This document shows, in pieces, positions 1-64,000 of a stretch of DNA of 64,000 nt. Numbering within the stretch: the first letter of the stretch is position 1; the number at the start of each line of letters is the position of its first letter. The DNA is from Candidatus Pacearchaeota archaeon (GTDB taxonomy: Archaea > Nanobdellota > Nanobdellia > Pacearchaeales > GW2011-AR1): contig JBAZYP010000007.1 of the NCBI GenBank assembly GCA_041659265.1, positions 9,928 through 73,927 of the forward strand, read 5' to 3'. The position numbers were made by a program, and so were the translations under genes. The notes beneath the pieces were generated by a model. The model saw only the letters and a list, made by a program, of their open reading frames with translations. It was not told the origin of the DNA and did no database searches.

Positions 1-737
1 CAAATCTTTTCAGGAGAAATAGAATTAATCAATTCCCCATTTCCATCACCTAAAAAAGATGTTATTAAAAGTTTTTTTAATTCATGATTTTTCAATCTTT
101 CAACTTTTAAATTTAAAGCATGAAGTCTATCCATACAAATTTCAGTCTGAATTTCAATATCTGATTGCTCTTTAATGATTATATAAAAAACTCTATTCAT
201 AATTTTTTTTGTAGAAATAACCTCCTTCAAATGTTCTTTATAGCTATTAAATATTTTAATGAAACTTTTTTCAGTTATTCTGGATTTTAAAGATTCTAAA
301 TAATCATTTAATTCAATACTTTCAGTTTTCATAAGAATTTGAGTTTGAAAATCTAAAGAATTTAAAAATCTTTGAAATGAAAATATTATTGCATCTTTTT
401 CATTTTGTGGCTTGATACTAAAATTTATCGGTTGAACTTTAAGGACAGATACTTTCTTATTATTTGATAAAACTATTAAGTTATTATTTATCTCTTTAAT
501 TCCAAGATACTTTTTTAATTTATAATCGTCTTTTTTTAATATTCTATTCCTTAGGTAAATATGATAATTTTTTATTAAATTTTCAAGATTTAAAAACATA
601 AAACAAATACTAAAACTTGAAGAAACAAATATTAAAGGATATTTTATATAATCATTAGAGATATTTTTTAAAAAGATGATATCTATAAATCCAAATATAA
701 AAGCATAAAGAAGTTGTTTAAAGGTTAAACCAAACAT
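1..737 (-). CDS. Partial CDS whose C-terminal part lies beyond the window edge. Two N-terminal TM helices are followed by a region resembling the N-terminal domain of VirB4/TrbE-type conjugation ATPases (VirB3/PrgI-VirB4-like fusion).
   Basis: Own translation of the reverse strand from ATG 737..735, open to nt 1: MFGLTFKQLLYAFIFGFIDIIFLKN...NLIVLSNNKKVSVLKVQPINFSIKPQNEKDAIIFSFQRFLNSLDFQTQILMKTESIELNDYLESLK... It is missing from the ORF track because it is truncated. It is the last gene of a same-strand operon with pilin-like and VirB6-like genes. The Walker motifs would lie outside the window, so the ATPase call rests on N-terminal pattern and context only. Confidence 0.4.
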   Translation of the reverse strand, partial: MFGLTFKQLLYAFIFGFIDIIFLKNISNDYIKYPLIFVSSSFSICFMFLNLENLIKNYHIYLRNRILKKDDYKLKKYLGIKEINNNLIVLSNNKKVSVLKVQPINFSIKPQNEKDAIIFSFQRFLNSLDFQTQILMKTESIELNDYLESLKSRITEKSFIKIFNSYKEHLKEVISTKKIMNRVFYIIIKEQSDIEIQTEICMDRLHALNLKVERLKNHELKKLLITSFLGDGNGELINSISPEKI

Positions 738-778
738 AATTTTTTCTTTATACTCTAATTGTTGTGGGATTTGATAGC

Positions 779-1660
779 TCATACAAAATATTTTCCAACA
801 GCTAGTGCAATTATTGCTGTTTTTTCTCCAGTTTTAATTGCAGATTTCATTGCTGAAAAAATCATAAAATAAAACATAATAAAATTCACAATTAAAAATG
901 CAGCAATCATGACTAATATCTTAAAATTTTGAAAAATATCTATATCAATTAGCCTAGAACAAACCAGAAGAATAATTGAATCAAAAAATGTTACAAATAT
1001 GCTTATTCCTAAAAAATTTATTATTAATCTACCATAATTATTTACAGGAGGAATAAAATAGAGAAAAATACCTAAAGGTAAAAAGATAATACCTGCTGCA
1101 ACAATAATATATCTAAATGTTAAAAATAAAACAGTGAATATAAGAACAACAACATAACTCAATCCAAAGAAAAACTGCAATCCTATGTTTGTTATGTTAT
1201 CGGCAGTAATAAGGAAAAAATTAGGATCAATTAAGTTAACTATTCCAGCTGTAAGTAAACTATTAAGATCAATTACTACTGAATATAAAAAATATGAAGC
1301 CTGAACTAAAACAATCATGATAAAGATATTTTTAAACCACTCCTTAGCTTTATTTCTTTTTTCTGCATCATAACCTGAAATAATAAAATTAAATCCAGAA
1401 TAAAGCATTAGTAATCCATAAAAAATAGAGATAATATAAATTATAATTGCCCATAAAGAAACAAATAATTCTAATTTAATAGGTTCTGTTAAAAGTGATT
1501 TTGTTAAAGATAACAATGGTTGTATTGGAGCATTTAATATATTAATAAAAAATTCAAATAGTTTTTGAGGGAGGCATGTTGAAATATTCAAAAGACCACA
1601 CTCTTCAGCACTTACTAATGGAATTAAAAACAAAGGTAATCCAAACAATGCCTTTTTCAT
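779..1660 (-). CDS. Polytopic membrane protein (signal peptide plus multiple TM helices); candidate VirB6/TrbL-like channel subunit
   Basis: 293 aa ORF that is hydrophobic throughout. Its start overlaps the upstream gene by 4 nt (ATGA, 1657..1660). It lies between a pilin-like gene and a VirB4-like gene. Confidence 0.45.
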   Translation of the reverse strand: MKKALFGLPLFLIPLVSAEECGLLNISTCLPQKLFEFFINILNAPIQPLLSLTKSLLTEPIKLELFVSLWAIIIYIISIFYGLLMLYSGFNFIISGYDAEKRNKAKEWFKNIFIMIVLVQASYFLYSVVIDLNSLLTAGIVNLIDPNFFLITADNITNIGLQFFFGLSYVVVLIFTVLFLTFRYIIVAAGIIFLPLGIFLYFIPPVNNYGRLIINFLGISIFVTFFDSIILLVCSRLIDIDIFQNFKILVMIAAFLIVNFIMFYFMIFSAMKSAIKTGEKTAIIALAVGKYFV

Positions 1661-3030
1661 ATTATTCCTCCAAAAAACTTTCTTAACCCAGAATAAAGAA
1701 AATAATTTAATATAACAAAAAGAGACAATGAATAAATCAATTTTATTTTAGTTTTATCTTTAACAAAGATTATCTTTTCATAATGATTTATACTATAATC
1801 TGCACTAATTTTATTATTAGAAATGTCAGCAATAAATGTAGTATTATTAGAAATAATCTTAGATTGATTTCCATAACTTAGATTTACTAAAAGATTATCA
1901 GGAGATATTTTAATAGAAATAGTTTCATTAGAACTATAAATAAACTTATCAGTTTGTATTTTTATAGAAACATTAGTAACATTAAGAAAACAGTCTTTTT
2001 CAATTATATTAAAAAAATCATGAGCTTTGATTTTACAATTATTTATATTTTTTATTATAAGATCATTACCACTTCTCTGAATATTATTTGATGAAAGTTG
2101 ATTATTATCTATTGCTTTTAATGTTTGGATATAATATGGTTCCTTTGAATAGTTTATTTCATATGAATATTTATTGAATTTATAATACGAATTGTTAAGA
2201 TTTAAGTAAAAACTATCAGAATAATTAATATTTATTCTGTTTGATTCTTTATAAGAATCAATAATTTTAATGTCTCCAATTAAAGTATTATTATAATATT
2301 TTACATTTAAAGTATCTTGAATTAATATTGAATTTTGTTTTATTTCATTATAATTAAAACTACACCTATTTGAATACTGTCTACACCTTCCTTTTCTGTA
2401 ATATGAACAATATGTTTCCCAATAATAATGATCAATGTTATAACCTACATTCATTAAATAATCAGATTTGATAATTGAATCAGATTCAATTTTTAAATCA
2501 ACTAATTTTCCACTTCCTTGATAATTATTATTTACATAAACCCTGTTTTCAGATTCATTTTTTATTAAAGTATAGATTCTTTTACAATCTCCTAAGTTAG
2601 TATTTGGATAATCAGAAGAATAGTAATTTACAGGAGCATTTATCTTATAATTAAAAGCAGATAACAGTTTTGTTTGATTTGGTACAAATAAATCATTATT
2701 GTACTGAACCGAAGGCATTACAGACAAAATTGAAAGCCATGCATCTTTAACATATTCTCCATTATAATTTTTAACTCCTATCGGAGGATTATCAATCTTG
2801 ATATTAGTATTTCTTTGAAAAATATAATTATGATCTGGAAAGAATTTATTATTATAATCTAAATTAGAAATTAATATTTCTTTCTCTTGTAAGGTTAAAT
2901 TAGAATTCAAAATGCTTAAACAAGTTTGATAGTTTCCTATTGATATTTTATTACAATCTAAAGAAAAAATAAATGGAGTTTGCACTAAAAATATTAGTGC
3001 AAACATCCAAAATAAAAAATACTTTTTCAT
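1657..3030 (-). CDS. Secreted N/Y-rich protein with a C-terminal TM anchor and a Cys cluster; function unknown (T4SS-like operon member)
   Basis: 457 aa ORF. N-terminal signal peptide MKKYFLFWMFALIFLVQTPFIFS, C-terminal hydrophobic helix LIYSLSLFVILNYFLYSGL, and Cys cluster ETYCSYYRKGRCRQYSNRCSF. Tightly packed in the operon. Confidence 0.6.
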   Translation of the reverse strand: MKKYFLFWMFALIFLVQTPFIFSLDCNKISIGNYQTCLSILNSNLTLQEKEILISNLDYNNKFFPDHNYIFQRNTNIKIDNPPIGVKNYNGEYVKDAWLSILSVMPSVQYNNDLFVPNQTKLLSAFNYKINAPVNYYSSDYPNTNLGDCKRIYTLIKNESENRVYVNNNYQGSGKLVDLKIESDSIIKSDYLMNVGYNIDHYYWETYCSYYRKGRCRQYSNRCSFNYNEIKQNSILIQDTLNVKYYNNTLIGDIKIIDSYKESNRININYSDSFYLNLNNSYYKFNKYSYEINYSKEPYYIQTLKAIDNNQLSSNNIQRSGNDLIIKNINNCKIKAHDFFNIIEKDCFLNVTNVSIKIQTDKFIYSSNETISIKISPDNLLVNLSYGNQSKIISNNTTFIADISNNKISADYSINHYEKIIFVKDKTKIKLIYSLSLFVILNYFLYSGLRKFFGGII

Positions 3031-3031
3031 A

Positions 3032-3370
3032 TTAACTCACAATAAAGTTAACAACCAATGGAGCTGCCCAAATTACTATTAGTCCTATGATGACATACAT
3101 AGCCATATTCTTTGCCTGTTCTCTTTTCGATGCATTTCCAGCAGACGCAATAAAAGTTATTCCAGCAAATAGCAAGACTACAACTGCAAGAACTGTGGCA
3201 CCATATTTGACCAAATTATATATCTTCATAACTGGAGAAAGAATTTGATCAAAAGTTGCTTTATCTTCATTAGATGGATCTTGATTAAAATCTACAGCCA
3301 TTACTAGCTGAAATGTCATCACTATCACAAAAAATAATAAACCAAGTAAATACCCGTGTTTTTGTTTCAT
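3032..3370 (-). CDS. VirB2/TrbC-like (conjugative pilin-like) small membrane protein
   Basis: 112 aa. A long signal peptide ends in ..QLVMA/VD. Two hydrophobic helices (ATVLAVVVLLFAGITFIA and MAMYVIIGLIVIWAAPLVVNFI) are separated by the short basic loop SAGNASKREQAKN, which is the classic VirB2/TrbC topology. Operon context supports the call. Confidence 0.5.
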   Translation of the reverse strand: MKQKHGYLLGLLFFVIVMTFQLVMAVDFNQDPSNEDKATFDQILSPVMKIYNLVKYGATVLAVVVLLFAGITFIASAGNASKREQAKNMAMYVIIGLIVIWAAPLVVNFIVS

Positions 3371-3585
3371 TTTTTACCTCCTGTCAAATTTAATTTAAGC
3401 TTCTCTTTCTTGAATTCCTTAATTCTATGAAGATATTTTTTCTTATACTTCCACTTAAAGAATTCAATACAAGAGTTGCAGACCTCTTTTTCATTTTCAA
3501 TCTCTTTGTTACAAATTAAACAATTTTTCATGAAAGTGTCTTGATTAATGCCATATAAAATAACTAGGAGAAAAATTTCAAGCAA
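3367..3585 (-). CDS. Small zinc-ribbon protein (CxxC...CxxC); first gene of the T4SS-like operon
   Basis: The ORF-track start is TTG at 3585. A more likely start is ATG at 3531, giving MKNCLICNKEIENEKEVCNSCIEFF... The C-terminus is basic. Confidence 0.4.
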   Translation of the reverse strand: MLEIFLLVILYGINQDTFMKNCLICNKEIENEKEVCNSCIEFFKWKYKKKYLHRIKEFKKEKLKLNLTGGKK

Positions 3586-3751
3586 TATTCTGCTTGTTTT
3601 TTTGCTTGTTTTTTTTATCCTGTTTTTTATAAATCATTATTTTATATGTTTTTTATGGAATCAAAAATAACTTTTGACATCGGAGAAGAAATTATTCTAA
3701 AACTAAAGGAATTAAACCGCCTATTAGAAAGAGTTGTAAAGGATAAACAAA

Positions 3752-3946
3752 ATGAAGAAAAATTACAAAGTCAATCTGTTAATGGAAACTGATGAAGTAA
3801 AAAGCTTAAAAAAACAAGCTGATGAAATTAATATTAGTTTTTCTGAATTAATAAGACAAAAGCTCAAACCAAATCATCACATAATAAGGACTGAATTAAT
3901 TCTAGATAAAATATTAAATCTATTAGAAAAAAATGGAAACAAATAA
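3752..3946 (+). CDS. Ribbon-helix-helix (CopG/Arc-like) DNA-binding protein; candidate controller of the downstream methyltransferase
   Basis: 64 aa. The pattern YKVNLLMETDEVKSLKKQADEINISFSELIRQKL fits strand-helix-helix. Its 3' end overlaps the methyltransferase start (3933) by 14 nt. Confidence 0.5.
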   Translation: MKKNYKVNLLMETDEVKSLKKQADEINISFSELIRQKLKPNHHIIRTELILDKILNLLEKNGNK

Positions 3947-4595
3947 AATATTAATGGGTGATTGCATTACCCTTATGAAAGAGATTCCTAAGAATAGCGT
4001 CGATCTAATTTTGACCGACCCACCATATGGAGATAATGTGGCTTATGGAACCACTAATAAAAGCATATTAAATAATGAAAATCCATTGATAAACTGCACT
4101 GCTCTTGTAGAATTCTATCGGATATTAAAGAAAAATAGATCTGTATACATCTTCACCAACTGGAAACACTATCCTTTCTTGTCAGAATTTATAATTAGAT
4201 ATACAAAATTCAAGATAAGACACCTAATAATCTGGAAAAAGCATAGCTTTGGTTTAGGTTGGGCTTTCAGGCATCAATATGAAATGATTCTTGTAATTGA
4301 AAAAGGCAAACCCAAATACAATCTGAGGAATTTTTCAGATGTTCAATCAGCATTGCATATCAACCATAATCAACTAACTCATCCTCATGAAAAACCAATT
4401 GATCTCATATCGAAGATAATTGAACATAGTTCTAAAGAAGGAGATCTTATTCTTGATCCTTTTTGTGGAAGTGGAGCAATATGCAAAGCATCCCAGATAA
4501 AGAATAGAAGGTTTATAGGGATTGAATTGGATGAAAGGTATGTTGAGATGGCTAAAGAGAAGATAAATAATATTAATCATATTATTCTAAACTAA
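3933..4595 (+). CDS. DNA methyltransferase, beta-class N6-adenine/N4-cytosine type (N6_N4_Mtase family)
   Basis: The catalytic motif IV, ILTDPPYG, lies near the N-terminus. The AdoMet motif I, DPFCGSGAI, lies near the C-terminus. This circularly permuted order is typical of beta-class enzymes. Confidence 0.85.
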   Translation: METNKILMGDCITLMKEIPKNSVDLILTDPPYGDNVAYGTTNKSILNNENPLINCTALVEFYRILKKNRSVYIFTNWKHYPFLSEFIIRYTKFKIRHLIIWKKHSFGLGWAFRHQYEMILVIEKGKPKYNLRNFSDVQSALHINHNQLTHPHEKPIDLISKIIEHSSKEGDLILDPFCGSGAICKASQIKNRRFIGIELDERYVEMAKEKINNINHIILN

Positions 4596-6027
4596 CTTTG
4601 AGCTTTTTTAAAATTTCTTTAAACTTATTAAAAAACAAATTCATTTCGTTAGTGTTCTTATTTTCCTCGAACCAAAGCTTAATTAAAACAATCCATAAAT
4701 AATTTTTATCTTGACCTAATTCTTCAGATATTTTAGTAAACCATTCATGAAAATCGGAAAGAAGTTTATTATCCTCAAAAGCTTTTTTAACAAATTCGTA
4801 ATCTAATTGAGTATATTTAGAAATCTCCTGAACTTTAGAAAGGGAGAAATTCATAATAAATTTTTCGGGCGGTTCTTCCCAAGGTAATTTTAATGTAAAA
4901 TTATCTATGTCCTCACCCAAATCAGAATCACCATCTAATATTCCAAATGTGTTATTTAATTCTAATTTTTTACATATAATGCCTGCTTGTTTAATATAGG
5001 TATCGCTACCGATCGGATTTATAATTAAATGTTTTAGAATTTTTGGATCTTTTTTTGAAATGATTGTTTCTAATAATGTTTTAGACTTTTGATCTTCAAC
5101 AAGTATTTCAACAAAATCTTTATTAAACGAACCTAAAATATCTTTGGCTAAATATTTGGAACAATTATTAAAACAAGATACATTACCATTAGTATCAGAA
5201 AGAATTAAAATTCTAGAAGGTTCATCGGAATGATCAATGATGGTTGGCGAATGGGTTGTTAAGATAAACTGAATATTTTTTTTAGCAGAATATTTATGTA
5301 ACAACTCCAATATTTTCTTCTGAGCTTCGCAATGAACAAAGTTTTCGAGTTCCTCTATAATCACTATACTATTTGGAGAGACTTCATTTATTTTCCAAAG
5401 AAACTGATTTATATAAAATTCCCCAGATCCCATAGTATAAGAATCGTATATCATCCCATTAGTTAGCTTAATTACATAATATTCATTCTCTATATCATCC
5501 TCATCTATAATTCTTTCAACTGAAGAAATATCTTTATACAAAAGTTCTTTCATGTAATTAAGTAATTCTGGAGGTAGGATAAAACTGTCAAATTGTTTAA
5601 GAGATTCCTTATTATCTTTTATTTCTGTTTCAGAGCTGTTTTTATACCTAGAATACAACTTAGAATTGAAAGTTATATCTACTATCAAAGGCAAAACAAA
5701 TTCTTTTTTTATTATTTGTTTATTATTTACATGTATATATTGTTCTTGATTATTTATAATTTTTATTTCATAACTTTTAACTTCGGATAATATTCCAAAC
5801 TCATAGCTATTATTTTGAAGGCTATAAACCTGTTTTAAAGCATTAACAATTGTTGATTTTCCACTCCCATTGATACCGGTTAAGATAGATACAGGAGATA
5901 AAAAATTAATTAAAGAATTCTTCCAATTAAATAATCCCTTAACTTCGATTGATCTAATGAAATATTCTCCATTATCCCATTTTTTTAGGATAGCTCTCCG
6001 ATAATCTTCATATTCTTTCCAAATCAT
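4582..6027 (-). CDS. ABC/SMC-like ATPase (AAA_15/AAA_21 type) with a Toprim-like (DUF4435/OLD-like) C-terminal region
   Basis: Walker A GINGSGKST, Walker B IVIIEELENFVH, H-loop ILTTHSP. In the C-terminus, EILVEDQKSKTLLE (Toprim Glu-like) and FGILDGDSD (DxD-like). The start lies directly after the stop of the DUF262 gene. Confidence 0.65.
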   Translation of the reverse strand: MIWKEYEDYRRAILKKWDNGEYFIRSIEVKGLFNWKNSLINFLSPVSILTGINGSGKSTIVNALKQVYSLQNNSYEFGILSEVKSYEIKIINNQEQYIHVNNKQIIKKEFVLPLIVDITFNSKLYSRYKNSSETEIKDNKESLKQFDSFILPPELLNYMKELLYKDISSVERIIDEDDIENEYYVIKLTNGMIYDSYTMGSGEFYINQFLWKINEVSPNSIVIIEELENFVHCEAQKKILELLHKYSAKKNIQFILTTHSPTIIDHSDEPSRILILSDTNGNVSCFNNCSKYLAKDILGSFNKDFVEILVEDQKSKTLLETIISKKDPKILKHLIINPIGSDTYIKQAGIICKKLELNNTFGILDGDSDLGEDIDNFTLKLPWEEPPEKFIMNFSLSKVQEISKYTQLDYEFVKKAFEDNKLLSDFHEWFTKISEELGQDKNYLWIVLIKLWFEENKNTNEMNLFFNKFKEILKKLKVSLE

Positions 6028-6028
6028 C

Positions 6029-7063
6029 TTAGCCTCCGATTTTTCCTGTTCTTTGGAATTCTGAATAAAAATTTATTAAAATCTTATGTCTTCCTTTTAA
6101 TGATTGAGGATCCAACCATCCCCCACTAAGGTAAGCATCAAATTCTACAAATTTTGGATGTGGAGCTTTATTCTGATTTAATAATTTTATTTGATTATCT
6201 CTCCATTCTTCAAATAAATTTAAGAAATCCGGGATTTTATTTATATTTAGTTCTTTATTATCAATTTCTCTAATTAACCAATAATACGAGACTATTGTAG
6301 ATTTTGTCAATTTAAAATTAAAACCGGATAATCCTTTATTTAATAGAGTTAAATTTTTTATAAGTCTATTTTTCGAAGAAGAATCTATTTTTTTATTAAA
6401 ATACATCTCTTCTAAAGCTTTAGAACCTGGTTTAAAATCTAATGTTTGATTATGTTCCAAAAAAAAGATTTTATCTAGTATATCTTGATAAGCCATTCTT
6501 CGGTTTTCAAAACCTATTTTACTCGCATTAAAGAGTTCTCTAAATTGGTTAATAATGTCCTTTCTTAAAAAGTTTTTTATTGGTCCATATATACAATTTC
6601 TTTTTTCTGATGCAGTAACTGTTACGCCTTGGTTTAATCTTAAAAATAATTCTGTTGCTTCGTCTCGGTCAACATCTCTTACTTCAAAAACTCTAATAGT
6701 GCATCTTAAAAATCTAGCTTTTAATTTATCTGAAAATTCTGAATATTTTTTCCCATTTATATCATTAAAGTCATCAGTTCCAGGTAAAAAATTTGAATTA
6801 AATTGGAATTTATTATTCATAAAATTAAAAATTGAGTAGAGCCTCTGTTTACCGTCCAAAACCTCAAAGATGTCATTACCTTCAATGTTTACTAAATGGA
6901 TAGGCGGTATATGCCATCCTCTTAAGATTGAATCAATCAATTTTTGTTGTTTTTCTTTATTCCAAACTAAATCTCGTTGAAAATCTGGTTCGAGATCATA
7001 TATTTTACGTTTAATTCTATTGTAAATAGTTTCTATATCTGGGTCTGAACCTATAATTATCAT
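6029..7063 (-). CDS. DUF262 (ParB/Srx-like, GmrS-type) domain protein
   Basis: DFQRDLVWNKEKQQKLIDSIL...HIPPIHLV...EVLDGKQRLYSIFNF matches the QR...DGQQR signature of DUF262. There is no recognisable DUF1524/HNH C-terminal domain. Confidence 0.75.
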   Translation of the reverse strand: MIIIGSDPDIETIYNRIKRKIYDLEPDFQRDLVWNKEKQQKLIDSILRGWHIPPIHLVNIEGNDIFEVLDGKQRLYSIFNFMNNKFQFNSNFLPGTDDFNDINGKKYSEFSDKLKARFLRCTIRVFEVRDVDRDEATELFLRLNQGVTVTASEKRNCIYGPIKNFLRKDIINQFRELFNASKIGFENRRMAYQDILDKIFFLEHNQTLDFKPGSKALEEMYFNKKIDSSSKNRLIKNLTLLNKGLSGFNFKLTKSTIVSYYWLIREIDNKELNINKIPDFLNLFEEWRDNQIKLLNQNKAPHPKFVEFDAYLSGGWLDPQSLKGRHKILINFYSEFQRTGKIGG

Positions 7064-7120
7064 TTTATTCTAATTGGAATATAAATGTTTTTATTTAAAG
7101 ATTCTTATAATAAAGATATA

Positions 7121-8266
7121 TTAAACTTTCATCCCAACCTGATTAACCAATACCAATATCTGTTTCATCTGCAATTCTAAAGTATTAACCCTTTCAATAA
7201 GAACTTCTTTTTCTCGACTTGAAACATCAAGTCTCTTTTCAATTTCAGTTTTAGTAATATCAACAAGCATATCATCTTCATTTATTGTATCTCTCATGCC
7301 AAGCATTTCAGAATAATAATGAATTTTATCAGATTCTTTCCATCCAAACCTAAATTTTAATGCAGATTCACTTTTATATCTTGGAAGCCAATAACAGCAT
7401 GAACAATGCCTGAAATCATACATAGTTAATTCAGAATATTTCTGACCTGCTAAGCTTTTTTCATCACCAAGAACTCGCTTCGCTAAGTGTTTAAGATATT
7501 GATTTGTAACAGGCGGAGAAATATCAAAAAGAAAGTCATCAGATTTTAAATTATTTATCTTAATATATTCTTTTAATAATTCTGAGCATAGCATTAACTT
7601 TATTCTTCTTCCAAAAGTTTTGCTAGTCTCTTCTCTAATGTTTAATTCTTTAAATTCATGGTATAAATCTGAAACTTTCACATTTACTAATTCTGTAGGA
7701 GCCCTTATTCCTGAATCAAATAAAAACATAATTAAAACTTTATAATCAAATTTAGCATTATCGTATAGCTTTCTTACCTGATTTTCAGATAAATAGACCC
7801 ATTCAGGTTTAGTTCCGCTAGAATCTAAATAAACAGTAATATCTGGGATTTCCTTTCCTGCTTTTTTACTTATTTTTTGATACCAATGCCAAAAAGCCTT
7901 AAATGTCTTAGAAAAATCTCTTACTGACTTATAAATGCCTCCATCGATTTTCCTTATAGCACCACTCCTTAAGTCCGAAAAAAATTCAATTAACTGCTCT
8001 TCACTCAATTTGGATATATTGTTTATTTCATATCTTTTTTCAAAACTACTAATTAAAAATTGAAGCTTGCTTCTGGAACTTCTTAATCTAATATAGCTTC
8101 TACCGCCTTTTTTGCTTAATAAAGAAACATTAAATCCTTTTTCCATATCATTAAGATAATGCATTAATAATTCAGAATTTATCTTGCTAATCCCTTTAAT
8201 TCCTGTGGAATTTCTATCTTTCCAGCTATTCCAGGCTTCTTGACTTTTATATGGGTCTTTTTTCAT
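7121..8266 (-). CDS. Tyrosine recombinase / integrase
   Basis: 381 aa. Box I-like LFDSGIRAPTELVNVKVSDL. Box II-like MYDFRHCSCCYWL...FGWKESDKIHYY, with the catalytic Tyr candidate. It lies 90 nt downstream of the tRNA-Cys 3' end on the same strand. Confidence 0.8.
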   Translation of the reverse strand: MKKDPYKSQEAWNSWKDRNSTGIKGISKINSELLMHYLNDMEKGFNVSLLSKKGGRSYIRLRSSRSKLQFLISSFEKRYEINNISKLSEEQLIEFFSDLRSGAIRKIDGGIYKSVRDFSKTFKAFWHWYQKISKKAGKEIPDITVYLDSSGTKPEWVYLSENQVRKLYDNAKFDYKVLIMFLFDSGIRAPTELVNVKVSDLYHEFKELNIREETSKTFGRRIKLMLCSELLKEYIKINNLKSDDFLFDISPPVTNQYLKHLAKRVLGDEKSLAGQKYSELTMYDFRHCSCCYWLPRYKSESALKFRFGWKESDKIHYYSEMLGMRDTINEDDMLVDITKTEIEKRLDVSSREKEVLIERVNTLELQMKQILVLVNQVGMKV

Positions 8267-8355
8267 TTTATATTTCTAACAAGTCCGGATTAAAAACATC
8301 CGGAGTATGTCATACGTATAAAAAGTGTACCCCTAAGGATCACGCAAATATGATA

Positions 8356-8427
8356 AGCACGGGGTGAGAATCGAACTCACGAAAATCCGCTCTGCAGGCG
8401 GACGCAGTACCATTGTGCCACCCGTGC
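8356..8427 (-). tRNA. tRNA-Cys (anticodon GCA)
   Basis: Reverse strand: GCACGGGTGGCACAATGGTACTGCGTCCGCCTGCAGAGCGGATTTTCGTGAGTTCGATTCTCACCCCGTGC plus discriminator U. The cloverleaf folds. The anticodon loop is CUGCAGA, and U73 is typical for Cys. Confidence 0.9.
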
Positions 8428-8512
8428 ATGTGAAGGTTTGTAAAAACAATCCCAAATATCTTAAAAACAAGGACTTTTTAAAGGTTAATATCCCTAATTA
8501 TATTCTATAAAT

Positions 8513-9004
8513 ATGGAGTCTCCAAAAATAGATGACCTTGATTATGAAAGATATTTCATAAATATTGAAGATTTAACAGAAATTTTAAGAGATTTATCAA
8601 GAAATTATTGTAAAGATAATTGTCCTATTTCAGGCATTATAAAATGTTGCGGATATGATCATCATAAACATTCTCTTCCTGAAACTATATTAAACAATCA
8701 AGAATCTGAAGCTATATCAAAGGGCTGGATTTTTCATAATGAAGAAGATAGGTGCAGATATCATTCAGATAGCGGATGTAGTTTAACAAAAACAATATCT
8801 CCAATTTGCATTGGTTACTTTTGTTCAGATTTAACAAATTATTTAACCAATAATTCCAAGGATAAAGAATTAATGAACGAATTTCTAGAATCAATTGGAA
8901 TTGTTAGAATGAGTTCTAGATTTGATTATCAATTTAATAGAATTAATTATTATCTAGAAGATACTATCCAATTAGGAAGAAAAATCTTAGAGAATTCTAA
9001 ATAA
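8513..9004 (+). CDS. Cys-rich protein, possibly a YkgJ/CxxCxxCC-type zinc/iron-chelating domain protein
   Basis: 163 aa with the Cys patterns NYCKDNCPISGIIKCCGYD and DRCRYHSDSGCSL...SPICIGYFC. Confidence 0.4.
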   Translation: MESPKIDDLDYERYFINIEDLTEILRDLSRNYCKDNCPISGIIKCCGYDHHKHSLPETILNNQESEAISKGWIFHNEEDRCRYHSDSGCSLTKTISPICIGYFCSDLTNYLTNNSKDKELMNEFLESIGIVRMSSRFDYQFNRINYYLEDTIQLGRKILENSK

Positions 9005-9084
9005 CTACTGCGATTATTAATAATTATTTATCAATACTTAGCTAAGATTAATAAACGACAGTACTTCTATAATAAAAAGATCAA

Positions 9085-9897
9085 ATGAAAAATAAATCCC
9101 ATAATATAATTGAAGTTAAAAATCTTACAAAGAAATTTAAAAATTTAGTTGCTGTAAATAACATCTCTTTTGAAGTAAAAAAAGGAGAAATATTAGCTTT
9201 TTTAGGCCCAAATGGAGCAGGTAAAACAACAACAATAAAAATGTTAACAACCCTTCTTAAACCGACTTCAGGAAATATTCATATTAATAATTTTGATATA
9301 TCTGATACTGATGAAATAAGAAAATCTTTTGGAATTGTTTTCCAAGACCCAAGTTTAGATAATGAACTTTCAGCATATGAAAATCTAGAATTTCATGGAA
9401 TTATGTATGATGTTCCTAAAGAATTAAGAAGAGAGCGAATAGATTATCTTTTAAAATTTGTAGGTTTATTTGATAGAAAAAATGATTTTGTAAAAACCTT
9501 TTCAGGTGGAATGAAAAGAAGATTAGAAATAGCTAGAGGTTTAATCCATCATCCTAAAATATTATTTCTTGATGAACCAACATTAGGTTTAGATCCTCAA
9601 ACAAGAAACCATTTATGGGACTATGTTAAAAAACTTAACAAAGAAGAAGGAATGACTGTTTTACTAACAACTCATTACATGGAAGAAGCTGATAAAATTT
9701 CAGATAGAATTGCAATAATCGACAACGGAAAAATAATTGCAAATGGAACTTCAAAAGAATTAATGAAAAATACAAAAACTGATTCTTTGGAAAAAGCATT
9801 TCTAAAACTTACAGGTGATAAAATAAGAGAAGAACCAGGTGGAGCTAAAGATAGAGCAAAATACCAAAATAGAATGTGGGGCGGTGGAGGAAGATGA
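9085..9897 (+). CDS. ABC transporter ATP-binding protein (ABC-2 / DrrA-like subfamily)
   Basis: Walker A GPNGAGKTT, signature FSGGMKRRL, Walker B ILFLDEPTLGLD, H-loop LLTTHYMEEA. Confidence 0.9.
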   Translation: MKNKSHNIIEVKNLTKKFKNLVAVNNISFEVKKGEILAFLGPNGAGKTTTIKMLTTLLKPTSGNIHINNFDISDTDEIRKSFGIVFQDPSLDNELSAYENLEFHGIMYDVPKELRRERIDYLLKFVGLFDRKNDFVKTFSGGMKRRLEIARGLIHHPKILFLDEPTLGLDPQTRNHLWDYVKKLNKEEGMTVLLTTHYMEEADKISDRIAIIDNGKIIANGTSKELMKNTKTDSLEKAFLKLTGDKIREEPGGAKDRAKYQNRMWGGGGR

Positions 9898-9997
9898 AAA
9901 TAATATTTTTATCCAATTCAATTAATAATATAAAATATAAAGGAGATAGTTCAAAACTCGTTTCTAAAAAGCGAGATAAATAGAACTTTTTAATTTT

Positions 9998-10741
9998 ATG
10001 AGAGCAATTTACATAATGTGGTTAAGACAATTGAAAAGATATTGGCGTTCAAAAGGTAGAATGATAGGTGCATTAGGTCAACCAATTTTGTTCTTTATTG
10101 CATTAGGTTTTGGATTTGGTCCAATATATGCACAAGCTAATGGTTCTAATTACATTGAATTTTTAGCTCCAGGAATAATTGCTATGACAATTTTATTTAC
10201 CTCCATGTTTACAGGTTTAGAAGTAATTTGGGATCGTCAATTCGGATTTTTAAAAGAAACCTTGGTAGCTCCAGTAAAAAGGAGGGATATAATGATAGGT
10301 AAGACCTTAGGCGGAGCTACAGTAGCAATAATTCAAGGTTTAATTGTATTTATTATAACATTAATTGCAGGCTTTCAACCAAATTGGACTATGTTTCCAT
10401 TAGCATTATTATTTATGTTTCTAATTGCAGCAGGTTTTACAGCACTAGGAGTTTCAATTGCATCAAGATTAGAAGATATGCAAGCTTTTCCAATTATAAT
10501 GAACTTCATGATAATGCCAATATTCTTCCTTTCAGGAGCTTTATTTCCATTAGATAATCTGCCTAAAGCATTAGATATAATTACCAAATTCAATCCCCTT
10601 ACTTATGGTGTAGATGGAGTTAGAGGGGCTTTAACAAATACCGGTCATATGAATATTTTATTAGATTTAGGAGTCATAACTTCAGTTATGATAATATTAA
10701 TTGCAATAGGCACATATATGTTCTCAAAAACCGAAGCATAA
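9998..10741 (+). CDS. ABC-2 type transporter permease
   Basis: 247 aa with six predicted TM segments. The N-terminus, MRAIYIMWLRQLKRYWRSKGR, is typical of ABC-2 permeases. It follows the ATPase gene. Confidence 0.8.
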   Translation: MRAIYIMWLRQLKRYWRSKGRMIGALGQPILFFIALGFGFGPIYAQANGSNYIEFLAPGIIAMTILFTSMFTGLEVIWDRQFGFLKETLVAPVKRRDIMIGKTLGGATVAIIQGLIVFIITLIAGFQPNWTMFPLALLFMFLIAAGFTALGVSIASRLEDMQAFPIIMNFMIMPIFFLSGALFPLDNLPKALDIITKFNPLTYGVDGVRGALTNTGHMNILLDLGVITSVMIILIAIGTYMFSKTEA

Positions 10742-10810
10742 AAATATTATGTTAAATTACAAGGGGATTTTTTTAAGAATTTATAGCAATATATAACGCT
10801 TCAAAGAAAA

Positions 10811-11152
10811 TTAATTATCTTTAAAACGTAATTCATCTAATAATTCTCCAAGTGCCCTTTTTAGAGCATAAGTTCTAACTTCTTCAGAACTAATCTCCCT
10901 AAAATATAGTTGATAATTTTGAGTAGATTGATATTGTAAGCAATTTTTTTCAATTTGAAGTTCTCCAAGTATGGCACTTTCTCCACCAACATCCATAGAG
11001 ATTATATAACTATCCAACCCTGATTTTTTTTGAAAAGTAAGCCTATTTCCATTATCATATTTAATTATTGGAAAACCATCGACTAATTTCATTACACCAA
11101 GTTCAGAATTTCTATCTTCGGGTTCTGTTGATATTACTAAATATGTTTCCAT
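10811..11152 (-). CDS. Hypothetical soluble protein
   Basis: 113 aa ORF with no overlapping competitor and no recognisable motif. Confidence 0.5.
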   Translation of the reverse strand: METYLVISTEPEDRNSELGVMKLVDGFPIIKYDNGNRLTFQKKSGLDSYIISMDVGGESAILGELQIEKNCLQYQSTQNYQLYFREISSEEVRTYALKRALGELLDELRFKDN

Positions 11153-11209
11153 TTTAATTATTTTATCAAGAACTCTTTTATCTTATAAGATTCAATCGAT
11201 TAGTTACAA

Positions 11210-11313
11210 CGCCCGGGACAGGACTTGAACCTGCGACCTACTGCTTTCCCCTAAATATCTTTATTGTCTATTATTAGAAGGCAGTCGCTCTATCCAAACT
11301 GAGCTACCCAGGC
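11210..11313 (-). tRNA. tRNA-Arg (anticodon TCT) with a 29-nt intron at the canonical 37/38 position
   Basis: Reverse strand: GCCTGGGTAGCTCAGTTTGGATAGAGCGACTGCCTTCTA [intron, 11246..11274] AGCAGTAGGTCGCAGGTTCAAGTCCTGTCCCGGGCG. The acceptor, D, anticodon (ACTGC/GCAGT) and T stems all pair once the intron is removed. Confidence 0.85.
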
Positions 11314-11409
11314 ATTTCTAAATTTGAATCGATTATTACATTTATAAAATTATCTAATAGTCCCCTAAATTAAAAAACTTCTTTTATAACTATTCTTTTA
11401 TGAATATAT

Positions 11410-12081
11410 CTACTTTCTTTTAGATTTAGAACTCTTATTAACTGTCTTAACTTTATCAATCCGACTATCTAAACTATCTTTATCCTTATTTCTAAATATA
11501 AAAAATATTCCAATTGCAATAAAAATTAAGAATATTACATAACCAATTATTTTGTTTCTTGGATTTTCCAATATAGTATTTCCAGTAGCAAAAGATTCCC
11601 CAAGAACTATAGACTGGCTTACCATTTTCTTTGTGTCTGCTGACATTGCCATATTTAATTTATATACGCCAGCAGGTCTACCTTTTAAGTTTAAATTTAT
11701 ACTCCGAAGATTCTCTTTCTTTTCTTTATTTATAGGAAAAGTATCAACTATTCTTCTTATTTCTACTTTATTAGGGTCCGTTATCCAAAATTCAACTGAA
11801 GTTGAACTTCCAAAATAATCACTACTATCAAAAATATAATTAATAGTTAATAATCTTGAACTTTCTTTTATCGATTTAACTTGAAGATTATTTAATCCAT
11901 TTGAAAATTCATTCGTTAACAATATATTATTACTTGATAAAGACTTATTAGGTTCATAAGAAGAACTTCCTGTTCCAATAACTCTTCCAGAGATTCCGCC
12001 ATTATAAATAATAAAAATTCCAAATATTGAAAACATAATTAATAACGAACCGATTATTTTTGATATTTTTTCTGTTTTCAT
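11410..12081 (-). CDS. Surface protein with an N-terminal signal/anchor and the shared C-terminal sandwich-plus-TM anchor module
   Basis: 223 aa. The C-terminal region VEFWITDPNKVEIRRIVDTF...GVYKLNMAMS...SIVLGESFATGNTILENPRNKIIGYVIFLIFIAIGIFFIF is homologous to the C-terminus of the 1509 aa protein encoded just upstream. Confidence 0.65.
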   Translation of the reverse strand: MKTEKISKIIGSLLIMFSIFGIFIIYNGGISGRVIGTGSSSYEPNKSLSSNNILLTNEFSNGLNNLQVKSIKESSRLLTINYIFDSSDYFGSSTSVEFWITDPNKVEIRRIVDTFPINKEKKENLRSINLNLKGRPAGVYKLNMAMSADTKKMVSQSIVLGESFATGNTILENPRNKIIGYVIFLIFIAIGIFFIFRNKDKDSLDSRIDKVKTVNKSSKSKRK

Positions 12082-12122
12082 CTTTTTTATATATCTATTA
12101 AACTGCTAATCCTATTTAAATT

Positions 12123-15100
12123 TTACATTGGAGCCTTAGTTTCATTTGAAAAAATTTCTTCCTTCATCTTTATATGAGGCGGAGATTTTTTTAATGGAAG
12201 TTGACTATTTAACATTTTTAAATCTTCATCAGGTTTTGACTTCCTATTTGATAGAAATACAAAAAATATTCCTGATAAAACTATTACAATAAAAACAATA
12301 TATATGAACTTCTTATTTTCTGGATTCTCAAATACAGCCATTCCAGTGGTTGTTGGTTTACCTAAAACAACTGACTGTCTAACATAATCCTCTTTATTTG
12401 AAGATAATGCAAAATACAAATAATAAACTCCAATAATATTTTCTGGAATCTCCATATTTATTATTCGTTCGTTTTCTCCAATAGACTCTATCTTAAATTT
12501 ATCTTCTATTCTTTTTATCTCAATTTTATCTTTATCAATTAACCAAATATTAACTGAAATATCTTTAGAGATATCAGAACTATTTAGGGTATAAGATATT
12601 GCCAAATTTCCTTTTTGATGTTCAACTTCTTTTATTTTAATAGATTCAAGTCCCTTAGGAATACTTACAGTAAGATTCTGGCCAGATCTTACTTCATTGC
12701 ATACAATTTCAATACTTCCTTTATATTCTCCAGAAATTGTTTCTTCAGGAATATTTATATCAAAAATAAAATTAATATTTTCACCAGGAGATAATCCAAT
12801 TAATTGTTTTGAATATATCCAAGAATTAATCTCTCCATTAACTACAAGTTTGCATTTATTTAAAAAAACATTACCCGAATTTTTAGCTAAAACAAAGAGA
12901 GTTTTTTTATCACCAGTTCTTGCAATTATATTATTAATCTTACTTATCTCTAATTTAACGATATTAGTCAAATTAACCTTTTGAACAAGTATTCCTCCCC
13001 CTCCTCCGCCAGAAGAACTTCCTCCAGTAGAAGGAGAATTAGTTGTTGAAGAAGTTGTTACATTAAAATAAGTTTTAACAATTCTTAAATTTTCACTTGT
13101 GTCTTCTGCAAACAAATTTAAAACATATTCAGAATCACTTGGAACATTAAAAGTTGTTGATGAGCAATCACTCAAAAGAACATTTTCAAGTCCTGAAACA
13201 GTTCCTCCAGTTGATTTATAGGTTACATTAAACCAACAAGTTAATTCATCATTGCTATCAACATTATCACTTGCACTAAATTGTAATGGTATTCCTGTCT
13301 TATAACTTTTAACTCCAACAGGTTCATTTATGGTTAAGCTTGGTGAAACTGTATCACTTAATATTGTAATATTATTTATAATAAATCTGTTGATATTATT
13401 AGCTGAATCATTTGAATAAATGCTGATATTATAATTTCCTTCAGTTCGGCTTGTTTCCATATAATTCTCTCCATTCAAACAATTTTGAATACTAATATTG
13501 GTTATGCCATTATCAAAACTATAAAAGCAGCCATCTAGATTAATTTCATCAACTGAAAAATTTATTATTACAGAGATATTTTTATAAAAGATCATATTAT
13601 CATTTAAAGAAAGATTACTAATAACAGGTAATGTTGTATCAATCTTTACAGTTCGATTATTAAATGCAAAACTTTGATAATTTCCAGCATAGCATTTTAC
13701 ATTCCATTTATAACTGCCATCGGATAAAGTCATATTGAATAAATTTATTCCTCCACTAGAATTTACAAAACTCATATTGGTTTTAACAATATTAAAGCTT
13801 CCATTATAATCCATATATAGACTGCAATTCCTTATTGAAGATAAACTATTTATAGAATAATTAAAATAATTAAAATTATTTTTACTCCAGAAATTCTCCA
13901 CAGGACTGATTAAATCAATTGCAAGTATTGTAGAAATAGAAAAACTTCTGTTCATATTAATTAAATTTCCAAAACTATCATTTGCAAAAAAATTAATTTG
14001 ATGATTTCCATCATAAGTATTAAATGAGGAATTCATGCATCCAGCTAAATTAATTTTAATTCCATTATCCAATTGATAATAACAAGAATCAATCCCACTA
14101 AAATCACTAATACTATAATTTAAACCTATGCTATTATTTTCTCCATAAGTTTTAGATTCAGGAGAATAAATATTAACAACAGGCGGAGTTATATCATTTA
14201 CATTAACAAAATAACTTTCAATTGAATAAGTATAGTTTTCAGTTTCTAAATATCTTGCAGTAATATTATAATTTCCAGGTTGTGAAAAACTAGTTAGATT
14301 ATAATATGAAGAATTTCCATTAGAATAAATATTGCCATTAACTAAAATCTGGATATTACTTTCAAAACCAGTCGATGTTGAATTAATAGCAAATATCTCT
14401 CCTTCATTTATTGTAAGATTATCTCGAATATTATTTAAATAAAGTCTTAGATTTGAATTTGCTTTAGTAACATTAATATAAACCCTAACTCCGCTAGAAT
14501 TCATAATATAATTAGTATCTCCACTTGAATTAATAAAATATTCATAATAACCTGCAGCCAATGTCTTATTTAATGAATTTTCGCTACTTACTTCCAATCC
14601 ATTTCTAAATAAATTTATTTCACCACTTTCAGAATTTCCACTAACATTAACTTGTCTAAGATATTCAGAAGTAATATTCTGATAAATATTATCTACAAAT
14701 AATCTAACAGAATTTGATATTTTATTAACTATTAAAGTCTTATTTATACTTCCAGCAGAATAATTTTCTCCACCACTAGTATTATAAAAATAATTATAAA
14801 TTCCAGCATTTAAACTAACGATATTTGGATTTGAAACAAGAATTCCATCTCTATATAGTTCATAAATAAGATCAGAATCTCCAATATTGTTTTCAATTGT
14901 TGATGTACTTGTTTGAACACCATAATTTACAATTGAAGAAGGAGTTATTGTAATATTCATAGTTAAATTAGGATTAGCTTTATTTATATTAGCAAATAAA
15001 ACAAGATCACTAATACTATCTGTATAATTCTCATTTCCACTAGAATTAACCCTATATTCGTAATTTCCAGCACCTAATAATAAATTTTGATTATTTATTG

Positions 15101-16652
15101 AACTTATATCATTACTATCCCTAAATAAGTTTATGCTTCCACCATTAGTTTTAGCAGATGCATTAAGATTCTGTTGATAAATTAAAGAAACATTATTTGC
15201 CTGGTTATTTAATAGAAGAGTTAATGTTGGAGCAATCTTATTTACAGTTAGAGTTTTAATATAACTTCCAGAACTATAATTAGAACATCCTGAAGTAGAA
15301 TAATTAAATATTGTTTCCCCTCCCCTATAAATAGTATTTGATTTATCCATTGTATAAATACAATCAGAATCACCAGAATTAGTTTCACCACCAATATAAT
15401 CTGAAATAACTCCATAATTAATAAGACTTGTTCCGGTAATAGTCATATTATTTGCAGGACTAATTTTATTTATAACAAAACTGCTTACATTTTCTGAATA
15501 ACTGTAATTCTGAGTACCTAAAAGACTGCAATTAAAAACATGTGTTCCAGCTCCAAGAACTAATGGTAAACCAGAACTTATTATATTTCCATTTAGTCTT
15601 AAAACAGCACTTCCTATTCCGGAAATTACTGAACAATTTGGAATTATTGAATTAGTATAATCTTGTGGAGAGATTTTATCAAAAAATAAAGAAGTTTGAG
15701 AATTTGATTTGCTTATAACATAACTTCTATTCTGGCTTCTATTATAATTTCCATTACTATCATTACCATACCAAAAATATTCATAAGTTCCAGTTGCTAA
15801 ATTACTCTTATTAAAAATAAAAATATTTGATATATTAATAATTAAATTTCTAGAAAGATTATTTCCATTAAATACAGCCCCCATATAATTTATATTTGAT
15901 TCAGTTATAGTGATATTAAAATAATAATCTTGCCCATATTGATAATTACTTCCGTTTATTGGATATTCATTATAGTCAGAAAAACCAGGAGGATTTGAAT
16001 CAATTATAATTCCTGAAATAGTTAGATTATCAATTCTGCAATATTCAGAAATAGCTCCTGCAGTACATTCAAACTTTATTTTAAAATTAGAATTATTATT
16101 AGCTGAACTTGTTAAATTAAACTGTTTTTCAACATATGACGCATCATTTGCAGAATTTGATCTTTCAATTTCATGCCATGTTGAACCATCAAACCATTCA
16201 ACACTAAACCAATCAACAGTGTCTAATCCAATTAACTTTCTATAATATCTTACAGAAATATTAGTATAACTATTAGTTGAATATATCTTTTCCATTACTG
16301 CGGCAGGTTCAGTTGAACCTGGAGCGTTTACTTGAATATGATAACTTCCAGAATAAGGATCAAGTGTAGAAGCACCCCAGTTAACTCCATTATTATTAGA
16401 TAAAGTCCAAGATGAAATACTTCCAGATTCAAATCCCTCGCTATGTATATTATCAGCCAAAATTCCCCCAATCATCATTATCATAAAAAATCCAAATAAA
16501 AATAGAGAGATATTTTTCTTTCCATTTTTCATTATATCTCTTATAACAAGTTCAATCTTCTTTGAAAGCATTATTGCATTTTCTTCACAATATTTTTGAA
16601 AATCAGAATAAGTCTTACTATCTATACTTAAAGTAACCTTCTTTTTTCCCAT
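12123..16652 (-). CDS. Giant (1509 aa) N-glycosylation-sequon-rich surface protein. It has an RHH-like N-terminal 40 aa, one TM helix, a jelly-roll-like domain, tandem Ig-like repeats, a poly-Gly linker and a C-terminal anchor module.
   Basis: Uninterrupted ORF with an ATG at 16652. N-terminus: KKVTLSIDSKTYSDFQKYCEENAIMLSKKIELVIRDIM, then the TM helix ISLFLFGFFMIMMIGGILA. It also has repeated ..AG.Y.Y....G..NY.. units and a C-terminal TM helix FIYIVFIVIVLSGIFFVF. Confidence 0.85.
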   Translation of the reverse strand: MGKKKVTLSIDSKTYSDFQKYCEENAIMLSKKIELVIRDIMKNGKKNISLFLFGFFMIMMIGGILADNIHSEGFESGSISSWTLSNNNGVNWGASTLDPYSGSYHIQVNAPGSTEPAAVMEKIYSTNSYTNISVRYYRKLIGLDTVDWFSVEWFDGSTWHEIERSNSANDASYVEKQFNLTSSANNNSNFKIKFECTAGAISEYCRIDNLTISGIIIDSNPPGFSDYNEYPINGSNYQYGQDYYFNITITESNINYMGAVFNGNNLSRNLIINISNIFIFNKSNLATGTYEYFWYGNDSNGNYNRSQNRSYVISKSNSQTSLFFDKISPQDYTNSIIPNCSVISGIGSAVLRLNGNIISSGLPLVLGAGTHVFNCSLLGTQNYSYSENVSSFVINKISPANNMTITGTSLINYGVISDYIGGETNSGDSDCIYTMDKSNTIYRGGETIFNYSTSGCSNYSSGSYIKTLTVNKIAPTLTLLLNNQANNVSLIYQQNLNASAKTNGGSINLFRDSNDISSINNQNLLLGAGNYEYRVNSSGNENYTDSISDLVLFANINKANPNLTMNITITPSSIVNYGVQTSTSTIENNIGDSDLIYELYRDGILVSNPNIVSLNAGIYNYFYNTSGGENYSAGSINKTLIVNKISNSVRLFVDNIYQNITSEYLRQVNVSGNSESGEINLFRNGLEVSSENSLNKTLAAGYYEYFINSSGDTNYIMNSSGVRVYINVTKANSNLRLYLNNIRDNLTINEGEIFAINSTSTGFESNIQILVNGNIYSNGNSSYYNLTSFSQPGNYNITARYLETENYTYSIESYFVNVNDITPPVVNIYSPESKTYGENNSIGLNYSISDFSGIDSCYYQLDNGIKINLAGCMNSSFNTYDGNHQINFFANDSFGNLINMNRSFSISTILAIDLISPVENFWSKNNFNYFNYSINSLSSIRNCSLYMDYNGSFNIVKTNMSFVNSSGGINLFNMTLSDGSYKWNVKCYAGNYQSFAFNNRTVKIDTTLPVISNLSLNDNMIFYKNISVIINFSVDEINLDGCFYSFDNGITNISIQNCLNGENYMETSRTEGNYNISIYSNDSANNINRFIINNITILSDTVSPSLTINEPVGVKSYKTGIPLQFSASDNVDSNDELTCWFNVTYKSTGGTVSGLENVLLSDCSSTTFNVPSDSEYVLNLFAEDTSENLRIVKTYFNVTTSSTTNSPSTGGSSSGGGGGGILVQKVNLTNIVKLEISKINNIIARTGDKKTLFVLAKNSGNVFLNKCKLVVNGEINSWIYSKQLIGLSPGENINFIFDINIPEETISGEYKGSIEIVCNEVRSGQNLTVSIPKGLESIKIKEVEHQKGNLAISYTLNSSDISKDISVNIWLIDKDKIEIKRIEDKFKIESIGENERIINMEIPENIIGVYYLYFALSSNKEDYVRQSVVLGKPTTTGMAVFENPENKKFIYIVFIVIVLSGIFFVFLSNRKSKPDEDLKMLNSQLPLKKSPPHIKMKEEIFSNETKAPM

Positions 16653-16690
16653 AAAAAACTTATGTTTTTTTCATTTATAAATCTATTTCT

Positions 16691-16730
16691 ATGTATTTCT
16701 TTAGAAATATATGTATTTCTTTAGAAATAT
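16691..16730. promoter_or_regulatory. Perfect 20-bp tandem direct repeat (2 copies plus a degenerate half copy at 16681..16690), each containing the inverted repeat ATTTCT-nn-AGAAAT; candidate operator upstream of the 1509 aa gene
   Basis: atgtatttctttagaaatat occurs at 16691..16710 and 16711..16730. The repeats lie 39-78 nt upstream of the ATG (16652), just upstream of the TATA-like ATTTATAAAT at 16673..16682. Confidence 0.5.
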
Positions 16731-16787
16731 ATTATGATATAGATTTTTTTTCTATAATAATAAAGAAAAAAAGAAAAAAAGAAAAAA

Positions 16788-18188
16788 TTAATTAGAAGTC
16801 AATTTTATATTATCAACCCTGCAGAATTCCGAAGTAGCTCCGGCAGTACATTCAAATCTAATCCTAAAATTAGGATTATTATTTGCACTTGATGGAAGAC
16901 TAAACTCTTTAGATAAATAACTAGCGTCATTAGCTGAACTTGATCCAGTCTGTTCTAATACAAACCAGGTTGTTCCATCATACCACTTAACCTTAAATTC
17001 ATCAGCAATATCCAGTCCAATAAGCCTTCTATAATAACTTAATTTAAGATTACTAAATCCGCTTGTAGATACCGCCTTTTCTATACTTGATGCAGGTTCT
17101 GTAGTGGACATAGGTTTAACTTCAGCTGAATAACTTCCTTGATAAGGATTCGTTGTAGTTAAAGACCAATAATTAGCTGCACTAACTTTTGTTAATATCC
17201 AAGAACTAAACCCATTTTCAAAATCTTCAAAAAAGATTTCTCCAAGATTGCCTATTGGACAATCAACAATGCAATTATTACTATCTTCTCCCTGTTCACA
17301 AACTAAATTTCCACATACAGGTGGATTAGGTAAACTAGGTACAATAAAATTAGTACTTGCAACATTATTTATAGAATTTGCAAACCAAATATAATTCCTA
17401 ACCCTTTGTTCACTTGATAAACCAGTTATACCATCATTTTCAAATGCTTCAGCATGAACACTCATTAAAAGCAAGTTATCTGATTTAATTGCAGCAGGAA
17501 GTTCTCCAGATAGTTCACTAAAACTCATAAGTTTCTCTCCAATTATAGTATTAGGAGTATCTTTATATCCTCTTGTTGGCCCTCCGTAATAAACCATATT
17601 TTCACCATTGCTTAAAGTAGTAACTTTATATGGAGTATTAGAATCATAATCAGCAATCTCTAATATAGATCCTTCAACAGTTGGATATTTGCCTAGTAAA
17701 TCTCCCCAATCATAATAACTACCTTGCCAGTAATAATCAGATGCAGCATAATAAAATCCTGCACATATTCCGACATAAGCTTTACCGCTATTAATATAAT
17801 TATTTATATTGGTTTTTCCTTCTGTACTAAGACTTCTCTGTTGATAATATGCATTCCCACCTGGTTGAATATAGATTTTTAAATTAGGATAATTTGCAAG
17901 ATTACAATTTTTTACATCAGAACTTTTAAGCTCTTGATATATAATATTAGAATCTTGTAATTTCCACCAATCTAAAAAATGAATTATCCATGATCTGGAT
18001 AAATCACCAACTCCTCCGAATCCAGTCTCACCATAAAATACAACATTTGTATTGGAATTTATTGGGCAAGTTGGAACACTTGGAGGTTTAGCTAAAACAA
18101 AAACCATAGTTGATGCAATTACTAAACAAATATAAAAAACAAAAATATATTTTTTAATTTCATAAATTTTTTTATCCCCTCCTTTCAA
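16788..18188 (-). CDS. Secreted protein with a class-I glutamine amidotransferase-like (BPL_N-like) domain and a C-terminal jelly-roll-like domain shared with the 1509 aa protein
   Basis: N-terminal TM/signal. LKIYIQPGGNAYYQQ...SGKAYVGICAGFYYAA resembles the GATase1/BPL_N nucleophile-elbow region. The C-terminal ~145 aa align with residues ~70-215 of the neighbouring giant protein. Confidence 0.55.
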   Translation of the reverse strand: MKGGDKKIYEIKKYIFVFYICLVIASTMVFVLAKPPSVPTCPINSNTNVVFYGETGFGGVGDLSRSWIIHFLDWWKLQDSNIIYQELKSSDVKNCNLANYPNLKIYIQPGGNAYYQQRSLSTEGKTNINNYINSGKAYVGICAGFYYAASDYYWQGSYYDWGDLLGKYPTVEGSILEIADYDSNTPYKVTTLSNGENMVYYGGPTRGYKDTPNTIIGEKLMSFSELSGELPAAIKSDNLLLMSVHAEAFENDGITGLSSEQRVRNYIWFANSINNVASTNFIVPSLPNPPVCGNLVCEQGEDSNNCIVDCPIGNLGEIFFEDFENGFSSWILTKVSAANYWSLTTTNPYQGSYSAEVKPMSTTEPASSIEKAVSTSGFSNLKLSYYRRLIGLDIADEFKVKWYDGTTWFVLEQTGSSSANDASYLSKEFSLPSSANNNPNFRIRFECTAGATSEFCRVDNIKLTSN

Positions 18189-18246
18189 ACAATATAATTA
18201 AACAAAAAAACTATTATTTAAGTATTATTACATTAAAACTATTCTA

Positions 18247-18963
18247 TTAACTTTTTTTATAAAATTTCATACTAAATACAATCAACGAGACTATCAATAA
18301 TGTCATTAAAAATAAACTAACTAATGGATATCTTTTAAAAAATCCGCCTTCTTGAACATTTTCAAATCCAATCACATTTCCAGTTAAACTAACACCATTA
18401 AAAACAAGATTATCACTACCGCTTCCATCATCTATCTTAACAGTATGTTCTCCAGGAGGTCCAGTAAGTCTTATTTTCTTAATCTGACCTATATCAAGAT
18501 AAACCCTTATAGCTTCAGAATAATCATCAATTTTTAAAATTATATCCTTATCATAAATTACATTGCCAATATTCCTAATTATAAGATATTCTCCTTCTAG
18601 ATTAATATCTAATTTCTTTAATTCATCTATATTAAATATCTCCCTGATATTATAATCATAATAACTCAAGCTTACTTCATAAGAACCTGATTCAAATACC
18701 CCTCTTTCAGGTAAATTTTCTATTTCTAAACCAGATAGAATCTTACCGCTAGCAATATCTTGAGAATATAAATCCCGAATTATATAACTTAATTCACCTT
18801 CTAATTGATTATTCCCATCATCATATAACACGGCCCTAAATTTTATTTTTTCTGGAGTTGCCTCTTTTATCTGTATCTCCAGCTTCTCAGCAAAAACAAA
18901 ATTTATAGTAAACAGTATAAATATAGCTAGTGTAACAATTATTATCCCTTTTTTCATATTCAT
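18247..18963 (-). CDS. Small surface protein (signal peptide, beta-rich body, C-terminal TM anchor)
   Basis: 238 aa with signal peptide MNMKKGIIIVTLAIFILFTINFVFA and C-terminal helix YPLVSLFLMTLLIVSLIVF. Confidence 0.6.
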   Translation of the reverse strand: MNMKKGIIIVTLAIFILFTINFVFAEKLEIQIKEATPEKIKFRAVLYDDGNNQLEGELSYIIRDLYSQDIASGKILSGLEIENLPERGVFESGSYEVSLSYYDYNIREIFNIDELKKLDINLEGEYLIIRNIGNVIYDKDIILKIDDYSEAIRVYLDIGQIKKIRLTGPPGEHTVKIDDGSGSDNLVFNGVSLTGNVIGFENVQEGGFFKRYPLVSLFLMTLLIVSLIVFSMKFYKKS

Positions 18964-19070
18964 ATCAAGAATTGATTATTTTTAAAAGTTCCTAAATGAA
19001 TTTTCAAGTTTGAATATTCAGGTTTATATTTTTCAATAATATATTTAAACTATATCATTCAATTATTATA

Positions 19071-19982
19071 ATGGCAAATAATATTCATATAACTTTTTTA
19101 GGTACTTCAAGTGCAGTTCCAACAGAAACAAGAAATCATTCATCAATTCTAATTAACTATCAAGAAGAAAATATTTTAATAGATTGTGGAGAAGGAACTC
19201 AAAGGCAATTAAGAATAAAAAAATTAAATCCAGGAAAAATTACAAGAATTTTAATAACTCATCTTCATGGAGATCATATTTATGGGTTACCAGGATTATT
19301 CCAAACATTATCAATAAATAACTATAAAAAAGTATTATATATCTATGGTCCAAAAGGAACTAAAAAATTAATTGAAAATATTTTTAATATTTTCATACAT
19401 GGTGAAAGAATTAAAGTAGAAGTTAAAGAAGTAAATGGAAAGTTTTTTGAAAATGAGGATTTCATTCTTCAATCATATCCTTTAGAACATGATACCCCTT
19501 GTAATGGATATATTTTTTTAGAAAAAAACAAATTAAGAATAAATAAAGATAAATTAAAAAAATTAAATCTTCCAAATTCACCTGAGATAAAAAAACTTAT
19601 TGAAGGGAAAAACATTAAGATTGATAAAAAATTGATTAAATATAAGGAATTGACATTTAAAGAAAAAGGAAGAAAAATTAGTTTTATTTTTGATACAAGA
19701 TTATGTCCAAATATGAAAAAATTAGCTAAAGATTCAAACCTATCAATTATAGAATCAACATTTTTAGAAGATTCTTCAAAAGGTGCAGCTTTAGCTAAAG
19801 AATATGGGCACCTTACTGCTAAACAAGCAGCAACAATAGCTAAAAAAGAAAATGTTAAAGAATTAATTCTAACCCATCTCTCACAAAGATATGAACATAA
19901 AGAAAAAGTTATACTTGATGAAGCAAAAAAAGTTTTTAATAACACCAAATTAGCTCATGACTTAATGACTGTAAAAATTTAA
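19071..19982 (+). CDS. rnz: Ribonuclease Z (tRNA 3' endonuclease, metallo-beta-lactamase fold)
   Basis: FLGTSSAVPTETRNHSSILI...IDCGEGTQRQL...ILITHLHGDHIYGLPGL and a C-terminal ELILTHLSQRY. Confidence 0.9.
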   Translation: MANNIHITFLGTSSAVPTETRNHSSILINYQEENILIDCGEGTQRQLRIKKLNPGKITRILITHLHGDHIYGLPGLFQTLSINNYKKVLYIYGPKGTKKLIENIFNIFIHGERIKVEVKEVNGKFFENEDFILQSYPLEHDTPCNGYIFLEKNKLRINKDKLKKLNLPNSPEIKKLIEGKNIKIDKKLIKYKELTFKEKGRKISFIFDTRLCPNMKKLAKDSNLSIIESTFLEDSSKGAALAKEYGHLTAKQAATIAKKENVKELILTHLSQRYEHKEKVILDEAKKVFNNTKLAHDLMTVKI

Positions 19983-20148
19983 AAAAATTCTTTTTTATAT
20001 TTTGTAAAAATTAATAAAATTTTCTAGCATTTTTTAGATTAAAAAAATAATAAAACCTATAAAAAATAAAAAGTTTAAACTAGCTTAGAAAATTTCTAAG
20101 AACTTTGCGACCCAGCTATAAACAAATTAGATCAAAGCTCAATTCTGA

Positions 20149-20391
20149 TTATTTAGCCATACTAGCAGGAGAAATAAAGATAATTGTGTCCCCTCTCAAA
20201 AAGGTAAGTCCGACACTTCTTTTATTCTCGTTGTCTACAATCTCTTTAGCATTATCTAACACAATATTAATGTGTATGTCAAATGCTAATAGAGTTCCAA
20301 CCATCTGCTTGTTGTTTTTAAGCTGAACTAACACTTCTTTTCCTTTAGCGTTGTTCAACACATCAAGTGGCCTATCAATTCCATTAACCAT
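20149..20391 (-). CDS. Archaeal Sm-like (LSm/SmAP) protein
   Basis: 80 aa. Sm1/Sm2 pattern: PLDVLNNAKGKEVLVQLKNNKQMVGTLLAFDIHINIVLDNA...LFLRGDTIIFISP. Confidence 0.9.
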   Translation of the reverse strand: MVNGIDRPLDVLNNAKGKEVLVQLKNNKQMVGTLLAFDIHINIVLDNAKEIVDNENKRSVGLTFLRGDTIIFISPASMAK

Positions 20392-20604
20392 AAAAATTCA
20401 CTAATTTAAAGGTATTTAAACATTTCTATTAAAACAAGTTTATCTCTCGTAGATATATTATTTTTATAAAATATTTAATGTTTTTATAGAATTATATGAT
20501 TAAATTCAACCAAATAAATTTTAAAGATTTATAAATAAAAAATATTTTTTTTCGCTTTAATCAAATTTTATGACCTAAATTGATTATCTAAAAATTCCGA
20601 AAAC

Positions 20605-20612
20605 TTTAAATA
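20605..20612 (+). promoter_or_regulatory. TATA-box-like element (TTTAAATA) preceded by a purine-rich BRE-like GAAAAC, upstream of rps8e
   Basis: The element is centred about 25 nt upstream of the ATG at 20634, consistent with a leaderless mRNA. The same word AAAACTTTAAATA recurs upstream of rpl44e. AT-rich background makes this call weak. Confidence 0.35.
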
Positions 20613-20633
20613 TGAACTTTACAAAGAATTTTT

Positions 20634-20999
20634 ATGGGATACGGAAGAAAAATATCAGGCGGAAAATATAAAATTTTAAGAAAGACAAAAAAGTTTGAAC
20701 TAGTTGGAATAGCAAGAAAAGTTAAACTTGGAAAAACAAAACAAAAAGTTGTTAGAGGCCAAGGTGGAAACAAAAAAAATATTCTTTTAACTGGAGAATT
20801 TGCTAATGTTTATAATCCATCAACTAAAAAATCTAAAAAAGCAAAAATAAAAAATGTTCTTGAAACTCCTTCAAATAGATTCTGGGCAAGACAAAATATT
20901 CTTATTAAAAGCGCGGTTATTGAGACTGATATTGGTAAGGCTAAAATAACTAACAGACCTTCTCAAGAAGGAACTATTAATGCAATTTTAATAGAATAA
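20634..20999 (+). CDS. rps8e: 30S ribosomal protein S8e
   Basis: 121 aa. The N-terminus is MGYGRKISGGKYKILRKTKKFELVG and the composition is basic, typical of eS8. Confidence 0.85.
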   Translation: MGYGRKISGGKYKILRKTKKFELVGIARKVKLGKTKQKVVRGQGGNKKNILLTGEFANVYNPSTKKSKKAKIKNVLETPSNRFWARQNILIKSAVIETDIGKAKITNRPSQEGTINAILIE

Positions 21000-21126
21000 T
21001 CCTTCAAATTTTAACTATATGTTACCCTCGATTAGAGCTAAATCTGGATAGAAAGCTTTATAAATACAGTTCACCCTCTATTTATAAATATTACTAAACC
21101 TTTATAAAAGGTTTTATTGTTAAAAA

Positions 21127-22071
21127 ATGTCAAGCGTAAGAAGATGTCCTGAATGTGGTAGTATAAGTCTTAATTGGGATGAACAAAGAGGGGAAGTTTA
21201 TTGCAACGAATGCGGTACTGTTGTTGAAGAAAAAATGGTTGATTCATCACAAGAACTTCAAGGCAGTTTTGATTCTGGTGATAAAAAAGGTCGAGGTGGA
21301 GCCCCATTATCGATGCAAAAATTCGATAAAGGTCTTACAACTAATGTAGGAGAGATTTCTGATATCTATCGTTTAGACACCGGTTCAACTAGGAAATTCT
21401 TAAGATTAAAAAAATGGCAAGAAAGAGTTTCAACTTCAATTGAAAGAAATTTAAGACTTGCTATGACTGAATTAAGAAGAGTTGCTTCCTTCCTTAATCT
21501 TCCAGAAGTTGTTAAAGATGAAGCTTCAAGAATATATCAATTTGTCCTGCAAAGAGGCCTTGTTAGAGGCAGATCAATGGAATCGGTTATAGCGGCATGT
21601 ATTTACGCAGCTTGCAGAAGTTATGATATCCCAAGAACCTTAGATGAAATCTCAGCAGCATCAGATGTTGAAAGAAAAGAAATTGGAAGAACATATAGAT
21701 TTATTATAAGAAAATTAGGAATTAAAGTAACTCCTTCTTCTCCAAAAGATTACATCCATAGATTTGCTTCAGTTTTGAAATTATCACCAAAAACACAAAA
21801 CGAAGCATTAAAAATTCTTAAAAGAGCAGAAGGTTCAGAACTTACTTCAGGAAGAGGTCCAGCAGGAATAGCTGCAGCAGGTCTTTATGTTGCTGCATTA
21901 TTAAACAATGAAAAAAAGACCCAAAGAGAAGTTGCTGATGTTGCAGGTATAACCGAAGTAACTATAAGAAACAGATATAAGGAACTTCTTGATAAATTAG
22001 GTCTTGAGGATAAATTAAAAGTAAAAGAAACTGAAGCTAAAGAAAACAAGAAAAAAGAAAAAGAAGAATAA
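21127..22071 (+). CDS. tfb: Transcription initiation factor IIB (TFB)
   Basis: N-terminal zinc ribbon CPECGS...YCNECG, followed by two cyclin-like repeats (RGRSMESVIAACIYAACR and GRGPAGIAAAGLYVAA). Confidence 0.95.
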   Translation: MSSVRRCPECGSISLNWDEQRGEVYCNECGTVVEEKMVDSSQELQGSFDSGDKKGRGGAPLSMQKFDKGLTTNVGEISDIYRLDTGSTRKFLRLKKWQERVSTSIERNLRLAMTELRRVASFLNLPEVVKDEASRIYQFVLQRGLVRGRSMESVIAACIYAACRSYDIPRTLDEISAASDVERKEIGRTYRFIIRKLGIKVTPSSPKDYIHRFASVLKLSPKTQNEALKILKRAEGSELTSGRGPAGIAAAGLYVAALLNNEKKTQREVADVAGITEVTIRNRYKELLDKLGLEDKLKVKETEAKENKKKEKEE

Positions 22072-22121
22072 TTTAGTTTATTTTTAAAAAATCTTTTTTA
22101 TCTCTTCATTAGCGACTTTTT

Positions 22122-22736
22122 TTATTTTACCCATTTATTTCTAACTAAAAAATCCTTTACTTTTACAGAAATTTTATGATGTCCATTCTTATCCGGATGT
22201 AATCCATCAGAAAGATCTCTTAATTCCAAACTATCAAAAATAGAAAGATAATGAATATCTTCAGCTTTTGTTACATGCCTTAGTCTTTCATCATATTCAA
22301 TAATATTCTTGTTTTTAAAATAAATATTTTTTTTCCAAGTTAAAGGCATTGTTCTTTCTTCATCAACTTTTTTTAATCCAACAAATACGATTTTATCAGT
22401 AAATTCTTTAGCTTTTTTTATTAATTCTTCAATATTTAACTCATATTCATCTATTTCAACCCTATTATTTCCTTCCCTATCTACATAAGAAGAATCATTA
22501 TCCCCTATTGCAAAAATAATAATATCAGGATTTCTAGAATAACAATCATTTGTAAATCTTTCAATTAATTCTCTTGTAGTTTCCCCAATTATTCCAAAAT
22601 TATATACAATAACATTATTTTCTTTTTCTAAAGATAATCTTAATCTATTAACCCATCCACCTTTTTCATTATCTCCCTTCCCATAAGCAGTACTTGCTCC
22701 AAATACACAAATTGTTTTTGCCATAAAATATTTCAC
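22122..22736 (-). CDS. SGNH/GDSL-family hydrolase
   Basis: Block I CVFGASTAYG, block III IIIFAIGDNDS and block V DGLHPDKNGH. Confidence 0.8.
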   Translation of the reverse strand: MKYFMAKTICVFGASTAYGKGDNEKGGWVNRLRLSLEKENNVIVYNFGIIGETTRELIERFTNDCYSRNPDIIIFAIGDNDSSYVDREGNNRVEIDEYELNIEELIKKAKEFTDKIVFVGLKKVDEERTMPLTWKKNIYFKNKNIIEYDERLRHVTKAEDIHYLSIFDSLELRDLSDGLHPDKNGHHKISVKVKDFLVRNKWVK

Positions 22737-22886
22737 CCTAATTCATGTATTATTAAATTACAATTTAGTTATAATATAATGCGATTGAAGAGGATTTTGA
22801 ACACTTCAACTCTTCTTAGAGTTGGAGTCGCCGGGGATTATATCTCCGAGCGCTTTCAAATCATCTTCTCATTTTTATTTAATATG

Positions 22887-22968
22887 ATGCGGGGAAGAGG
22901 ATTTGAACCTCTGCAGCACTAAGCATCACGGCCTAAACGTGACCCGTTTGACCGCTCCGGCATCCCCG
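22887..22968 (-). tRNA. tRNA-Leu (anticodon TAG), long variable arm
   Basis: Reverse strand: GCGGGGATGCCGGAGCGGTCAAACGGGTCACGTTTAGGCCGTGATGCTTAGTGCTGCAGAGGTTCAAATCCTCTTCCCCGCA. The anticodon loop is UUUAGGC and the discriminator is A. Confidence 0.9.
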
Positions 22969-23106
22969 CAATAAAAATCTTAAAATTCGTTCCTATAAAA
23001 AACTTCTCTTTTTGCAAAATGAATCTTAATTGCCATATAAAGTTACTTTAATTAAGTAGTAACAAAATAGTAAAGTTTAAATATAAAATAAGATTATAAA
23101 TAATGA

Positions 23107-23619
23107 ATGATTAAAACAATTGAAATCATGCCTGTAAGAAAAAAATTTATAATAGAAGAAGAACCTTTAGAATTGCAAGATCCTAAAAAAATTTCTGAGT
23201 TAATAAAAAAAGTTTTTGGAAATGAATTAAGAAAAGAATTCTTCTATGAAGGAGATAAAAATATTCATTTCTATTCTCATGAATCCAAATATAGGGGAAT
23301 TGTTATTGTTATGCCAAATATCAAAGATATTGCAACTTATCTAGATATAATCGCTGTAGATTGCGAATATAAAGGAAAAGGTCTTGGTAAGGATTTATTT
23401 GAATCAATTATAAATATACAAGAAAATCCTAAATTATTTTGGAGATCTAGAGTAGATAGACTTGCTAATGACTGGTATAAACGAAAATCTGATGAATACA
23501 AAGAATATTCAACAGATAATAAGACTAATTATAATCTTTATACAATAGGATTATCCAATAATGAAAAAGAAAAAGCTTTAGAGTTTGTTAAAAAAAGGCA
23601 ATCTAATTTTATAGAATAA
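23107..23619 (+). CDS. GNAT-family N-acetyltransferase (putative)
   Basis: Motif A-like IIAVDCEYKGKGLGKDLFESII, with a size (170 aa) typical of the family. Confidence 0.55.
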   Translation: MIKTIEIMPVRKKFIIEEEPLELQDPKKISELIKKVFGNELRKEFFYEGDKNIHFYSHESKYRGIVIVMPNIKDIATYLDIIAVDCEYKGKGLGKDLFESIINIQENPKLFWRSRVDRLANDWYKRKSDEYKEYSTDNKTNYNLYTIGLSNNEKEKALEFVKKRQSNFIE

Positions 23620-23967
23620 TTATTTCTTCTTTCTAACTTTTATCCTGCCTTGATTGGATAAATGCATCTTATGTTCTACTTCATTCATAAGTTTGGTTAA
23701 AGCCTTATGAACTGAATCATGTAAATCATATTCATCAGTATTAGATTCAAAACTATGACCCGGAACTATTAATCTTACTCCGACAGCATATCTTTTAACA
23801 GTGCCTTCCTTATAAAAACACTTTAAATGAACATCAAAAGAAGTTATATTTTCAAAATGTCTTTCAAGTTTAGATTTATATTCCTTTGTCAATCTTTCAA
23901 TTATCCCTCTTTCATACTCATCAAGGCTTTCAACCCCTTTTCCACATGATATTTTTATATTTTCCAT
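23620..23967 (-). CDS. HPF/RaiA-like (S30AE family) ribosome-associated protein, putative
   Basis: 115 aa. The secondary-structure-like pattern IKISCGKG...FDVHLKC...VGVRLIVPGHSFESNTDEYDLHDSVHKALTKLMNEVEHKMH parallels bacterial HPF (..ASAEGQDMYAAIDGLIDKLARQLTKHK). Confidence 0.4.
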   Translation of the reverse strand: MENIKISCGKGVESLDEYERGIIERLTKEYKSKLERHFENITSFDVHLKCFYKEGTVKRYAVGVRLIVPGHSFESNTDEYDLHDSVHKALTKLMNEVEHKMHLSNQGRIKVRKKK

Positions 23968-24080
23968 CTTTTATATCTAAAATAATAATCACTATTATTT
24001 AAATTTTCCTCACTACTTTATAATCCTATTATATTTTTGCAGTAGTTAATCTATTTTTTTTTCAAAAATAATTTTTTTAA

Positions 24081-27000
24081 TTAAACTTTTTGACTTTCAG
24101 TATGCATTTTATTTAATACTTGAAAGATTTTATTTGATAGAGTTTTATCTCCTTCAATTAAATTATTTTTTATACTAACAAGATCCTGACTTCCTCTTTC
24201 TATAACAATTTCATCCCCATTGCCAGTATTTTCAACTAATTTTCTTATACCTTCAACATAACCCACTTTAGAATCAAAACTATCATCATTTGAAACCCAC
24301 CGATTAGTTCTAGAATCAAACCTATATATTCTAGTACTTGATAAAGAACCAAAAAAATTCTTAAAATTTAATCTTATTTTAACATCTTTCTTTAATATCT
24401 CATCACTATAAGTTATCACTTCTTCCACAGGCTCATTTTCAGATACTGGATTTTCTATAGAAGGTTCTGCATTAATGCCGGTTTCTTCAAAATTATCTCC
24501 AATAATTTCATTTGCAGTATTTGTTTCAGCTAATAAATTACTTGAATAAGTTAATATATCTCCATTATTATTAGTTTTTGAAATAAGACTTTCTGCTACT
24601 TTCCTATATAAATTAGCTAGCAAATATTGTCCCCTAGCTCTATGAAGATTATTAGATCCAATATTAACTAATCTTGTTAAACTATTTGCTATAGGATTTA
24701 TTTTACCTTCAATTGTAATTTTATCATCTGTAGACAATATAAAAAGACTTTTCAAATCCTGTTCAGCTTGATTAGCTATATTTATGCTTTCAATATCTCC
24801 AAGATAATCTTCTTCACCTAACATTTTTAGATTTATATTTCCAAGAGTATTCTCTTCAATTTGTTCATTTTTAATTACATTCTTTGCTGAATCTGTGTCT
24901 AACCAGCATTTTATTGTTCTATCATCACAATATCCAACTTCTTTCCATTTATCATAAACCGATTTAGTAGGATCATACTCTCCATTAGATAATACTTGTT
25001 TTCCAGGATTTTCACTTGAACATACTCTTATTATTCCACTATTATACAATTCAGGATTAATTGCATCTTCGACCCCGCTTTGAAGATTTGGTTGAGCTAA
25101 ACTATATACAGAAGGACTTCCAGCAACACATTCTTTTTCACTTTTAATTCCAGTTTTTAATTGCTCCTCTGCATAAGAATCACTCATACTATTCAATAAA
25201 TAAGAAGTAGAAACTTTTCCAAATCCACATTCATCTTTTCCATTAACACTTATGCATAATTGTTTAAAACCAAATGGAGCAGTAAAATCTCTAGCTTCAT
25301 CAGCTTGCCCTCCTCTTGAAACATATCCTCTTGCAACTACATATGAACCCATTGTATTAACATAATCTAATTTTGGAGAGTCTTTCAAATAAACTACATA
25401 TGTACTTCCCATATCTTTTCCAGCATAAATATGATAATAAACTTTATAATGAGAAGTTGGAGGAATTGTTGCAGTTGTCATTACATCTTCACTAAACCAA
25501 GCAGTATATTGTACAGGACTATCAGGTTCTATTAATCTTGAAAAGAAATCATTTCCACCAGGTACATTAAATGAAACAAATGATTTGCATATATCAGTTC
25601 CAACATCTTCACTAGTTCTTCCACTAAATGCTTTCATGGAGTTTATTGCATAAGTATCAGTAAAATAACTAACAGCTTTCTGGGTATTATCCCACGCCCC
25701 CTTAACAGTAAGATATTCTCCTCCACCTCTAACCCCTTGATTATACATGCTTTCAAAAACTCTTGGTATTATTACATTTAAGAATGGTGCAGCTTGTTTC
25801 CAAAAAAATTCACATAAATAAATACTTTTAATCTCATCGCATACTCCAACATTTCTTCCAGTAATTAGACTTTCATTCAAACATTGCACAGTTGAATTTA
25901 AAATACTAATATAACTTTCAATTCCTGCATGAACTCCTGTAAGGCATATAGGAATCATTACACCTTCTTTTAAATTAGGTAAACATAATGATAAACTTCC
26001 TAAAACACCTGATTGAATTACATCATCAACCCGATATTGTCCACCTAGATCACATCTGGATGCAGGACATATTACAGGGTCACATACATTAAACATAATA
26101 TTACAATCTTGTGGACTCATGAAATCTGTGCATTTTCCTTCACTGCCACCAAAAGTTGTTCCAGAAGAAAAAGTTTTACCATTAATTGTAATCCTTTCTT
26201 TTCCATATTGTTTAGAAGCATCCTGTATTGCTTGTTGTGCCCTAGATATTAATATTCTAGATTCAGCTGGTGTCATTCCAGGAAAACCAGGGTCAGCTCC
26301 TGTATCTACATTATAATATCTGCAAATATCATCTGCACTTTTCTTGAATTCAATTAAACCATTTTCACCAACATTGCAAATATAAAAATTAACCACTCTT
26401 CCAGATTCATCATAAGGTTTTCCAAATCCAGATAATATATAAGTTAATTCAACATACCATCCTTCATTTATATCAAAAGGAACTTCAGAAGGAAGTCCTT
26501 TATATGGTGCTCTATCAAAATACTTAATCATTAATCTTGTTGGATCCTGCATAGGATTATGATATGATTTTTGATTTAATTCTTTAACCCTATCTAAACC
26601 AGATAGACTCAAATATTCTTGAACAGATTTTAAAGCATCCCCAGTTACAGGAGTTCCATCTACACTAAAAACTTTTAATGTTCCATTTTGAACATTAGGA
26701 GTATAACTTCCAGGTGCCCCGCTAACTTCCCTCATTTCAACAATAACTTCCCTTCCACCAATTCCACCTAATGCAACAAAATCAGTATTACCAAAAGTTT
26801 TTCTAAATGGAATAAATACTCTAATAATATTTGCTCCTTCATTAAAATTCTTATAAACAGAATGCGTAGAATCACTTTTTAATATTGATTTTACTTCTCC
26901 AAGCGTATAAGAATCTCCTACCGGAGTTAAAGTCCTAATATCAAGATTATATTTCTTAGCATCATTTTCAGCTTTTAATCTTGCTTGATTAGTTTCATAA

Positions 27001-28322
27001 TAATTTTTAGCGCTTAATGCAGATGCACCAAGTTCCTTATTTGCAATACCATTTAAAACATCACTTCCACCAGCTTCTCTTATTTGATACATGGTATAAA
27101 TATCTCTTCTTTGTTCATGAGTTAATCCTTCATAGCTGCATAATCCATTAGGTCCATTAAAACTAACATTTGATTTTGAACTATCCGGTAAATTAATTGT
27201 TCCCTGCGCACTTTTGCAAAACTCATCAAACTTAACCTTAAATTTTTCTTCAACTTCTTTTGAATCAGTTTGTCCAGTGAAATCTAAAAAATCAGTTTGC
27301 TTAATTCCAACTTCATTTTGTATCTCCTGCATTATCCTATTAGTCTCTTGAACCTTATCAGAATAAATTTTAACATCATCTTGGATTTCTTTATTTTTTG
27401 ATAACAGACATTGTTGAAGACTATAAAATTTCTTTTCATTAACAAGTCTTTCACATATATCATTCCAACCGCCAGATGCAGTCATTATTGAATTTCTTGC
27501 TATAGATTCTCCAGTCATTCCATCTAAATAATTTTTTACAGTTAAAACAGCTGAAGTTGCAAAACAAGCAGCTTTCATTGCCTTAATTACCTTGCCTAAT
27601 TTATTATTTATATCACTCCATTGTTTCATTGCATTGGCAAGATTTTTCATCATCTCTTTAGTTCTTTCAGGGCTTAATTGAATTGCTCTTTTTTCTATTC
27701 CGACCTTGAATCTAAAACTTGACTGCGCTCTTGTTCCAAATGTTTTTGGTTTAATTATTAATTTAGCTTGCTTATTTAGATTAATTTTCATTAATTTTAC
27801 ATTCATTCCATCTAAAGAAATTTGTCTATTTTCAGGATTAATTCCAACTCGTTCAGTTCTAGAAGGAGCCTGCGTTCCATTAATTGATCTATCATACTTT
27901 ATCATAACATATTCATCTTCTATCTGAACTAATTCAATAGTTTTGGATTCATTTACAAAATCATATTTTCTTGTATCCTTGATTCCCATATTTTCCTCTT
28001 TTCCATTTATCAAGAATATAGCATTAGCATCATTTTTTGTTGGTTTTTTAAAATTTAAAACTTCTATTGTAAATTGCTCATTATTTAGAACAATGCTATT
28101 TCTAGATTTAGTTGTATCATACCTATTTAAGAAAGTTTTTTCATTTCGTACAACATAAGAATTCTTAGATTCAGGATATTTGCTTATAATTAAATCATAT
28201 AATTCTTGTGCTTTTGCATTCATTCCAAAATTTCTAGATAATCTTGCAGCCTCATATAATCCATAAGCAGCATAAGGATCTTCTTCCTCTATTCTTTTTT
28301 CATTAGGATATAATGATGCCAA
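24081..28322 (-). CDS. Large (at least 1413 aa) protein with a TPR-like N-terminal segment and a central Cys-rich region. It has no signal peptide of its own, and its frame stays open upstream to 28610.
   Basis: The ORF-track start is TTG at 28322. The same frame has no stop for 96 further codons, up to a TGA at 28611..28613. Cys-rich core: GKCTDFMSPQDCNIMFNVCDPVICPASRCDLGG... It is the third gene of the operon. Confidence 0.8.
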   Translation of the reverse strand: MASLYPNEKRIEEEDPYAAYGLYEAARLSRNFGMNAKAQELYDLIISKYPESKNSYVVRNEKTFLNRYDTTKSRNSIVLNNEQFTIEVLNFKKPTKNDANAIFLINGKEENMGIKDTRKYDFVNESKTIELVQIEDEYVMIKYDRSINGTQAPSRTERVGINPENRQISLDGMNVKLMKINLNKQAKLIIKPKTFGTRAQSSFRFKVGIEKRAIQLSPERTKEMMKNLANAMKQWSDINNKLGKVIKAMKAACFATSAVLTVKNYLDGMTGESIARNSIMTASGGWNDICERLVNEKKFYSLQQCLLSKNKEIQDDVKIYSDKVQETNRIMQEIQNEVGIKQTDFLDFTGQTDSKEVEEKFKVKFDEFCKSAQGTINLPDSSKSNVSFNGPNGLCSYEGLTHEQRRDIYTMYQIREAGGSDVLNGIANKELGASALSAKNYYETNQARLKAENDAKKYNLDIRTLTPVGDSYTLGEVKSILKSDSTHSVYKNFNEGANIIRVFIPFRKTFGNTDFVALGGIGGREVIVEMREVSGAPGSYTPNVQNGTLKVFSVDGTPVTGDALKSVQEYLSLSGLDRVKELNQKSYHNPMQDPTRLMIKYFDRAPYKGLPSEVPFDINEGWYVELTYILSGFGKPYDESGRVVNFYICNVGENGLIEFKKSADDICRYYNVDTGADPGFPGMTPAESRILISRAQQAIQDASKQYGKERITINGKTFSSGTTFGGSEGKCTDFMSPQDCNIMFNVCDPVICPASRCDLGGQYRVDDVIQSGVLGSLSLCLPNLKEGVMIPICLTGVHAGIESYISILNSTVQCLNESLITGRNVGVCDEIKSIYLCEFFWKQAAPFLNVIIPRVFESMYNQGVRGGGEYLTVKGAWDNTQKAVSYFTDTYAINSMKAFSGRTSEDVGTDICKSFVSFNVPGGNDFFSRLIEPDSPVQYTAWFSEDVMTTATIPPTSHYKVYYHIYAGKDMGSTYVVYLKDSPKLDYVNTMGSYVVARGYVSRGGQADEARDFTAPFGFKQLCISVNGKDECGFGKVSTSYLLNSMSDSYAEEQLKTGIKSEKECVAGSPSVYSLAQPNLQSGVEDAINPELYNSGIIRVCSSENPGKQVLSNGEYDPTKSVYDKWKEVGYCDDRTIKCWLDTDSAKNVIKNEQIEENTLGNINLKMLGEEDYLGDIESINIANQAEQDLKSLFILSTDDKITIEGKINPIANSLTRLVNIGSNNLHRARGQYLLANLYRKVAESLISKTNNNGDILTYSSNLLAETNTANEIIGDNFEETGINAEPSIENPVSENEPVEEVITYSDEILKKDVKIRLNFKNFFGSLSSTRIYRFDSRTNRWVSNDDSFDSKVGYVEGIRKLVENTGNGDEIVIERGSQDLVSIKNNLIEGDKTLSNKIFQVLNKMHTESQKV

Positions 28323-28570
28323 ATCTTCATAATTTGTTATAGACTTTTGATAATAATCCTGTGCAAGTTGATTGCTAACACTATTATCATCGTAATTCCA
28401 ATCTTTATCTATAGCTACAAGAACTTCTTCTAAAGTTATTCCAAAAGCACCTGAATTTTCTTCTAAAACTTGAACTTCAACTTTTTGATTTATTTCTGCT
28501 GTTGAAATTCCTGGAAGAATTCTTGCATAAGATTCTATTACTCTTTTTTTAATTATTTCTTTTAATTTAT

Positions 28571-30064
28571 TTAAATCATCATTCTTTGTTCTACATTTGC
28601 TACTATTGTCTCATAAACTTGCTTATCATCAAATTCATATTTACTTATAGAAAATTCATCTCTAACAACTACTGCATATCTTTTATTATTAATATCTTGG
28701 GATAAATAAGCAAGATAAATATTCCTATCATCTATTTTTTCACCCATCATTACTTCCGTAGATAAATCCCCAAGCTTAAATCGAGCTTTACCAGGATTTA
28801 ATATTAAATTAAAATTTCCTTCTTTGGTTGGACAACTTACAGAAACTTTTCCTCCACTGCCTAAAATTGTTAAATCAACTATCCTGCATTTATCATTAAG
28901 AATTCTATCCCCTTTGGAAACCCATATTTGTTCATCATTAACTTGCAATAAAGCACTTTCAACTGGAACACTTAACTTTTCTAATTGGACATTTAAACCT
29001 GCACCGCAATAATAACCATTTAAATAAATATCTTTTGAAGTTTCTCCAGTTTTTAATGTTATTAATTCTGCCTTAGTATTAATATCCTGATAAATAGAAA
29101 TTACAGCACTATCTTGAGTTATTGATTCTGCCCTGATATATCCTTTTCCATTCCAAAAAGAATAATCCTTATATTCTCTTGCCCAAGTTTCATCATTCAT
29201 TTGAGACATATAAAAATTTGTCATTCCGATTCCAAATGCTCCTTCACTATCATAATCTATTGTTGCAGTAATATTTCCATCAATAAATTCAGGCATATCT
29301 TTTTCAATAGGTTGTCTTGATAAAACAATAACCATATATCCAAGATCAGGATTAACTGGAGAACTTATTAAACTTCTTTCAGCTACATTTCTACTATTCT
29401 GCAATGCTACTCTAGCTGGAAAATAACTTATTCCAGAAACCCCTTTTGGATATTGACCACTAAAATGTATACTTCTAACTCTTGTTACATCTATTAAAGG
29501 ATTATATTGCATTGACATTAATTTGCAAAAAACAGGTACATTCTGTTCTTCTAAAAGATCAGACCTAACAACAGCAGGAGAACAACTTCCAGGAACAATC
29601 TGAACTAATATATCTTGTCTTGCTCTGCAATCATCCATATTAAAATCAGGCCAAAAAACTCCTGGACTCGTATATGAACTATAACTTCCATAATTAGGAT
29701 CGCTATATTGTCCATTATAAGCTCCACCATATCCGCCTGAAAAAGAATTATATCCACTTGAATAACCATTACCATTATAAAAATTTCCTGAATATGAATT
29801 TCCTCCACTAAAAGAACCTGCACTATTTCCAGAAGAATAAGTATTTGAATAACCATTGCTTCCATAATTTGTACCTTCATAAGTTTGACCACTAAATGAA
29901 TTTGTAGCACTATTAGAATTATAATTAGTAGAATAATCATTTCCGCCAGTAAATGTCTGAGATAATATTAAAACAATTGATAAATTAAAAAACATTATAA
30001 AGAATATTCCAAATATGCTAATCTTGCTATTTATCTTATAGAAATTATTAGTTTTATTCTTCAT
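28571..30064 (-). CDS. Membrane-anchored protein with a G/S/N/Y low-complexity region followed by a globular domain
   Basis: 497 aa. N-terminal TM helix ISIFGIFFIMFFNLSIVLIL, then about 100 aa of (G/S/N/Y)-only repeats. There is a 4-nt ATGA overlap with the upstream gene. Confidence 0.8.
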   Translation of the reverse strand: MKNKTNNFYKINSKISIFGIFFIMFFNLSIVLILSQTFTGGNDYSTNYNSNSATNSFSGQTYEGTNYGSNGYSNTYSSGNSAGSFSGGNSYSGNFYNGNGYSSGYNSFSGGYGGAYNGQYSDPNYGSYSSYTSPGVFWPDFNMDDCRARQDILVQIVPGSCSPAVVRSDLLEEQNVPVFCKLMSMQYNPLIDVTRVRSIHFSGQYPKGVSGISYFPARVALQNSRNVAERSLISSPVNPDLGYMVIVLSRQPIEKDMPEFIDGNITATIDYDSEGAFGIGMTNFYMSQMNDETWAREYKDYSFWNGKGYIRAESITQDSAVISIYQDINTKAELITLKTGETSKDIYLNGYYCGAGLNVQLEKLSVPVESALLQVNDEQIWVSKGDRILNDKCRIVDLTILGSGGKVSVSCPTKEGNFNLILNPGKARFKLGDLSTEVMMGEKIDDRNIYLAYLSQDINNKRYAVVVRDEFSISKYEFDDKQVYETIVANVEQRMMI

Positions 30065-31992
30065 TCAAAACTTATTGATAATATAGTGTTTTCAACACTA
30101 TTGAAATTTAATTGAATATCTTCAACCTTATTAGGAATTCCAAAAGTCTGTGGAATAATATTTAATATCTTTGAATTTTTTAATTCAGATTCAGAAATAT
30201 AATAATTAGATTTTCCTCCACCAGATACTGCTGAACTTACTATTTGCTCAGGTATTTCCAGATTAAAGCATTTTTGTTCACTCATTCCAAATGCACCAAG
30301 TATTCCTTCTTTAGGAACATCAACGCACTTATGTTCATTAGTCCCTTCAAGACTTATGCTGGAATTAGAATATACATAAGCTTTTATTTCATATTGTCCC
30401 TCGCTAATTTCAATTTCTTTTTGTTCAGGATAAGAAATTGAAAAAGATTCTTTATCTTTAGTAAAAGTTATCAATGAATAATCTTCGCTTCCTAGATTTT
30501 GAAGATTTATATTTAATTTATACTTTTTCTGCATTACAATTTGAATATTATCCTCATTTAAACTTGTTACCATATATTTCTCAGTTTTATATCCGGGACT
30601 GCTAGCAACTATAAATCCATTAACACACTGAGGGAAATTTGCAATAAGTACAGAATCACTAGAATTTCTAGACATCACAGTCTTTCCAATATTGCAACTT
30701 GTTGCTAAACATTTGAAATCAATATTTGCATTTACCGGTTCAAGATCATTATTATAAGTATAAACAGTCATCTTTTTTGTTTTATATTTGCATAATTCAG
30801 GAACAGAGTCAGGCATTGCACTTCCATTCAAAGGTTCTCGAGGTTTATTTTTATTTATAGATACAACAACTGGAAACTGAAACAATTCATCTTCATAATA
30901 AACTTGTACAAGAACTGGATAAGCTAAGTCATAAACAAAATGATATGCAACATAACAAAATCCTAGCATACCCATTCCTTCCTGATTTCCAACAGGTTCA
31001 GCCATCATTAACCCTTCTTCAGAGGGATATACTTCAAATTTCATAGGCCAATTTCTAGAATACATAAAATTAACATTACTATCTACTTTTTCATCAATAT
31101 CAACAATAAAATATTTATTATCCTCTTTTGAAAGTTCATAATAATTTCCACTTACTTTTGTAAATGGAACATTAGCTTCAAGTGCACCAATCAAATCTTG
31201 CCTAACATCTTCTTTTTTCCAAATCTTAGGACTGCATCCAATTTCATTTCCATCTACAGGAGCATATAATCTTAATGTATCAACTGCATAATTTTCTAAA
31301 AACATTCCTTCTTTTTGCTTTTTATAAATTTTCATTGCAGTCTTATAAAATTTTCCAAGATTTGTTTTTATGCTCCTAGAATGACTTGTACTAGACCAAC
31401 TTTCACTTTCATCACTGCTAATTGTTATAGGTTGTTTAACTTCTAAAGAAATTGTATTATCATTTATTTTTGTTTCAACAGATTCTGCTCTTCCAAGAAC
31501 AATTGAAAATCCTTCTTCTTGAAAATTAGAAAAATCACAATTAGGTATTCTTTTTGATAAAAAGAAATTCAATTGAGCTTCCATATTAGCTTTTGTTGGA
31601 ACTTGTTCCTTAACTAGGCCATTTCCAGATATATAATACCAATAAGGTACTCCCTCGCCAAAAAAATTCAATTGAGAAGAAAATGGCATATATTGCGAAC
31701 CTGGAGAAAATTCAGGTAAATCAATATATCCTCCAGAATGACCTAATAATTGAGAACCAATTCTTGCTTCTTCATCAATGCAAGATAAATAATATTCATA
31801 AACCGGTTTATATTTTTCAGGAACACTTGACCCAATATAACCTATCTGAAATGCGAAAAATAATGCAATTGCAGCAACTATAACAATGCCAATAATAATA
31901 AAGATTGTCAATTGTCCACGTTTTGAACTTATAAAATAATTTTTATTTTTTTCCATTACTTTTTTATATATTTTTACCTCTAAATAAAACAA
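30061..31992 (-). CDS. Large secreted protein with a type IV pilin-like (class III) signal peptide
   Basis: The ORF-track start is TTG at 31992; the likely start is ATG at 31956, giving MEKNKNYFISSKRG/QLTIFIIIGIVIVAAIALFFAF. This is a basic N-region, then RG-QL fitting the archaeal prepilin pattern [KR][GA][ALIFQMVED][ILMVTAS], then a 20+ aa hydrophobic helix. Confidence 0.7.
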   Translation of the reverse strand: MFYLEVKIYKKVMEKNKNYFISSKRGQLTIFIIIGIVIVAAIALFFAFQIGYIGSSVPEKYKPVYEYYLSCIDEEARIGSQLLGHSGGYIDLPEFSPGSQYMPFSSQLNFFGEGVPYWYYISGNGLVKEQVPTKANMEAQLNFFLSKRIPNCDFSNFQEEGFSIVLGRAESVETKINDNTISLEVKQPITISSDESESWSSTSHSRSIKTNLGKFYKTAMKIYKKQKEGMFLENYAVDTLRLYAPVDGNEIGCSPKIWKKEDVRQDLIGALEANVPFTKVSGNYYELSKEDNKYFIVDIDEKVDSNVNFMYSRNWPMKFEVYPSEEGLMMAEPVGNQEGMGMLGFCYVAYHFVYDLAYPVLVQVYYEDELFQFPVVVSINKNKPREPLNGSAMPDSVPELCKYKTKKMTVYTYNNDLEPVNANIDFKCLATSCNIGKTVMSRNSSDSVLIANFPQCVNGFIVASSPGYKTEKYMVTSLNEDNIQIVMQKKYKLNINLQNLGSEDYSLITFTKDKESFSISYPEQKEIEISEGQYEIKAYVYSNSSISLEGTNEHKCVDVPKEGILGAFGMSEQKCFNLEIPEQIVSSAVSGGGKSNYYISESELKNSKILNIIPQTFGIPNKVEDIQLNFNSVENTILSISFE

Positions 31993-32189
31993 TAAAATTC
32001 CTCATTTTTTAATATATAAAATAGCAAAACATCCTATATAAATATTATTAAAAAATATTTTTTTTCTTACAAATTTAAACATGGTCTTAACCAAGAAAAA
32101 TTGATTTGACATAGATATTATTGTAAATATCAACAATAACCATGTAAAATCAATTTAAAAGAACTTGGGATTTAGCCCAAGTTTAGATA

Positions 32190-32260
32190 TGGTCCCACCA
32201 AGAATTGAACTTGGGACTATTCCACGTCAAGGAATCGTTTTGCCACTGAACTATGGGACC
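32190..32260 (-). tRNA. tRNA-Val (anticodon GAC)
   Basis: Reverse strand: GGTCCCATAGTTCAGTGGCAAAACGATTCCTTGACGTGGAATAGTCCCAAGTTCAATTCTTGGTGGGACCA. The acceptor GGTCCCA/TGGGACC pairs perfectly, and the anticodon loop is UUGACGU. Confidence 0.9.
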
Positions 32261-32473
32261 AATATAGATTCTCTTTTCAAAAGAATTCTTGCTATTTTAA
32301 ATTTATCGTTATAGATGCTCTATCCAGAGTTTATATTTATAATTTAGTTTACAACTTTTTTTCCAAGATTTACTATTTAGAAAAAAAGCATTCTTCGTAC
32401 ATTTAGTACGAAACTGGCCAAAGTTCATTAAAATTTGGACAAAGCAGTTATAGAAAAGTATTTTAAATTTTAT

Positions 32474-33382
32474 TTAGGGAGTTTCTACGATTAATCTTCT
32501 TTTTCTTCTTCTTCTTTTGTGACTTCCTAGATATAAATATGCAGCAATAACTCCAAATAAAAATGCAAATAATCCCATAACATCCACACTAGGTGCGCCA
32601 ACGACTCCACCAGTAGGTGTAGCAAAGATTAAAAATATTAATATAAGACTACCAATTCCAAGTATTGCCATTGCATAAGACTCTAGGTTTCTTGATTTTC
32701 TTCTTTCATCAGGATTAATTAAATCATTTTTAACTGCCTTTAATGAATGTAAATTTAACATCGGATGCCTTCCAATATATTGTTCTCCTCTCTTAATTTT
32801 TTCATCAGCTTCAATTTTTGCTGCTTCCAATCTTTTTTCTGAAGATTCTATTCTTCTTTTTGCAGTTTGATAAATTTTTCTAGCAAGTTCATAATCCCCA
32901 ATTTTTTCAGCCCCAATTATAGCCATATTATAAATTTCTATTGCATCTTTTAATATTAATCTAGTATCTTGACCAACGCCTCTTCTTCTTGAATAATATT
33001 GTCTATTATCATTTCTTGGATCTTTTTCCCTATCAGGATGAGTATTTCTATCATGATTTACATCTGCTGCTTCCCTAATTAATTGATCAGCAAAACCTTT
33101 ATCTCTAATAATATCTCCTCGCGGAGTCTCATATGTAGAATAATCTGTTTTTAAACTTCCTTGTCTTCTTTCTTTATAACCTGCAGCAGGAAAATAAGCT
33201 CCTCCTCTTTCTTTATCTGCTTGCTCTCGTGCCATTTCAGTTCCTAACCTATAATTCTCTCTAACACTCTTTCCTCGATTAAAATAATAATAATTATCTA
33301 GATTTCTCTTATGATTAGTTTTTTCTCTAGCCATTCTTCCTCTTTTTATATTTTTTATATTAAATACATCATAAATAAGCAA
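32474..33382 (-). CDS. Charged R/E/K-rich protein with a C-terminal double TM segment; function unknown
   Basis: The ORF-track start is TTG at 33382; the likely start is ATG at 33334 (MAREKTNH...). C-terminal helices are AMAILGIGSLILIFLIFA and LFAFLFGVIAAYLYL, followed by a poly-Arg tail. Confidence 0.6.
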   Translation of the reverse strand: MLIYDVFNIKNIKRGRMAREKTNHKRNLDNYYYFNRGKSVRENYRLGTEMAREQADKERGGAYFPAAGYKERRQGSLKTDYSTYETPRGDIIRDKGFADQLIREAADVNHDRNTHPDREKDPRNDNRQYYSRRRGVGQDTRLILKDAIEIYNMAIIGAEKIGDYELARKIYQTAKRRIESSEKRLEAAKIEADEKIKRGEQYIGRHPMLNLHSLKAVKNDLINPDERRKSRNLESYAMAILGIGSLILIFLIFATPTGGVVGAPSVDVMGLFAFLFGVIAAYLYLGSHKRRRRKRRLIVETP

Positions 33383-33516
33383 TTCAAATTTTTAAATGTT
33401 TAGTTTAAATTATTTTTATTTTCATCCTTTTGCTTTTCTATTTTCTTTAACCAAGTTTAAATGAATAAATAATTTTAATTTGAAATTCATTTTCAAATTA
33501 AAGCTATCTTATCTAA

Positions 33517-33831
33517 CTAAAGTGAATTTTTCTTGTTCACTTTAGTTATTTTCCCCCTTTTGCTTATTTTTCCTCCCTTAACTTGCCCCCAATTACCCCC
33601 AATATATTCAACTTTAAAATAATCAGATTTTACTTTAGCAATAAAACAAAGATTTTCAAAAAAACTTTTTGGAATTAATCTTCGTTCAGTATAATAATTC
33701 TTTAAGGTAGAATAAGAAATATCAAATCCATACTGCAATATGCCCCTTAAAGAAATACAATTAAGTTTTTCTATAACTAAATCAAAAAATCTTCTTTGAT
33801 TTCCCTTAGAAAATACTACTCTTTCTTCCAT
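33517..33831 (-). CDS. Hypothetical small basic protein
   Basis: 104 aa ORF with a basic C-terminus, NWGQVKGGKISKRGKITKVNKK. No secure family assignment. Confidence 0.45.
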   Translation of the reverse strand: MEERVVFSKGNQRRFFDLVIEKLNCISLRGILQYGFDISYSTLKNYYTERRLIPKSFFENLCFIAKVKSDYFKVEYIGGNWGQVKGGKISKRGKITKVNKKNSL

Positions 33832-33891
33832 AGAATCAGATAATAAAGCAGGTATTTAAAAATAACTGCGACACCATATATAAGAAAAACT

Positions 33892-33899
33892 TTAAATAC
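33892..33899 (+). promoter_or_regulatory. TATA-box-like element (TTTAAATA) with an upstream GAAAAAC, upstream of rpl44e
   Basis: Same AAAACTTTAAATA word as upstream of rps8e, about 50 nt upstream of the ATG at 33948. Confidence 0.3.
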
Positions 33900-33947
33900 C
33901 CTAATTTTCATATCTTTCTGTTTAAAACCAATTAGTTTATTATAAAA

Positions 33948-34256
33948 ATGAAAATACCAAAGGCAACCAAAAGATTTTGTCCTTATTGCAAGAAAAAGAC
34001 TGAGCAAAAAGTTGACCTAGTTTCAACTGGTTTTAAAAGAGGAACTTTAGCAAGAGGATCATTATCAAGAGTAAAATTAAGAGGAAAAAATAGGGGCATG
34101 GGTAATCATGGAAAATATTCAAGAAAAGCTATTAAAGCCTGGAAACGTAAGACAAAAACAACAATGAGAAGAGTTATTATATATTCGTGCAAAATATGCA
34201 AAAAATCAAAATTATCAAAGAAATCGAGAAGAGTTTCAAAGATAATGGTAGAATAA
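33948..34256 (+). CDS. rpl44e: 50S ribosomal protein L44e (eL42)
   Basis: 102 aa. Zinc-ribbon Cys pairs are CPYCKKKT and CKICKK. The sequence is highly basic with a GKYSRK-type core. Confidence 0.85.
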   Translation: MKIPKATKRFCPYCKKKTEQKVDLVSTGFKRGTLARGSLSRVKLRGKNRGMGNHGKYSRKAIKAWKRKTKTTMRRVIIYSCKICKKSKLSKKSRRVSKIMVE

Positions 34257-34257
34257 G

Positions 34258-35079
34258 ATGGCTAAAAAAACAACAAAAGTATTAACAAAAAGAAAGAAAT
34301 TTATTGATGTAGACGTTCCTTTAATAAGAACAAAAGTTCCAATAATCGGCACTACAAATAAAGACCTAGTTAATAGAACAATTAAAGTTGATTTAACAAG
34401 ACAACTTAAAGGAAAAAGCGTTGAAGCTGTTTTCAAAATTTCATTAATAGATGATAAAGCAGTAGCTAATCCAATTGTAATAAAATTAATGCCTTATTTT
34501 ATCAGAAGAATGATTAGAAAAAGAATAAGTTATGTTGAAGATTCTTTCCAGATTCCAAGTCAAGAAAGTATGTTAATTTTAAAACCATTTTTAATAACAA
34601 GAAAAAAAGTTTCAAGAGTAGTAAGAAAAACTTTAAGAAATAAGACTAAAAACTGGTTAGAAGACTTTGTTTCAAGAAGAACTGATGAAGAAATATTTTC
34701 AGAATTACTTTCCAATAAACTGCAAAAATCTCTTTCATTAACACTTAAAAAAACTTATCCATTATCATTATGCGAGATAAGAACAATTCAAATAGTTAGA
34801 AAATTAAATCCAGAAGAAGTTCCAAAAATAACAGAGAAAAAAGAAGTTGTTATAGAAAAAGGTTTAGACCAAATGGGCGAGATTGAAGATTTAATGGTAA
34901 AAAGAGCTGAAAAAGAAATTAAAGAAACTCAAGATAAAGCAACAGATATTGAATCACAAATAGATGAAGTTCAAGAAGAAAAGGTTACTGAAGAGAAAAA
35001 GGAAAAACCTAAAAGAACAAGAAAGAAAAAAGAAGAAAATACTGAAGCAATTTCTGAAGAAAAGCAAGTTTCAGAATAA
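34258..35079 (+). CDS. rps3ae: 30S ribosomal protein S3Ae (eS1) with a K/E-rich C-terminal extension
   Basis: N-terminus: MAKKTTKVLTKRKKFIDVDVPLIRTKVPIIGTT...NRTIKVDLTRQLKGKSVEAVFKI...YFIRRMIRKRISYVED. It starts 1 nt after the L44e stop. The last ~80 aa are a charged tail. Confidence 0.7.
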   Translation: MAKKTTKVLTKRKKFIDVDVPLIRTKVPIIGTTNKDLVNRTIKVDLTRQLKGKSVEAVFKISLIDDKAVANPIVIKLMPYFIRRMIRKRISYVEDSFQIPSQESMLILKPFLITRKKVSRVVRKTLRNKTKNWLEDFVSRRTDEEIFSELLSNKLQKSLSLTLKKTYPLSLCEIRTIQIVRKLNPEEVPKITEKKEVVIEKGLDQMGEIEDLMVKRAEKEIKETQDKATDIESQIDEVQEEKVTEEKKEKPKRTRKKKEENTEAISEEKQVSE

Positions 35080-35334
35080 AATTTTATTTTTTTCATATTT
35101 TTAAAACTTTTAATGAATAATTATAAAAAACTTATCAATTATTTCTAAATTATAACTTTGTCCAAAGTTATATAATTTTATTATTTTAGATATATATTTT
35201 CGTCTTATTTTTACTTATTTCTCCTCAAATAAAGGGAGAAAAAGTATAAAATAAGTGGATTAACATATTGCATTTATCCATTCTGGAAATCACATAAATT
35301 ATAGTGCCCTTTCAAAAATTCTAGTTTATTAGTT

Positions 35335-36354
35335 CTATGTTCCAGTTGCCGTTGTTGCACCAAATACAATATTTCCTTGACATGAACCCGCTACTCCAAT
35401 AGGAACAAATATTCTCCAATAAGTTGCATTAACCGCTTCATTATAATTATCATTCCGCCTATATTCCAAATCAAATTTCTTAACAACAGGACTTCCAGAA
35501 AGATTAGTATAATAAGTATTAAATTGTGAATAAGGTATTGCTCCGCCTGTACTCATTGTTAAATTATATCCTTCATATTCAACCGATATATTCTTTGTAG
35601 CTCCCTGAGTGCAATTCATTGCTAGATTATCTCCAACATATCTTGCATATCCATAAAGACTAAGATTAACTTTTGTATTTCCAACATTAGTTACATTAGA
35701 GTAATTCTCTCCAGATACATAAGTGGAATTAACTGTTCCATAACTCATATCATCAGGTAACCCTATTGCTAATAATGAATTCAAATTAACTCTGCTACTA
35801 TTTGTTGCATTCCAATTTGTTGAATCTACAGCAACAAGTGTACAATTCCAAACTCCAGGATCAGCATAAAACCAAGTATCAAATGTACAATTTCCTAATG
35901 CCATATAATCATCATCAGGTACACCATAAAAATTTCCAGCATAACTCCTTACAATACTGCAACTTGCATTAGTATAATGAAGATTATTATCATCACTTCC
36001 ATTAGATTCTGATGTTGAATTATGGAACCAATATGCACTTACATTAGTTATATCTGTATCATTATTATAATCTCTTAATAATCCAGTACAAGTTAATCTT
36101 GAAGTTGAATTCGGATTTAAAATAAAATTACTAGCTCCTGAATTAATATCAACTACTATTACTTCAGGATAAACATTACCAACATCTAACCGGGTTATAA
36201 CAGTTACATTAGTTCCAACTCCACCCAGTACGGGTTTAACAAATAAAGATAATATTATGAATATAACAAAAAGTTCTAAAAATATAAATGAAATATAGAA
36301 AAATCTAAGTTTAGTCCTAATTTCATCATCACTGGAGAATTTTATTTTTTTCAT
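35335..36354 (-). CDS. Secreted/anchored N-sequon-rich beta protein; function unknown (third gene of the small secreted-protein cluster)
   Basis: 339 aa with the N-terminal TM helix FFYISFIFLELFVIFIILSLFV, several Cys, and the C-terminus YWRIFVPIGVAGSCQGNIVFGATTATGT. Confidence 0.65.
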   Translation of the reverse strand: MKKIKFSSDDEIRTKLRFFYISFIFLELFVIFIILSLFVKPVLGGVGTNVTVITRLDVGNVYPEVIVVDINSGASNFILNPNSTSRLTCTGLLRDYNNDTDITNVSAYWFHNSTSESNGSDDNNLHYTNASCSIVRSYAGNFYGVPDDDYMALGNCTFDTWFYADPGVWNCTLVAVDSTNWNATNSSRVNLNSLLAIGLPDDMSYGTVNSTYVSGENYSNVTNVGNTKVNLSLYGYARYVGDNLAMNCTQGATKNISVEYEGYNLTMSTGGAIPYSQFNTYYTNLSGSPVVKKFDLEYRRNDNYNEAVNATYWRIFVPIGVAGSCQGNIVFGATTATGT

Positions 36355-36362
36355 GATTTTAT

Positions 36363-37124
36363 TTATGTTCCTATTTCAATGTATAGATAATATGCAGTAG
36401 CTCCAGTAAATCCAGGATCTCCTCTTTCAGGAACAATCATCTGGAAATCATAATTAGTATCATCATAACCACCAAGATTATTTTCTAAAATTGTAGCATA
36501 AACAATATTATAACCATCATATAATGCCATTTCTTCAAAATCAGAATCTTGTGTATTATTTCCAATATAGGTATTCAATGTTGGACATCTATTTGCTGCA
36601 ATTTGCCTATTACCAACATAAAATGAACTATGAGTTGCACCATTAGTAATATTAAATGTAGAAGTAAGATTATCATTTGCACTAGTATGAGATAATGCGC
36701 TATTTTCAGCCTCTAATGTAGTTGCATTTGAACAATTAATTTGTGACCAGGTTACAAATGATGAATTTCTTGTAGCATAAATTCTTCCAGTAGTAGTTGA
36801 AAAAGTCCAATCATAAATTTGTGCTCCACTTGCATCTGCTAATGTAAATGAACCTAGAACATTTCCTACAAAAGCTTTCCATCTTGGATTTTGAATTGTT
36901 GCAGTAATATTAATATTAGCAATATATCCTCCAGAAATATTTATTACTTGTGCAGATGTTGTTGCTTTAGTTTCATTGCTTATTATAGTAATAGAACCAG
37001 GTCCCTCAGGATCTGCTGCATATACATTTTTAGCAAAAAAAACAATCATAGCAATACTTAAAAAAATTATAGCTATAACTAAACAAATCTCTTTTAATCC
37101 TCTATTTTTCCCTCTTTTATTCAT
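36363..37124 (-). CDS. Secreted protein, paralog of 37233..38039
   Basis: 253 aa. The signal peptide has an ..NVYA/AD cleavage-like site. Blocks shared with the paralog: GNV.G...LAD, Y.W, A.RN.S..W, two conserved Cys, FEE, ILE.N, DF.M.V.E.G, and C-terminal YYLYIEI. Confidence 0.7.
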   Translation of the reverse strand: MNKRGKNRGLKEICLVIAIIFLSIAMIVFFAKNVYAADPEGPGSITIISNETKATTSAQVINISGGYIANINITATIQNPRWKAFVGNVLGSFTLADASGAQIYDWTFSTTTGRIYATRNSSFVTWSQINCSNATTLEAENSALSHTSANDNLTSTFNITNGATHSSFYVGNRQIAANRCPTLNTYIGNNTQDSDFEEMALYDGYNIVYATILENNLGGYDDTNYDFQMIVPERGDPGFTGATAYYLYIEIGT

Positions 37125-37232
37125 ATTTTTCTTTGTATTTCTACGTTTCTTATATTTTTATTTATTTCTGTCGAATTTAACCTTTCGATTAGGTTTTTTC
37201 TAGGATAGTTTTTAAATTATAAAAAACAAAAA

Positions 37233-38039
37233 TTACTCTATCTCTAGATAAAAGTAGTATGTTGTCGATACAATATCTACTCCATGTCCATCCTCAAGTA
37301 CCATCATCTCGAAATCATGATGTTCATTATCAAACCCTAATGGATCATTTTTTTCTAAGATTGCTGTAAAGATTACAGATCTTGTCTCAGGATCCCACAT
37401 CAAGACTTCTTCAAATAGATTATCAACATTATCCCCAGTACTATTATATATTTGTGTACTTGGACATTCTCCACTATCAAATCTATGATTTGCTACATAG
37501 AACAGATCATGATTATTATTTTCAAAAAATGTTTCATTGACTCCATCTGGATCGTCTTGAGCTATATTATACATCGATTCAAGGGTAGTATAGTTCAATC
37601 CATACTGACTTACATTACCTGGTAAGGATAAATCTCCTGCAGCATAACTTTCATCAGCAGTAAAATTAAAACATTGCATATAATTCCATGATATAGAATC
37701 ATTTCTAGATGCAAAAACTTCTCCATCTGGATCCATCAAGCTCCAATTATACATTACATTATCATCAGCATCTGCTAATTGTATTGTACCTGATACATTA
37801 CCATAATAACCTTGCCAAGTTTGAGTTGTTGAATAACCGAATAAAACTAATTCAGTTACATTTCCTGCAAAAGCATTATGCAATTGAGGTGCATCTCTTG
37901 GTGCAGTTTCATTTCGTAAATCAGTTATTTGAGCTCCTTGAGGCCTTACAGCCATTACATTTCCAATAGAGAATAAAGTCACTATTACTATTACTGTTAA
38001 TGATAGAATAACTAAACTACTAAAATATTTATTACTCAT
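37233..38039 (-). CDS. Secreted protein, paralog of 36363..37124
   Basis: 268 aa. The signal peptide has a ..NVMA/V cleavage-like site. It shares the same conserved blocks as the paralog, with C-terminal YYFYLEIE. Confidence 0.7.
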   Translation of the reverse strand: MSNKYFSSLVILSLTVIVIVTLFSIGNVMAVRPQGAQITDLRNETAPRDAPQLHNAFAGNVTELVLFGYSTTQTWQGYYGNVSGTIQLADADDNVMYNWSLMDPDGEVFASRNDSISWNYMQCFNFTADESYAAGDLSLPGNVSQYGLNYTTLESMYNIAQDDPDGVNETFFENNNHDLFYVANHRFDSGECPSTQIYNSTGDNVDNLFEEVLMWDPETRSVIFTAILEKNDPLGFDNEHHDFEMMVLEDGHGVDIVSTTYYFYLEIE

Positions 38040-38125
38040 TATTTTCCTCTTTTTTTACCTCCTTTCAATATATATTAAGTGAAAGTTATAATAATACATA
38101 TTTTTTAATATATAAAGGTTTCTAT

Positions 38126-38174
38126 TTTTTCAAAAATGAAAAACCTTTTTCAAATATAATTAACATTTTTCAAA
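38126..38174. promoter_or_regulatory. Three copies of TTTTTCAAA spaced exactly 20 bp apart in the divergent promoter region between the secreted-paralog genes and the HTH-PAS regulator gene
   Basis: Copies at 38126..38134, 38146..38154 and 38166..38174. The first is part of the palindrome TTTTTCA-aaaa-TGAAAAA. Confidence 0.45.
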
Positions 38175-38239
38175 TTTAAAAACATTTATAAACCTAAATC
38201 ATATTACTAATAATGGATAAAGGGGAATAGTGAGAAAGA

Positions 38240-39136
38240 ATGGAAATTCTAAAAGAAATTTTTGATAAAAAAATAGTAAGTATACTCGAAGTTTTTGTTA
38301 ATGAACCAAATAGAACTTTTACTATTAGTGAAATCTCTAAACTTGCTGAAGTTAATATAACTGCAACTTTCAGAATAATAAGAAAACTAGTTACAAAAAG
38401 ATTTATAAAAATAAAATTTATTGGAAAAATGAAATTCTACCAGCTTGAAAAAAACGATAATATCTCCCAATTATTAAATTTTTTAGATAAAAATTCAAAA
38501 CCCTTGGAATCTTTTGTTGAAGAAAGTTCAAAAATTGAAAATGTTGAAATTATTATCTTAGATAATAAAACAAAAGAAAGTGCAAAATTCTTTTTTATAG
38601 GAGAAGAAATAAATAATGAAAAAATAAAAAAAATTTCAGATAAAATTAAAGATAAATTTGATATTAACATAGATTTTGTTATACTAAATAAAGTGCAATA
38701 TGAATCATTAAAAAATTTTGGAAATTATTCCTTAGAAAAAAATATTATCTGGGAAAAAGATAATAATAAACTTCTTATTTCAAAAAAAGAAAAATCAATA
38801 CCAGATGAAATCTATCCGGCGATATTTACAATAGATAAAGATGGTATGTATATATCTATGAATAAAAATGCTGCAAAAAGGATAGGTGGAAAACCAGAAG
38901 ATTTTATAGGTAAAAAATTAATTGATGTTTTTCCTAAAGAAATAGTTAAAAAACAAATGGACTATATTTCAACTCTTATTAAAACCGGAAAAATTATTAA
39001 AACAATTGATGAAATTCCTTTAGGAAATAATAAAATTCATCTTCTTGAAACAACCTTAAAACCCATTAAAAATAGTGAAGGCAAAATTGAAGCAATTTTA
39101 GGTATTTCGCATGATATTTCTGAAGAATATAATTAA
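38240..39136 (+). CDS. Winged-HTH plus PAS domain transcriptional regulator (putative)
   Basis: N-terminus: FTISEISKLAEVNITATFRIIRKLVTKRFIKIKFIGKMKFYQL (wHTH-like). C-terminal PAS: AIFTIDKDGMYISMNKNAAKRIGGKPEDFIGKKLIDVFP...GKIEAILGISHDISE. Confidence 0.65.
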   Translation: MEILKEIFDKKIVSILEVFVNEPNRTFTISEISKLAEVNITATFRIIRKLVTKRFIKIKFIGKMKFYQLEKNDNISQLLNFLDKNSKPLESFVEESSKIENVEIIILDNKTKESAKFFFIGEEINNEKIKKISDKIKDKFDINIDFVILNKVQYESLKNFGNYSLEKNIIWEKDNNKLLISKKEKSIPDEIYPAIFTIDKDGMYISMNKNAAKRIGGKPEDFIGKKLIDVFPKEIVKKQMDYISTLIKTGKIIKTIDEIPLGNNKIHLLETTLKPIKNSEGKIEAILGISHDISEEYN

Positions 39137-39195
39137 TATTTAAATAAAATTTTCTTGATTATAAATTAAAAATAATCCATTAAATTATTATAATT

Positions 39196-42100
39196 TTAAG
39201 CTAATTCAATATAGAATGCAACTGAACGAGTATCAGTGGTTTTTAATTCTCTTAATTTTGCAGGGATTCTCATCTCATAATCATATATTCCATATTTTCC
39301 AGCCTTATTTCTATTTATTTTGGTTACAAATACTAAATCTTCTTTATCAGTTCTATCAAATTGCAAATTACCACTATCTTTTGAACTATCCCATAATATT
39401 CCAGTAATAAAATTAGTTGTATTTGTAGAATTTACAATTGGCACATCAGAAATAGTTTTTCCAAAGATTTGAAAATTTGTTATATTTTTTGGTATAGAAT
39501 TAACTGTATATGTTTCATTTATTGAATCAACAAAAGTGCTCATATTAAACAAAATATCTAAGTCAATAAAATCATTTGTTGCATTACTTCCATTTGTAGC
39601 TTTCCATATTGCAGTTAATGAAGGCCAATCTATAATTGATTCATAATCACTAACAAAAAGATTCCCGTTATTAAACATATCAGCATTCCATTTAACAACT
39701 TCAGAACTACTATTATCAGCTAACCTAAATATGCTATTATCAAGTACATTTCCATAGATTATCTCCCAAGCACCAACAGTTATTATTTTGCTAGCATTAT
39801 TATTTGTTTCATTGATCTCTCTATAAAATCCATTTGTAGCAATTGGAGGATCTACTTCAACAACTATTAGATTTGTGCCTAGATTAGCATTCCAGGTTAC
39901 ATTAGTTATATTCATACCATATGCAGATATAGAAATATTTTGATCATTTCCAATCTGTACTCCACCAGAACTAGGGTCTCCATTATAAAATCTAACAACT
40001 ACATTATCTATCCCAATATTTCCAAGATTGTATATAGTTGCATTTATAGTAATCAAATCATTTTCAGAAGGATTAGGATTGCTAAATCCAATATCAGAAC
40101 TATTTATAGAAAAATCAGGTTTACTTAAATTAAAATTCCAAGTTAAGCTTATATTAAAATTTGATATTATATCATGATCCCAGCATGAAACATTCCAATA
40201 ATGTTTTCCAATAGATAAACCACTTACATTTTCCTCATATAATTCACCACTTAAAACAGGAATATTTGTTTTATTATTTATTCCATCAATAGTTAAATTG
40301 CAAGTTAAATTGCTATCAAACCTATCACTAGCATTCCATCTAAAACTAACTTGATTAGGACTATATAGGCTAGAATCATTTAAAGGATAAATTAGAGCAA
40401 TGGTTGGAGGACTATAATCAATTGTAAAATTTGTATAATTTGGAGTATAAATATTATAATCAATATCTATGCATTCAACAGTCCAATTATGCCTGCCTTC
40501 AGACATTCCTATTACACTAAAATTATTTTGATAATTTGGATTAATTGAACCTTGTGTAGAATTATATACCCCATCTATAAAAATACTGCAATTCAAGAAT
40601 CCCATAGGGTCCATTGGAGTATAACTAAAATTAAATGAAGTTTTATTTGTTCTATAATTATTTATTGGGAAATCTAAAGTTACATTTGGTGGAGCAATAA
40701 TGCTAAAGTTTCTAATTTGAGAATAATTTATATTTCTAGCTTCATCAGAACATATTAATGACCATGAATGATTTCCATCTCTTAATAATGCATAATGAGA
40801 ATAATTTAAAGCACTTGTCAAATTTCCTCTAAATTCAAAACTTCCATCAACTGTTAAATTGCAATCAATTTCACTATCCAAATTATCACTGATGTTATAG
40901 TTAAAACTTACATTATTAGTAATAATTAATTCAAACTGATATGGAGAATACATTTCTATTAGAGGAGGAATTGTATCAATATAGAAATTTCTAACAATAT
41001 CAGTTGCATTTAATCCCCTGACATCAGTTATATTAACAGTCCAATTATAAAATCCATCAGATAGACCATTAACAGAAAAATTATTTTCTTGATTCACTAT
41101 AACCGGAGTATTATTACTTTTATTAAAAATATCATTAATAAAAAGATAAGACCTACTTATACCTTCATCATCCTGAGGCAAATAACTTAAATTAAAATTA
41201 GTGGAATTAAACCAATAATTATTTGCTGGCCAAGTTAAATTTACATAAGGTTCAATTATTTTTGTAAAATTAAATATACTGCTACCTGCACTATTTCCAG
41301 CATCATCACTGCAATTCACATACCAAGTATGATTACCTTCAGATATTCCTGAAACTGTCCAAGTAGTTATAGTACCATTTGTTGCATTTATATTATAAGC
41401 TCTAAGAGTAGAATCAACACTCAAATTACATGTTAAAAGACTATCAACAATATCAACAACACTAAAATTAAAAGTTATATTTGCTGCATGTACTTCACCA
41501 CTAGGTTGTAATAGAGTGATATTAGGAGGAAAATTATCTAAATAAAATATTCTTGTTTCTGATAATCCATTAATATTAAAATAATCACTACAATTTATAT
41601 ACCATGTATGAAGTCCATCTGATAGTCCGGCTATATCAAAATTATTATTATTTCCAATAAATATCTCAGAACTATTTGATTGATTAAATACATTATCAAC
41701 ATAAAGTCTGCATGAACTTATTCCAGTATTATCATAAGGAATATATGATAAAGTAACTGAACTACCTGTAAATGAAGAAGCATTTGGAGTTGTTAAATTT
41801 ATTATTGGAGGTTCAGCAATTGTAAAATTCCATGTTGAACTATTGCTTTCATGTAATGCATCATCAAAACAAGTTACATTCCAAAATTTTAATCCATCAG
41901 TTAAATTTTCAATTGGTCTGTTTGTTAATATTCCTGAATTTGCACTAAATCCAGAATCAACAATTTCTCCACCCATAATAATACTGCAATTTAATTGATT
42001 ATCTATACTATCATTAACACTAAAATTAAAATTAAATGAACTTTTATTATAGATTCCGCCATCTATAGGAGAATCTAAACTAATATTTGGACTAAACAAA

Positions 42101-45100
42101 TCAATAATTAAACTTCTTTGAGGACTTGCTTGTCCAGTTAAATTTCCATCACTACAATTAACAGTCCAATTATAAAATCCTTCATTCATATTAAATTTAA
42201 ATAAATCATTAGATTCTCCATTTGCTACAGCACTTTGATTAAATATATCTGCAATATTATTTAATAATAAGAAACATCCGCCAGCAACTTCAATATTATC
42301 TGTAACATTATATGTAAAAGTTAAATTACCATCATCATCAATTGTAGATTGATTTGGACTAACTAAATAAACTTCAGGAGGAGTGTCTGAAACATTAAAA
42401 TAAAATAAAGAAGTTGAATATTTTCTCATAGATTCATCAGTACAAGTTACATTCCAATAATATTCACCAGGACTTAACCCACTATAACTAACATTAGTTG
42501 CATTTCCATTTCCTGCAGATATAATTGCCGGAGCAATAAGTAAATCATTTAAATAAATACTACAACTTAAAACACTATCAAGATTATCTGTTGCATTAAA
42601 ACTAAAATTGATTCTATTTAAATTATAAGAATAATATGCAGGAGGATAAATAATACTTATATTTGGATCAATTAAATCAATATAAAAAAGCCTGCTACTA
42701 TCAGTACCAGTATTATTCGCTATATCTTTTGCTTCAACAGTCCAATTATATACTCCATTACTGAAATTAACTGTATATGTATGATAATCGCCATTAATAA
42801 GTTCAGTCTGGTTAGTGTCATTAATTACTCCATTAATAATTAAACTAGTATTTTTCAAATCTAAATTAGGATCACTCACATTATAGATTAAATCAACTGG
42901 AGTATAATTAAACCAAGTATTATGAGTAGGAGTAATCAATCTAACTATTGGACTTAATCCTACTTGAACAATTAACATTAAAGAATTATTTGCAAAAATT
43001 GTCCTATAACTGCTATTAACAATTATTGGATAATTACCTAAAGAAGGAGGAGCAGTAAAATTATAATTATAATATCCATTCTCATCGGTTACTACTGCTG
43101 TAAAATTTATTTTAATATCACTTACATAAGGTTTTATTGTACTATCAACAGCACCAAGTTCAACCTTATATTGTAAAAATCTTCCAATAATCCCTTCAAA
43201 ATTTTCTCCTTTATTAATTTCTATCCAAGAACCCCATGTCAAATTATCATTAGAAGTTCTAACATAAAAAGTAGCTCCAGTGCATTCACTTGAACTAAAA
43301 CTAGCTCTTAATATCGGCCTTTCAGATTGAGTTATATAATCACTACTCCTTATACTAACCCCATTACTTGCTAAAGGATGTATTACCACTCCATAATTAT
43401 TTATTGTATGATTATTCCATCTTCTAATAACATTACTAACATCAAAAGTTTTTGCTCCAGTTGTAGAAGTATCAATTGTACTCTCTAAATTTATTGATCT
43501 AGAAGGAGATCCAGCACAACCTAATGAACCCCAAGATATTCCTGTAAGTCTATCATCATATGTTGAATCTAATTCAGTCCAATTTTCAAGAATTTCATAA
43601 ACATTAGGACTATCTCCAGATACATAAACTTGTAAAGTTATATTAGCTTGACTAATGGTGGAATTATAAGGGATTTTTCCTCCCCCATAACCAAAAATTT
43701 CATCAAATTTTAATAAACTTCTTAATACACTTGGAGATGTATCTAACATAAGTTCAGAACTACTTCCAAAATTATTAGATGATGATCCACTGGATATATA
43801 ATTATCAATTGTTGATGAATAAGAATTTACATCTCCATCTTGAAAAGAAACGGTTCTAGTACAAGATGTTCCTTTAAACTGCCAATCAATACTAGTCCAT
43901 TTAACTATGGCTCCAGCATCAAAAATCTTTGAATAATTTCCACTAGAGTTCCCACTTGCTAAAGTTAAATTTTCTCCATCATTAACTATATTATAATAAC
44001 TTCCTTTATCAAATTCAATTGAACTATCCTCACTAAAATTCAAAAAATTATTATAAGACCCATTAGCAGTTACATTGCTAAAAAGATAAACTCTTCCATT
44101 AACCCAAAGATTAAAAGGATGATTTGGTAAATAAGTCCCATTTGTAAAATTCAAATAACCTGAAATAAAAACACTTTCATTTGCATAAACTGTCAGAGGA
44201 TCCATCTCTAAACTAATATTCATTTCTAAAATACTAAAATTATTATCATATTCAGAAACAAATCCAGCACTATCATTTGCATAAATAGTATAATAATAAA
44301 ATGCATTCCAGCTATGATCTGTAGGAATTATTCCTATCCATAATATTCCTCCAAGATAAGTTAGTGTGGATCTTAATTTTTGACTTCCACCTTTAATAGT
44401 ATTCCAAACTACCATCCAAACCCTATCAAGATTATTATCACTTACATTTACTCTTACTGAAAGATTTTGTCCTTCTTGCAAAGGATAACTATCATTAACA
44501 ATTATATCTTCAATATCTGTCTGATTGATAAAAGTAATTAATGGTGCAGCACTATCAATTCCAAATGTAACACTAGCAGAACCTACAGAACCTTCACTAT
44601 CATTTGCATATACAAACCAAGTATTATTTCCTTCAATAGATATAAGGCCCGTAATATTCACTCCGCATGTAATACTAGTATTTGTTTCTCCCATATTTAG
44701 ACTATACCAACAACTATCTAATGGAGTAGATGAACCTGATATTGTATAATTCATGGAATTAACAAGTGAACTATAAGTAGTATTTAATGGATAAACAATC
44801 CTAACAGAAGGCGGTGCTTTCCAGCTAATATTCATATCAAGTAAATAGATGATATTATCACTTGAATTTGTATTAAAAAATACCCTATATAAAAGATTAT
44901 ATCCTTGAGTAAATCCAGTTAAAATTCCCCCCCTATTTACACTATACCACGTGCTTCCACCATTTACACTGATATTTACACTAATATTATTATTTTGATT
45001 AGTTCCAAATTCATTCCAAGTTATATTTGAAATTGCTTTAATAGGATCAGTTGTATTAATTGGATATGATGTAAAATTTGCAAATAAAGGAATATAATAA

Positions 45101-48100
45101 AAATCAAAATTATCATATCTTGTATTAGCATGTGCATTTTCATAGATTCCTATTCCCCCATCTTTCCAAGTACTATCAATTGCGCTCAATACTGCAACCC
45201 CATTTAAATAACAAGTTATATTTCCATTTTTTACACTTACTGAATAATTATTCCATTGATTCTGTACATAATTTGTTGTTGTTGTAACAAGATTAGTTGC
45301 AACTCCTCCTTGAACTCTTACAATTGCATTATCTGTTGTCTGAAGTCTAAAACTGCATCTATAATAATCAGTAGCATTTCTATATCTAAAAAGAATTCCA
45401 GTCCAATCATCATCAGGATCATATCCAGTTACACTTATATTATAATCATAATTTGTAGATACATTAAAAGGAAGATAAACTGCAAATGCCTCATTATTAC
45501 TCGTCTGTAATAATTCATAACTATTTATGCTCCAAGTTCCTGTTCCAAAAAATCTCCAATTGTTTGTAGTTTCAAACGAATCTAATAAATTAAAAGTTTT
45601 ATCGCTAGTAAAACTAACATTTCCAATACTCCAATTTAAATTATTATTAAAATAATATAAAGAGGAATTATCATTAAAGCTATCATAATAATTCCTATTC
45701 ATATTAATAATAAAACTAGTTCGATTAGAACTCAAATTTCCAACACTATTATTTGCAAAAACACTTACATTAAAATTCCCTTCTTTTAAATAAAGGAATT
45801 TAGTTATAGTTCCAGAGCAATATGAACATAATGAAATATTAGCTCCATTATTAATATTATACCATAAATTCGAGGCACTATCATTTAATGTAATATTTAA
45901 AGTAGGAGTTACATCAGCTAAAGTTGTTCCAGATAGAGGAGAATTAATAACAATTTGTGGCGGAGGTGTAATAACATTACTCCAAGTTATATTCATATCT
46001 AATAAAGAAATTGTTCTTGATGGAGTAAAAGAATTATAAATAACTCTATACAAAAGACTTCTTCCAGATTGCATATTTGTTATATCTCCTCCATTTGAAA
46101 TATTATACCAAATATTTCCATTATTAGGACTAATCTGAACAGAGATTGTATTATTTTCATCACTTCCAGATTCAAGCCAACTAACATTCTTTATTTGAGT
46201 AATAGTTGCTGTTGTATTGATTGGATAAGCAGTAAAATTTGCAGTTGTACCTCTTGAAAAATCAACTACATACCAGGGAATATCTAAAATTTCTCCAGTT
46301 ACCTCTCTTCTTAAATTAAGATTAGTGGAATTTGTTAAATTTGCTCTAGCCCACATTATTCCAATGTTATCATTTGCAGTATAATTACTAGAACCTGCTT
46401 TCTGATTTCCAGGTAAAATTACTAAGGATTTAGAGAGATCAATATTTCTTAATGGAATATCTAATGTATTTTGAGGTCCATTAAAATGAGCAACTCCAGA
46501 TTGTACTAATTCACCCCCATTAAATTCAACTGCATACCAAGAAACATATAACGTTCCAGTAGCTACTTTTCTTTGGAAAAATATATTAGATGAATCGGTT
46601 AGATTTACAATTAAACCGCCATTGCCCGCAGTTGTATCTCCTGAACTAGCAAATGTAGCTATAACAAAAGTTTTATTTAAATCAACAGGCATATCTAAAG
46701 GGATAGTATCATTAACTCCAGTTAAACTAAATACTCCATTTTGCACATTAGCCCCACTATATTCAATAGCTTGCCAAGCAACAACATCATTAGGATTAGC
46801 TGCAAAATAAGTTTCAAGTGAATTTGATTCAGTTATTGTTACTCTGCAATTATCAGTAGTTCCATAAGTGGCACCATCATCCATCCAACTAGCTAATGGA
46901 AATGAATTAGCTAAATCTAATGCAGGATTAATTGCGGTATTAATTGTTCCAGCATTCTGTAAAAAAGTTCCTCTCCGGACTCTAACTCCAGAATAAAATT
47001 CAGCTATATACCATTCAATATACACAGGATTATTTTCAGTTGCATCAGTACTTGATTGAAAATGTATTGTTGTAGAATTAGTTATATTTCCATAAACTAA
47101 AAAATCACCAGGATCTACTTCATTAGATGAATAACTAAATGTTAAAAAAGAAGAACTAATATTTATTTCAGCAGGTATTAATTCATCAACTGATAAAGCT
47201 CCTGTTGGTATAAATGTAGAACCTTTATAGACTTTTTTTATTTCAGCTTGCGAAGGATTTGTATAATTAACACTTCCTATCGACCATTCAACATCATTTA
47301 ATGTTATTAAAGAAGAATTATCGCTAAAACTATCATAATAATTATAATTCATATCAATTATATAATTGGATATTGCTTTGCTTTGCTCATTAAGATTATT
47401 AGATGCATAGACCCTTACATTTTGTCCTCCTTCAGCTAAATATAAAAATTTTGTAAATGTTCCAGAACAAGAAGTGCAAATTGTTGTATTAGTTGAACCA
47501 TTATTAACACTATACCATAAAGTATTTGCATTTCCATTAATACTTACATTTAAGATAGGAGTTACATCGGCTATAGTAGTTCCTTGTAATGGATAATTTA
47601 TGGTTATATTAGGTGGAGGAGAGGTAGTATTTGTCCAACTAATATTCATGTCGCTTAAAGAAATAGTATTACTTGAATTTGTTGTAAATGTTACACGATA
47701 AACTAAACTATTTCCACTTGTTATATTTATTATTCCCTGCCCTTTAATAACAGGACTATAATGAATTCCATAATCAGCACTAATTTCAACTGAAATTAGA
47801 TTATTCGCATCAGTTCCAGATTCATTCCAATCAACATTTAGAATTTCAGCAATGGATGAAGTAGTATTAATTGGATAGGAAACAAAATTTCCACTTGTTG
47901 TTGTTCCAAATTCAATTACATACCACGAAATATCCGCATCAGATGTTGTTAATGCTCGTTCTAATCTTAAATTTGTAGTATTAGTAATAACTCCTGTTAC
48001 CCACATAGTTCCAGGATTATCGCTTGTCGTAAAACTGCTTTCTCCCCCTCTTTGATTGCCTGATATCATTACAATTGTCCTGTTCATATTTACTGAACTT

Positions 48101-51100
48101 ATGGGAATATTTTTTTCACTATCTCCGCTATTAAAATGAGCTACCCCAGATCTAACCGACTCTCCTGCAGTAAATTCAACAACATACCAAGATACATGAA
48201 GATTATGTGTATTAATCGCTCTTCTTTCAATATTTATTGCAGTAGAATTAACAAAATTAATTAAAACTCCTCCATTATCTGCTTCAAGAATTCCTACTCC
48301 GGTATTTGTTGCAGCCCAAGTGCCTATTACAAAAGATTTTGTTGTATCAACACTTCGATTTAATCCTATAACTTGAGAAGTTCCAGTCATTGTAAAACTT
48401 CCATTTTGTACATCAGCTCCAGAATAATCAATAACTTGCCAAGCAAGAATATCTGCAGGATTTCCAACAGCATAAGTTTCTAATCTATCTGGTCCAATTA
48501 GTCTAGCCCTAGTTATATCATCAGTCCCATAAACAGTACCATCATTCATCATACTTATTAATGGAAATGAATTACCAATAGTTACAGGTTGAATAGTAGT
48601 ATTAGTACTTACTGCCTGAGTTATCGTACCTCTTTGTACATTAACTTCATCATTAAATTCAGCAACATACCACTCTATATAAATAAAAGTATTTTCAGTC
48701 TGACCAGAACTGGATTCAAAATGAATTGTTGTTGAATTTGTTAAATTTCCATAAACTAAAAAATCACCAGGATCAGCATCATTAACTCTATAATTAAAAA
48801 CTAAAAATGAATGATTTAAAGATATTGGAGTTATCTCAATATCTGTCTGATATGATCCTGAACTTATTACAGCTGAACCATGCTGAATATTTTGAGCAAG
48901 TTCAGATAACGCTCTTCCAGTATAACTTACATTACCAATACCCCAATTAACATTTTCAAGAGTTATTAATGATGAATTATCATTAAAATCATCATAATAA
49001 TTAAAATTCATATTTACAGAAAAATTAGTTGTATTTCTAGATATGTTATTAGCATTATTGGTAGAAAAAACATCTACTTTAAAATTACCTTCTTTAAGAT
49101 AAAGGAATTTAGTAATAGTTCCAGAGCAATAAGTGCAAATTGTTACATTAGTTAAACCATTATTTGTGGTATAATAAAGATCTTTAGCTGTTGTATTAAT
49201 TGTCACATTTAAAGTAGGTGTTACATCGGCTAGGGTCAATCCATTTACAGGATTATTTATAATAACTTGTGGTGGCGGAGTAGCTTCACTTGTCCAGCTA
49301 ATATTAATATCAAATAAAGATAAATTACTTAACCCATTAGATGAAAAAAATGCCCTGTAAACAAGACTAGTTCCACCATTCATAAATGGAATTCCTTCTC
49401 CATTTGTAGCATTATTCCAACTTAAACCACCATCAGCACTAACATAAATTGAAAGACTATTATTTTGATTAACACCTGTTCCAGTCCAACTTACATTAGA
49501 AATTTCAAAAATAGTTGAACTAGTATTAGCATAATAAGAAGTAAAATTTCCTGATACAGTTTTAAGAGGACTTTCAGTTGGACCCACTCCTGTTGGAGTA
49601 TAAAGATTATCAGTAGTTAATAAGATTTTATCAATAACAAAACCATCTTCTCTCATCCAAAAATTAATTGTCTGATTTTTTCCAGCACCAATATATAAAG
49701 TTGCTACTTGAGGATCTAATGTATCCCTATGCCAAGAATAAGTTCCAGCAGCAAAATTCGCAATTCTATCTGCACTAGTATAAGCAGTATTATTTATTCC
49801 AGCATGAATTGAATCATCATTTCCTGAAATTGCATATCCTCTAACCCAAACATAATAAGTTCCAGATGTAGCAAAATCTGCTTTAAATTGAACTTCAGGA
49901 CTAGTTGTTGTATAACCTGCATTATTATTTGTCCCAGTATTTGGTAATGCTTGAAGAGCTCCAGTTCCAGAATATCCTGAATAAGTATTTGTAAAATTCC
50001 ATGATTTTGCTCCACGTATAATTATTTTAGAATAATTTTCAGCTTCAATTACAATCATTCCAGAACTTTCAACAAATACTTTTTCATTTGATGCTAAAGG
50101 TTCTCCATAAAAACTTATATTTCCATAACTCCAATTAACACTAAATAACGAACCAAGTGAAGAATTATCATTATAACTATCACTAAAATGTTTATTCATA
50201 TTTATTGTAAAATTAGAAATATTTAATCCAATATTTCCTACAGGTGAATCATTTCCATAAACTCTTAATAAAAAATTTCCTTCATTTAAAAACAAAAATC
50301 TTGTATAATTTCCAGGAGTGCAATTATTACAAATAGTAGTATTTACTCCTCCATTAAGACTATACCATAACTTTGATACATTTTCATATATAGCAATACT
50401 GAAGTTAGGAGTAACATCATTTGTAATATTCCAAGGAGAATTAATCCTTAATAATGGAGGTATAGAATCGATAATAAATGTTGTTAAATTTTGATTTGTA
50501 TCATCATTTCTGATATTATCTGAATTATTACATTTAATAAAATAAGTATATATCCCATCTGAAAGATTCATAATAGTTGTATGATTTCTTGTTCCTTGGC
50601 CACCTGTAAAATCAATTCCGCTTCCAAAAGTAAAATTACTATTAGTAGAATACTGGCAAGAACCAATCTGATCGGTTATTGCAGTTAAATTAAATGGATT
50701 AGTAGTATAACTATTATTTCTTGGATTAATTATATTTATAGATGTTGGTGGATAAGCCCCAACAATAAGATAATTGCTTGTTACATTTAATCCATCTATA
50801 TATCCATCATTTGGAGTTGCTATGCAATACCATCTCTGGTTCTGCATTAACTCTTGACTAACTATGACATTACTCTTATTCATATAAATTGATTTTATTT
50901 GTTGAAGAGATAAAGTTGAATTAAATATTCTTAATTCATCAAGATAACTATTCATATACCCATTAGCTACATTAATCCTATTTGTCCTTAAATTTCCATG
51001 ACCAATTAAATCAAGATTAAAATCTCCAGTTCCAATTAATCTTCCATTTTCATAAAATTTTAAATTCTGACTTGCAAGATTTTTATTATAAGATATAGCC

Positions 51101-53775
51101 AAATGAATCCATTGAGGAGTTGTTGTTGTATTTATTGGAACTGTAAATGTAAATGCATCTGAATTAAATCTTACTCTCCATTGTGAAGTATCCACCTGAT
51201 CTGTTCCAATTTCAAATGCATAAGTAGATGCCCCGCTTGAATGAGATAAATATCTTTCAAAAGTAGTTTTATCAGTTTTTCTTAACCATAAACTTATAGT
51301 AAAATTATTTGTTAAAGCTAGTGTTGGTGAATTACCAAAATCTATTGATTTATTTGTTCCATCAAACCAATATGCTCCTTTTCTATCATAACCTCCAGTC
51401 AAATTAAATAAAACTCCATTAATTACTCTTCCATTATTTTTAAATGGAGAATAATCTTTTGTAAATGTAGAATTAGAACCTCCTTCAAAAGGAGCTACCA
51501 ATAATTCATAAGAACTGCCGTTTTTATTCCAAGTAATTATATTATTTACATTATCACCATCATCATCCAAAGAAGTTATTACTTTGCAAGTTAAATTCTC
51601 TTCAGTAGTATTCATCCCATATGTTGAATTAAGATTTAAATTTGTTATAACAGGAACTCTATTAATAGTATAAGTTATATTCAAATAAGGAGACCTGCTA
51701 TAATTAGTTGAATATTCTTTAGATGCAAAATAATCAGGATTAACATTACTAGCGGTTTCGGCAGTTGCTTTAAATACAAATGAAGCATTTTTATATCCAG
51801 AATTATATTCTTTCTTTATAATCTCTGTAACATTCCAACATTTCCAACCAGCTGTTGTTGAAGTTATATTTTGAGTTGTAGATAAATTACATAGAGTACT
51901 TGCAGTAAAACCAGTTCCACATGGCTGATTATTCCAAGTTATATTTTGTAAATAGCTTCCAGTTCCAGTAACTCCATTAACACTTCCTTCACTCCAATTA
52001 TGAATATAAACATGATGAACTTCAGCAGTTGTTGTAGTATCATCAGTATGTAAATACATACAAAGATAACTTTCATTGATTGTAGCTCCAGTTGGTACTG
52101 AAGTAATATTAAACATTATATATGTTCTAGCTCTTCTATCTGCATGCCTTCTTACCCATAAATCAGGAGATGTTCCATAATTAAAATCTTCATAACCCGC
52201 TCTATCATAAACCCAAGAATCACCAATTATATTTCCCTGAGTCCTATTTATTTTACTTACATTAATGCTAGGATCAACTACATAATCAAAATCTATATCT
52301 CCATTTAATATTTTTAAATCAAAAGTATCTTGAATTCCAGAAAGATTATTCAATAAAATCCTATACCAATTTTCATTACTAATTATACCAAAATCTGCTA
52401 ATTTTTGATTACTATCTTTTTCATAAACTTCAATAATTGGATTTGAATTATTATTTTTAGCATAAATTGTTATATCATTTATTGAAGATAAATTCCTTTC
52501 AAAAGTAACTCTTAAAAAATTACTTTCAGGAATTGTTTTATAAATTCCATCTTTTTCTTTGACATAAGAATAAACTTCTTCAATTAAATCCTTTGTTAAA
52601 TTAAGATGTTCGGCTTTAATTATATAAATAATATCAAAAGTCTGTTCTGATAAATGAGGTACAATCCATTCAATAACATCAATGAATCCATCATTATTAT
52701 TATCATGAGTTTCAAAATCTAAATATCTCCCTTCTTCTTTCCAAAAAATCCTTATATCTCCTTTATTTTTTATTTTCCTTTCAATTTCAGTATAAGCTGT
52801 TACATTTTCATATTTTACATCATCTTGTGAAGAAATAATTACTTCTTTTCCAGATTTTGATAAACTCTTCTCAATTTTTTTAGGCCCTTCAGTAAAATAA
52901 ACTAGTTCAATTTCTCCTTGAATAGATTCAACAGTTATAGATTTAGATTTCTTTCTTGAAAATAAATTTAATAATAAATCAAGATAAGAACTTTCAGTTT
53001 CAATGTAATCGATCTTTTGACTCTGATTATTATTTATCTTATATAAAGTTATATTCTTGCTGCCGTAAGGAACATCGATCTTTACTTTCTTAGTTTCTTT
53101 ATCAAAATTTAATTTTTCAAAATGTCTAACTGATTTTCCAACAATTATTTTTTCTTTTTCATTAATATTATCCGGAATTATTTCTTCATCAAAGTATTCT
53201 GTCTTATTTAAAACATCAAATTCATAATGGAATTTTTTCCCTCCAATTAAAATTTCAACAATAAATTTTCCAATTTCATCTAAAATAAAAATGGCATTGT
53301 CATTACTTCCTTTCCTAGTATAATTTTTTGTTGGCGTAAATACTTTAATTTCATAATCAACTTTACCAATTAAATTTATTCTTAATTCTTCACCAATAAA
53401 ATATTCTTGAGATATACTAAAAATATTAGTTTTATCATCTTGATTAATTTCAGTTTTAATTACTTCAAAAAAATATTTTGTTTTTTGCCCGCCCCTTGTT
53501 AATTCTATTGTATAATTTCCGATTTCTTCAGGATTAAATGTAAATGCATCATTACTTCCAACTCTAACAAAAGAAACAGTAGGAGTTATTATTTTTGCAT
53601 CATATTCCCCTTTACCGATAAAACTAATTCTAACTTCTTCACCCAACTTATATTGATTTCTTGTTAAAACATCTGCATCAGTTGTTTTTGGTAAAACAAT
53701 AATAAGAAACAAAGCAATAATTAAAAATACAATTAAGCCTGCTCCACCTATTTTTATCATACTCTTCTTATTCAT
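39196..53775 (-). CDS. Giant (4859 aa) surface protein. It has an N-terminal TM anchor, two DNRLRE-like domains, a LamG/ConA-like domain, four ~400-550 aa super-repeats, about ten tandem ~95 aa Ig-like repeats and a CARDB-like domain.
   Basis: A single uninterrupted 14.6 kb ORF. LamG-like: KGAYWFDGTNKSIDFG...LDELRIFNSTLS (about 50885..51440). DNRLRE-like: RTYIMFNITSVPTGATINESYL...ITWNNQP (about 51700..52250) and LRSLLKFDEIFGY... (about 43330..43800). CARDB-like: DLITINATIYNLGNIGIDNVVVRFYNGD...EINETNN (about 39790..40130). Confidence 0.9.
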   Translation of the reverse strand: MNKKSMIKIGGAGLIVFLIIALFLIIVLPKTTDADVLTRNQYKLGEEVRISFIGKGEYDAKIITPTVSFVRVGSNDAFTFNPEEIGNYTIELTRGGQKTKYFFEVIKTEINQDDKTNIFSISQEYFIGEELRINLIGKVDYEIKVFTPTKNYTRKGSNDNAIFILDEIGKFIVEILIGGKKFHYEFDVLNKTEYFDEEIIPDNINEKEKIIVGKSVRHFEKLNFDKETKKVKIDVPYGSKNITLYKINNNQSQKIDYIETESSYLDLLLNLFSRKKSKSITVESIQGEIELVYFTEGPKKIEKSLSKSGKEVIISSQDDVKYENVTAYTEIERKIKNKGDIRIFWKEEGRYLDFETHDNNNDGFIDVIEWIVPHLSEQTFDIIYIIKAEHLNLTKDLIEEVYSYVKEKDGIYKTIPESNFLRVTFERNLSSINDITIYAKNNNSNPIIEVYEKDSNQKLADFGIISNENWYRILLNNLSGIQDTFDLKILNGDIDFDYVVDPSINVSKINRTQGNIIGDSWVYDRAGYEDFNYGTSPDLWVRRHADRRARTYIMFNITSVPTGATINESYLCMYLHTDDTTTTAEVHHVYIHNWSEGSVNGVTGTGSYLQNITWNNQPCGTGFTASTLCNLSTTQNITSTTAGWKCWNVTEIIKKEYNSGYKNASFVFKATAETASNVNPDYFASKEYSTNYSRSPYLNITYTINRVPVITNLNLNSTYGMNTTEENLTCKVITSLDDDGDNVNNIITWNKNGSSYELLVAPFEGGSNSTFTKDYSPFKNNGRVINGVLFNLTGGYDRKGAYWFDGTNKSIDFGNSPTLALTNNFTISLWLRKTDKTTFERYLSHSSGASTYAFEIGTDQVDTSQWRVRFNSDAFTFTVPINTTTTPQWIHLAISYNKNLASQNLKFYENGRLIGTGDFNLDLIGHGNLRTNRINVANGYMNSYLDELRIFNSTLSLQQIKSIYMNKSNVIVSQELMQNQRWYCIATPNDGYIDGLNVTSNYLIVGAYPPTSINIINPRNNSYTTNPFNLTAITDQIGSCQYSTNSNFTFGSGIDFTGGQGTRNHTTIMNLSDGIYTYFIKCNNSDNIRNDDTNQNLTTFIIDSIPPLLRINSPWNITNDVTPNFSIAIYENVSKLWYSLNGGVNTTICNNCTPGNYTRFLFLNEGNFLLRVYGNDSPVGNIGLNISNFTINMNKHFSDSYNDNSSLGSLFSVNWSYGNISFYGEPLASNEKVFVESSGMIVIEAENYSKIIIRGAKSWNFTNTYSGYSGTGALQALPNTGTNNNAGYTTTSPEVQFKADFATSGTYYVWVRGYAISGNDDSIHAGINNTAYTSADRIANFAAGTYSWHRDTLDPQVATLYIGAGKNQTINFWMREDGFVIDKILLTTDNLYTPTGVGPTESPLKTVSGNFTSYYANTSSTIFEISNVSWTGTGVNQNNSLSIYVSADGGLSWNNATNGEGIPFMNGGTSLVYRAFFSSNGLSNLSLFDINISWTSEATPPPQVIINNPVNGLTLADVTPTLNVTINTTAKDLYYTTNNGLTNVTICTYCSGTITKFLYLKEGNFKVDVFSTNNANNISRNTTNFSVNMNFNYYDDFNDNSSLITLENVNWGIGNVSYTGRALSELAQNIQHGSAVISSGSYQTDIEITPISLNHSFLVFNYRVNDADPGDFLVYGNLTNSTTIHFESSSGQTENTFIYIEWYVAEFNDEVNVQRGTITQAVSTNTTIQPVTIGNSFPLISMMNDGTVYGTDDITRARLIGPDRLETYAVGNPADILAWQVIDYSGADVQNGSFTMTGTSQVIGLNRSVDTTKSFVIGTWAATNTGVGILEADNGGVLINFVNSTAINIERRAINTHNLHVSWYVVEFTAGESVRSGVAHFNSGDSEKNIPISSVNMNRTIVMISGNQRGGESSFTTSDNPGTMWVTGVITNTTNLRLERALTTSDADISWYVIEFGTTTSGNFVSYPINTTSSIAEILNVDWNESGTDANNLISVEISADYGIHYSPVIKGQGIINITSGNSLVYRVTFTTNSSNTISLSDMNISWTNTTSPPPNITINYPLQGTTIADVTPILNVSINGNANTLWYSVNNGSTNTTICTSCSGTFTKFLYLAEGGQNVRVYASNNLNEQSKAISNYIIDMNYNYYDSFSDNSSLITLNDVEWSIGSVNYTNPSQAEIKKVYKGSTFIPTGALSVDELIPAEINISSSFLTFSYSSNEVDPGDFLVYGNITNSTTIHFQSSTDATENNPVYIEWYIAEFYSGVRVRRGTFLQNAGTINTAINPALDLANSFPLASWMDDGATYGTTDNCRVTITESNSLETYFAANPNDVVAWQAIEYSGANVQNGVFSLTGVNDTIPLDMPVDLNKTFVIATFASSGDTTAGNGGLIVNLTDSSNIFFQRKVATGTLYVSWYAVEFNGGELVQSGVAHFNGPQNTLDIPLRNIDLSKSLVILPGNQKAGSSNYTANDNIGIMWARANLTNSTNLNLRREVTGEILDIPWYVVDFSRGTTANFTAYPINTTATITQIKNVSWLESGSDENNTISVQISPNNGNIWYNISNGGDITNMQSGRSLLYRVIYNSFTPSRTISLLDMNITWSNVITPPPQIVINSPLSGTTLADVTPTLNITLNDSASNLWYNINNGANISLCSYCSGTITKFLYLKEGNFNVSVFANNSVGNLSSNRTSFIINMNRNYYDSFNDNSSLYYFNNNLNWSIGNVSFTSDKTFNLLDSFETTNNWRFFGTGTWSINSYELLQTSNNEAFAVYLPFNVSTNYDYNISVTGYDPDDDWTGILFRYRNATDYYRCSFRLQTTDNAIVRVQGGVATNLVTTTTNYVQNQWNNYSVSVKNGNITCYLNGVAVLSAIDSTWKDGGIGIYENAHANTRYDNFDFYYIPLFANFTSYPINTTDPIKAISNITWNEFGTNQNNNISVNISVNGGSTWYSVNRGGILTGFTQGYNLLYRVFFNTNSSDNIIYLLDMNISWKAPPSVRIVYPLNTTYSSLVNSMNYTISGSSTPLDSCWYSLNMGETNTSITCGVNITGLISIEGNNTWFVYANDSEGSVGSASVTFGIDSAAPLITFINQTDIEDIIVNDSYPLQEGQNLSVRVNVSDNNLDRVWMVVWNTIKGGSQKLRSTLTYLGGILWIGIIPTDHSWNAFYYYTIYANDSAGFVSEYDNNFSILEMNISLEMDPLTVYANESVFISGYLNFTNGTYLPNHPFNLWVNGRVYLFSNVTANGSYNNFLNFSEDSSIEFDKGSYYNIVNDGENLTLASGNSSGNYSKIFDAGAIVKWTSIDWQFKGTSCTRTVSFQDGDVNSYSSTIDNYISSGSSSNNFGSSSELMLDTSPSVLRSLLKFDEIFGYGGGKIPYNSTISQANITLQVYVSGDSPNVYEILENWTELDSTYDDRLTGISWGSLGCAGSPSRSINLESTIDTSTTGAKTFDVSNVIRRWNNHTINNYGVVIHPLASNGVSIRSSDYITQSERPILRASFSSSECTGATFYVRTSNDNLTWGSWIEINKGENFEGIIGRFLQYKVELGAVDSTIKPYVSDIKINFTAVVTDENGYYNYNFTAPPSLGNYPIIVNSSYRTIFANNSLMLIVQVGLSPIVRLITPTHNTWFNYTPVDLIYNVSDPNLDLKNTSLIINGVINDTNQTELINGDYHTYTVNFSNGVYNWTVEAKDIANNTGTDSSRLFYIDLIDPNISIIYPPAYYSYNLNRINFSFNATDNLDSVLSCSIYLNDLLIAPAIISAGNGNATNVSYSGLSPGEYYWNVTCTDESMRKYSTSLFYFNVSDTPPEVYLVSPNQSTIDDDGNLTFTYNVTDNIEVAGGCFLLLNNIADIFNQSAVANGESNDLFKFNMNEGFYNWTVNCSDGNLTGQASPQRSLIIDLFSPNISLDSPIDGGIYNKSSFNFNFSVNDSIDNQLNCSIIMGGEIVDSGFSANSGILTNRPIENLTDGLKFWNVTCFDDALHESNSSTWNFTIAEPPIINLTTPNASSFTGSSVTLSYIPYDNTGISSCRLYVDNVFNQSNSSEIFIGNNNNFDIAGLSDGLHTWYINCSDYFNINGLSETRIFYLDNFPPNITLLQPSGEVHAANITFNFSVVDIVDSLLTCNLSVDSTLRAYNINATNGTITTWTVSGISEGNHTWYVNCSDDAGNSAGSSIFNFTKIIEPYVNLTWPANNYWFNSTNFNLSYLPQDDEGISRSYLFINDIFNKSNNTPVIVNQENNFSVNGLSDGFYNWTVNITDVRGLNATDIVRNFYIDTIPPLIEMYSPYQFELIITNNVSFNYNISDNLDSEIDCNLTVDGSFEFRGNLTSALNYSHYALLRDGNHSWSLICSDEARNINYSQIRNFSIIAPPNVTLDFPINNYRTNKTSFNFSYTPMDPMGFLNCSIFIDGVYNSTQGSINPNYQNNFSVIGMSEGRHNWTVECIDIDYNIYTPNYTNFTIDYSPPTIALIYPLNDSSLYSPNQVSFRWNASDRFDSNLTCNLTIDGINNKTNIPVLSGELYEENVSGLSIGKHYWNVSCWDHDIISNFNISLTWNFNLSKPDFSINSSDIGFSNPNPSENDLITINATIYNLGNIGIDNVVVRFYNGDPSSGGVQIGNDQNISISAYGMNITNVTWNANLGTNLIVVEVDPPIATNGFYREINETNNNASKIITVGAWEIIYGNVLDNSIFRLADNSSSEVVKWNADMFNNGNLFVSDYESIIDWPSLTAIWKATNGSNATNDFIDLDILFNMSTFVDSINETYTVNSIPKNITNFQIFGKTISDVPIVNSTNTTNFITGILWDSSKDSGNLQFDRTDKEDLVFVTKINRNKAGKYGIYDYEMRIPAKLRELKTTDTRSVAFYIELA
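40140..43000 (-). repeat. About ten tandem ~285-nt (about 95 aa) Ig-like coding repeats inside the giant gene
   Basis: Repeat starts such as PPEVYLVSPN, FSPNISLDSP, PPIINLTTPN, FPPNITLLQP, PYVNLTWP, PPLIEMYSP, PPNVTLDFP and PPTIALIYP. Each unit carries an (H/Y).W.V.C.D motif. Confidence 0.75.
44830..50465 (-). repeat. Four tandem coding super-repeats inside the giant gene, with boundaries near 50465, 49275, 47625, 45970 and 44830
   Basis: The junction motif ..(L/F)D(M/I)NI(S/T)W(T/S/K)..PP.. recurs, followed by ..ADVTPTLN..., ..C..C.G...KFLYL.EG.. and ..NYYD.F.DNSSL.. The two full copies are about 1650 nt each. Confidence 0.8.
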
Positions 53776-53813
53776 AATAAATCACGTTTTATTAAATTTA
53801 AGAAAGAACTTTC

Positions 53814-54020
53814 CTATCTTTCTTTTTCTCCTTTTTTTCTTAAAGAGTTTGATTTTTCAATAATTCCTTTATTTTCATTTACGATATTATTTCCATTAGA
53901 AAGATTTTTTATTGCATGTTCAACAACATGACTTCTATTCCTAAATTCTCCAGAATCAATTAGACCATCTATAAGTGATATAGTTTCTTTATCAAATGTA
54001 AAACTTGCCCTCTCTTTCAA
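53814..54020 (-). CDS. Ribbon-helix-helix (CopG/NikR-like) DNA-binding protein, directly upstream of the giant gene
   Basis: 68 aa with a TTG start. ASFTFDKETISLIDGLIDSGEFRNRSHVVEHAIKNL fits the RHH strand-helix-helix consensus. It ends 38 nt before the giant gene's ATG. Confidence 0.6.
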   Translation of the reverse strand: MKERASFTFDKETISLIDGLIDSGEFRNRSHVVEHAIKNLSNGNNIVNENKGIIEKSNSLRKKGEKER

Positions 54021-54080
54021 TTTGTTATCCTCTTAATCTTTAATCCCTATATTAATCTTTTGATTTTATTTCTTAAACTC

Positions 54081-54253
54081 ATAAATTTTGAATTGACTTC
54101 AAAATTTATAGCAAACTTATCTTGCTTAGATTTAAAAAATCTAAACAATTGCCTAATATTAAATGTATAATATCTATATATTAGAAAAAGACCTATTTAA
54201 ATATTACGAAATATTATTTAGTATTATTTAGTATTACGAAATAATACTAAATA
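54081..54253. promoter_or_regulatory. Three perfect palindromes in the region upstream of the RHH + giant gene pair
   Basis: ATAAATTTTGAA-ttgac-TTCAAAATTTAT (54081..54109), TTAGATTT-aaa-AAATCTAA (54126..54144) and TATTTAGTATTA-cgaaa-TAATACTAAATA (54225..54253). There are also direct repeats tatttagtat x2 and attacgaaata x2. Confidence 0.4.
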
Positions 54254-54259
54254 ATCAAA

Positions 54260-54769
54260 TTAAACATTATATTTTTTATCTTCACCTAATCTGGATAGAA
54301 GTTCATTAATCTCTTTTTTCAATTCAATATTATTTAGTTCACGGTTTAATGCATATTTATTAATAATTTCTAATTCTTTTTTTTGATGCGCCATTTCCTC
54401 TTCAAATTGTTTTCTTTGAGTTATATCCCGGATAAACGCAATTGCACCAATAAACAATTGAGAATCAAATATAGGATATTGTCTTGAAGAAAAAAATCTT
54501 TTATTACCATTTATTATGATTTCATAATCATATGTAGCACTTTCCCCTAGTTGATTTTTTTCATAAGAATCATTAAATAAATTATTCATAAATTCCGGCA
54601 TAATTTCAGAATATATTTTACCTAAAAAATATTCAGGAGAAAAAAGTAATAGATCTTGCATAGATTTAGAAATATGACAAAAAATAAATCTTTTATTATT
54701 ATCAAAAACAAAAATAAGTTCCTCACAATATTTTAATAAATCTCCATTTAAAATATTTTTAATATCCAT
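54260..54769 (-). CDS. Single-PAS-domain protein with a conserved C-terminal coiled-coil motif; no output domain
   Basis: 169 aa. PAS core with ..GAIAFIRDITQRKQFEEE. The C-terminal motif ALNRELNNIELKKEINELLSRLGEDKKYNV is shared with the 1039 aa PAS protein. Confidence 0.7.
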   Translation of the reverse strand: MDIKNILNGDLLKYCEELIFVFDNNKRFIFCHISKSMQDLLLFSPEYFLGKIYSEIMPEFMNNLFNDSYEKNQLGESATYDYEIIINGNKRFFSSRQYPIFDSQLFIGAIAFIRDITQRKQFEEEMAHQKKELEIINKYALNRELNNIELKKEINELLSRLGEDKKYNV

Positions 54770-54823
54770 AATATAGAATTAAAAAGACACCTCGACTATA
54801 AAAATTTTATTATTCTAAAATAA

Positions 54824-57800
54824 TTATTTTTGTTTAAGTCTAATCTTTAGTTCATAAAAATGTAATAATATGGATAAAATCCCCGTTAGTATCAATGATA
54901 AAAATCCAATATAAAATAATTTTCCTTGAATCAAATTAGCGACCCCTTCACCAATCCCTTTTTTAATAATAAATGTTTCTTGAGCTTCAGCAGGTTCAGT
55001 CTGTCCTAAATAATCCAATTTTACAAAGATTTTATATTCTCCTTCGTTTAATTTTGAAGTATCAAATTCTTTAATAAATTCAGTCTGAGTTTCAACAGGA
55101 ACTATTTCTTCCTCTTCAATATAGAGATTATCATTCATATCAGTTATTTTATAATAAAGATTGGCATTTACTTTTCCAGGTAAAGCTACATTAATTAAAC
55201 CAATTACTCCAGATATTTTTTTTCCTATATTTATCTCTTTCTTTAATAATCTTAAAGAAATATCAAATAAAGTTACTTTTTTTGGTTTAATTTTTTTTGG
55301 AGGTATTATCGAATTGGTATTATTTACTATTTCATTTTTTTTAGATGGAATAGACAAAATTTCCTGATTTCCACTCCCCCCATAAGAAATAATATTTTCT
55401 TCAGATATATCCATTTGATAAAAAACCTCTTTATTTCCACTAAGATTAATTATAAAATTAGCAGATTCATTCATAAAATTTATTTCAATGGAATAATTAG
55501 ATAAATAATTTATAGTTTCCGAATTTTCCATTATATACTCGCTTGCAATAAAATAAATTCTGCCATCATTATCCGTAGTTTTTAAGGAGATTAGATTGCC
55601 TTCATTATCTTTCAAACTTACATTAGCATTTGGAATTGGAATTCCTGAAGTATTATTTAAATAAACATTAATATAAAATGAATAATTTAAAAATGCATTG
55701 CTGGTACTGTCCCAAAAAATATTTTCTATTGAAGTATTAATAAAATTCCATACGCCATTATCAATACTATCAGATACATAAAAACCATATTGGGAATAAT
55801 TTCCAATATTCGAATCTTTTATAATAAAATTATTATTTGATCCAGTTACAAATATAGAATAAGCAGATTCTTCTATAATTTCAAAAATTAATTTTTCAAA
55901 AATAGAATTTGCGTTGGATAAATAAAAATTTATACCTTTTGAATCATTACCACTAATATAAATCCTTTCTCCATAAAAATAATTTGTACTTCCAAGGCAA
56001 GATGATAAATAAATTCCATTTGCATTATTTCCCCTCTGAGTTATATTATTTTCAGAAAAATTATTATTTATAGAATTTTCAATTACTAATAGGCTAGAAT
56101 AATCTACATCTGAAAATAAATTATTTGTTTGAAAAAAGTTATAACTAGAATCTGTATTAATATATAATCCATAAGGAGTTTCATTAAATATAAAAATTGA
56201 ATTATTTAAAATATTTGAATAATAGATCTCAGAAGTATAAACACATTTGCCATCAAGAGAATAACAACTTATATTATTATTAGTAAAATTAACATAAGAG
56301 GAAGCAGATAATGAAGCCCCATATGATTGAAACCCTATGCTTGTAATAGAATTTGAATCAAGTTTTGTATAATCAGATTCTGAAGTTAAATAAATAGAAT
56401 AAGAATTAGGATGAAAAATAAAGAAATAATTTCCAGAAATATTTGATTCTGTTAAATATTCTAAATAAAATCCATAAGAACTATCATTATTAGAATAAAA
56501 ACTATTATTCACTACTGAAAAATTTGATCCTATTGAAACATATAATCCAGTATTATCTAATCCAAAATTAGTTAGATTATTATTTATAATATTTCCGTTT
56601 AAAGAATCTACTAAATAAATAGAATCAAGATAAGCAATTATATTATTATCTCTTATGGTAAAATTTTGAACTTGATTAAAGCAGATACCACTAGAATCTC
56701 CTCCAGAAATAAATATCGAGTTATTAATAAAATTATTTCCAAAAGAATTTTGCATAAGAATTGAACAAGTTGCCGAATCAAAATTATTTAAATTTAATTG
56801 ATTAGATTCAAAATTAGAATTATTAGTATAATTTACAATATAAAGATCATATGAATCCAATCCATAAGAAGTAATATTATTTTCAGTTAAATTAATAAAG
56901 TTTGAAGAATCTATATAAATTAAATAACTATAATTTCCAAAAGATAAAATTTGATTTTCATTCATATCAATAAGTTCGGATGATTGAATAAGTATTGGAA
57001 AAGAACTATTCCCTGAAGCATTAAAAAAATTGTTAGTTATATATGAATTTGTTATAGAATTTAAATAACCTCCATAATTATTTGTTGCATAAGTTGTTAT
57101 ATTATTATTGCTTAAATTTATCTCGGTATAATCTGCAAAAAATCCATAAGAATCTTCAGAATAAACCTTGATATCATTATTTAAAACAAGATTATTTATC
57201 CCTCCCTCTATATAAAGATTATAGCTGCTAGTTCCTGAAATATTTAAAGTATTATTTATTATTTGAGAATTAGATGAATCTGATAAAAATATATTACGTG
57301 TAGGAGTTATATCATCATTAGCCTCATAAATAATGCAATTAAGTATTCTTGTATTTGAATAACTAGAATAAATTCCATAACCAGGAGATTCCAAAGAATG
57401 CCCGATCTTATGATTATTACAATCTAAAGTTATATTATCTGCAGAAATAGTAAAACAAGTTTCAGTAGATTCAAAATCCCTGTCTAAAACATAAATCCCA
57501 TTTATAGTATTTAAGTCACCACATTCAGAAATATCAGGATCAATTTTAGCTTGAGTTTCGCCCTCACTAATTAAAAAATCAAAGCTATTAGAATCATATT
57601 TAGGTATTTCAAATCTAACAAGGATTGCCAAAGGTTTTTCCACTTCATTTGATTCATCAAACATTTTTACAACAAGACCGCTTATAAAACTAGATTTTAA
57701 TTCGCCATCTCCTTCACTTTCACCATATCCATTTCCTTCATCAGTTCCTATTCCTTCACCTTCACTCTCAATTTCATCTTCACTATCTTTATTACCCTCT

Positions 57801-58858
57801 TTTTCATTAATAACCTTATTTCCTTCATTATTAATTTCTTCAACATTCTCTTTTTCAGTTGATTTAATATTATCCTCCTTTCCATTAATACCCTCTTTTA
57901 AATTAGAATTCTCTTCACTTGATTCGTCAATTATTTCATCTTCATTTAAAATTTCATTAGATCCAGAACTATCTTCCTCTTCATTTAAAATTTCATTATA
58001 TTCAGAAATATTTTTATCATCTATAGATAAATTACTAATTTCATCAGAATCATCATAATCATTATTAGTGTTATTTTCTTCAATATTTTGATTATGAGAT
58101 TCATTTAAACTTTCAAAGGTTAGATTTCCTTCATTATATTGATTAGTCTCAACAATTTCTTCAGATTTATTATAATCTTTTTCTTTAATCAAATCTTCTT
58201 TAAGTTCTAAATTTTTTAATTCTACAAAATTATAAAAACTCCTTTTTTTAATTTTATTATTAATAATTTCTAATTTATTTCTTTTAACATCGCGAATATT
58301 ATTACCTTCGCTTTTTAAAATATTCTTTCTAAAAATTTTATTATCTTCATTAATAGAGAATAATTCTTTTTCTTGATTTAATAATCCCTTTATTTTTTCT
58401 TCACTGATTTCTATATCTTGCAAATTTTCATAAGTTAAGGTATAATCCTTTGAATATAATATTTCAATATCTTTAACATCATCAGGCTTTTCAAATTTAA
58501 GCTGAATATTTGGATTTTTTAATTCTAATTCATTCTTTCCTGTTAAATCAATTTGAAATATGGCTTCACAAACTTTCCAACCATCATCATTTTCAGGATT
58601 TTTCCAATGACAATTTATTTTTGGTTCAGTAGAGATAATAACCCCTGATGAATTTGAAAATTTGTATCCATTTAAATTAACTTCACTACCTTCACTTATC
58701 TCAGGCATTTCTATCTCACTTTTAGCAGATAAAATATCTTCAGTATTTTTTATTGAAAATAAAGTCAAATTTGGAACAGAAGAAATAAAAAATAATAAGA
58801 AAAAAATAAGAAAAAAACTCGTTATAAAAAATATTATTTTTTTTCTAGCTTCAGTCAT
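54824..58858 (-). CDS. Large (1344 aa) surface protein with an N-terminal TM helix, an acidic low-complexity region, a long right-handed parallel beta-helix (PbH1/NosD-like) repeat array and a C-terminal anchor module
   Basis: Repeating ..N.I.....GI.L..S..N.I.NN.I.. units run over about 600 aa. An E/D/N/S-rich stretch covers about residues 225-400. The C-terminal TM helix is LFYIGFLSLILTGILSILL. Confidence 0.85.
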   Translation of the reverse strand: MTEARKKIIFFITSFFLIFFLLFFISSVPNLTLFSIKNTEDILSAKSEIEMPEISEGSEVNLNGYKFSNSSGVIISTEPKINCHWKNPENDDGWKVCEAIFQIDLTGKNELELKNPNIQLKFEKPDDVKDIEILYSKDYTLTYENLQDIEISEEKIKGLLNQEKELFSINEDNKIFRKNILKSEGNNIRDVKRNKLEIINNKIKKRSFYNFVELKNLELKEDLIKEKDYNKSEEIVETNQYNEGNLTFESLNESHNQNIEENNTNNDYDDSDEISNLSIDDKNISEYNEILNEEEDSSGSNEILNEDEIIDESSEENSNLKEGINGKEDNIKSTEKENVEEINNEGNKVINEKEGNKDSEDEIESEGEGIGTDEGNGYGESEGDGELKSSFISGLVVKMFDESNEVEKPLAILVRFEIPKYDSNSFDFLISEGETQAKIDPDISECGDLNTINGIYVLDRDFESTETCFTISADNITLDCNNHKIGHSLESPGYGIYSSYSNTRILNCIIYEANDDITPTRNIFLSDSSNSQIINNTLNISGTSSYNLYIEGGINNLVLNNDIKVYSEDSYGFFADYTEINLSNNNITTYATNNYGGYLNSITNSYITNNFFNASGNSSFPILIQSSELIDMNENQILSFGNYSYLIYIDSSNFINLTENNITSYGLDSYDLYIVNYTNNSNFESNQLNLNNFDSATCSILMQNSFGNNFINNSIFISGGDSSGICFNQVQNFTIRDNNIIAYLDSIYLVDSLNGNIINNNLTNFGLDNTGLYVSIGSNFSVVNNSFYSNNDSSYGFYLEYLTESNISGNYFFIFHPNSYSIYLTSESDYTKLDSNSITSIGFQSYGASLSASSYVNFTNNNISCYSLDGKCVYTSEIYYSNILNNSIFIFNETPYGLYINTDSSYNFFQTNNLFSDVDYSSLLVIENSINNNFSENNITQRGNNANGIYLSSCLGSTNYFYGERIYISGNDSKGINFYLSNANSIFEKLIFEIIEESAYSIFVTGSNNNFIIKDSNIGNYSQYGFYVSDSIDNGVWNFINTSIENIFWDSTSNAFLNYSFYINVYLNNTSGIPIPNANVSLKDNEGNLISLKTTDNDGRIYFIASEYIMENSETINYLSNYSIEINFMNESANFIINLSGNKEVFYQMDISEENIISYGGSGNQEILSIPSKKNEIVNNTNSIIPPKKIKPKKVTLFDISLRLLKKEINIGKKISGVIGLINVALPGKVNANLYYKITDMNDNLYIEEEEIVPVETQTEFIKEFDTSKLNEGEYKIFVKLDYLGQTEPAEAQETFIIKKGIGEGVANLIQGKLFYIGFLSLILTGILSILLHFYELKIRLKQK

Positions 58859-59064
58859 TATATATTTTTCATAGGCAAATCAACTGGCTGATATAGTTTT
58901 GCCATTCCAACCTTCCTTACAATCACTTTTTCTCCACCCTCTAATCTAGCTAAAATTATTCTTACAGCACCCCGGGATAATCCACTCTCATTAACTATTT
59001 CAGTAATAGTTAATCCTCCATTATTTGTTCTATTTAATATATCTAAAATTAATTTATCATCCAT
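58858..59064 (-). CDS. Small winged-helix DNA-binding protein, translationally coupled to the 1344 aa gene
   Basis: 68 aa. LTITEIVNESGLSRGAVRIILARLEGGEKVIVRKVGMAKLY looks like HTH plus wing. The TAATG stop/start overlap is at 58858, and AGGAG lies upstream of its ATG. Confidence 0.6.
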   Translation of the reverse strand: MDDKLILDILNRTNNGGLTITEIVNESGLSRGAVRIILARLEGGEKVIVRKVGMAKLYQPVDLPMKNI

Positions 59065-59088
59065 AATTAACTCCTTTATTCATTAAAA

Positions 59089-59970
59089 TTACTTTGAGTC
59101 ATTTTTCTCATTTTTTTTTGTAAAAAAATTTATTAAAAAATAGAATAAAATGACAAAAAATACAAAAAGAACTATGCTAATTAATCCTGAATAAGAAGAT
59201 TTACCAATGATTTCAAAACTCTTTTCAGATATTGCGGTCTGATTTTTACCATAATAAATTGATGAAGTTATTTTATACTCTCCAGGTTCTAACCTTAAAA
59301 AATCAAAATTTTTTATTATTGAATCTTCTGTATAAACTACCTTATCATCAACACCAGTATAAACCTCACTTCCACTGGAATTAATTATAGAATAAACAAT
59401 ATTAATTCTTGATGGCCCCTCACCAAAATTAACAAATCTTATATATATTGTTAAATCTTTTGATTCAACAATTTTTTCTTCAGATAGTCCAACCTCAATA
59501 TCAAATAATTCCTTATAATTTGTTTCACCATTAAAATTTTCAGAATATTCTTTTAAATAGATAATTGCTTTATCATTATCAAAATTAATATAATTTATTA
59601 CAATATCCAGTTTACCATCCTTATTTAAATCAATAATTTTTGTTTCATTAAGTTTCAAACTACTTTTTTCATTATTAAATAAATAATAATCAATATTTTC
59701 AGAAGTTATTTTTTCTAAAATTAAAAAATATTTTTTATCGCCTATTAAAATCCTAAACGCCTCGTTATTACTATAACTTGAAGTATATCCCTTTGATAAT
59801 ACATTTGGACTGATTTCATTTATTTTTTTAATATTATCAAATATTGGATCTTTTTCTTCATCTATAGTTGAAGTTATTGTATCGCTAGTTGGAAAAGCAG
59901 AGATATTTGCTAAATATAATAAGATCATAATTCCTAAAAATCCAATTTTCAACCTAGTTAACTCTTGCAT
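59089..59970 (-). CDS. Surface protein with a signal peptide, a Ca-binding-like DLNKDGKLD loop and the shared C-terminal anchor module
   Basis: 293 aa. The C-terminal region ...RLEPGEYKITSSIYYGKNQTAISEKSFEIIGK...LISIVLFVFFVILFYFLINFF resembles the C-termini of the 1344, 1509 and 223 aa proteins. Confidence 0.65.
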   Translation of the reverse strand: MQELTRLKIGFLGIMILLYLANISAFPTSDTITSTIDEEKDPIFDNIKKINEISPNVLSKGYTSSYSNNEAFRILIGDKKYFLILEKITSENIDYYLFNNEKSSLKLNETKIIDLNKDGKLDIVINYINFDNDKAIIYLKEYSENFNGETNYKELFDIEVGLSEEKIVESKDLTIYIRFVNFGEGPSRINIVYSIINSSGSEVYTGVDDKVVYTEDSIIKNFDFLRLEPGEYKITSSIYYGKNQTAISEKSFEIIGKSSYSGLISIVLFVFFVILFYFLINFFTKKNEKNDSK

Positions 59971-59984
59971 ATCTTAATCCCCTT

Positions 59985-60036
59985 TTAACAATATTGTTAA
60001 CAACATCTAAAACAATATCATTAACATTATTGATCT
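59985..60036. promoter_or_regulatory. Perfect 16-bp palindrome TTAACAATATTGTTAA plus two degenerate copies in the divergent region between the surface-protein operon and the Lrp/AsnC gene
   Basis: 59985..60000 is perfect. 60009..60024 (AAAACAATATCATTAA) and 60021..60036 (TTAACATTATTGATCT) each match 12 of 16 positions. The first lies 15-30 nt upstream of the ATG at 59970. Confidence 0.4.
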
Positions 60037-60177
60037 TCAAACAAATATTTTTAAGGATATAAAGCTAAGGTTTATAAATTAAAATATATTAAATATATTA
60101 GTTGAATAAATAAACTCAGATTATTTAAACTATAAAAAATTATTATAATAATGTTTTATTTATAAACAAAAAAGAGA

Positions 60178-60744
60178 ATGAAAATTACAAAAAATGAAAA
60201 AAAGATATTAAAATTACTCCTATTAGATGCAAAAATCTCAGATATTGCTCTAGCCAAGGAATTAAAAATATCAAGTCAAGCTGTAGGAAAAATAAGAAAA
60301 AAATTAGAATCAACTATTATTGAATCTTATTCTATAAATCTAAACTATTCTAAATTAGGGATAAATCTTTTTGCAATAACACATTCAAAACTGACTCCAG
60401 AAGGACTTGATAAAGGAGAATTAGAAATTGAAGAAAAGCTTCTTGAAGAACCCAATATTATCCAAATTAATCGACTTCCAAGTGGAAATTCTACCCATAT
60501 TATACTATATGGATTTAAAGATATGGTTGAACTTGATGATTTCTTTCATTCACCTAAGAAAAAACATGAACTCCATAAATATATTGAAACTAAAGATATT
60601 TTTACATTTTCAAATCATAGTTTAATAAAGAATAATCCAAGACAATTATTTGAAAAAGTTATAGAAGAAACGAGTTGCGAAAATATTGAAACAACTTCTT
60701 ATTTTAAAGAATTAGAAAATTTCAAGAAAAAAATTAAAGAATAA
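60178..60744 (+). CDS. Lrp/AsnC-family transcriptional regulator
   Basis: N-terminal HTH_AsnC pattern NEKKILKLLLLDAKISDIALAKELKISSQAVGKIRKKLE..II, followed by an alpha/beta effector-like domain. Confidence 0.75.
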   Translation: MKITKNEKKILKLLLLDAKISDIALAKELKISSQAVGKIRKKLESTIIESYSINLNYSKLGINLFAITHSKLTPEGLDKGELEIEEKLLEEPNIIQINRLPSGNSTHIILYGFKDMVELDDFFHSPKKKHELHKYIETKDIFTFSNHSLIKNNPRQLFEKVIEETSCENIETTSYFKELENFKKKIKE

Positions 60745-60750
60745 AAATAA

Positions 60751-63700
60751 ATGGAAGAAATTGACTATAAGGCAATAATAGATAGTACTTATGACTGCGA
60801 AATAGTTAGAGATAAAAATTTGAATCTAATTTATGTTTCTCCTTCATTTGAAAGAATTTTTGGTTATAAAAATATTGATTATCTATCTGGAAAAATAAAA
60901 ACAGAAACAATTATTTATAAAGAAGATATAGATAAAATAAATAAATATTTCGAATTATTAAAAAAATTTGGAACTATAGAAGATTCTGAAATAAGAGGAA
61001 TTACAAAAGATAATAAAATTATTTGGTTATCCTTATCCTGTCAACCAATAAAAGATTCAAAAGAAAATAATATTGGAATGCGTTGTAGTTTAAGAGAAAT
61101 TACAAAAAGAAAAATTAATGAAGAAAATTTAAAAATTTCATTAGAAAAATTAGCTTTATCTCAAAAAGCAAGTAATTCAGGAGCATGGGATTGGGATATG
61201 ATTTCAAATAAATTATCTTGGACAGATGAATTTTATAACCTTTTTGGAATTAATAGAAAAGACTATCCGGAAAGTTTTGAAACATGGAAAAATCTGCTTC
61301 ACCCAGAGGATAAAGAAAGAACTATTAAGATATTAAATGAATCAATAATTAATAAAACCCACTTAAAAAATTATTATAGGATAATAAAACCCAATAAAGA
61401 AATTATCTGGATAGAAGCCTTAGGAAATACCTATTATAAAGATAATAAAGCGATTAGAATGTCTGGAATCTGTATTGATATAACAGAAAAAAAAAATATT
61501 GAAGAAAAATTAAAAGAATCTGAAGAAAGATTTAAAATACTTTCAGAATCTTCAATTAACGGCATATATCTTACTGATCCAAAAGGAGATTGTATCTATG
61601 CTAACCCTGCTTGGTTAGAAATGGCTGGAATTAAATTTAATGAAGCGCTAGGGAAAGGTTGGATAAACGCTCTGCATCCAGAAGATAAAAAGACAATAAG
61701 TGAAAATTGGTATAAAACAGTTGAATCAAATGGTAAATGGGCGTTTGAATATAGATTTATTACACCCTCAGGAAAAATTCATTGGATTTATGGTAGAGCT
61801 AAAGCAATATTTGATTTGAATAATCAATTAATTGGTTTTATTGGTAATAATACAGACATAACTGAAAAAAAAAGAATAGAATTAGAATTAAAGGAAGAAA
61901 AAGAAAAATTTAAAAAAATATTTGAAACAAGCCCATTAGTTCTAGGTTTATCAACAATTGAGGATGGAAAATATATAGAGGTTAATGAAAAATTTTTAGA
62001 AGTATTTGATTTAAAAAAAGAAGAAGTTATTGGTAAAACATCTAAAGAACTTAATATCTTCTCAAATTACGAGGATAGAAATAAGATTATCGAAAGTTTA
62101 AAAGAAAAGAATATAGAAAAAGGTATAGAAATAAAAATAAATACAAAAAAAGGACCTGTTCTTTATCAATTCTATATTTCAAAAACCTTTTATCAAGAAA
62201 AAGAACATTTATTGGTAATTGGTCAAGATATTAATGATAAAAAAGAATTTGAAACTAAAATAAAAGAATCTGAAAATTTTCTAAATCAGATTATTGAAAA
62301 TTTGCCTTTAATGATATTTGTTAAAGATGCTAAAGAGTTAAGATTTGAAATTTTAAATAAGAAAGGTGAAGAGATATTTGGACAAAAAAGTGAAAATATA
62401 ATTGGAAAAAATGATTATGATTTTTTTCCTAAAGATCAGGCTGAATTTTTCATAAAAAAAGATATGGAAACGATTAATAGTAAAAATTTAATAGATATTC
62501 CAGAAGAACCGATTAAATCACCAATGGGTGAAAGAATTCTACATACAAAAAAAATTCCTTTATTTGATGAAAATAATGTTCCAAACCACCTTCTAGGAAT
62601 TTCCGAAGATATAACTGAAAAAATAAATTTAAATAAACAGATAATAGAGAGTGAACAAAAATTTAAATCTTTATATTATTCTATGAATGAGGGGGTGGCT
62701 TTGCATGAATTAGTCTTTGATGATAAAAATAACCCTATTGATTATATTATCCTTGATGTAAATCCCAAATTTGAAGAAATTACAAATATTAAAAGAGAAG
62801 ATATAATAAATAAAAAAAGTATTGAAATTTATAAAACAAAAGAACCTCCTTATTTTAATGTCTATAAAGATGTTTCATTAAATGGAAAATCAACTAATTT
62901 TGAAAGCTATTTTGAACCTATGAAAAAACATTTCTCGATTTCAGCTTTTTCTCCATCTAAAAATAAATTTGCAACAATATTTACAGATATAACTGAAAAA
63001 ATTGAAAAAGAAAAAAGATATCTTGAACTTTTTAATAATATTAATGATGCAGTCTTTATTCACGATCTAGATGGTTATTTTTTAGAAGCAAACGAAGTAT
63101 CAATAAAAAGATTAGGTTATTCAAAAGAAGAATTATTAAAAATGAATCTAAAAAATATAGATTTACCAATTTTCCAAGAAAAAATAAAAGAAAGAGTTAA
63201 TAATCTTGTTAATAATGGATCCAACATATTTGAATCAGTACATGTTACAAAATCCGGAAAAGAAATTCCAGTAGAAATTAATACAAAAATTATAGATTAT
63301 CTAGGAAAAAAAGCCATTTTAAGTATTTCAAGAGACATATCAGAAAGAAAAAAGAATGAAGATATCTTAAAAAAAAGTTCTCAAGAATGGGAAACTACAT
63401 TTAATTCAATGCAAGACCTTATTTCCATACATGATAAAGATTATAGAATAATTAAAGTGAATAAGGCATTTGCAGATGCATTTAATCTTAAACCAGAAGA
63501 GATAATTGGAATGAAATGTTATGAACTGGTTCATTCTAAAACCAGTCCTCTTCCTTTTTGCCCACATAAAAAAGCTATGGAAGAGGGTTCCCCTCAAAAA
63601 TTAGAATATTATGATGAACATCTAAAATTATATCTTGAAGTTGGAACAAATCCCATTTATAATGAAAATAAGGAATTTATTGGTACAGTTCATGTTGTTA

Positions 63701-63870
63701 GAAATATTTCAGAAAGAAAAAATATTGAAAAAGAAATTATTATGAAAAGTCAAGAACTTGAAAAATTTAATCAATTTGCAGTTGGAAGAGAAATGAAAAT
63801 GATTGAATTAAAAAAAGAGATTAATAATTTATTAAATAAATTAAATGAAAAACCAAAATACGAAGTATAA
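60751..63870 (+). CDS. Multi-PAS (eight PAS/PAC units) sensor protein without a recognisable kinase or other output domain
   Basis: Eight PAC-end motifs were read directly: REITKRK, IDITEKK, TDITEKK, QDINDKK, EDITEKI, TDITEKI, RDISERK and RNISERK. It ends with AVGREMKMIELKKEINNLLNKLNEKPKYEV. No HisKA H-box or HATPase N/G boxes were seen. Confidence 0.85.
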   Translation: MEEIDYKAIIDSTYDCEIVRDKNLNLIYVSPSFERIFGYKNIDYLSGKIKTETIIYKEDIDKINKYFELLKKFGTIEDSEIRGITKDNKIIWLSLSCQPIKDSKENNIGMRCSLREITKRKINEENLKISLEKLALSQKASNSGAWDWDMISNKLSWTDEFYNLFGINRKDYPESFETWKNLLHPEDKERTIKILNESIINKTHLKNYYRIIKPNKEIIWIEALGNTYYKDNKAIRMSGICIDITEKKNIEEKLKESEERFKILSESSINGIYLTDPKGDCIYANPAWLEMAGIKFNEALGKGWINALHPEDKKTISENWYKTVESNGKWAFEYRFITPSGKIHWIYGRAKAIFDLNNQLIGFIGNNTDITEKKRIELELKEEKEKFKKIFETSPLVLGLSTIEDGKYIEVNEKFLEVFDLKKEEVIGKTSKELNIFSNYEDRNKIIESLKEKNIEKGIEIKINTKKGPVLYQFYISKTFYQEKEHLLVIGQDINDKKEFETKIKESENFLNQIIENLPLMIFVKDAKELRFEILNKKGEEIFGQKSENIIGKNDYDFFPKDQAEFFIKKDMETINSKNLIDIPEEPIKSPMGERILHTKKIPLFDENNVPNHLLGISEDITEKINLNKQIIESEQKFKSLYYSMNEGVALHELVFDDKNNPIDYIILDVNPKFEEITNIKREDIINKKSIEIYKTKEPPYFNVYKDVSLNGKSTNFESYFEPMKKHFSISAFSPSKNKFATIFTDITEKIEKEKRYLELFNNINDAVFIHDLDGYFLEANEVSIKRLGYSKEELLKMNLKNIDLPIFQEKIKERVNNLVNNGSNIFESVHVTKSGKEIPVEINTKIIDYLGKKAILSISRDISERKKNEDILKKSSQEWETTFNSMQDLISIHDKDYRIIKVNKAFADAFNLKPEEIIGMKCYELVHSKTSPLPFCPHKKAMEEGSPQKLEYYDEHLKLYLEVGTNPIYNENKEFIGTVHVVRNISERKNIEKEIIMKSQELEKFNQFAVGREMKMIELKKEINNLLNKLNEKPKYEV

Positions 63871-63872
63871 AA

Positions 63873-64000
63873 ATGAAATTAAAATATAAAATTTTAAGTG
63901 GAATTGTTATAATATTAATAATAAGTATCTTATCCATTATATTCCTAATGACATATAATCAACTAAGTTTTAAAAAATATCTCGGAGAACAATCAATAAA
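63873..64000 (+). CDS. Partial CDS running off the window; the N-terminus has a TM helix
   Basis: ATG at 63873, giving MKLKYKILSGIVIILIISILSIIFLMTYNQLSFKKYLGEQSI..., open to the window end and 2 nt after the PAS gene stop. Confidence 0.4.
   Translation, partial: MKLKYKILSGIVIILIISILSIIFLMTYNQLSFKKYLGEQSI

What the first reader, a model, noticed from the sequence alone, without database searches (positions are those of the whole stretch)
3752..7063. Candidate defence module: DUF262 (ParB-like) protein + ABC ATPase with Toprim-like tail, convergent with an RHH-controlled methyltransferase
The DUF262 gene (signature DFQRD...DGKQR) is translationally coupled to a 481 aa ATPase; the stop at 6029 and the start at 6027 are adjacent. 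The ATPase has Walker A GINGSGKST, Walker B IIEELE and H-loop TTHSP. Its C-terminus carries a Glu (ILVEDQKS) and a DxD (ILDGDSD) arrangement, as in Toprim/DUF4435 nucleases of the OLD, Gabija GajA and PARIS AriB families. DUF262 is known from GmrSD type IV restriction enzymes and from SspE. I do not recognise a stand-alone DUF262 protein lacking DUF1524/HNH and paired with an OLD-like ATPase-Toprim protein as a named system. The pair converges on a beta-class DPPY methyltransferase preceded by an overlapping RHH gene (C-protein-like). The 3' ends of the two transcription units overlap by 14 nt (4582..4595). The four genes could therefore form one restriction-modification-like unit with an unusual nuclease component.
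Basis: partly seen in the sequence, partly recalled or inferred. Interest (0 to 1): 0.65.

Follow-up and report, generated by a model that had tools for sequence, protein, structure and literature searches.

The report
DUF262 sensor plus ATPase-Toprim nuclease pair
Two tightly linked genes, a ParB-like DUF262 protein and an ATP-driven OLD-type nuclease, form a conserved and probably antiviral pair that rides as cargo in an archaeal mobile element, while the neighbouring methyltransferase belongs to the element's fixed backbone and is not its partner.

Summary
The 344-aa protein is a DUF262/ParB-like protein whose best defence-model match is Menshen NsnA. The 481-aa protein is an ABC ATPase fused to an OLD-type Toprim domain. 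Its best match is HEC-04/IbfA, a single-protein defence system that has been validated experimentally. Models and fold searches confirm the Toprim tail, and E311, D365, D367 and E388 are invariant in 81 relatives.

The two genes co-occur, adjacent and usually overlapping, in methanogens, Cloacimonadota, Bacteroides, Proteobacteria, Exiguobacterium and Luteolibacter. ATPases with a DUF262 partner form one clade, separate from 68 stand-alone HEC-04-like genes. No third (NsnC-like) gene is conserved.

The four-gene restriction-modification idea fails. The RHH gene, the methyltransferase and the integrase form the backbone of a family of tRNA-integrating elements, together with a T4SS-pilin-like module. 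Of 80 related loci, only one carries this pair. Four of the 46 that hold both genes have the methyltransferase abutting the integrase, within 17 bp. Others carry different, mostly defence, cargo in the same slot.

Verdict: a new variant of a known kind (Menshen / HEC-04 / OLD), not named in the catalogues and papers I could search. Its defence function is inferred, not tested.

The parts
6029..7063 (-). NsnA-like DUF262 (ParB-superfamily NTPase) protein, 344 aa. It has an N-terminal DUF262 domain and a helical C-terminal half that is probably ParBDB-like. It has no nuclease domain.
   Evidence: PF03235 at 1.4e-24. PADLOC NsnA 4.3e-33, PD-T4-2_A 1.2e-18. The QRxxxW, DGxQR and FxxxN motifs are invariant or nearly so in 116 relatives. 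The homologue P0138 matches the NsnA model nearly end to end. There is no Pfam or PADLOC hit for residues 146-344 alone.
5143..6027 (-). ABC ATPase domain (residues 1-295) of the 481-aa protein. Motifs: Walker A GINGSGKST (K57), signature-like GSGE (E203), Walker B IIEE (E225-E226), H-loop TTHSP (H259).
   Evidence: AAA_21 7e-17, SMC_N and AAA_15. Model pLDDT 90.8, and Foldseek top hits are GajA, Thermus OLD, PtuA and retron ATPases. The residues are invariant.
4582..5142 (-). Toprim domain plus C-terminal helical bundle (residues 296-481, with the stop codon). Putative metal site: E311, D365-x-D367, E388. A conserved H427-x-W429 lies in the helical part.
   Evidence: PADLOC HEC-04 matches this part alone at 2.3e-8, and ATPase-Toprim_I-B at 2.8e-5. 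The domain model has pLDDT 91.4 with strand-helix order b1(E311)-a-b2-a-b3(DxD)-b4. Foldseek top hits are the C-terminal regions of Xanthomonas and Burkholderia OLD, TM 0.48-0.52, probability 0.98-1.0, E 8e-3 to 3e-2. There is no Pfam hit.
7064..7120 (-). Short intergenic region upstream of the DUF262 gene. It holds a TATA-box-like TTTAAATA (7092-7099), about 32 nt before the start codon. This is a possible own archaeal promoter.
   Evidence: Read directly from the sequence. This is inference only, because the promoter scan tool covers only bacterial sigma-70 sites.
3933..4595 (+). Beta-class DPPY DNA methyltransferase, 220 aa. It is a backbone gene of the mobile element and not a partner of the pair.
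   Evidence: PF01555 at 1.3e-35. 111 metagenome relatives were found, and the 80 kept are 67-85% identical. It occurs with varied cargo or none.
3752..3946 (+). RHH-type small protein that overlaps the methyltransferase start. It is a backbone gene.
   Evidence: Weak hits to NikA-like and BrnA. It lies upstream of the methyltransferase in 54 of 80 related loci.
7121..8266 (-). Tyrosine recombinase (integrase) of the element.
   Evidence: NCBIfam XerA_Arch 3e-10. A homologue (E down to 1e-218) lies convergent to the methyltransferase in 46 of 80 loci. In 14 of 20 related loci scanned, a tRNA gene follows just beyond where the integrase lies.
8356..8427 (-). tRNA-Cys(GCA), the probable integration target and right-hand end of the element.
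   Evidence: ARAGORN. The gene beyond it (8513-9004) has no homologue in the 80 related loci.

Best explanation
The DUF262 gene and the ATPase-Toprim gene form a self-contained two-gene operon that most likely defends the cell or its mobile element against viruses and other invading DNA. Proposed mechanism: the DUF262 protein is a ParB-superfamily NTPase with a helical DNA-binding half, like Menshen NsnA. It senses foreign DNA, possibly DNA that is modified or of unusual structure. It then acts on the ABC ATPase head of its partner. ATP-dependent dimerisation or a conformational change in turn licenses the fused OLD-type Toprim nuclease to cut nucleic acid. The target could be DNA, as for OLD and GajA, or tRNA, as for PARIS AriB. 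In effect this is a Menshen-like sensor coupled to a HEC-04/IbfA-like effector in which transducer and nuclease are one polypeptide, so no NsnC is needed. Shown here: the domain identities, the intact catalytic motifs, the conserved adjacency of the two genes, and the single origin of the paired clade. Also shown: the pair sits among defence genes in several other loci, and it occupies a variable cargo slot between methyltransferase and integrase in a tRNA-integrating element. Inferred: the defence function itself, physical contact between the two proteins, the direction of signalling, the trigger and the substrate.
For: Domain identities. The DUF262 protein best matches NsnA. The ATPase best matches HEC-04 (117.6 bits, full length) and ATPase-Toprim_I-B, while NsnB scores only 57 bits. 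Structure: the full model has pLDDT 90.8 with GajA, OLD and retron Eco8 as top folds. The C-terminal domain alone has the OLD C-terminal regions as its top folds. Catalytic residues are invariant in the ATPase and in DUF262. HEC-04 needs its Walker A lysine and the E/D/D Toprim triad for defence (10.1101/2024.01.29.577857). Pairing: DUF262 lies directly upstream in 12 of 80 GTDB loci. It is also paired in Methanolobus, Bacteroides, a JGI contig, Exiguobacterium, Luteolibacter and Vibrio harveyi. 14 contig lengths are shared between the two homologue lists. The paired ATPases form one clade (SH-aLRT 99, one change on the tree, 0 of 500 shuffles as low) and carry their own Walker B signature, EE instead of DE. 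Neighbours at other loci are SRA-HNH, GIY-YIG, Fic, a TIR-STAND protein, type I-C CRISPR and toxin-antitoxin genes. The slot in related elements holds other defence-type cargo.
Against: No member of the paired clade has been tested. Pfam's own Toprim_OLD and DUF4435 models do not hit the C-terminus. The fold-search E-values for the isolated domain are modest (8e-3 and weaker, TM about 0.5). No complex was modelled, so contact between the two proteins is unproven. Stand-alone relatives work without DUF262, so DUF262 might only modulate the nuclease. Some cargo in the same slot is not defence-related.
Confidence: 0.7

Rival explanations
1. One reading: RHH, methyltransferase, DUF262 and ATPase-Toprim form one restriction-modification-like unit. 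The methyltransferase would mark self DNA and the pair would cut unmarked DNA.
For: The genes are adjacent and converge with a 14-nt overlap. The same arrangement is seen in one other contig, L092. The Menshen paper raises the possibility that solitary methylases next to Menshen serve it (PMC12065111).
Against: None of the 80 ATPase loci has a homologous methyltransferase, RHH or integrase within 6 kb. The six paired loci with gene tables show no conserved methylase. Of 80 loci with a 67-85% identical methyltransferase, 79 lack the pair. In four of the 46 that hold both genes, the methyltransferase abuts the integrase within 17 bp. The backbone is 83-85% identical where the pair is only 46-63% identical, which indicates separate histories.
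Confidence: 0.07
2. Two independent single-gene systems happen to be neighbours. The ATPase-Toprim protein acts alone like HEC-04/IbfA, and the DUF262 protein acts separately.
For: 68 of 80 relatives are stand-alone. HEC-04 works as a single gene.
Against: The pairing is confined to one well-supported clade and the gene order is fixed. The genes are adjacent and overlap in five of the six paired loci with called genes; the sixth has no gap. This DUF262 protein has no nuclease or other effector domain.
Confidence: 0.1
3. The pair serves the mobile element rather than immunity. A ParB-like protein plus an SMC-like ATPase could act in partition, maintenance or addiction, or in excluding rival elements.
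For: DUF262 belongs to the ParB superfamily and the ATPase head resembles SMC and RecF. The pair lies on an integrative element next to a T4SS-pilin-like module. HEC-04 was toxic when induced.
Against: Most related elements lack the pair, so it is not a core maintenance function. The pair also sits in chromosomal defence islands away from such elements. The strictly conserved Toprim metal site points to nuclease action.
Confidence: 0.1

Closest known systems
HEC-04 / IbfA (single-protein ABC ATPase-TOPRIM defence; Payne et al. bioRxiv 10.1101/2024.01.29.577857; PMC12111858)
   Same: Same length and architecture: an ABC ATPase head, a Toprim domain with an E...DxD metal site, and a helical tail. 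HEC-04 is the best PADLOC match over the full length (1.4e-34). The stand-alone sister clade matches it at 179 bits.
   Different: HEC-04 acts as a single gene. The window's protein belongs to a separate clade that always has a DUF262 gene directly upstream. That clade has Walker B EE instead of DE and scores lower on the HEC-04 model (55-141 bits).
Menshen (NsnA-NsnB-NsnC; Millman 2022; Li et al. NAR 2025, PMC12065111)
   Same: The first gene is a stand-alone NsnA-like DUF262 protein (best PADLOC hit, 4.3e-33). It is followed by an OLD-type ABC ATPase in the same order and tightly coupled. The sensor-to-ATPase-to-nuclease logic is the same, and some NsnC effectors are Toprim-fold proteins.
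   Different: There is no third gene. The ATPase has no DUF3696 tail and carries its own Toprim nuclease. The NsnB model matches only the ATPase core (57 bits). There is no inactive-PIN adaptor.
OLD-family nucleases, including Gabija GajA, retron Eco8 effector and PARIS AriA/AriB
   Same: ABC ATPase plus Toprim. The top structural matches for the whole protein are GajA, Thermus OLD 6p74 and retron Eco8. For the C-terminal domain they are 6njx, 6njw and 6nk8.
   Different: There is no Pfam Toprim_OLD or DUF4435 hit. The partner is a DUF262 protein rather than a UvrD helicase, a reverse transcriptase or nothing. Sequence identity to solved structures is 11-17%.
PADLOC candidate PDC-M55
   Same: It combines the same three functional parts.
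   Different: PDC-M55 has three separate genes in another order. The window's DUF262 protein hits PDC-M55C only at 4.9e-4 over 27 residues.

Membership tests
DUF262 / GmrSD_N (ParB superfamily NTPase) | Pfam PF03235 match above the gathering score, with the QRxxxW, DGxQR and FxxxN motifs | tested here: met
   87.8 bits against a cut-off of 33.2. All three motifs are present and invariant or nearly so in 116 relatives.
GmrSD / SspE type IV restriction enzymes | A DUF1524 His-Me nuclease domain fused to DUF262 | tested here: not met
   There is no Pfam or PADLOC hit for residues 146-344. The protein is only 344 aa.
Menshen | NsnA: a DUF262 domain plus a ParBDB helical domain | tested here: met
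   NsnA model 4.3e-33 over residues 7-227. The homologue P0138 (37% identical over 97% of the query) matches NsnA positions 49-371 of 385. The ParBDB fold of the window protein itself was not modelled.
Menshen | NsnB: an ABC ATPase with a C-terminal DUF3696 helix | tested here: not met
   No DUF3696 (PF12476) hit. The NsnB model matches only the ATPase core, 5.7e-16. The C-terminus is a Toprim domain.
Menshen | NsnC: a third gene with an inactive-PIN domain plus an effector domain immediately downstream | tested here: not met
   In the window the next gene is a convergent methyltransferase. The downstream genes differ in every paired locus examined.
HEC-04 / IbfA | An ABC ATPase with an intact Walker A lysine, fused to a Toprim domain with an E / DxD metal triad | tested here: met
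   HEC-04 model 1.4e-34 over residues 147-474, and 2.3e-8 for the C-terminal part alone. K57, E311, D365 and D367 are conserved throughout.
HEC-04 / IbfA | Acts as a single stand-alone gene | tested here: not met
   The window's protein falls in the clade that always has DUF262 upstream, separated from 68 stand-alone genes (SH-aLRT 99).
OLD-family nucleases | An N-terminal ABC ATPase and a C-terminal Toprim fold with catalytic acidic residues | tested here: met
   Fold searches, the secondary-structure order and the invariant E311, D365, D367 and E388.
OLD-family nucleases | A match to the Pfam Toprim_OLD (PF20469) or DUF4435 (PF14491) sequence models | tested here: not met
   No hit even at E<=10 for the isolated C-terminus.
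Type II restriction-modification system with a controller protein | The methyltransferase co-inherited with a cognate nuclease | tested here: not met
   The methyltransferase occurs without the pair in 79 of 80 loci and the pair without it in all 80 ATPase loci.
Nuclease activity and anti-viral protection of this pair | Biochemical cleavage and protection in vivo | not testable with these tools
   This needs bench work.

The most novel reading that the evidence does not exclude
The pair is a distinct, so far unnamed and widespread two-gene immune system found in both archaea and bacteria, a 'minimal Menshen'. In it a ParB/DUF262 NTPase that reads invader DNA directly gates an OLD-type ATPase-Toprim nuclease. 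In groundwater DPANN-like archaea it is traded as a cassette in a dedicated cargo slot of tRNA-integrating, T4SS-bearing elements. This would give a simple two-protein model for how a DUF262 sensor passes its signal to an ABC ATPase, which the Menshen paper states is unresolved.
Probability: 0.45. Interest if true: 0.62.

Novelty: new variant of a known kind. Interest (0 to 1): 0.5.

Why it matters
If the pair is functional, it links two defence families that have been described separately: the Menshen sensor and the HEC-04/OLD effector. It does so in the smallest possible form, two proteins with no adaptor. That makes it a tractable system for asking how a ParB-like DUF262 NTPase signals to an ABC ATPase, a step the Menshen paper says it cannot explain (PMC12065111). 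It also adds a candidate defence system for archaea, including small-genome groundwater archaea. A recent survey reports that DPANN archaea lack restriction-modification and CRISPR systems (10.1101/2025.04.20.649705). Finally, the variable slot between methyltransferase and integrase in this element family is a ready place to look for further archaeal defence genes.

Tried and rejected
Searches that found nothing:
- Pfam on the isolated C-terminal halves of both proteins gave no relevant hit; the only match was a chance-level PUF_NOP9 one at E 0.061.
- A PDB sequence search with the DUF262 protein found nothing.
- No direct repeat of the tRNA-Cys region (14 nt or longer) exists elsewhere in the window, so the far attachment site lies outside it or is too short to see.
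- The exact protein is not on record in the contig index.
- The viral contig scan returned only 6 distant ATPase relatives and no pair.
- The plasmid collection had no match. The phage collection had only domain-level DUF262 matches.
- The bacterial promoter scan was uninformative: 30 sites found against 32 expected.

Memberships considered and rejected:
- PD-T4-2, which pairs DUF262 with a HEPN protein. Only the DUF262 half matches, and more weakly than NsnA.
- Dazbog, which the papers list as DUF262-containing: no Dazbog model was among the six PADLOC matches of the DUF262 protein.
- PDC-M55, which gave only a 27-residue match.

Also rejected: WonAB, GrwAB and TgvAB from Vibrio cholerae have different architectures.
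Full report
**1. Observation**

- The DUF262 gene (6029-7063, minus strand) ends in TAA. One base later comes the ATG of the 481-aa ATPase gene (4582-6027, minus strand), with a GGAGG just upstream.
- The ATPase gene and the convergent methyltransferase gene (3933-4595, plus strand) overlap by 14 nt.
- The small RHH gene (3752-3946) overlaps the methyltransferase start by 14 nt.
- The region is very AT-rich, 24-33% G+C.
- The quoted motifs are present. They are not chance strings, because they sit in invariant alignment columns.

**2. What the two proteins are**

*The 344-aa protein.*
- It matches Pfam GmrSD_N/DUF262 well above threshold.
- Among defence-system models its best match is Menshen NsnA (4.3e-33), followed by PD-T4-2_A.
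- The QRxxxW, DGxQR and FxxxN motifs are invariant or nearly so in 116 relatives.
- It has no DUF1524 or any other nuclease domain.
- A bacterial homologue, 37% identical over 97% of the query, matches the NsnA model almost end to end. The C-terminal half is therefore probably the helical ParBDB DNA-binding domain described for NsnA (PMC12065111). I did not model that part.

*The 481-aa protein.*
- Pfam sees only the ABC-type ATPase (AAA_21, AAA_15, SMC_N) and nothing in the last 190 residues.
- PADLOC's HEC-04 model matches over the full length (1.4e-34) and matches the C-terminal part alone (2.3e-8). The retron ATPase-Toprim_I-B model also matches.
[quoted passage not shown] It protects E. 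coli from phages, and it needs its Walker A lysine and an E/D/D metal-site triad to do so. It is a homologue of the plasmid gene ibfA.
- An AlphaFold model built on 32 sequences is confident (pLDDT 90.8). Its best PDB matches are Gabija GajA, the Thermus OLD nuclease and the retron Eco8 effector.
- Residues 296-481 were modelled alone (pLDDT 91.4). They show the Toprim strand order, with E311 after strand 1 and D365-x-D367 after strand 3.
- The best PDB matches for this domain are the C-terminal regions of the Xanthomonas and Burkholderia OLD proteins (TM 0.48-0.52, probability 0.98-1.0). The E-values are only 8e-3 to 3e-2.
- K57, E226, H259, E311, D312, D365, D367 and E388 are kept wherever the residue is present in 81 family members; K57 is missing from four incomplete rows.
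- I therefore accept the Toprim reading.

**3. Do the two genes belong together?**

Yes.
- A scan of one genome per prokaryotic species found 267 relatives of the ATPase. Among the best 80, twelve have a DUF262 gene directly upstream on the same strand. These come from Methanosarcinales, Methanoregula, Methanocalculus, Methanocellaceae, an unclassified archaeon, Cloacimonadota, Bacteroides, Bordetella, Rhizobium, Bradyrhizobium and an alphaproteobacterium.
- The other 68 stand alone.
- On a maximum-likelihood tree the paired genes, including the window's, form one side of a single branch (SH-aLRT 99). One change of state explains the distribution, and none of 500 label shuffles did as well.
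- The paired clade also has its own Walker B signature, EE where the stand-alone clade has DE.
- The stand-alone clade is the one closest to HEC-04 (179 bits).
- Starting from DUF262 homologues gives the same picture. In Methanolobus sediminis, Exiguobacterium, Luteolibacter luteus and Vibrio harveyi a 482-558-aa ATPase follows with overlapping start and stop. Their best defence-model matches are HEC-04 or ATPase-Toprim_I-B.
- Fourteen contig lengths are shared between the two homologue lists.
- No third gene is conserved. The downstream neighbours include DNA polymerase II, an unknown 461-aa gene, Cas3, a TIR-STAND protein, a lipase and MesX.

**4. Surroundings: the methyltransferase is not a partner**

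*From the pair's side.* None of the 80 ATPase loci contains a homologue of the window's methyltransferase, RHH or integrase within 6 kb.

*From the methyltransferase's side.*
- A metagenome scan found 111 relatives, and the 80 kept are 67-85% identical.
- The RHH gene lies upstream in 54 of them. A close homologue of the window's integrase lies convergent downstream in 46. The DUF262/ATPase pair is present in one, L092.
- The distance from methyltransferase to integrase runs from zero to 4.7 kb.
- In L093, L094, L096 and L118 the two genes abut, within 17 bp.
- Elsewhere the slot holds varied cargo:
  - an AAA_13 ATPase;
  - C5-methylase plus GHKL-ATPase pairs;
  - a DndB-like protein plus a Dam methylase;
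  - a Z1/ResIII protein;
  - an AAA_21 ATPase plus an RloB Toprim protein;
  - a different DUF262 protein;
  - an M78 peptidase;
  - some non-defence genes.
- In 14 of 20 loci scanned, a tRNA gene (Cys, Asp, Ser or Glu) lies just beyond the position of the integrase.
- The T4SS-pilin-like genes left of the RHH gene in the window (Pfam T4SS_pilin) are conserved in 21-52 of the loci. The gene beyond tRNA-Cys is in none.
- Backbone genes are 75-85% identical between the window and its closest relatives, L092 and L094, apart from the short RHH gene of L092 (43%). The pair in L092 is only 63% (DUF262) and 46% (ATPase) identical.

*Conclusion.* The layout is T4SS-like module, RHH-methyltransferase, cargo slot, integrase, tRNA. 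This is the end of a family of integrative elements, and the pair is one of many interchangeable cargoes. Adjacency to the methyltransferase follows from the position of the slot and does not show a functional link. The window comes from a groundwater metagenome. Earlier notes of this scan call the genome archaeal.

**5. Mechanism**

My best reading is a sensor-effector pair.
- The DUF262 protein senses. By analogy with GmrSD, SspE and the proposed role of NsnA, it would bind invader DNA and use NTP hydrolysis as a switch.
- It then acts on the ABC ATPase head of its partner.
- As in GajA, PARIS and HEC-04, the nucleotide state of the ATPase would control the Toprim nuclease.
- Whether the nuclease cuts DNA or tRNA cannot be told from sequence.

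Every step beyond domain identity, motif integrity and conserved linkage is inference.

**6. Comparison with known systems and novelty**

The pair is not a member of Menshen: it has no NsnC and no DUF3696 tail. It is not HEC-04 in the strict sense, because it belongs to the paired clade and not the stand-alone one. It is not GmrSD (no DUF1524), not PD-T4-2 and not PDC-M55. It works like a Menshen whose transducer and effector are fused, or like a HEC-04 that has gained a DUF262 sensor.

I found no paper or PADLOC model that names this two-gene form. I could not check the Menshen supplementary tables or run the current DefenseFinder. I rate it a new variant of a known kind, of moderate interest. 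The cargo slot of the element family is a useful by-product.

Noticed in passing
window 1-8427; related loci L089-L168: A family of tRNA-integrating elements shares a backbone: T4SS-pilin-like genes, RHH, a DPPY methyltransferase and an integrase next to a tRNA (Cys, Asp, Ser or Glu). The family is widespread in groundwater, lake and sediment metagenomes. The methyltransferase is 67-85% identical across the 80 loci kept out of 111 relatives.
   Followed up: partly
L093 5651-5664, L094 5639-5656, L096, L118: These are 'empty-slot' relatives in which the methyltransferase gene abuts the integrase gene, within 17 bp. In other relatives up to 4.7 kb of variable cargo sits between the two genes.
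   Followed up: yes
L148 5641-8327, L150 5682-8431, L127 3230-6648, L157 1139-3138, L162 5625-8094, L106 1064-4188, L111 5792-7954: The cargo in the same slot includes C5-methylase plus GHKL (HATPase_c_3) pairs, an AAA_21 ATPase plus an RloB Toprim pair, a DndB-like protein plus a Dam methylase, a Z1/ResIII protein with a second methylase, and an AAA_13 ATPase. Several large cargo proteins have no Pfam hit at all (L089 803 aa, L140 489 aa, L127 449 aa).
   Followed up: partly
ATPase residue 225 (window about 5353-5355): The Walker B motif reads EE in all 13 DUF262-paired ATPases and DE in all 68 stand-alone relatives. It is a clean clade marker of unknown meaning.
   Followed up: no
L051 8953-11330: In a Candidatus Entotheonella genome, a stand-alone HEC-04-like gene lies about 1.5 kb upstream of a weakly matching DUF262 gene and a short ATPase. 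This may be a canonical Menshen next door.
   Followed up: no
window 3752-3946: The best Pfam hit of the RHH protein is the relaxosome accessory protein NikA (3.9e-4). It may therefore serve transfer or regulation of the element rather than act as a restriction-modification controller.
   Followed up: no
window 7092-7099: A TATA-box-like TTTAAATA lies about 32 nt upstream of the DUF262 start codon. This suggests the pair has its own promoter and a very short leader. The second gene has a GGAGG ribosome-binding site.
   Followed up: no

What the first reader, a model, noticed from the sequence alone, without database searches (positions are those of the whole stretch)
16530..16730. RHH-like DNA-binding module fused in frame to the cytoplasmic N-terminus of a 1509 aa surface protein, next to a tandem operator-like repeat
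Residues 1-40 (MGKKKVTLSIDSKTYSDFQKYCEENAIMLSKKIELVIRDI) have the strand-helix-helix pattern of CopG/Arc RHH proteins. They are followed by one TM helix and about 1440 extracellular residues. Immediately upstream of the TATA-like element lie two perfect 20-bp direct repeats, each with an ATTTCT-nn-AGAAAT inverted repeat. This is the kind of tandem site RHH dimers bind. There are two explanations. One is a membrane-tethered one-component regulator that couples an adhesin to its own promoter (ToxR/CadC-like logic). The other is a separate small RHH gene that lost its stop codon, with the adhesin really starting at Met41 (16532; MKNGKKNISLFLF... is a plausible signal anchor). At the other giant loci the DNA-binding gene is separate, so this fusion is Rosetta-stone-type evidence for a functional link.
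Basis: partly seen in the sequence, partly recalled or inferred. Interest (0 to 1): 0.65.

Follow-up and report, generated by a model that had tools for sequence, protein, structure and literature searches.

The report
DNA-binding regulator fused to adhesin's export signal
In this tiny symbiotic-type (DPANN) archaeon, a 40-residue DNA-binding switch that is normally a separate small gene in front of giant surface-protein genes has become the first part of the surface protein itself, ahead of its export signal, and its predicted binding sites lie in the gene's own promoter.

Summary
ORF 12123..16652 (-) encodes 1509 aa. Residues 1-43 are a ribbon-helix-helix (RHH)-type module, followed by a signal-peptide-like hydrophobic segment. 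Two perfect 20-bp repeats (16691..16730) lie just upstream of a TATA box that starts 29 nt before Met1.

The module belongs to an unannotated DPANN-wide family: 506 cluster representatives, and 279 free-standing 43-76 aa homologs.
- In 48 of 64 species-level loci it is a separate 45-55 aa gene. In at least 35 of those it abuts or overlaps the start of a gene for a large signal-peptide protein.
- In 16 loci it is fused, as here.
- A syntenic ortholog (L069) has the split form with an ATGA overlap. Two others (L068, L071) have a small winged-helix gene in the same slot.

The repeat motif TAYTTCY/RGAARTA is about 10-fold enriched in promoters of module genes (p=6e-16). It follows the regulator type, not the cargo type.

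Best reading: an autoregulatory RHH-operator cassette for surface-protein genes, here fused so that the regulator is membrane-tethered, possibly as a cleaved signal-peptide remnant. DNA binding, cleavage and the sign of regulation are inferred, not shown. I found no published description.

The parts
16691..16730 (-). Two perfect 20-bp direct repeats. Each contains the 16-bp palindrome TATTTCT-AA-AGAAATA (half-sites 16723-16729, 16714-16720, 16703-16709, 16694-16700). Predicted operator for RHH dimers. Half-site centres are 9-11 bp apart, which places them on one face of the DNA.
   Evidence: family-wide enrichment; motif follows regulator type
16684..16690 (-). Fifth half-site AGAAATA, 2 nt upstream of the TATA box, in the BRE position. 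The same arrangement, RGAAAKA next to TTTAWAWA, recurs in most related loci.
16674..16681 (-). TATA box TTTATAAA. It starts 29 nt before the A of the Met1 ATG, which implies a leaderless or near-leaderless mRNA beginning at Met1.
   Evidence: 29-31 nt in 29 of 40 related loci
16759..16787 (-). Oligo-T tract directly after the stop of the upstream 466-aa gene. Likely an archaeal terminator that separates the two transcription units.
   Evidence: sequence only; inference
16524..16652 (-). RHH-type module, residues 1-43: extended strand KKVTLSI (4-10), helix 12-24, helix 26-43. Nearly invariant family residues are K5 V6 T7 L8 S9, Y15, C22, A26, L29 S30 K31, I33, E34.
16455..16532 (-). Residues 41-66, MKNGKK-ISLFLFGFFMIMMIGGILA: basic n-region, h-region and a c-region ending in Ala. 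Aligns with the N-terminal cleavable signal peptides of split and module-less orthologs. Predicted signal-peptidase site after A66. Met41 is the probable relic of the ancestral start.
   Evidence: (A66 nearly invariant); cleavage itself is inferred
12123..16652 (-). Whole 1509-aa ORF: RHH module, signal peptide, about 1380-aa ectodomain (N-terminal FESG-type domain shared with the neighbouring 466-aa protein, then Ig-like repeats), C-terminal TM anchor, 42-aa cytoplasmic tail.
12252..12308 (-). C-terminal TM anchor (residues 1449-1467). It would hold the mature protein in the membrane after removal of the N-terminal signal peptide.

Best explanation
Residues 1-43 are a real, translated ribbon-helix-helix DNA-binding domain. 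It belongs to a DPANN-wide family of ~45-55 aa regulators related to DUF6364, RepB-RCR_reg and CopG.

The normal arrangement is a small leaderless gene whose stop overlaps the start of a gene for a large secreted surface protein. Its promoter carries 2-5 TAYTTCY/RGAARTA half-sites about one helical turn apart, running up to (and in many loci just past) the TATA box. RHH dimers are predicted to bind these sites side by side and control the transcription of their own operon. Repression is the more likely direction.

In this lineage the stop between regulator and cargo was lost. The regulator became a long cytoplasmic n-region of the cargo's Sec signal peptide.
- The full protein is made from Met1.
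- The hydrophobic segment takes the ectodomain across the membrane, and the RHH stays on the cytoplasmic face.
- If signal peptidase cuts after A66, as in the split orthologs, each exported molecule leaves one ~66-aa membrane-tethered RHH peptide. The mature adhesin is then held by its C-terminal anchor. This reproduces the 1:1 regulator:cargo output of the split, translationally coupled pair.

Shown:
- the fold class;
- conservation of both fused and split forms;
- the promoter geometry;
- the co-occurrence of motif and module.

Inferred:
- DNA binding to this motif;
- the sign of regulation;
- cleavage.
For: Fold
- 66 of 68 modules hit DUF6364 (best E 5.5e-7).
- 36 of 68 hit the CopG-like RepB-RCR_reg (best 1.3e-4).
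- There are scattered hits to CcdA, BrnA, RelB, RHH_3 and RHH_5.
- The best PDB hit is SvtR, 2kel.
- hhalign to CopG places strand and helix 1 in register (prob 39%).
- AF2 gives an extended 1-11, helix 12-24 and helix 26-43 at pLDDT 77.
- Single-chain tandem duplicates P0160 and P0161 exist, as expected of a unit that works as a dimer.

Translated as protein
- The strand residues KVTLS and the helix-2 cap LSK are near-invariant in 68 sequences.
- Synonymous codon changes occur between orthologs.
- Module identity is 41-77%, even where the ectodomains are unrelated.

Fusion is real and kept
- It occurs in 16 loci plus the window.
- Syntenic orthologs L001 and L002 are fused.
- Assemblies of two separate runs are identical.

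Split counterpart
- In L069 a 47-aa module overlaps the giant's start by ATGA.
- At least 35 of 48 free modules are followed by a signal-peptide gene.

Same slot filled by another DNA-binding fold
- L068 and L071 carry a winged-helix gene there.

Operator
- 2.13 half-sites per 140 nt against 0.22 in controls.
- In the distal zone, 1.68 against 0.16 in 83 control TATA promoters, p=6e-16.
- wHTH-led orthologs have none.
- The window's only cluster is at this promoter.

Start at Met1
- The TATA box lies 29-31 nt before the module start in 29 of 40 loci.
- Internal Met41 is not conserved.
- An SD-like motif of 4 nt or more precedes the downstream start in 27 of 43 split loci. It precedes an internal ATG in only 5 of 17 fused loci.
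Against: - The window's own module scores below every Pfam gathering cut-off (16.5 bits against 27.3 for DUF6364).
- PDB sequence hits are marginal (E 0.2-0.6), and Foldseek found nothing.
- The first AF2 model, with the TM segment included, gave one continuous helix 12-42. No model shows a beta-strand, because a monomer cannot form the ribbon.
- No RNA or proteomic data exist for this organism (one search found DNA runs only). The TSS, the N-terminus and cleavage are therefore unverified.
- The h-region is 19 residues, long for a cleavable signal peptide, so it may be a permanent anchor.
- The half-site next to the TATA box may be partly a generic BRE.
- In archaea, operator sites mostly upstream of BRE/TATA can mean activation rather than repression.
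- M37 is conserved in free and fused forms alike. It could serve as a second start and cannot be excluded.
Confidence: 0.72

Rival explanations
1. Two products from one ORF. The fusion is tolerated, but the working adhesin is started internally (M37 or M41) with a normal short signal peptide. The Met1 product is then a minor by-product or a decaying remnant of the old regulator gene.
For: - MKNGKKNISLFLF... from Met41 is a textbook n-region plus h-region and aligns with the true N-termini of split orthologs.
- M37 is present in nearly all fused forms.
- 5 of 17 fused loci keep an SD-like motif of 4 nt or more before an internal ATG.
Against: - The module is under strong purifying selection in fused genes and keeps all family-invariant residues.
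- The fusion persists in at least 15 species-level genomes and with at least 3-4 unrelated ectodomain types.
- Promoter geometry puts a leaderless start at Met1.
- Met41 is not conserved. M37 is equally conserved in free-standing proteins, where it cannot be a start of anything.
- The window has only 'GAG' upstream of Met41.
Confidence: 0.13
2. The module does not bind DNA. It is an export-related extension of the signal peptide, like the ESPR of autotransporters or YSIRK motifs, or a small chaperone or targeting factor for very large secreted proteins. The upstream repeats would be bound by something else.
For: - The module is always associated with large secreted proteins, either encoded immediately upstream or fused to the signal peptide.
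- No member reaches a curated RHH threshold for the window's own sequence.
- Foldseek gives no hit.
Against: - Most copies are soluble 45-55 aa proteins with no hydrophobic segment.
- Sequence hits converge on RHH DNA-binding families only.
- A palindromic motif co-occurs specifically with the module and disappears when a wHTH replaces it in front of orthologous cargo.
- The replacement in the same slot is itself a DNA-binding protein.
- There is no Pfam ESPR or YSIRK hit.
Confidence: 0.08
3. The small RHH is the antitoxin of a toxin-antitoxin-like or addiction module, and the fusion is incidental.
For: - One source labels a free homolog 'antitoxin component of RelBE/YafQ-DinJ'.
- There are weak hits to CcdA, BrnA and RelB.
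Against: - The downstream partner is a 100-2000 aa signal-peptide protein in at least 35 of 48 loci, not a small toxin.
- No toxin family was seen among the neighbours.
- The antitoxin hits reflect the shared RHH fold.
Confidence: 0.02

Closest known systems
CopG (pMV158), Arc/Mnt (P22) and omega-type RHH autorepressors
   Same: - About 45-aa strand-helix-helix unit of the same size as CopG.
- First gene of its own operon.
- Repeated or palindromic sites spaced about one helical turn apart and overlapping the promoter.
- Expected cooperative binding of several dimers on one DNA face.
   Different: - Sequence similarity is only marginal (hhalign prob 39%).
- The host is a DPANN archaeon with a TATA/BRE promoter and leaderless mRNA.
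- The cargo is a giant secreted surface protein.
- Here the regulator is covalently joined to the cargo's signal peptide.
SvtR (SIRV1 ORF56b, PDB 2kel), archaeal-virus RHH repressor
   Same: - Best PDB sequence hit.
- It is an archaeal RHH. To my knowledge, unverified here, it represses its own gene and a large structural (tail-fibre) protein gene.
   Different: - The hit is not significant (E 0.2-0.6).
- SvtR is viral and free-standing, and it has no link to a signal peptide.
Transmembrane transcription regulators (ToxR, CadC, TcpP; archaeal ArnR/ArnR1)
   Same: A cytoplasmic N-terminal DNA-binding domain is followed by a single membrane-spanning segment and an extracytoplasmic part. The regulator acts while tethered to the membrane.
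   Different: - The DNA-binding fold is RHH, not a winged helix.
- The membrane segment looks like a cleavable signal peptide.
- The outside part is a 1400-aa adhesin-like protein with its own C-terminal anchor, not a sensor domain.
- No evidence of signal sensing.
PutA (RHH domain at the N-terminus of a large membrane-associating enzyme)
   Same: The RHH is the first ~45 residues of a very large protein that autoregulates its own operon and partitions between DNA and membrane (from general knowledge).
   Different: PutA is a peripheral, cytoplasmic enzyme. It has no signal peptide, is not exported and is not homologous.
Signal peptides with post-targeting functions (enterococcal sex-pheromone peptides from lipoprotein signal peptides; MMTV Rem signal peptide)
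   Same: If cleavage occurs, the released signal peptide would have a regulatory job of its own after export. This is an analogy from general knowledge.
   Different: - To my knowledge, no known case carries a folded DNA-binding domain in the n-region.
- Cleavage is not shown here.

Membership tests
Ribbon-helix-helix (MetJ/Arc/CopG) superfamily | N-terminal beta-strand followed by two helices in about 45 residues | tested here: met
AF2 on 68 sequences gives an extended 1-11, helix 12-24, a break at N25 and helix 26-43, with pLDDT 77. The strand itself cannot form in a monomer.
Ribbon-helix-helix (MetJ/Arc/CopG) superfamily | Profile similarity to curated RHH families | tested here: inconclusive
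   The family as a whole converges on RHH-type models: RepB-RCR_reg 36/68, CcdA 11, BrnA 5, RHH_5, RHH_3, RelB. All hits of the window's own sequence are below the gathering cut-offs. PDB: SvtR E 0.2-0.6. CopG hhalign prob 39%. Foldseek: none.
Ribbon-helix-helix (MetJ/Arc/CopG) superfamily | Obligate dimer with an intermolecular two-stranded ribbon | not testable with these tools
   Only single chains can be modelled. Indirect support comes from natural single-chain tandem duplicates P0160 and P0161 and from tandem genes in L034, L037 and L061.
Ribbon-helix-helix (MetJ/Arc/CopG) superfamily | Binds repeated or palindromic operator sites, usually in its own promoter | tested here: inconclusive
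   The in-silico association is strong. Physical binding has not been tested.
Pfam DUF6364 (PF19891) | Score at or above the gathering threshold (27.3 bits) | tested here: not met
   The window module scores 16.5 bits, E 0.012. 66 of 68 relatives match at E<=1, best 5.5e-7. A few database homologs carry a precomputed PF19891 hit. It is a related family at best.
Transmembrane transcription regulators (ToxR/CadC type) | OmpR-type winged-helix DNA-binding domain | tested here: not met
   No wHTH hit was found; the module is RHH-like.
Transmembrane transcription regulators (ToxR/CadC type) | DNA-binding domain, then a single TM segment, then an extracytoplasmic domain in one chain | tested here: met
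   Residues 1-43 are the module, 48-66 are hydrophobic with KNGKK on the inside, and the ectodomain follows. The segment resembles a cleavable signal peptide, so the topology may be transient.
Transmembrane transcription regulators (ToxR/CadC type) | The extracytoplasmic domain senses a signal that changes DNA binding | not testable with these tools
   The ectodomain is adhesin-like (Ig-like repeats, weak Big_13). There are no data on sensing.
Extended signal peptide region (ESPR) / YSIRK-type signal-peptide extensions | Match to the ESPR or YSIRK motif models | tested here: not met
   No such Pfam or NCBIfam hit at E<=1.
Type II toxin-antitoxin (RHH antitoxin) | Adjacent small toxin gene | tested here: not met
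   The downstream partner is a large signal-peptide protein in at least 35 of 48 loci. No toxin was seen.

The most novel reading that the evidence does not exclude
The RHH is the n-region of a signal peptide that really is cleaved. Every exported adhesin molecule would then deposit one membrane-embedded RHH peptide, which might later be released by a signal-peptide peptidase. This peptide feeds back on the gene's own promoter. Transcription would be set by the number of molecules actually exported rather than the number synthesised. That would be a transcription factor delivered as a signal-peptide remnant, which to my knowledge has not been described in prokaryotes.
Probability: 0.3. Interest if true: 0.85.

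Novelty: new variant of a known kind. Interest (0 to 1): 0.62.

Why it matters
DPANN archaea are mostly uncultured. Their giant surface proteins are thought to mediate attachment to hosts, yet nothing is known about how these genes are controlled.

This work gives a concrete, testable regulator-operator pair. A 45-residue peptide can be synthesised chemically, and the motif is a defined 7-bp half-site. The pair recurs in front of such genes across Pace-, Woese- and Nanoarchaeota-type genomes.

It also shows that the slot directly upstream of giant genes is filled interchangeably by RHH, winged-helix or AsnC-type proteins. One dedicated regulator per giant gene therefore looks like a general rule.

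The fused form adds an architecture not described before: a folded DNA-binding domain ahead of a Sec signal peptide. It offers a natural experiment on membrane-tethered or export-coupled gene control.

Tried and rejected
- **The genome search / fetch from genomes:** I could not count module copies, or look for signal-peptide peptidase, in the window's own genome.
- **Foldseek:** the 47-aa model against PDB returned no match. The model is too short to be informative.
- **First AF2 job:** with the TM segment included, it merged both helices into one and was not used as evidence.
- **PDB profile searches:** only marginal hits.
- **Pfam and NCBIfam:** nothing for the extra ~95-aa N-terminal domain of some relatives or for the ectodomain.
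- **Sequencing runs:** only DNA metagenomes hold the locus, so neither the TSS nor expression could be examined.
- **Literature searches:** RHH+DPANN, DUF6364, membrane-bound RHH, and Pacearchaeota surface-protein regulators found no description.
- **Rejected ideas:**
  - assembly artefact;
  - generic promoter element (controls);
  - TA antitoxin;
  - a regulon spread through the window (one search found no other cluster).
Full report
**1. What is there**

The minus-strand ORF 12123..16652 encodes 1509 aa.
- It begins MGKKKVTLSIDSKTYSDFQKYCEENAIMLSKKIELVIRDI, followed by MKNGKK-ISLFLFGFFMIMMIGGILA-DNIHSEGFESG...
- It ends with a second hydrophobic anchor (residues 1449-1467) and a 42-aa tail.

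Upstream of the gene, in gene orientation, lie:
- an oligo-T tract after the stop of the preceding 466-aa gene;
- two perfect 20-bp repeats (16730..16691), each holding the palindrome TATTTCT-AA-AGAAATA;
- a fifth half-site AGAAATA (16690..16684);
- TTTATAAA (16681..16674);
- the ATG 29 nt after the first T of the TATA box.

Half-site centres are 9, 11, 9 and 10 bp apart, about one helical turn. Two metagenome runs from different years and studies give contigs identical to the window over 16300..16900.

**2. The module is a family, and it is RHH-like**

A search with residues 1-230 found 36 large (1048-1868 aa) DPANN proteins.
- About 27 begin with the same ~40 residues. This includes proteins whose ectodomains belong to other families (DNRLRE, Laminin_G_3-like and others).
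- Five lack the module and start directly with a short signal peptide.

In 68 aligned modules the residues K5 V6 T7 L8 S9, Y15, C22, A26, L29 S30 K31, I33 and E34 are invariant or nearly so.

Scanning each member against Pfam gave DUF6364 in 66/68 (best E 5.5e-7), the CopG-like RepB-RCR_reg in 36/68 (best 1.3e-4), and scattered CcdA, BrnA, RelB, RHH_3 and RHH_5 hits. The window's own sequence stays below all curated cut-offs.

Further fold evidence:
- The best PDB sequence hit is the archaeal-virus RHH repressor SvtR, 2kel, at E 0.2-0.6.
- hhalign against CopG aligns strand and helix 1 in register, prob 39%.
- AF2 with the 68-sequence alignment gives an extended 1-11, helix 12-24, a break, and helix 26-43 at pLDDT 77.
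- Foldseek found nothing for so short a model.
- Natural single-chain tandem duplicates exist (P0160, P0161).

I take the RHH assignment as likely (about 85-90%) but not proven.

**3. Split and fused forms**

A scan of one genome per species returned 64 loci, nearly all labelled as DPANN-type archaea (Pace-, Woese-, Nano- and one Micrarchaeota; seven carry an 'uncultured Methanosarcinales' label).
- In 48 the module is a free-standing 45-55 aa ORF. A few have an extra ~95-aa N-terminal domain or occur as tandem copies.
- In 16 it is fused to an ORF of about 1150-1870 aa where complete (two of the 16 are cut short by contig ends), and is followed by a hydrophobic segment.
- In at least 35 of the 48 free cases the next gene starts within -40..+250 nt of the stop, in most cases overlapping it by a few bases. 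That gene encodes a protein of 150 aa or more with a signal-peptide-like N-terminus.

A library-wide profile search found 506 cluster representatives. Most are 43-110 aa. Eleven of the best 150 are 664-1465 aa with the module at the extreme N-terminus, and several shorter ones are contig-end fragments of fused proteins. A word-based search found 279 short homologs, all 'hypothetical' apart from one 'antitoxin' label.

**4. Direct orthologs**

The window's gene order is a ~240-aa gene, then a BPL_N-like ~470-aa gene, then the giant. This order recurs in L001 and L002 with the module fused.

In L069 the order is the same but the module is a separate 47-aa gene, MVKKKVTLSIDDKTYIRFQKYCEENDIQLSKRVERLMLKEIDDGGKK*. 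Its stop overlaps (ATGA) the giant's start MRKFLFIILFCTVFFICSVNA|ATVYSEGFESG.

In L068 and L071 the same slot, again with an ATGA overlap, holds a 66-68 aa winged-helix protein that scores above the gathering cut-off for HTH_24.

So the position in front of this cargo is reserved for a small DNA-binding protein of either fold. The fusion is most simply explained by loss of the stop of a formerly separate gene.

The same rule holds inside the window:
- a 68-aa RHH-like gene (53814..54020) precedes the 4859-aa gene;
- a 68-aa wHTH (58858..59064) overlaps the start of the 1344-aa gene;
- an AsnC-type gene (60178..60744) precedes the 1039-aa gene.

**5. The repeats are a module-specific motif**

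Reading the 110 nt upstream of all module genes shows TAYTTCY and its complement RGAARTA. The two often form the palindrome TAYTTCY-NN-RGAARTA, in 2-5 copies, next to a TTTAWAWA box.

| Measure | Module promoters | Controls |
|---|---|---|
| Half-sites per 140 nt | 2.13 (63 promoters) | 0.22 (368 other gene upstreams in the same loci); 0.26 (AT-matched); 0.17 (shuffled) |
| At least 2 half-sites | 65% | 3.5-4.7% |
| Palindromes | 24% | <1% |
| Half-sites in the distal zone, -112..-12 from TATA, which excludes a possible BRE | 1.68 (40 promoters) | 0.16 (83 control TATA promoters) |
| At least 1 distal half-site | 85% | 12% |

The distal-zone difference gives Mann-Whitney p=6e-16.

In the window the only cluster in 64 kb is at this promoter. 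Orthologous cargo genes led by a wHTH have no such half-sites and carry GCATTAAYG-type repeats instead. The motif follows the regulator, not the cargo. The near-invariant strand residues fit one shared recognition sequence.

**6. Which start?**

- The TATA box begins 29-31 nt before the module's start codon in 29 of 40 loci. It is exactly 29 nt in the window and in several fused orthologs. This is the geometry of leaderless archaeal mRNAs, which must start translation at their 5' end.
- Met41 is not conserved among fused proteins. M37 is conserved equally in free proteins.
- SD-like motifs of 4 nt or more precede the downstream start in 27 of 43 split loci. They precede an internal ATG in only 5 of 17 fused loci, and the window has only GAG.
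- The long product is therefore most likely made. A minor internal start cannot be excluded.

**7. How it most likely works**

- *Shown:* fold class, conservation, gene linkage, promoter geometry, motif association.
- *Inferred:* RHH dimers bind the five half-sites on one DNA face, up to the BRE/TATA, and autoregulate the gene.
  - Repression is favoured by RHH precedent, by the half-site in the BRE position, and in many free loci by a further site just downstream of TATA.
  - The mostly upstream position of the sites leaves activation possible.
- *Membrane topology:* the basic KNGKK flank keeps the RHH cytoplasmic. The h/c-region aligns with the cleavable signal peptides of split orthologs, A66 is nearly invariant, and the protein has its own C-terminal anchor. 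I therefore expect cleavage (about 60%). Cleavage would leave a ~66-aa membrane-tethered RHH for each exported molecule, which is the fused equivalent of translational coupling.

**8. Comparison and novelty**

In function it resembles CopG/Arc-type autorepressors. In topology it resembles membrane-tethered regulators such as ToxR/CadC, or PutA. It is a member of neither of the latter two, and only a distant relative of curated RHH families.

I found no paper describing the family, its linkage to surface-protein genes, or an RHH ahead of a signal peptide. Earlier notes of this scan reported the same kind of fusion in two other genomes. These are leads, not independent evidence.

I class it as a new variant of a known kind.

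Noticed in passing
window 53814..54020 (-): A 68-aa RHH-like ORF (MKERASFTFDKETISLIDGLIDSGEFRNRSHVVEHAIKNL...; ParD_antitoxin E 0.07) lies 38 nt upstream of the 4859-aa giant gene (start 53775). It is a different RHH family from the fused module.
   Followed up: partly
window 58858..59064 (-): A 68-aa winged-helix protein (HTH_24, 26.7 bits, above the cut-off) has a stop that overlaps the ATG of the 1344-aa surface-protein gene. It is clearly related to the wHTH proteins that occupy the RHH slot in front of orthologs of the 1509-aa protein in L068 and L071.
   Followed up: partly
window 60178..60744 (+): A 188-aa AsnC/Lrp-like HTH regulator ends 6 nt before the 1039-aa gene (60751..63870). This is another pair of a dedicated regulator followed by a giant gene.
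   Followed up: partly
L010, L011 (fused); L028, L047, L048, L062, P0255 (free, ~135-160 aa); P0011, P0014, P0029, P0034, P0036: An extra ~95-aa domain (…FxxWFxxNYxxLGYSKIIRGDISxCPDFIMLKxGKEVxVELET…HxH…, a PD-(D/E)xK-like motif) precedes the RHH module in some relatives. No Pfam hit was found.
   Followed up: partly
P0160, P0161; L034, L037, L061: Tandem RHH modules occur either in one polypeptide (103-108 aa, a single-chain pseudo-dimer) or as two adjacent genes.
   Followed up: no
L068:1164-1303, L071:1158-1297: Promoters of the wHTH genes that replace the RHH carry repeated GCATTAATG or AGCATTAACGC motifs. These are a candidate operator of that wHTH family.
   Followed up: no
L069:1480-1510 (and other split loci): The split junction lies in an A-run (GGTAAAAAATGAGAAAA). 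A 1-nt insertion or a 2-nt deletion there (not a single-base loss) would join the two frames. This could explain repeated fusion or fission, and in principle slippage-based switching.
   Followed up: no
L044 and L054 (control promoters): Two non-module promoters in these loci also carry 2-3 TAYTTCY half-sites. They may be further targets of the RHH.
   Followed up: no
window 54260..54769 (-): A 169-aa PAS-domain protein (PAS_4, E 4e-7) sits between two giant surface-protein loci.
   Followed up: no
window 16788..17235 and 16010..16450: The C-terminus of the neighbouring 466-aa BPL_N/GATase-like protein and the N-terminus of the mature 1509-aa protein share a ~145-aa domain (…YYRKLIGLD…FECTAG…C RIDN…). 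Synteny of the two genes is conserved in L001, L002, L068, L069 and L071.
   Followed up: partly

Follow-up and report, generated by a model that had tools for sequence, protein, structure and literature searches.

Organization and conservation of the locus

The window, the whole 64,000-nucleotide stretch of DNA that was analysed, has a uniform GC content of ~27% and encodes an intron-bearing tRNA and ribosomal protein S3Ae, which are archaeal markers. Its source is a tiny groundwater archaeon, a Pacearchaeota-like member of the DPANN; the names attached to homologues point to Pacearchaeota/Woesearchaeota. The sequencing runs listed are groundwater DNA runs, with no RNA runs among them. The part of the window from position 35335 onwards carries genes of surface and secreted proteins, small DNA-binding proteins, and PAS proteins (Table 1). 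The regulators and PAS proteins have no predicted hydrophobic anchors; the 293-aa, 1344-aa, and giant proteins do. PAS models of Pfam and TIGR score above the cut-off in the 298-, 169-, and 1039-aa proteins, which are encoded by the only PAS ORFs in the whole 64 kb.

Table 1 Genes and putative regulatory elements of the surface-protein island
Feature	Position	Strand	Remarks
Three-gene secreted-protein operon (268, 253, 339 aa)	35335..38039	-	Outside the limits first proposed for the cluster; part of the conserved island
Operator-like array	38120..38195	.	3x inverted repeat TTTCAwTTTTGAAA between two outward-facing TATA boxes
wHTH-PAS one-component regulator, 298 aa	38240..39136	+	Convergent with the giant gene
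Giant surface protein, 4859 aa	39196..53775	-	N-terminal membrane anchor, lectin-like and Ig-like domains
RHH-like regulator, 68 aa	53814..54020	-	TTG start; first gene of the giant-gene operon
Promoter/operator-like array of the RHH-giant operon	54197..54255	.	5 heptamers TAATAYT or reverse complement
Single-PAS protein, 169 aa	54260..54769	-	PAS_4 E 4e-7; conserved C-terminal tail; lineage-specific
Beta-helix surface protein, 1344 aa	54824..58858	-	Hydrophobic segments at both ends
Small wHTH protein, 68 aa	58858..59064	-	Stop overlaps the beta-helix start (ATGA)
Doubly anchored protein, 293 aa	59089..59970	-	Hydrophobic ends; C-terminal Ig-like module and anchor common to the beta-helix protein
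Divergent control region	59985..60080	.	Palindrome TTAACAATATTGTTAA and back-to-back TATA boxes
Lrp/AsnC-family regulator, 188 aa	60178..60744	+	Two additional C-terminal helices
Eight-PAS cytoplasmic protein, 1039 aa	60751..63870	+	Starts 6 nt after the Lrp gene
Conserved tail of the 1039-aa protein, ~45 aa	63733-63867	+	C-terminal end of the protein
Next gene of the Lrp-PAS operon	63873..64000	+	N-terminal membrane helix; 42 codons visible, runs off the window

An earlier sequence-only reading of the DNA had joined nine genes into one supercluster. ORFs were found exactly at the coordinates that it listed for them, and its domain assignments were mostly upheld. Conservation of the neighbourhood in relatives had been set beforehand as a test: the genes are not scattered and their order recurs in diverged relatives. 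The supercluster thus represents a genuine unit that has been inherited, and it reaches past its proposed limits, to 35335 on one side and beyond 63870 on the other. The full order of the window is present in the 45.8-kb metagenome contig L057, where the Lrp-PAS pair is followed, across the divergent boundary, by the beta-helix, RHH, giant, and HTH genes and then by the three secreted-protein genes. The loci L004 and L005/L054 keep the order of giant, RHH, and beta-helix genes next to the Lrp and PAS genes, and L004 also contains the wHTH gene. The proposed association of regulators with surface proteins was borne out as well: DNA-binding genes co-occur with surface genes and with conserved arrays of promoter repeats.

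The three PAS proteins of the supercluster are all present in the window, but orthologous loci have neither the 169-aa gene nor a PAS domain in the HTH regulator; these two components are lineage-specific. The idea that a tiny DNA-binding gene precedes every large gene was rejected: no small ORF lies upstream of the 1413-aa gene at 24081-28322.

RHH gene, heptamer array, and giant gene

The giant protein contains matches to Laminin_G_3, GH115_C, Big_13, and 3keto-disac_hyd above the Pfam cut-offs, and a match to CARDB just below. It has a hydrophobic segment at the N-terminus, and a C-terminal anchor is absent. Across lineages, the length of the giant protein ranges from 2310 to 4859 aa, and its middle part varies strongly in length.

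All related loci have a small gene that overlaps the giant gene or directly adjoins it, and the products are 57–78% identical to the 68-aa RHH-like protein. The RHH gene lies directly before a giant homologue in 19 distinct lineages, in which the two genes overlap or abut and the N-termini of the giant proteins have a median identity of 34%. The assignment of the 68-aa protein to the RHH fold has weak sequence support. Its matches to CdrS (E 6e-4, 19.8 bits, cut-off 100) and ParD (E 2e-3, 17.9 bits, cut-off 46.2) in NCBIfam, to ParD_antitoxin in Pfam (E 0.07), and to ParD (E 0.11) and NikR (E 1.4) in the PDB are weak, those in NCBIfam being far below their cut-offs, but the matches to CdrS, ParD, and NikR are in register, in the case of both PDB matches from residue 4.

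RHH repressors read short, helically phased repeats. The heptamers upstream of the window RHH gene are in a 10-bp phase and end at a TATA-like box. In each of the 22 loci examined, phased TAATAYT heptamers precede the RHH gene and reach right up to its TATA box, numbering 2–7 per locus compared to 0.4–1.4 expected. In L070, a small wHTH gene precedes the giant gene, and the heptamer array was not found there. The L070 version of the locus also has an inserted MNT/HEPN pair. The RHH gene and the gene of the giant lectin- and Ig-rich protein would form one operon, and the RHH protein most likely binds the TAATAYT array and represses its own operon. Such autorepression would hold the expression of the 14.6-kb giant gene low and steady.

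Beta-helix operon

The 1344-aa surface protein matches the family Beta_helix PF13229 with 28.6 bits (cut-off 25.9). Its homologues from Pace- and Woesearchaeota, which are ~30% identical to it, carry PF13229 and PF05048. The beta-helix gene adjoins the Lrp-PAS pair, the RHH-giant pair, or both in L002, L003, L004, L005/L054, L057, and a contig from ENA. The 293-aa protein is 28–29% identical to residues 1197–1334 of the beta-helix protein, and a genome scan with the 293-aa protein as the query returned no matches. At the place of the 293-aa gene, the ENA contig carries a gene of 302 aa, and at the place of the wHTH gene one of 70 aa, known from its position and size alone.

The 68-aa wHTH protein matches HTH_24 with 26.7 bits, above the Pfam cut-off, and its 78-aa orthologue occupies the matching place in L004. 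In L008, the wHTH domain and the membrane segment of the surface protein are part of one in-frame fusion. A search for further fusions of wHTH domains to surface proteins found the L008 protein alone, which is an unconfirmed single case. Over its last PAS unit and the tail, the 1039-aa protein shares 32% identity with the 169-aa protein; in other lineages, the place of the latter is taken by a gene of 137–166 aa on the opposite strand, which in one contig is a DUF2127 gene. The genes of the anchored protein, wHTH, beta-helix, and single-PAS proteins would constitute one operon, divergent from the Lrp/AsnC gene across the back-to-back TATA boxes.

HTH-PAS regulator and secreted-protein operon

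The C-terminal part of the 298-aa regulator is a PAS_4 domain (residues 194–297, E 9e-17). The match of its N-terminus to HTH_IclR is weak (E 0.006, 16.8 bits, cut-off 22), and the orthologue from L057 exceeds the cut-off with 24.0 bits. The orthologues from L055 and L057 are 176–180 aa long, cover residues 1–173, and have no PAS domain.

The unit of the HTH gene, the TTTCAwTTTTGAAA repeats, and the secreted-protein genes is conserved in the window, L055, and L057. The repeats are spaced by ~20 bp in the window and are present three to four times, in the same position and phase, in both relatives. The three secreted-protein genes follow the giant gene in identical order in L055 and L057 and adjoin the HTH regulator. 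The family of the 268-aa secreted protein has 725 homologues with ~50–60% identity in Pacearchaeota/Nanoarchaeia. The 268-aa protein has no match in Pfam, a profile built from 37 sequences has no match in the PDB, and its AF2 model, with a pLDDT of 50, was left out of the fold search. The wHTH regulator, which is fused to PAS in the window lineage only, and the secreted-protein operon would use one divergent promoter, and the regulator most likely binds the three to four inverted repeats within it.

Lrp/AsnC regulator and the divergent control region

The 188-aa protein matches HTH_24 with 25.5 bits (cut-off 21.9), and its N-terminal winged HTH aligns with those of the structures 8q90 and 1i1g, which its profile matches over positions 7–130 with an E-value of 2e-14. 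The AF2 model of the monomer has a pLDDT of 91.7, and Foldseek aligned it to many Lrp/AsnC structures with TM-scores of 0.75–0.83 on target. The protein belongs to the Lrp/AsnC family, as had been proposed, and the similarity includes the C-terminal RAM domain of beta-alpha-beta-beta-alpha-beta topology. Conservation of the last helix of the protein, F.ELENFKKRL, is confined to the clade whose members are linked to PAS and kinase genes.

Nine of the ten close orthologues of the Lrp gene are followed by a PAS gene, and seven are divergent from a large surface gene. The adjacency to a surface gene is absent in L007 and L011, and distant Lrp homologues (<50% identity) have unrelated neighbours. 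In the Lrp/AsnC family, a divergent promoter is where autoregulation is typically combined with control of the neighbouring operon.

The control region contains the palindrome TTAACAATATTGTTAA and two degenerate copies of it at 59985-60036, and the TATA boxes GGATATAAAG and CTAAGGTTTATAAAT at 60055-60079. A like back-to-back TATA core was recognized by eye in L004, L005/L054, L006, L008, and L057. A search for a common Lrp operator across the intergenic regions between Lrp and surface genes found the TATA core alone; the 16-bp palindrome was found elsewhere only in L004, where TCAATATTATTCACAGCA is present twice at the corresponding position. As L004 is the only other locus with the palindrome, which lies near the 293-aa gene, the site may be one for the small wHTH protein and not for Lrp.

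Eight-PAS protein and the sensor operon

Eight PAC-end motifs spaced by ~125 aa confirm the eight PAS units proposed for the 1039-aa protein. One of the units carries the signature C-x4-H-x8-C in the window, L004, and L006; L002 has a variant with Cys alone. An exact look-up of the 1039-aa protein found no record. The tail of the protein corresponds to no Pfam family and matches 3481 cluster representatives; in nearly all of the best 150 it forms the extreme C-terminus. Bacterial proteins with the same tail are encoded upstream of sensor-less hybrid kinases.

In the window, L002, L004, L005, L006, L007, L008, L012, and L057, a PAS gene follows the Lrp gene, and the two are separated or overlap by no more than 47 nt. 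The operon continues with a CHASE4/Cache histidine kinase in L057, L008, L012, and L004, and with a HAMP kinase in L002, and the PAS protein of L005/L054 is itself a kinase. The L006 contig contains CHASE4 and Cache genes and ends before any kinase domain. The operons of L057 and L002 additionally encode a REC-only regulator and a KaiC-like DUF835 protein; REC-only genes are present in L002, L017, and L057, and the scanned parts of the window showed none. The sequence-only reading had proposed PAS signalling without a kinase, which is not supported in view of the downstream or fused histidine kinases in the Lrp-PAS operons of relatives, the hybrid kinases next to bacterial tail proteins, and the membrane-protein ORF that begins 2 nt past the stop codon of the window PAS gene.

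The Lrp gene would head a sensor operon that encodes a cytoplasmic multi-PAS protein with a widespread tail and then a membrane protein. By synteny, the membrane protein encoded from 63873 is probably a CHASE4/Cache histidine kinase; its N-terminus and those of the relatives' kinases are similarly laid out, although the alignment carries little information. In the putative wiring of the three proteins, the PAS protein may serve as a detached cytoplasmic co-sensor of the kinase, and the Lrp protein as the DNA-binding arm that couples the sensor pathway to the surface operon.

Explanations of the conserved gene order

Built on what was directly observed, namely which genes are present, the folds and families of their proteins, and the conservation of synteny and cis-repeats, the best explanation of the whole, and a fairly probable one, is that of an inherited surface island with a regulator for each unit and an adjoining Lrp-PAS-kinase sensor operon. 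The island would be a vertically inherited set of cell-surface genes in which each transcription unit brings its own small transcription factor. The repeats are assigned to their putative regulators by co-occurrence, and the sign of regulation is a prediction. The domain types of the surface proteins suggest a role in adhesion or host contact, and the units of the island may be co-regulated.

The order could instead have been merely inherited by related small genomes, with no functional link between the sensor and the surface genes and with small regulators acting on themselves or on unrelated targets. The loss of the Lrp-surface adjacency in L007, L011, and all distant homologues fits this explanation, as does the lack of a universal motif beyond the TATA core between the Lrp and surface genes. 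However, the divergent layout is kept where the surface proteins are only ~30% identical and the outer flanks differ, and the compact back-to-back TATA arrangement recurs, which makes the absence of a link doubtful. The explanation without a link cannot apply to the RHH-giant and HTH-secreted-protein units, which have shared promoters and conserved repeat arrays. A horizontally moving cassette, either an integrated element or a variable surface-antigen island with RHH and wHTH proteins as mobile-element regulators, is highly improbable. RHH and small wHTH genes are frequent in mobile elements, the RHH protein weakly resembles ParD antitoxins, the giant proteins vary strongly in their middle and total length, and L070 carries the MNT/HEPN insertion. 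Nevertheless, the GC content of the window is uniform, and Pfam scans of 19 window ORFs revealed no integrase, transposase, or flanking repeats. The gene order is kept across many lineages alongside secreted proteins that are 50–60% identical, a pattern that fits vertical descent.

The sequence-only reading had envisaged that three kinase-less PAS proteins relay redox, light, or ligand signals through C-terminal coiled coils to the wHTH, RHH, and Lrp proteins and so control the surface repertoire. None of the three has a kinase domain, both tailed PAS proteins have the conserved helical tail, the C-terminal helix specific to the PAS-linked Lrp clade could be a docking site, and one regulator is a direct fusion of HTH and PAS. 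In contrast, a histidine kinase with HisKA and HATPase_c domains is encoded in the same operon or fused into it in L002, L004, L005/L054, L008, L012, and L057, the tail is found widely among bacteria, in proteins encoded beside sensor-less hybrid kinases, and a membrane-protein ORF is coupled to the window PAS gene. Furthermore, only the window lineage has the 169-aa gene and a PAS part in the HTH regulator. A relay of this kind is unlikely. It is a tentative and rather doubtful suggestion that the Lrp protein with its clade-specific helix is the transcriptional output of a non-canonical pathway, composed of a CHASE4/Cache kinase, a tail-docked detached multi-PAS co-sensor, a REC-only regulator, and a KaiC-like DUF835 protein, that switches host-contact proteins of DPANN symbionts.

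Comparison with known systems

The 188-aa protein shares the HTH and RAM fold of archaeal Lrp/AsnC "feast/famine" regulators such as LrpA of Pyrococcus furiosus (1i1g) and a halophilic Lrp (8q90), but differs from them in two extra C-terminal helices, of which F.ELENFKKRL is clade-specific. Furthermore, its gene comes first in an operon that also encodes a multi-PAS protein and, in relatives, a sensor kinase, and its divergent neighbours are genes of surface proteins rather than of amino-acid metabolism.

The 68-aa protein resembles RHH autorepressors (CopG, Arc/MetJ, omega, ParD), including archaeal CdrS (PMC7439475, PMC8406309) and aCcr1 (PMC9976878), in its small size, its weak in-register matches to CdrS, ParD, and NikR, the position of its gene as the first in the operon, and the helically phased short repeats at its own promoter, to which binding is predicted. 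In contrast to these systems, its sequence matches remain below the family cut-offs, and the gene that follows encodes a giant surface protein instead of a replication, toxin, or division protein.

Giant DPANN surface proteins proposed for host contact include, besides the SPEARE proteins of Nanohaloarchaeum antarcticus (PMC6642349), the LamG-rich ones of Nanohaloarchaeota and Mia14 (PMC7443923, PMC5498576). The window giant is like them in being a very large, membrane-anchored, lectin- and Ig-rich protein of an ultrasmall symbiont-type archaeon. It is not a SPEARE protein, because serine protease and restriction-endonuclease domains were not found in it, only lectin-like, Ig-like, and CARDB-type matches. 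The accessible portions of the literature found on such proteins do not mention a dedicated upstream regulator or operator of the giant genes.

Archaeal two-component systems include REC-only regulators with unknown outputs (census in PMC5847659), and the network of Methanosarcina acetivorans contains the CHASE4 kinase MA4377 (PMC11784639). Relatives of the window likewise encode the CHASE4/Cache kinase, REC-only, and KaiC-like DUF835 proteins in one operon. However, the detached, tailed multi-PAS protein and the Lrp-type regulator are fixed members of the operon at this locus, and the kinase itself is not visible within the window.

Implications for DPANN archaea

DPANN archaea are thought to live attached to hosts, and giant surface proteins are the usual suspects for the attachment. 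In the literature searched, nothing was found on the control of giant surface-protein genes of DPANN. The locus names regulators and exact candidate operators across many uncultured lineages, namely TAATAYT in a 10-bp phase and TTTCAwTTTTGAAA in a 20-bp phase, and these candidate operators can be tested in vitro without cultivation. The widespread PAS-only protein with the conserved tail is likely a detached sensor partner of histidine kinases. This reclassification bears on the way in which archaeal kinases that lack DNA-binding response regulators affect transcription. If Lrp is indeed the output of the pathway, the locus would provide a concrete route from such kinases to promoters.

Gene content of the window and conservation of the surface-protein island

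The island comprises five transcription units with their own regulators and conserved repeat arrays. All nine open reading frames listed in an earlier sequence-only reading were confirmed together with their coordinates. Scores above the Pfam cut-offs were obtained for the PAS domains, the small wHTH, the beta-helix and, in the 4859-aa giant protein, lectin-like and Ig-like domains; the 1039-aa protein contains the eight PAS units claimed for it. Profile (E 2e-14 to PDB 8q90 and 1i1g) and fold (pLDDT 91.7, TM 0.75-0.83) both show the 188-aa protein to be a true Lrp/AsnC regulator. Sequence support was weak for two of the calls, the RHH of the 68-aa protein and the HTH in the 298-aa protein. 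The three PAS ORFs of the whole 64 kb all lie in the island. Terminal hydrophobic anchors are present in the three surface proteins and absent from the regulators and PAS proteins.

The window has a GC content of ~27%, encodes ribosomal protein S3Ae, and contains few proteins with Pfam matches; homologues of its genes are named Pacearchaeota, Woesearchaeota or Nanoarchaeia, and the source runs are groundwater metagenomes. A 104-nt tRNA matched by Rfam was missed by ARAGORN, presumably owing to an intron. Two further large ORFs lack Pfam matches, and the product of one, the 1509-aa protein, has Ig-like repeats in common with the giant. A small DNA-binding gene does not precede every large gene, as no small regulator lies upstream of the 1413-aa gene.

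Conservation of the neighbourhood, the check suggested with that earlier reading, was borne out: its order recurs in homologous loci from other genomes and metagenome contigs (loci and contigs are designated by L numbers). Among contexts of beta-helix homologues, which are ~30% identical, L002 has a divergent Lrp and multi-PAS pair beside the beta-helix gene, L003 has a small gene and then a 4545-aa protein downstream of it, and a further ENA contig has the order 302 aa, 70 aa, beta-helix, 75 aa, large protein. Scanning the Lrp alignment against species-representative genomes yielded 40 loci, which were mapped by ORF calling and BLAST. Ten close lineages (48-69% identical, each with a C-terminal ENFK helix) include nine with a PAS gene after Lrp and seven with a divergent large surface gene beside it; L004 has giant, RHH, beta-helix and wHTH genes divergent from Lrp and PAS. 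Around the Lrp homologues of Altiarchaeales, Methanosarcinales and other groups, most of them <45% identical, the neighbouring genes are unrelated.

The RHH alignment, scanned against metagenomes, identified 21 loci in which a giant homologue follows RHH wherever the downstream region is visible, in most cases overlapping the stop of RHH. Counting also the window, L003, L004 and L005, the RHH-giant pair occurs in 19 lineages, and the giant N-termini have a median identity of 34%. The 45.8-kb contig L057 displays the complete order: kinase, PAS and Lrp, divergent from beta-helix, RHH and giant, then the convergent HTH gene, divergent from 268-like, 253-like and 339-like genes. L055 is the right half of this order. 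Because the secreted-protein genes recur in L057 and L055, the island reaches down to position 35335, past the start first assigned to it. Two lineages carry a tandem duplication of the RHH gene, and L008 has an in-frame fusion of the small wHTH with the membrane segment and ectodomain of a surface protein. The fusion, a single gene in the NCBI call too, would be a membrane-tethered wHTH; a search for a second such fusion found none, and a sequencing or frame error in L008 is possible.

Other parts of the locus vary. The 169-aa PAS gene occurs in the window's own lineage only, its position being taken elsewhere by an opposite-strand gene for a membrane protein of 137-166 aa, and the HTH regulators of L055 and L057 (176-180 aa) are without PAS. 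Judged from these two distributions, part of the PAS load of the locus was gained recently. The giant homologue of L070 is preceded by a different small wHTH gene, and the heptamer array described below is absent there; therefore, the placement of a small DNA-binding gene ahead of a large surface gene holds with different folds. The L070 version of the island also carries an inserted MNT/HEPN pair.

A highly conserved family (725 matches, ~50-60% identical) without a Pfam or PDB match includes the 268-aa secreted protein and may form a major structural part of the surface. The C-terminus of the 268-aa protein, YYFYVELE, resembles the final strand of the giant, VAFYIELA (near 39196). In two lineages, a HerA/DUF87 ATPase gene lies beside the secreted-protein genes, and the L070 ATPase has an N-terminal stretch resembling the 268-aa family.

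Positions of features, and genes following the PAS gene at related loci
Sequence	Feature	Position	Details
Window	tRNA	11210-11313 (-)	
Window	Large ORF	12123-16652	1509 aa
Window	Large ORF	24081-28322	1413 aa
Window	Secreted-protein genes	37233-38039, 36363-37124	First: 268 aa
Window	Palindromes in RHH leader	54081-54148	Two
Window	TAATAYT array	54197-54255	Upstream of RHH; begins <=10 nt from 169-aa PAS stop
Window	PAS C-terminal tails	63733-63867, 54263-54397	
Window	Cys/His signature	~63508-63567	Residues 920-939 of 1039-aa protein
Window	Membrane-helix ORF	63873 (start)	2 nt past PAS stop
L055	Hairpin in RHH leader	~220-300	
L070	HerA/DUF87 ATPase	5164-8847	
L003	HerA/DUF87 ATPase	290-2701	
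L046	RHH duplication	3589-3905	
L053	RHH duplication	213-529	
L008	wHTH-surface fusion	5364-9830 (-)	1481-1488 aa
L013	KaiC-like protein	10622-11158	
L014	KaiC-like protein	10634-11167	
L026	KaiC-like protein	9774-10409	
L002	KaiC-like protein	821-1348	
L057	KaiC-like protein	839-1318	
L057	After PAS		CHASE4-HAMP-HisKA-HATPase kinase, REC-only gene, KaiC-like DUF835/DUF7090 gene
L002	After PAS		Cons_hypoth698 gene, 47-aa ORF, HAMP kinase, REC-only gene, DUF835/DUF7090 gene
L008	After PAS		CHASE4 kinase
L012	After PAS		Second tailed PAS gene, binding protein, Cache kinase
L004	After PAS		Binding and HAMP proteins, then Cache kinase (incomplete at locus end)
L006	After PAS		CHASE4 gene and Cache gene (locus ends there)
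L005/L054	Within PAS protein		HisKA-HATPase

Conserved repeat arrays in the promoter regions

The region upstream of RHH contains two to seven copies of the heptamer TAATAYT or its complement in 22 of 22 loci, compared to 0.4-1.4 in shuffled sequences. Most spacings between copies are 10-12 bp, and a TATA-like box stands at the end of the array. In the window, this array is the core of what had been read as a palindrome-rich spacer. The leader from the array to the RHH start is unusually long in the window (~170 nt, with two more palindromes) relative to the ~40-50 nt of most lineages; that of L055 is likewise expanded, with a comparable hairpin.

The intergenic region between the HTH and 268-aa genes in the window, L055 and L057 contains three to four copies of TTTCAwTTTTGAAA with ~20-bp spacing, flanked by two outward-facing TATA boxes. 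Between Lrp and the surface genes, the promoter regions of several lineages contain a back-to-back TATA core. A 16-bp palindrome by the 293-aa gene has a counterpart in L004 only, where the small wHTH gene is also separate; none was seen in L002, L054 and L057, all of which lack a separate small wHTH gene. Since the palindrome tracks that gene across the five loci, it may be a candidate site of the small wHTH and not of Lrp.

PAS proteins and their putative kinase partners

Both tailed PAS proteins of the window end in a common ~45-aa motif with the approximate consensus ELEKFNkFAvGRELKMvELKKEIN.LL..lG.p.kY, which recurs in the majority of the Lrp-linked PAS proteins from relatives and matches no Pfam family. 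A search of the full library returned 3481 cluster representatives, including Magnetobacterium and Cloacimonadota proteins; among the best 150, almost all have the tail at the extreme C-terminus. Genomic context was fetched for five tail-bearing proteins. Three, from bacterial contigs (L066, L067, L069), lie upstream of a V4R gene and then a HisKA-HATPase-REC-Hpt hybrid kinase with no sensor domain listed; downstream of a fourth are a Cache-HAMP gene and, beyond it, TPR-HATPase_c genes. The combination of tailed sensor protein, V4R and sensor-less kinase looks like a split sensor/kinase design.

The PAS signalling of the island had been proposed to be kinase-less. In relatives, however, the Lrp-PAS operon runs into a kinase gene or the PAS protein is fused to a kinase. 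In the window, an ORF encoding an N-terminal membrane helix begins directly after the PAS stop, with 42 codons inside the window; its N-terminus has the layout of the relatives' kinases, in an alignment of little information. Because of the kinases in relatives' operons, the kinase contexts of the tail and this membrane ORF, the kinase-less reading is not supported, and the window's own genome may encode a kinase downstream of PAS.

The last PAS unit of the 1039-aa protein carries the signature G-x-K-C-Y-x2-[VI]-H-x3-[SC]-P-x3-C-P, with residues C923, H928 and C937. The signature is kept in L004 and L006, L002 has a Cys-only variant of it, and it may mark a metal or redox site. In distant lineages, truncated KaiC-like proteins (DUF7504/DUF7090/DUF835) adjoin Lrp-like members of this family, and in close lineages the KaiC-like gene is the last of the Lrp-PAS-kinase-REC operon.

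Proposed regulation and function of the island

We found no description of this locus in the literature searched, the coverage of which was incomplete. In the mechanism that we propose, RHH would act at the TATA box to repress its own operon, the HTH(-PAS) protein would control its divergent promoter, and Lrp would link a PAS-plus-kinase sensory operon to the beta-helix operon. Because of their lectin-like, Ig-like and beta-helix domains, and because a host-contact-type role was proposed for giant proteins of other DPANN archaea (PMC6642349, PMC7443923, PMC5498576), we infer that the surface proteins function in adhesion or host contact.
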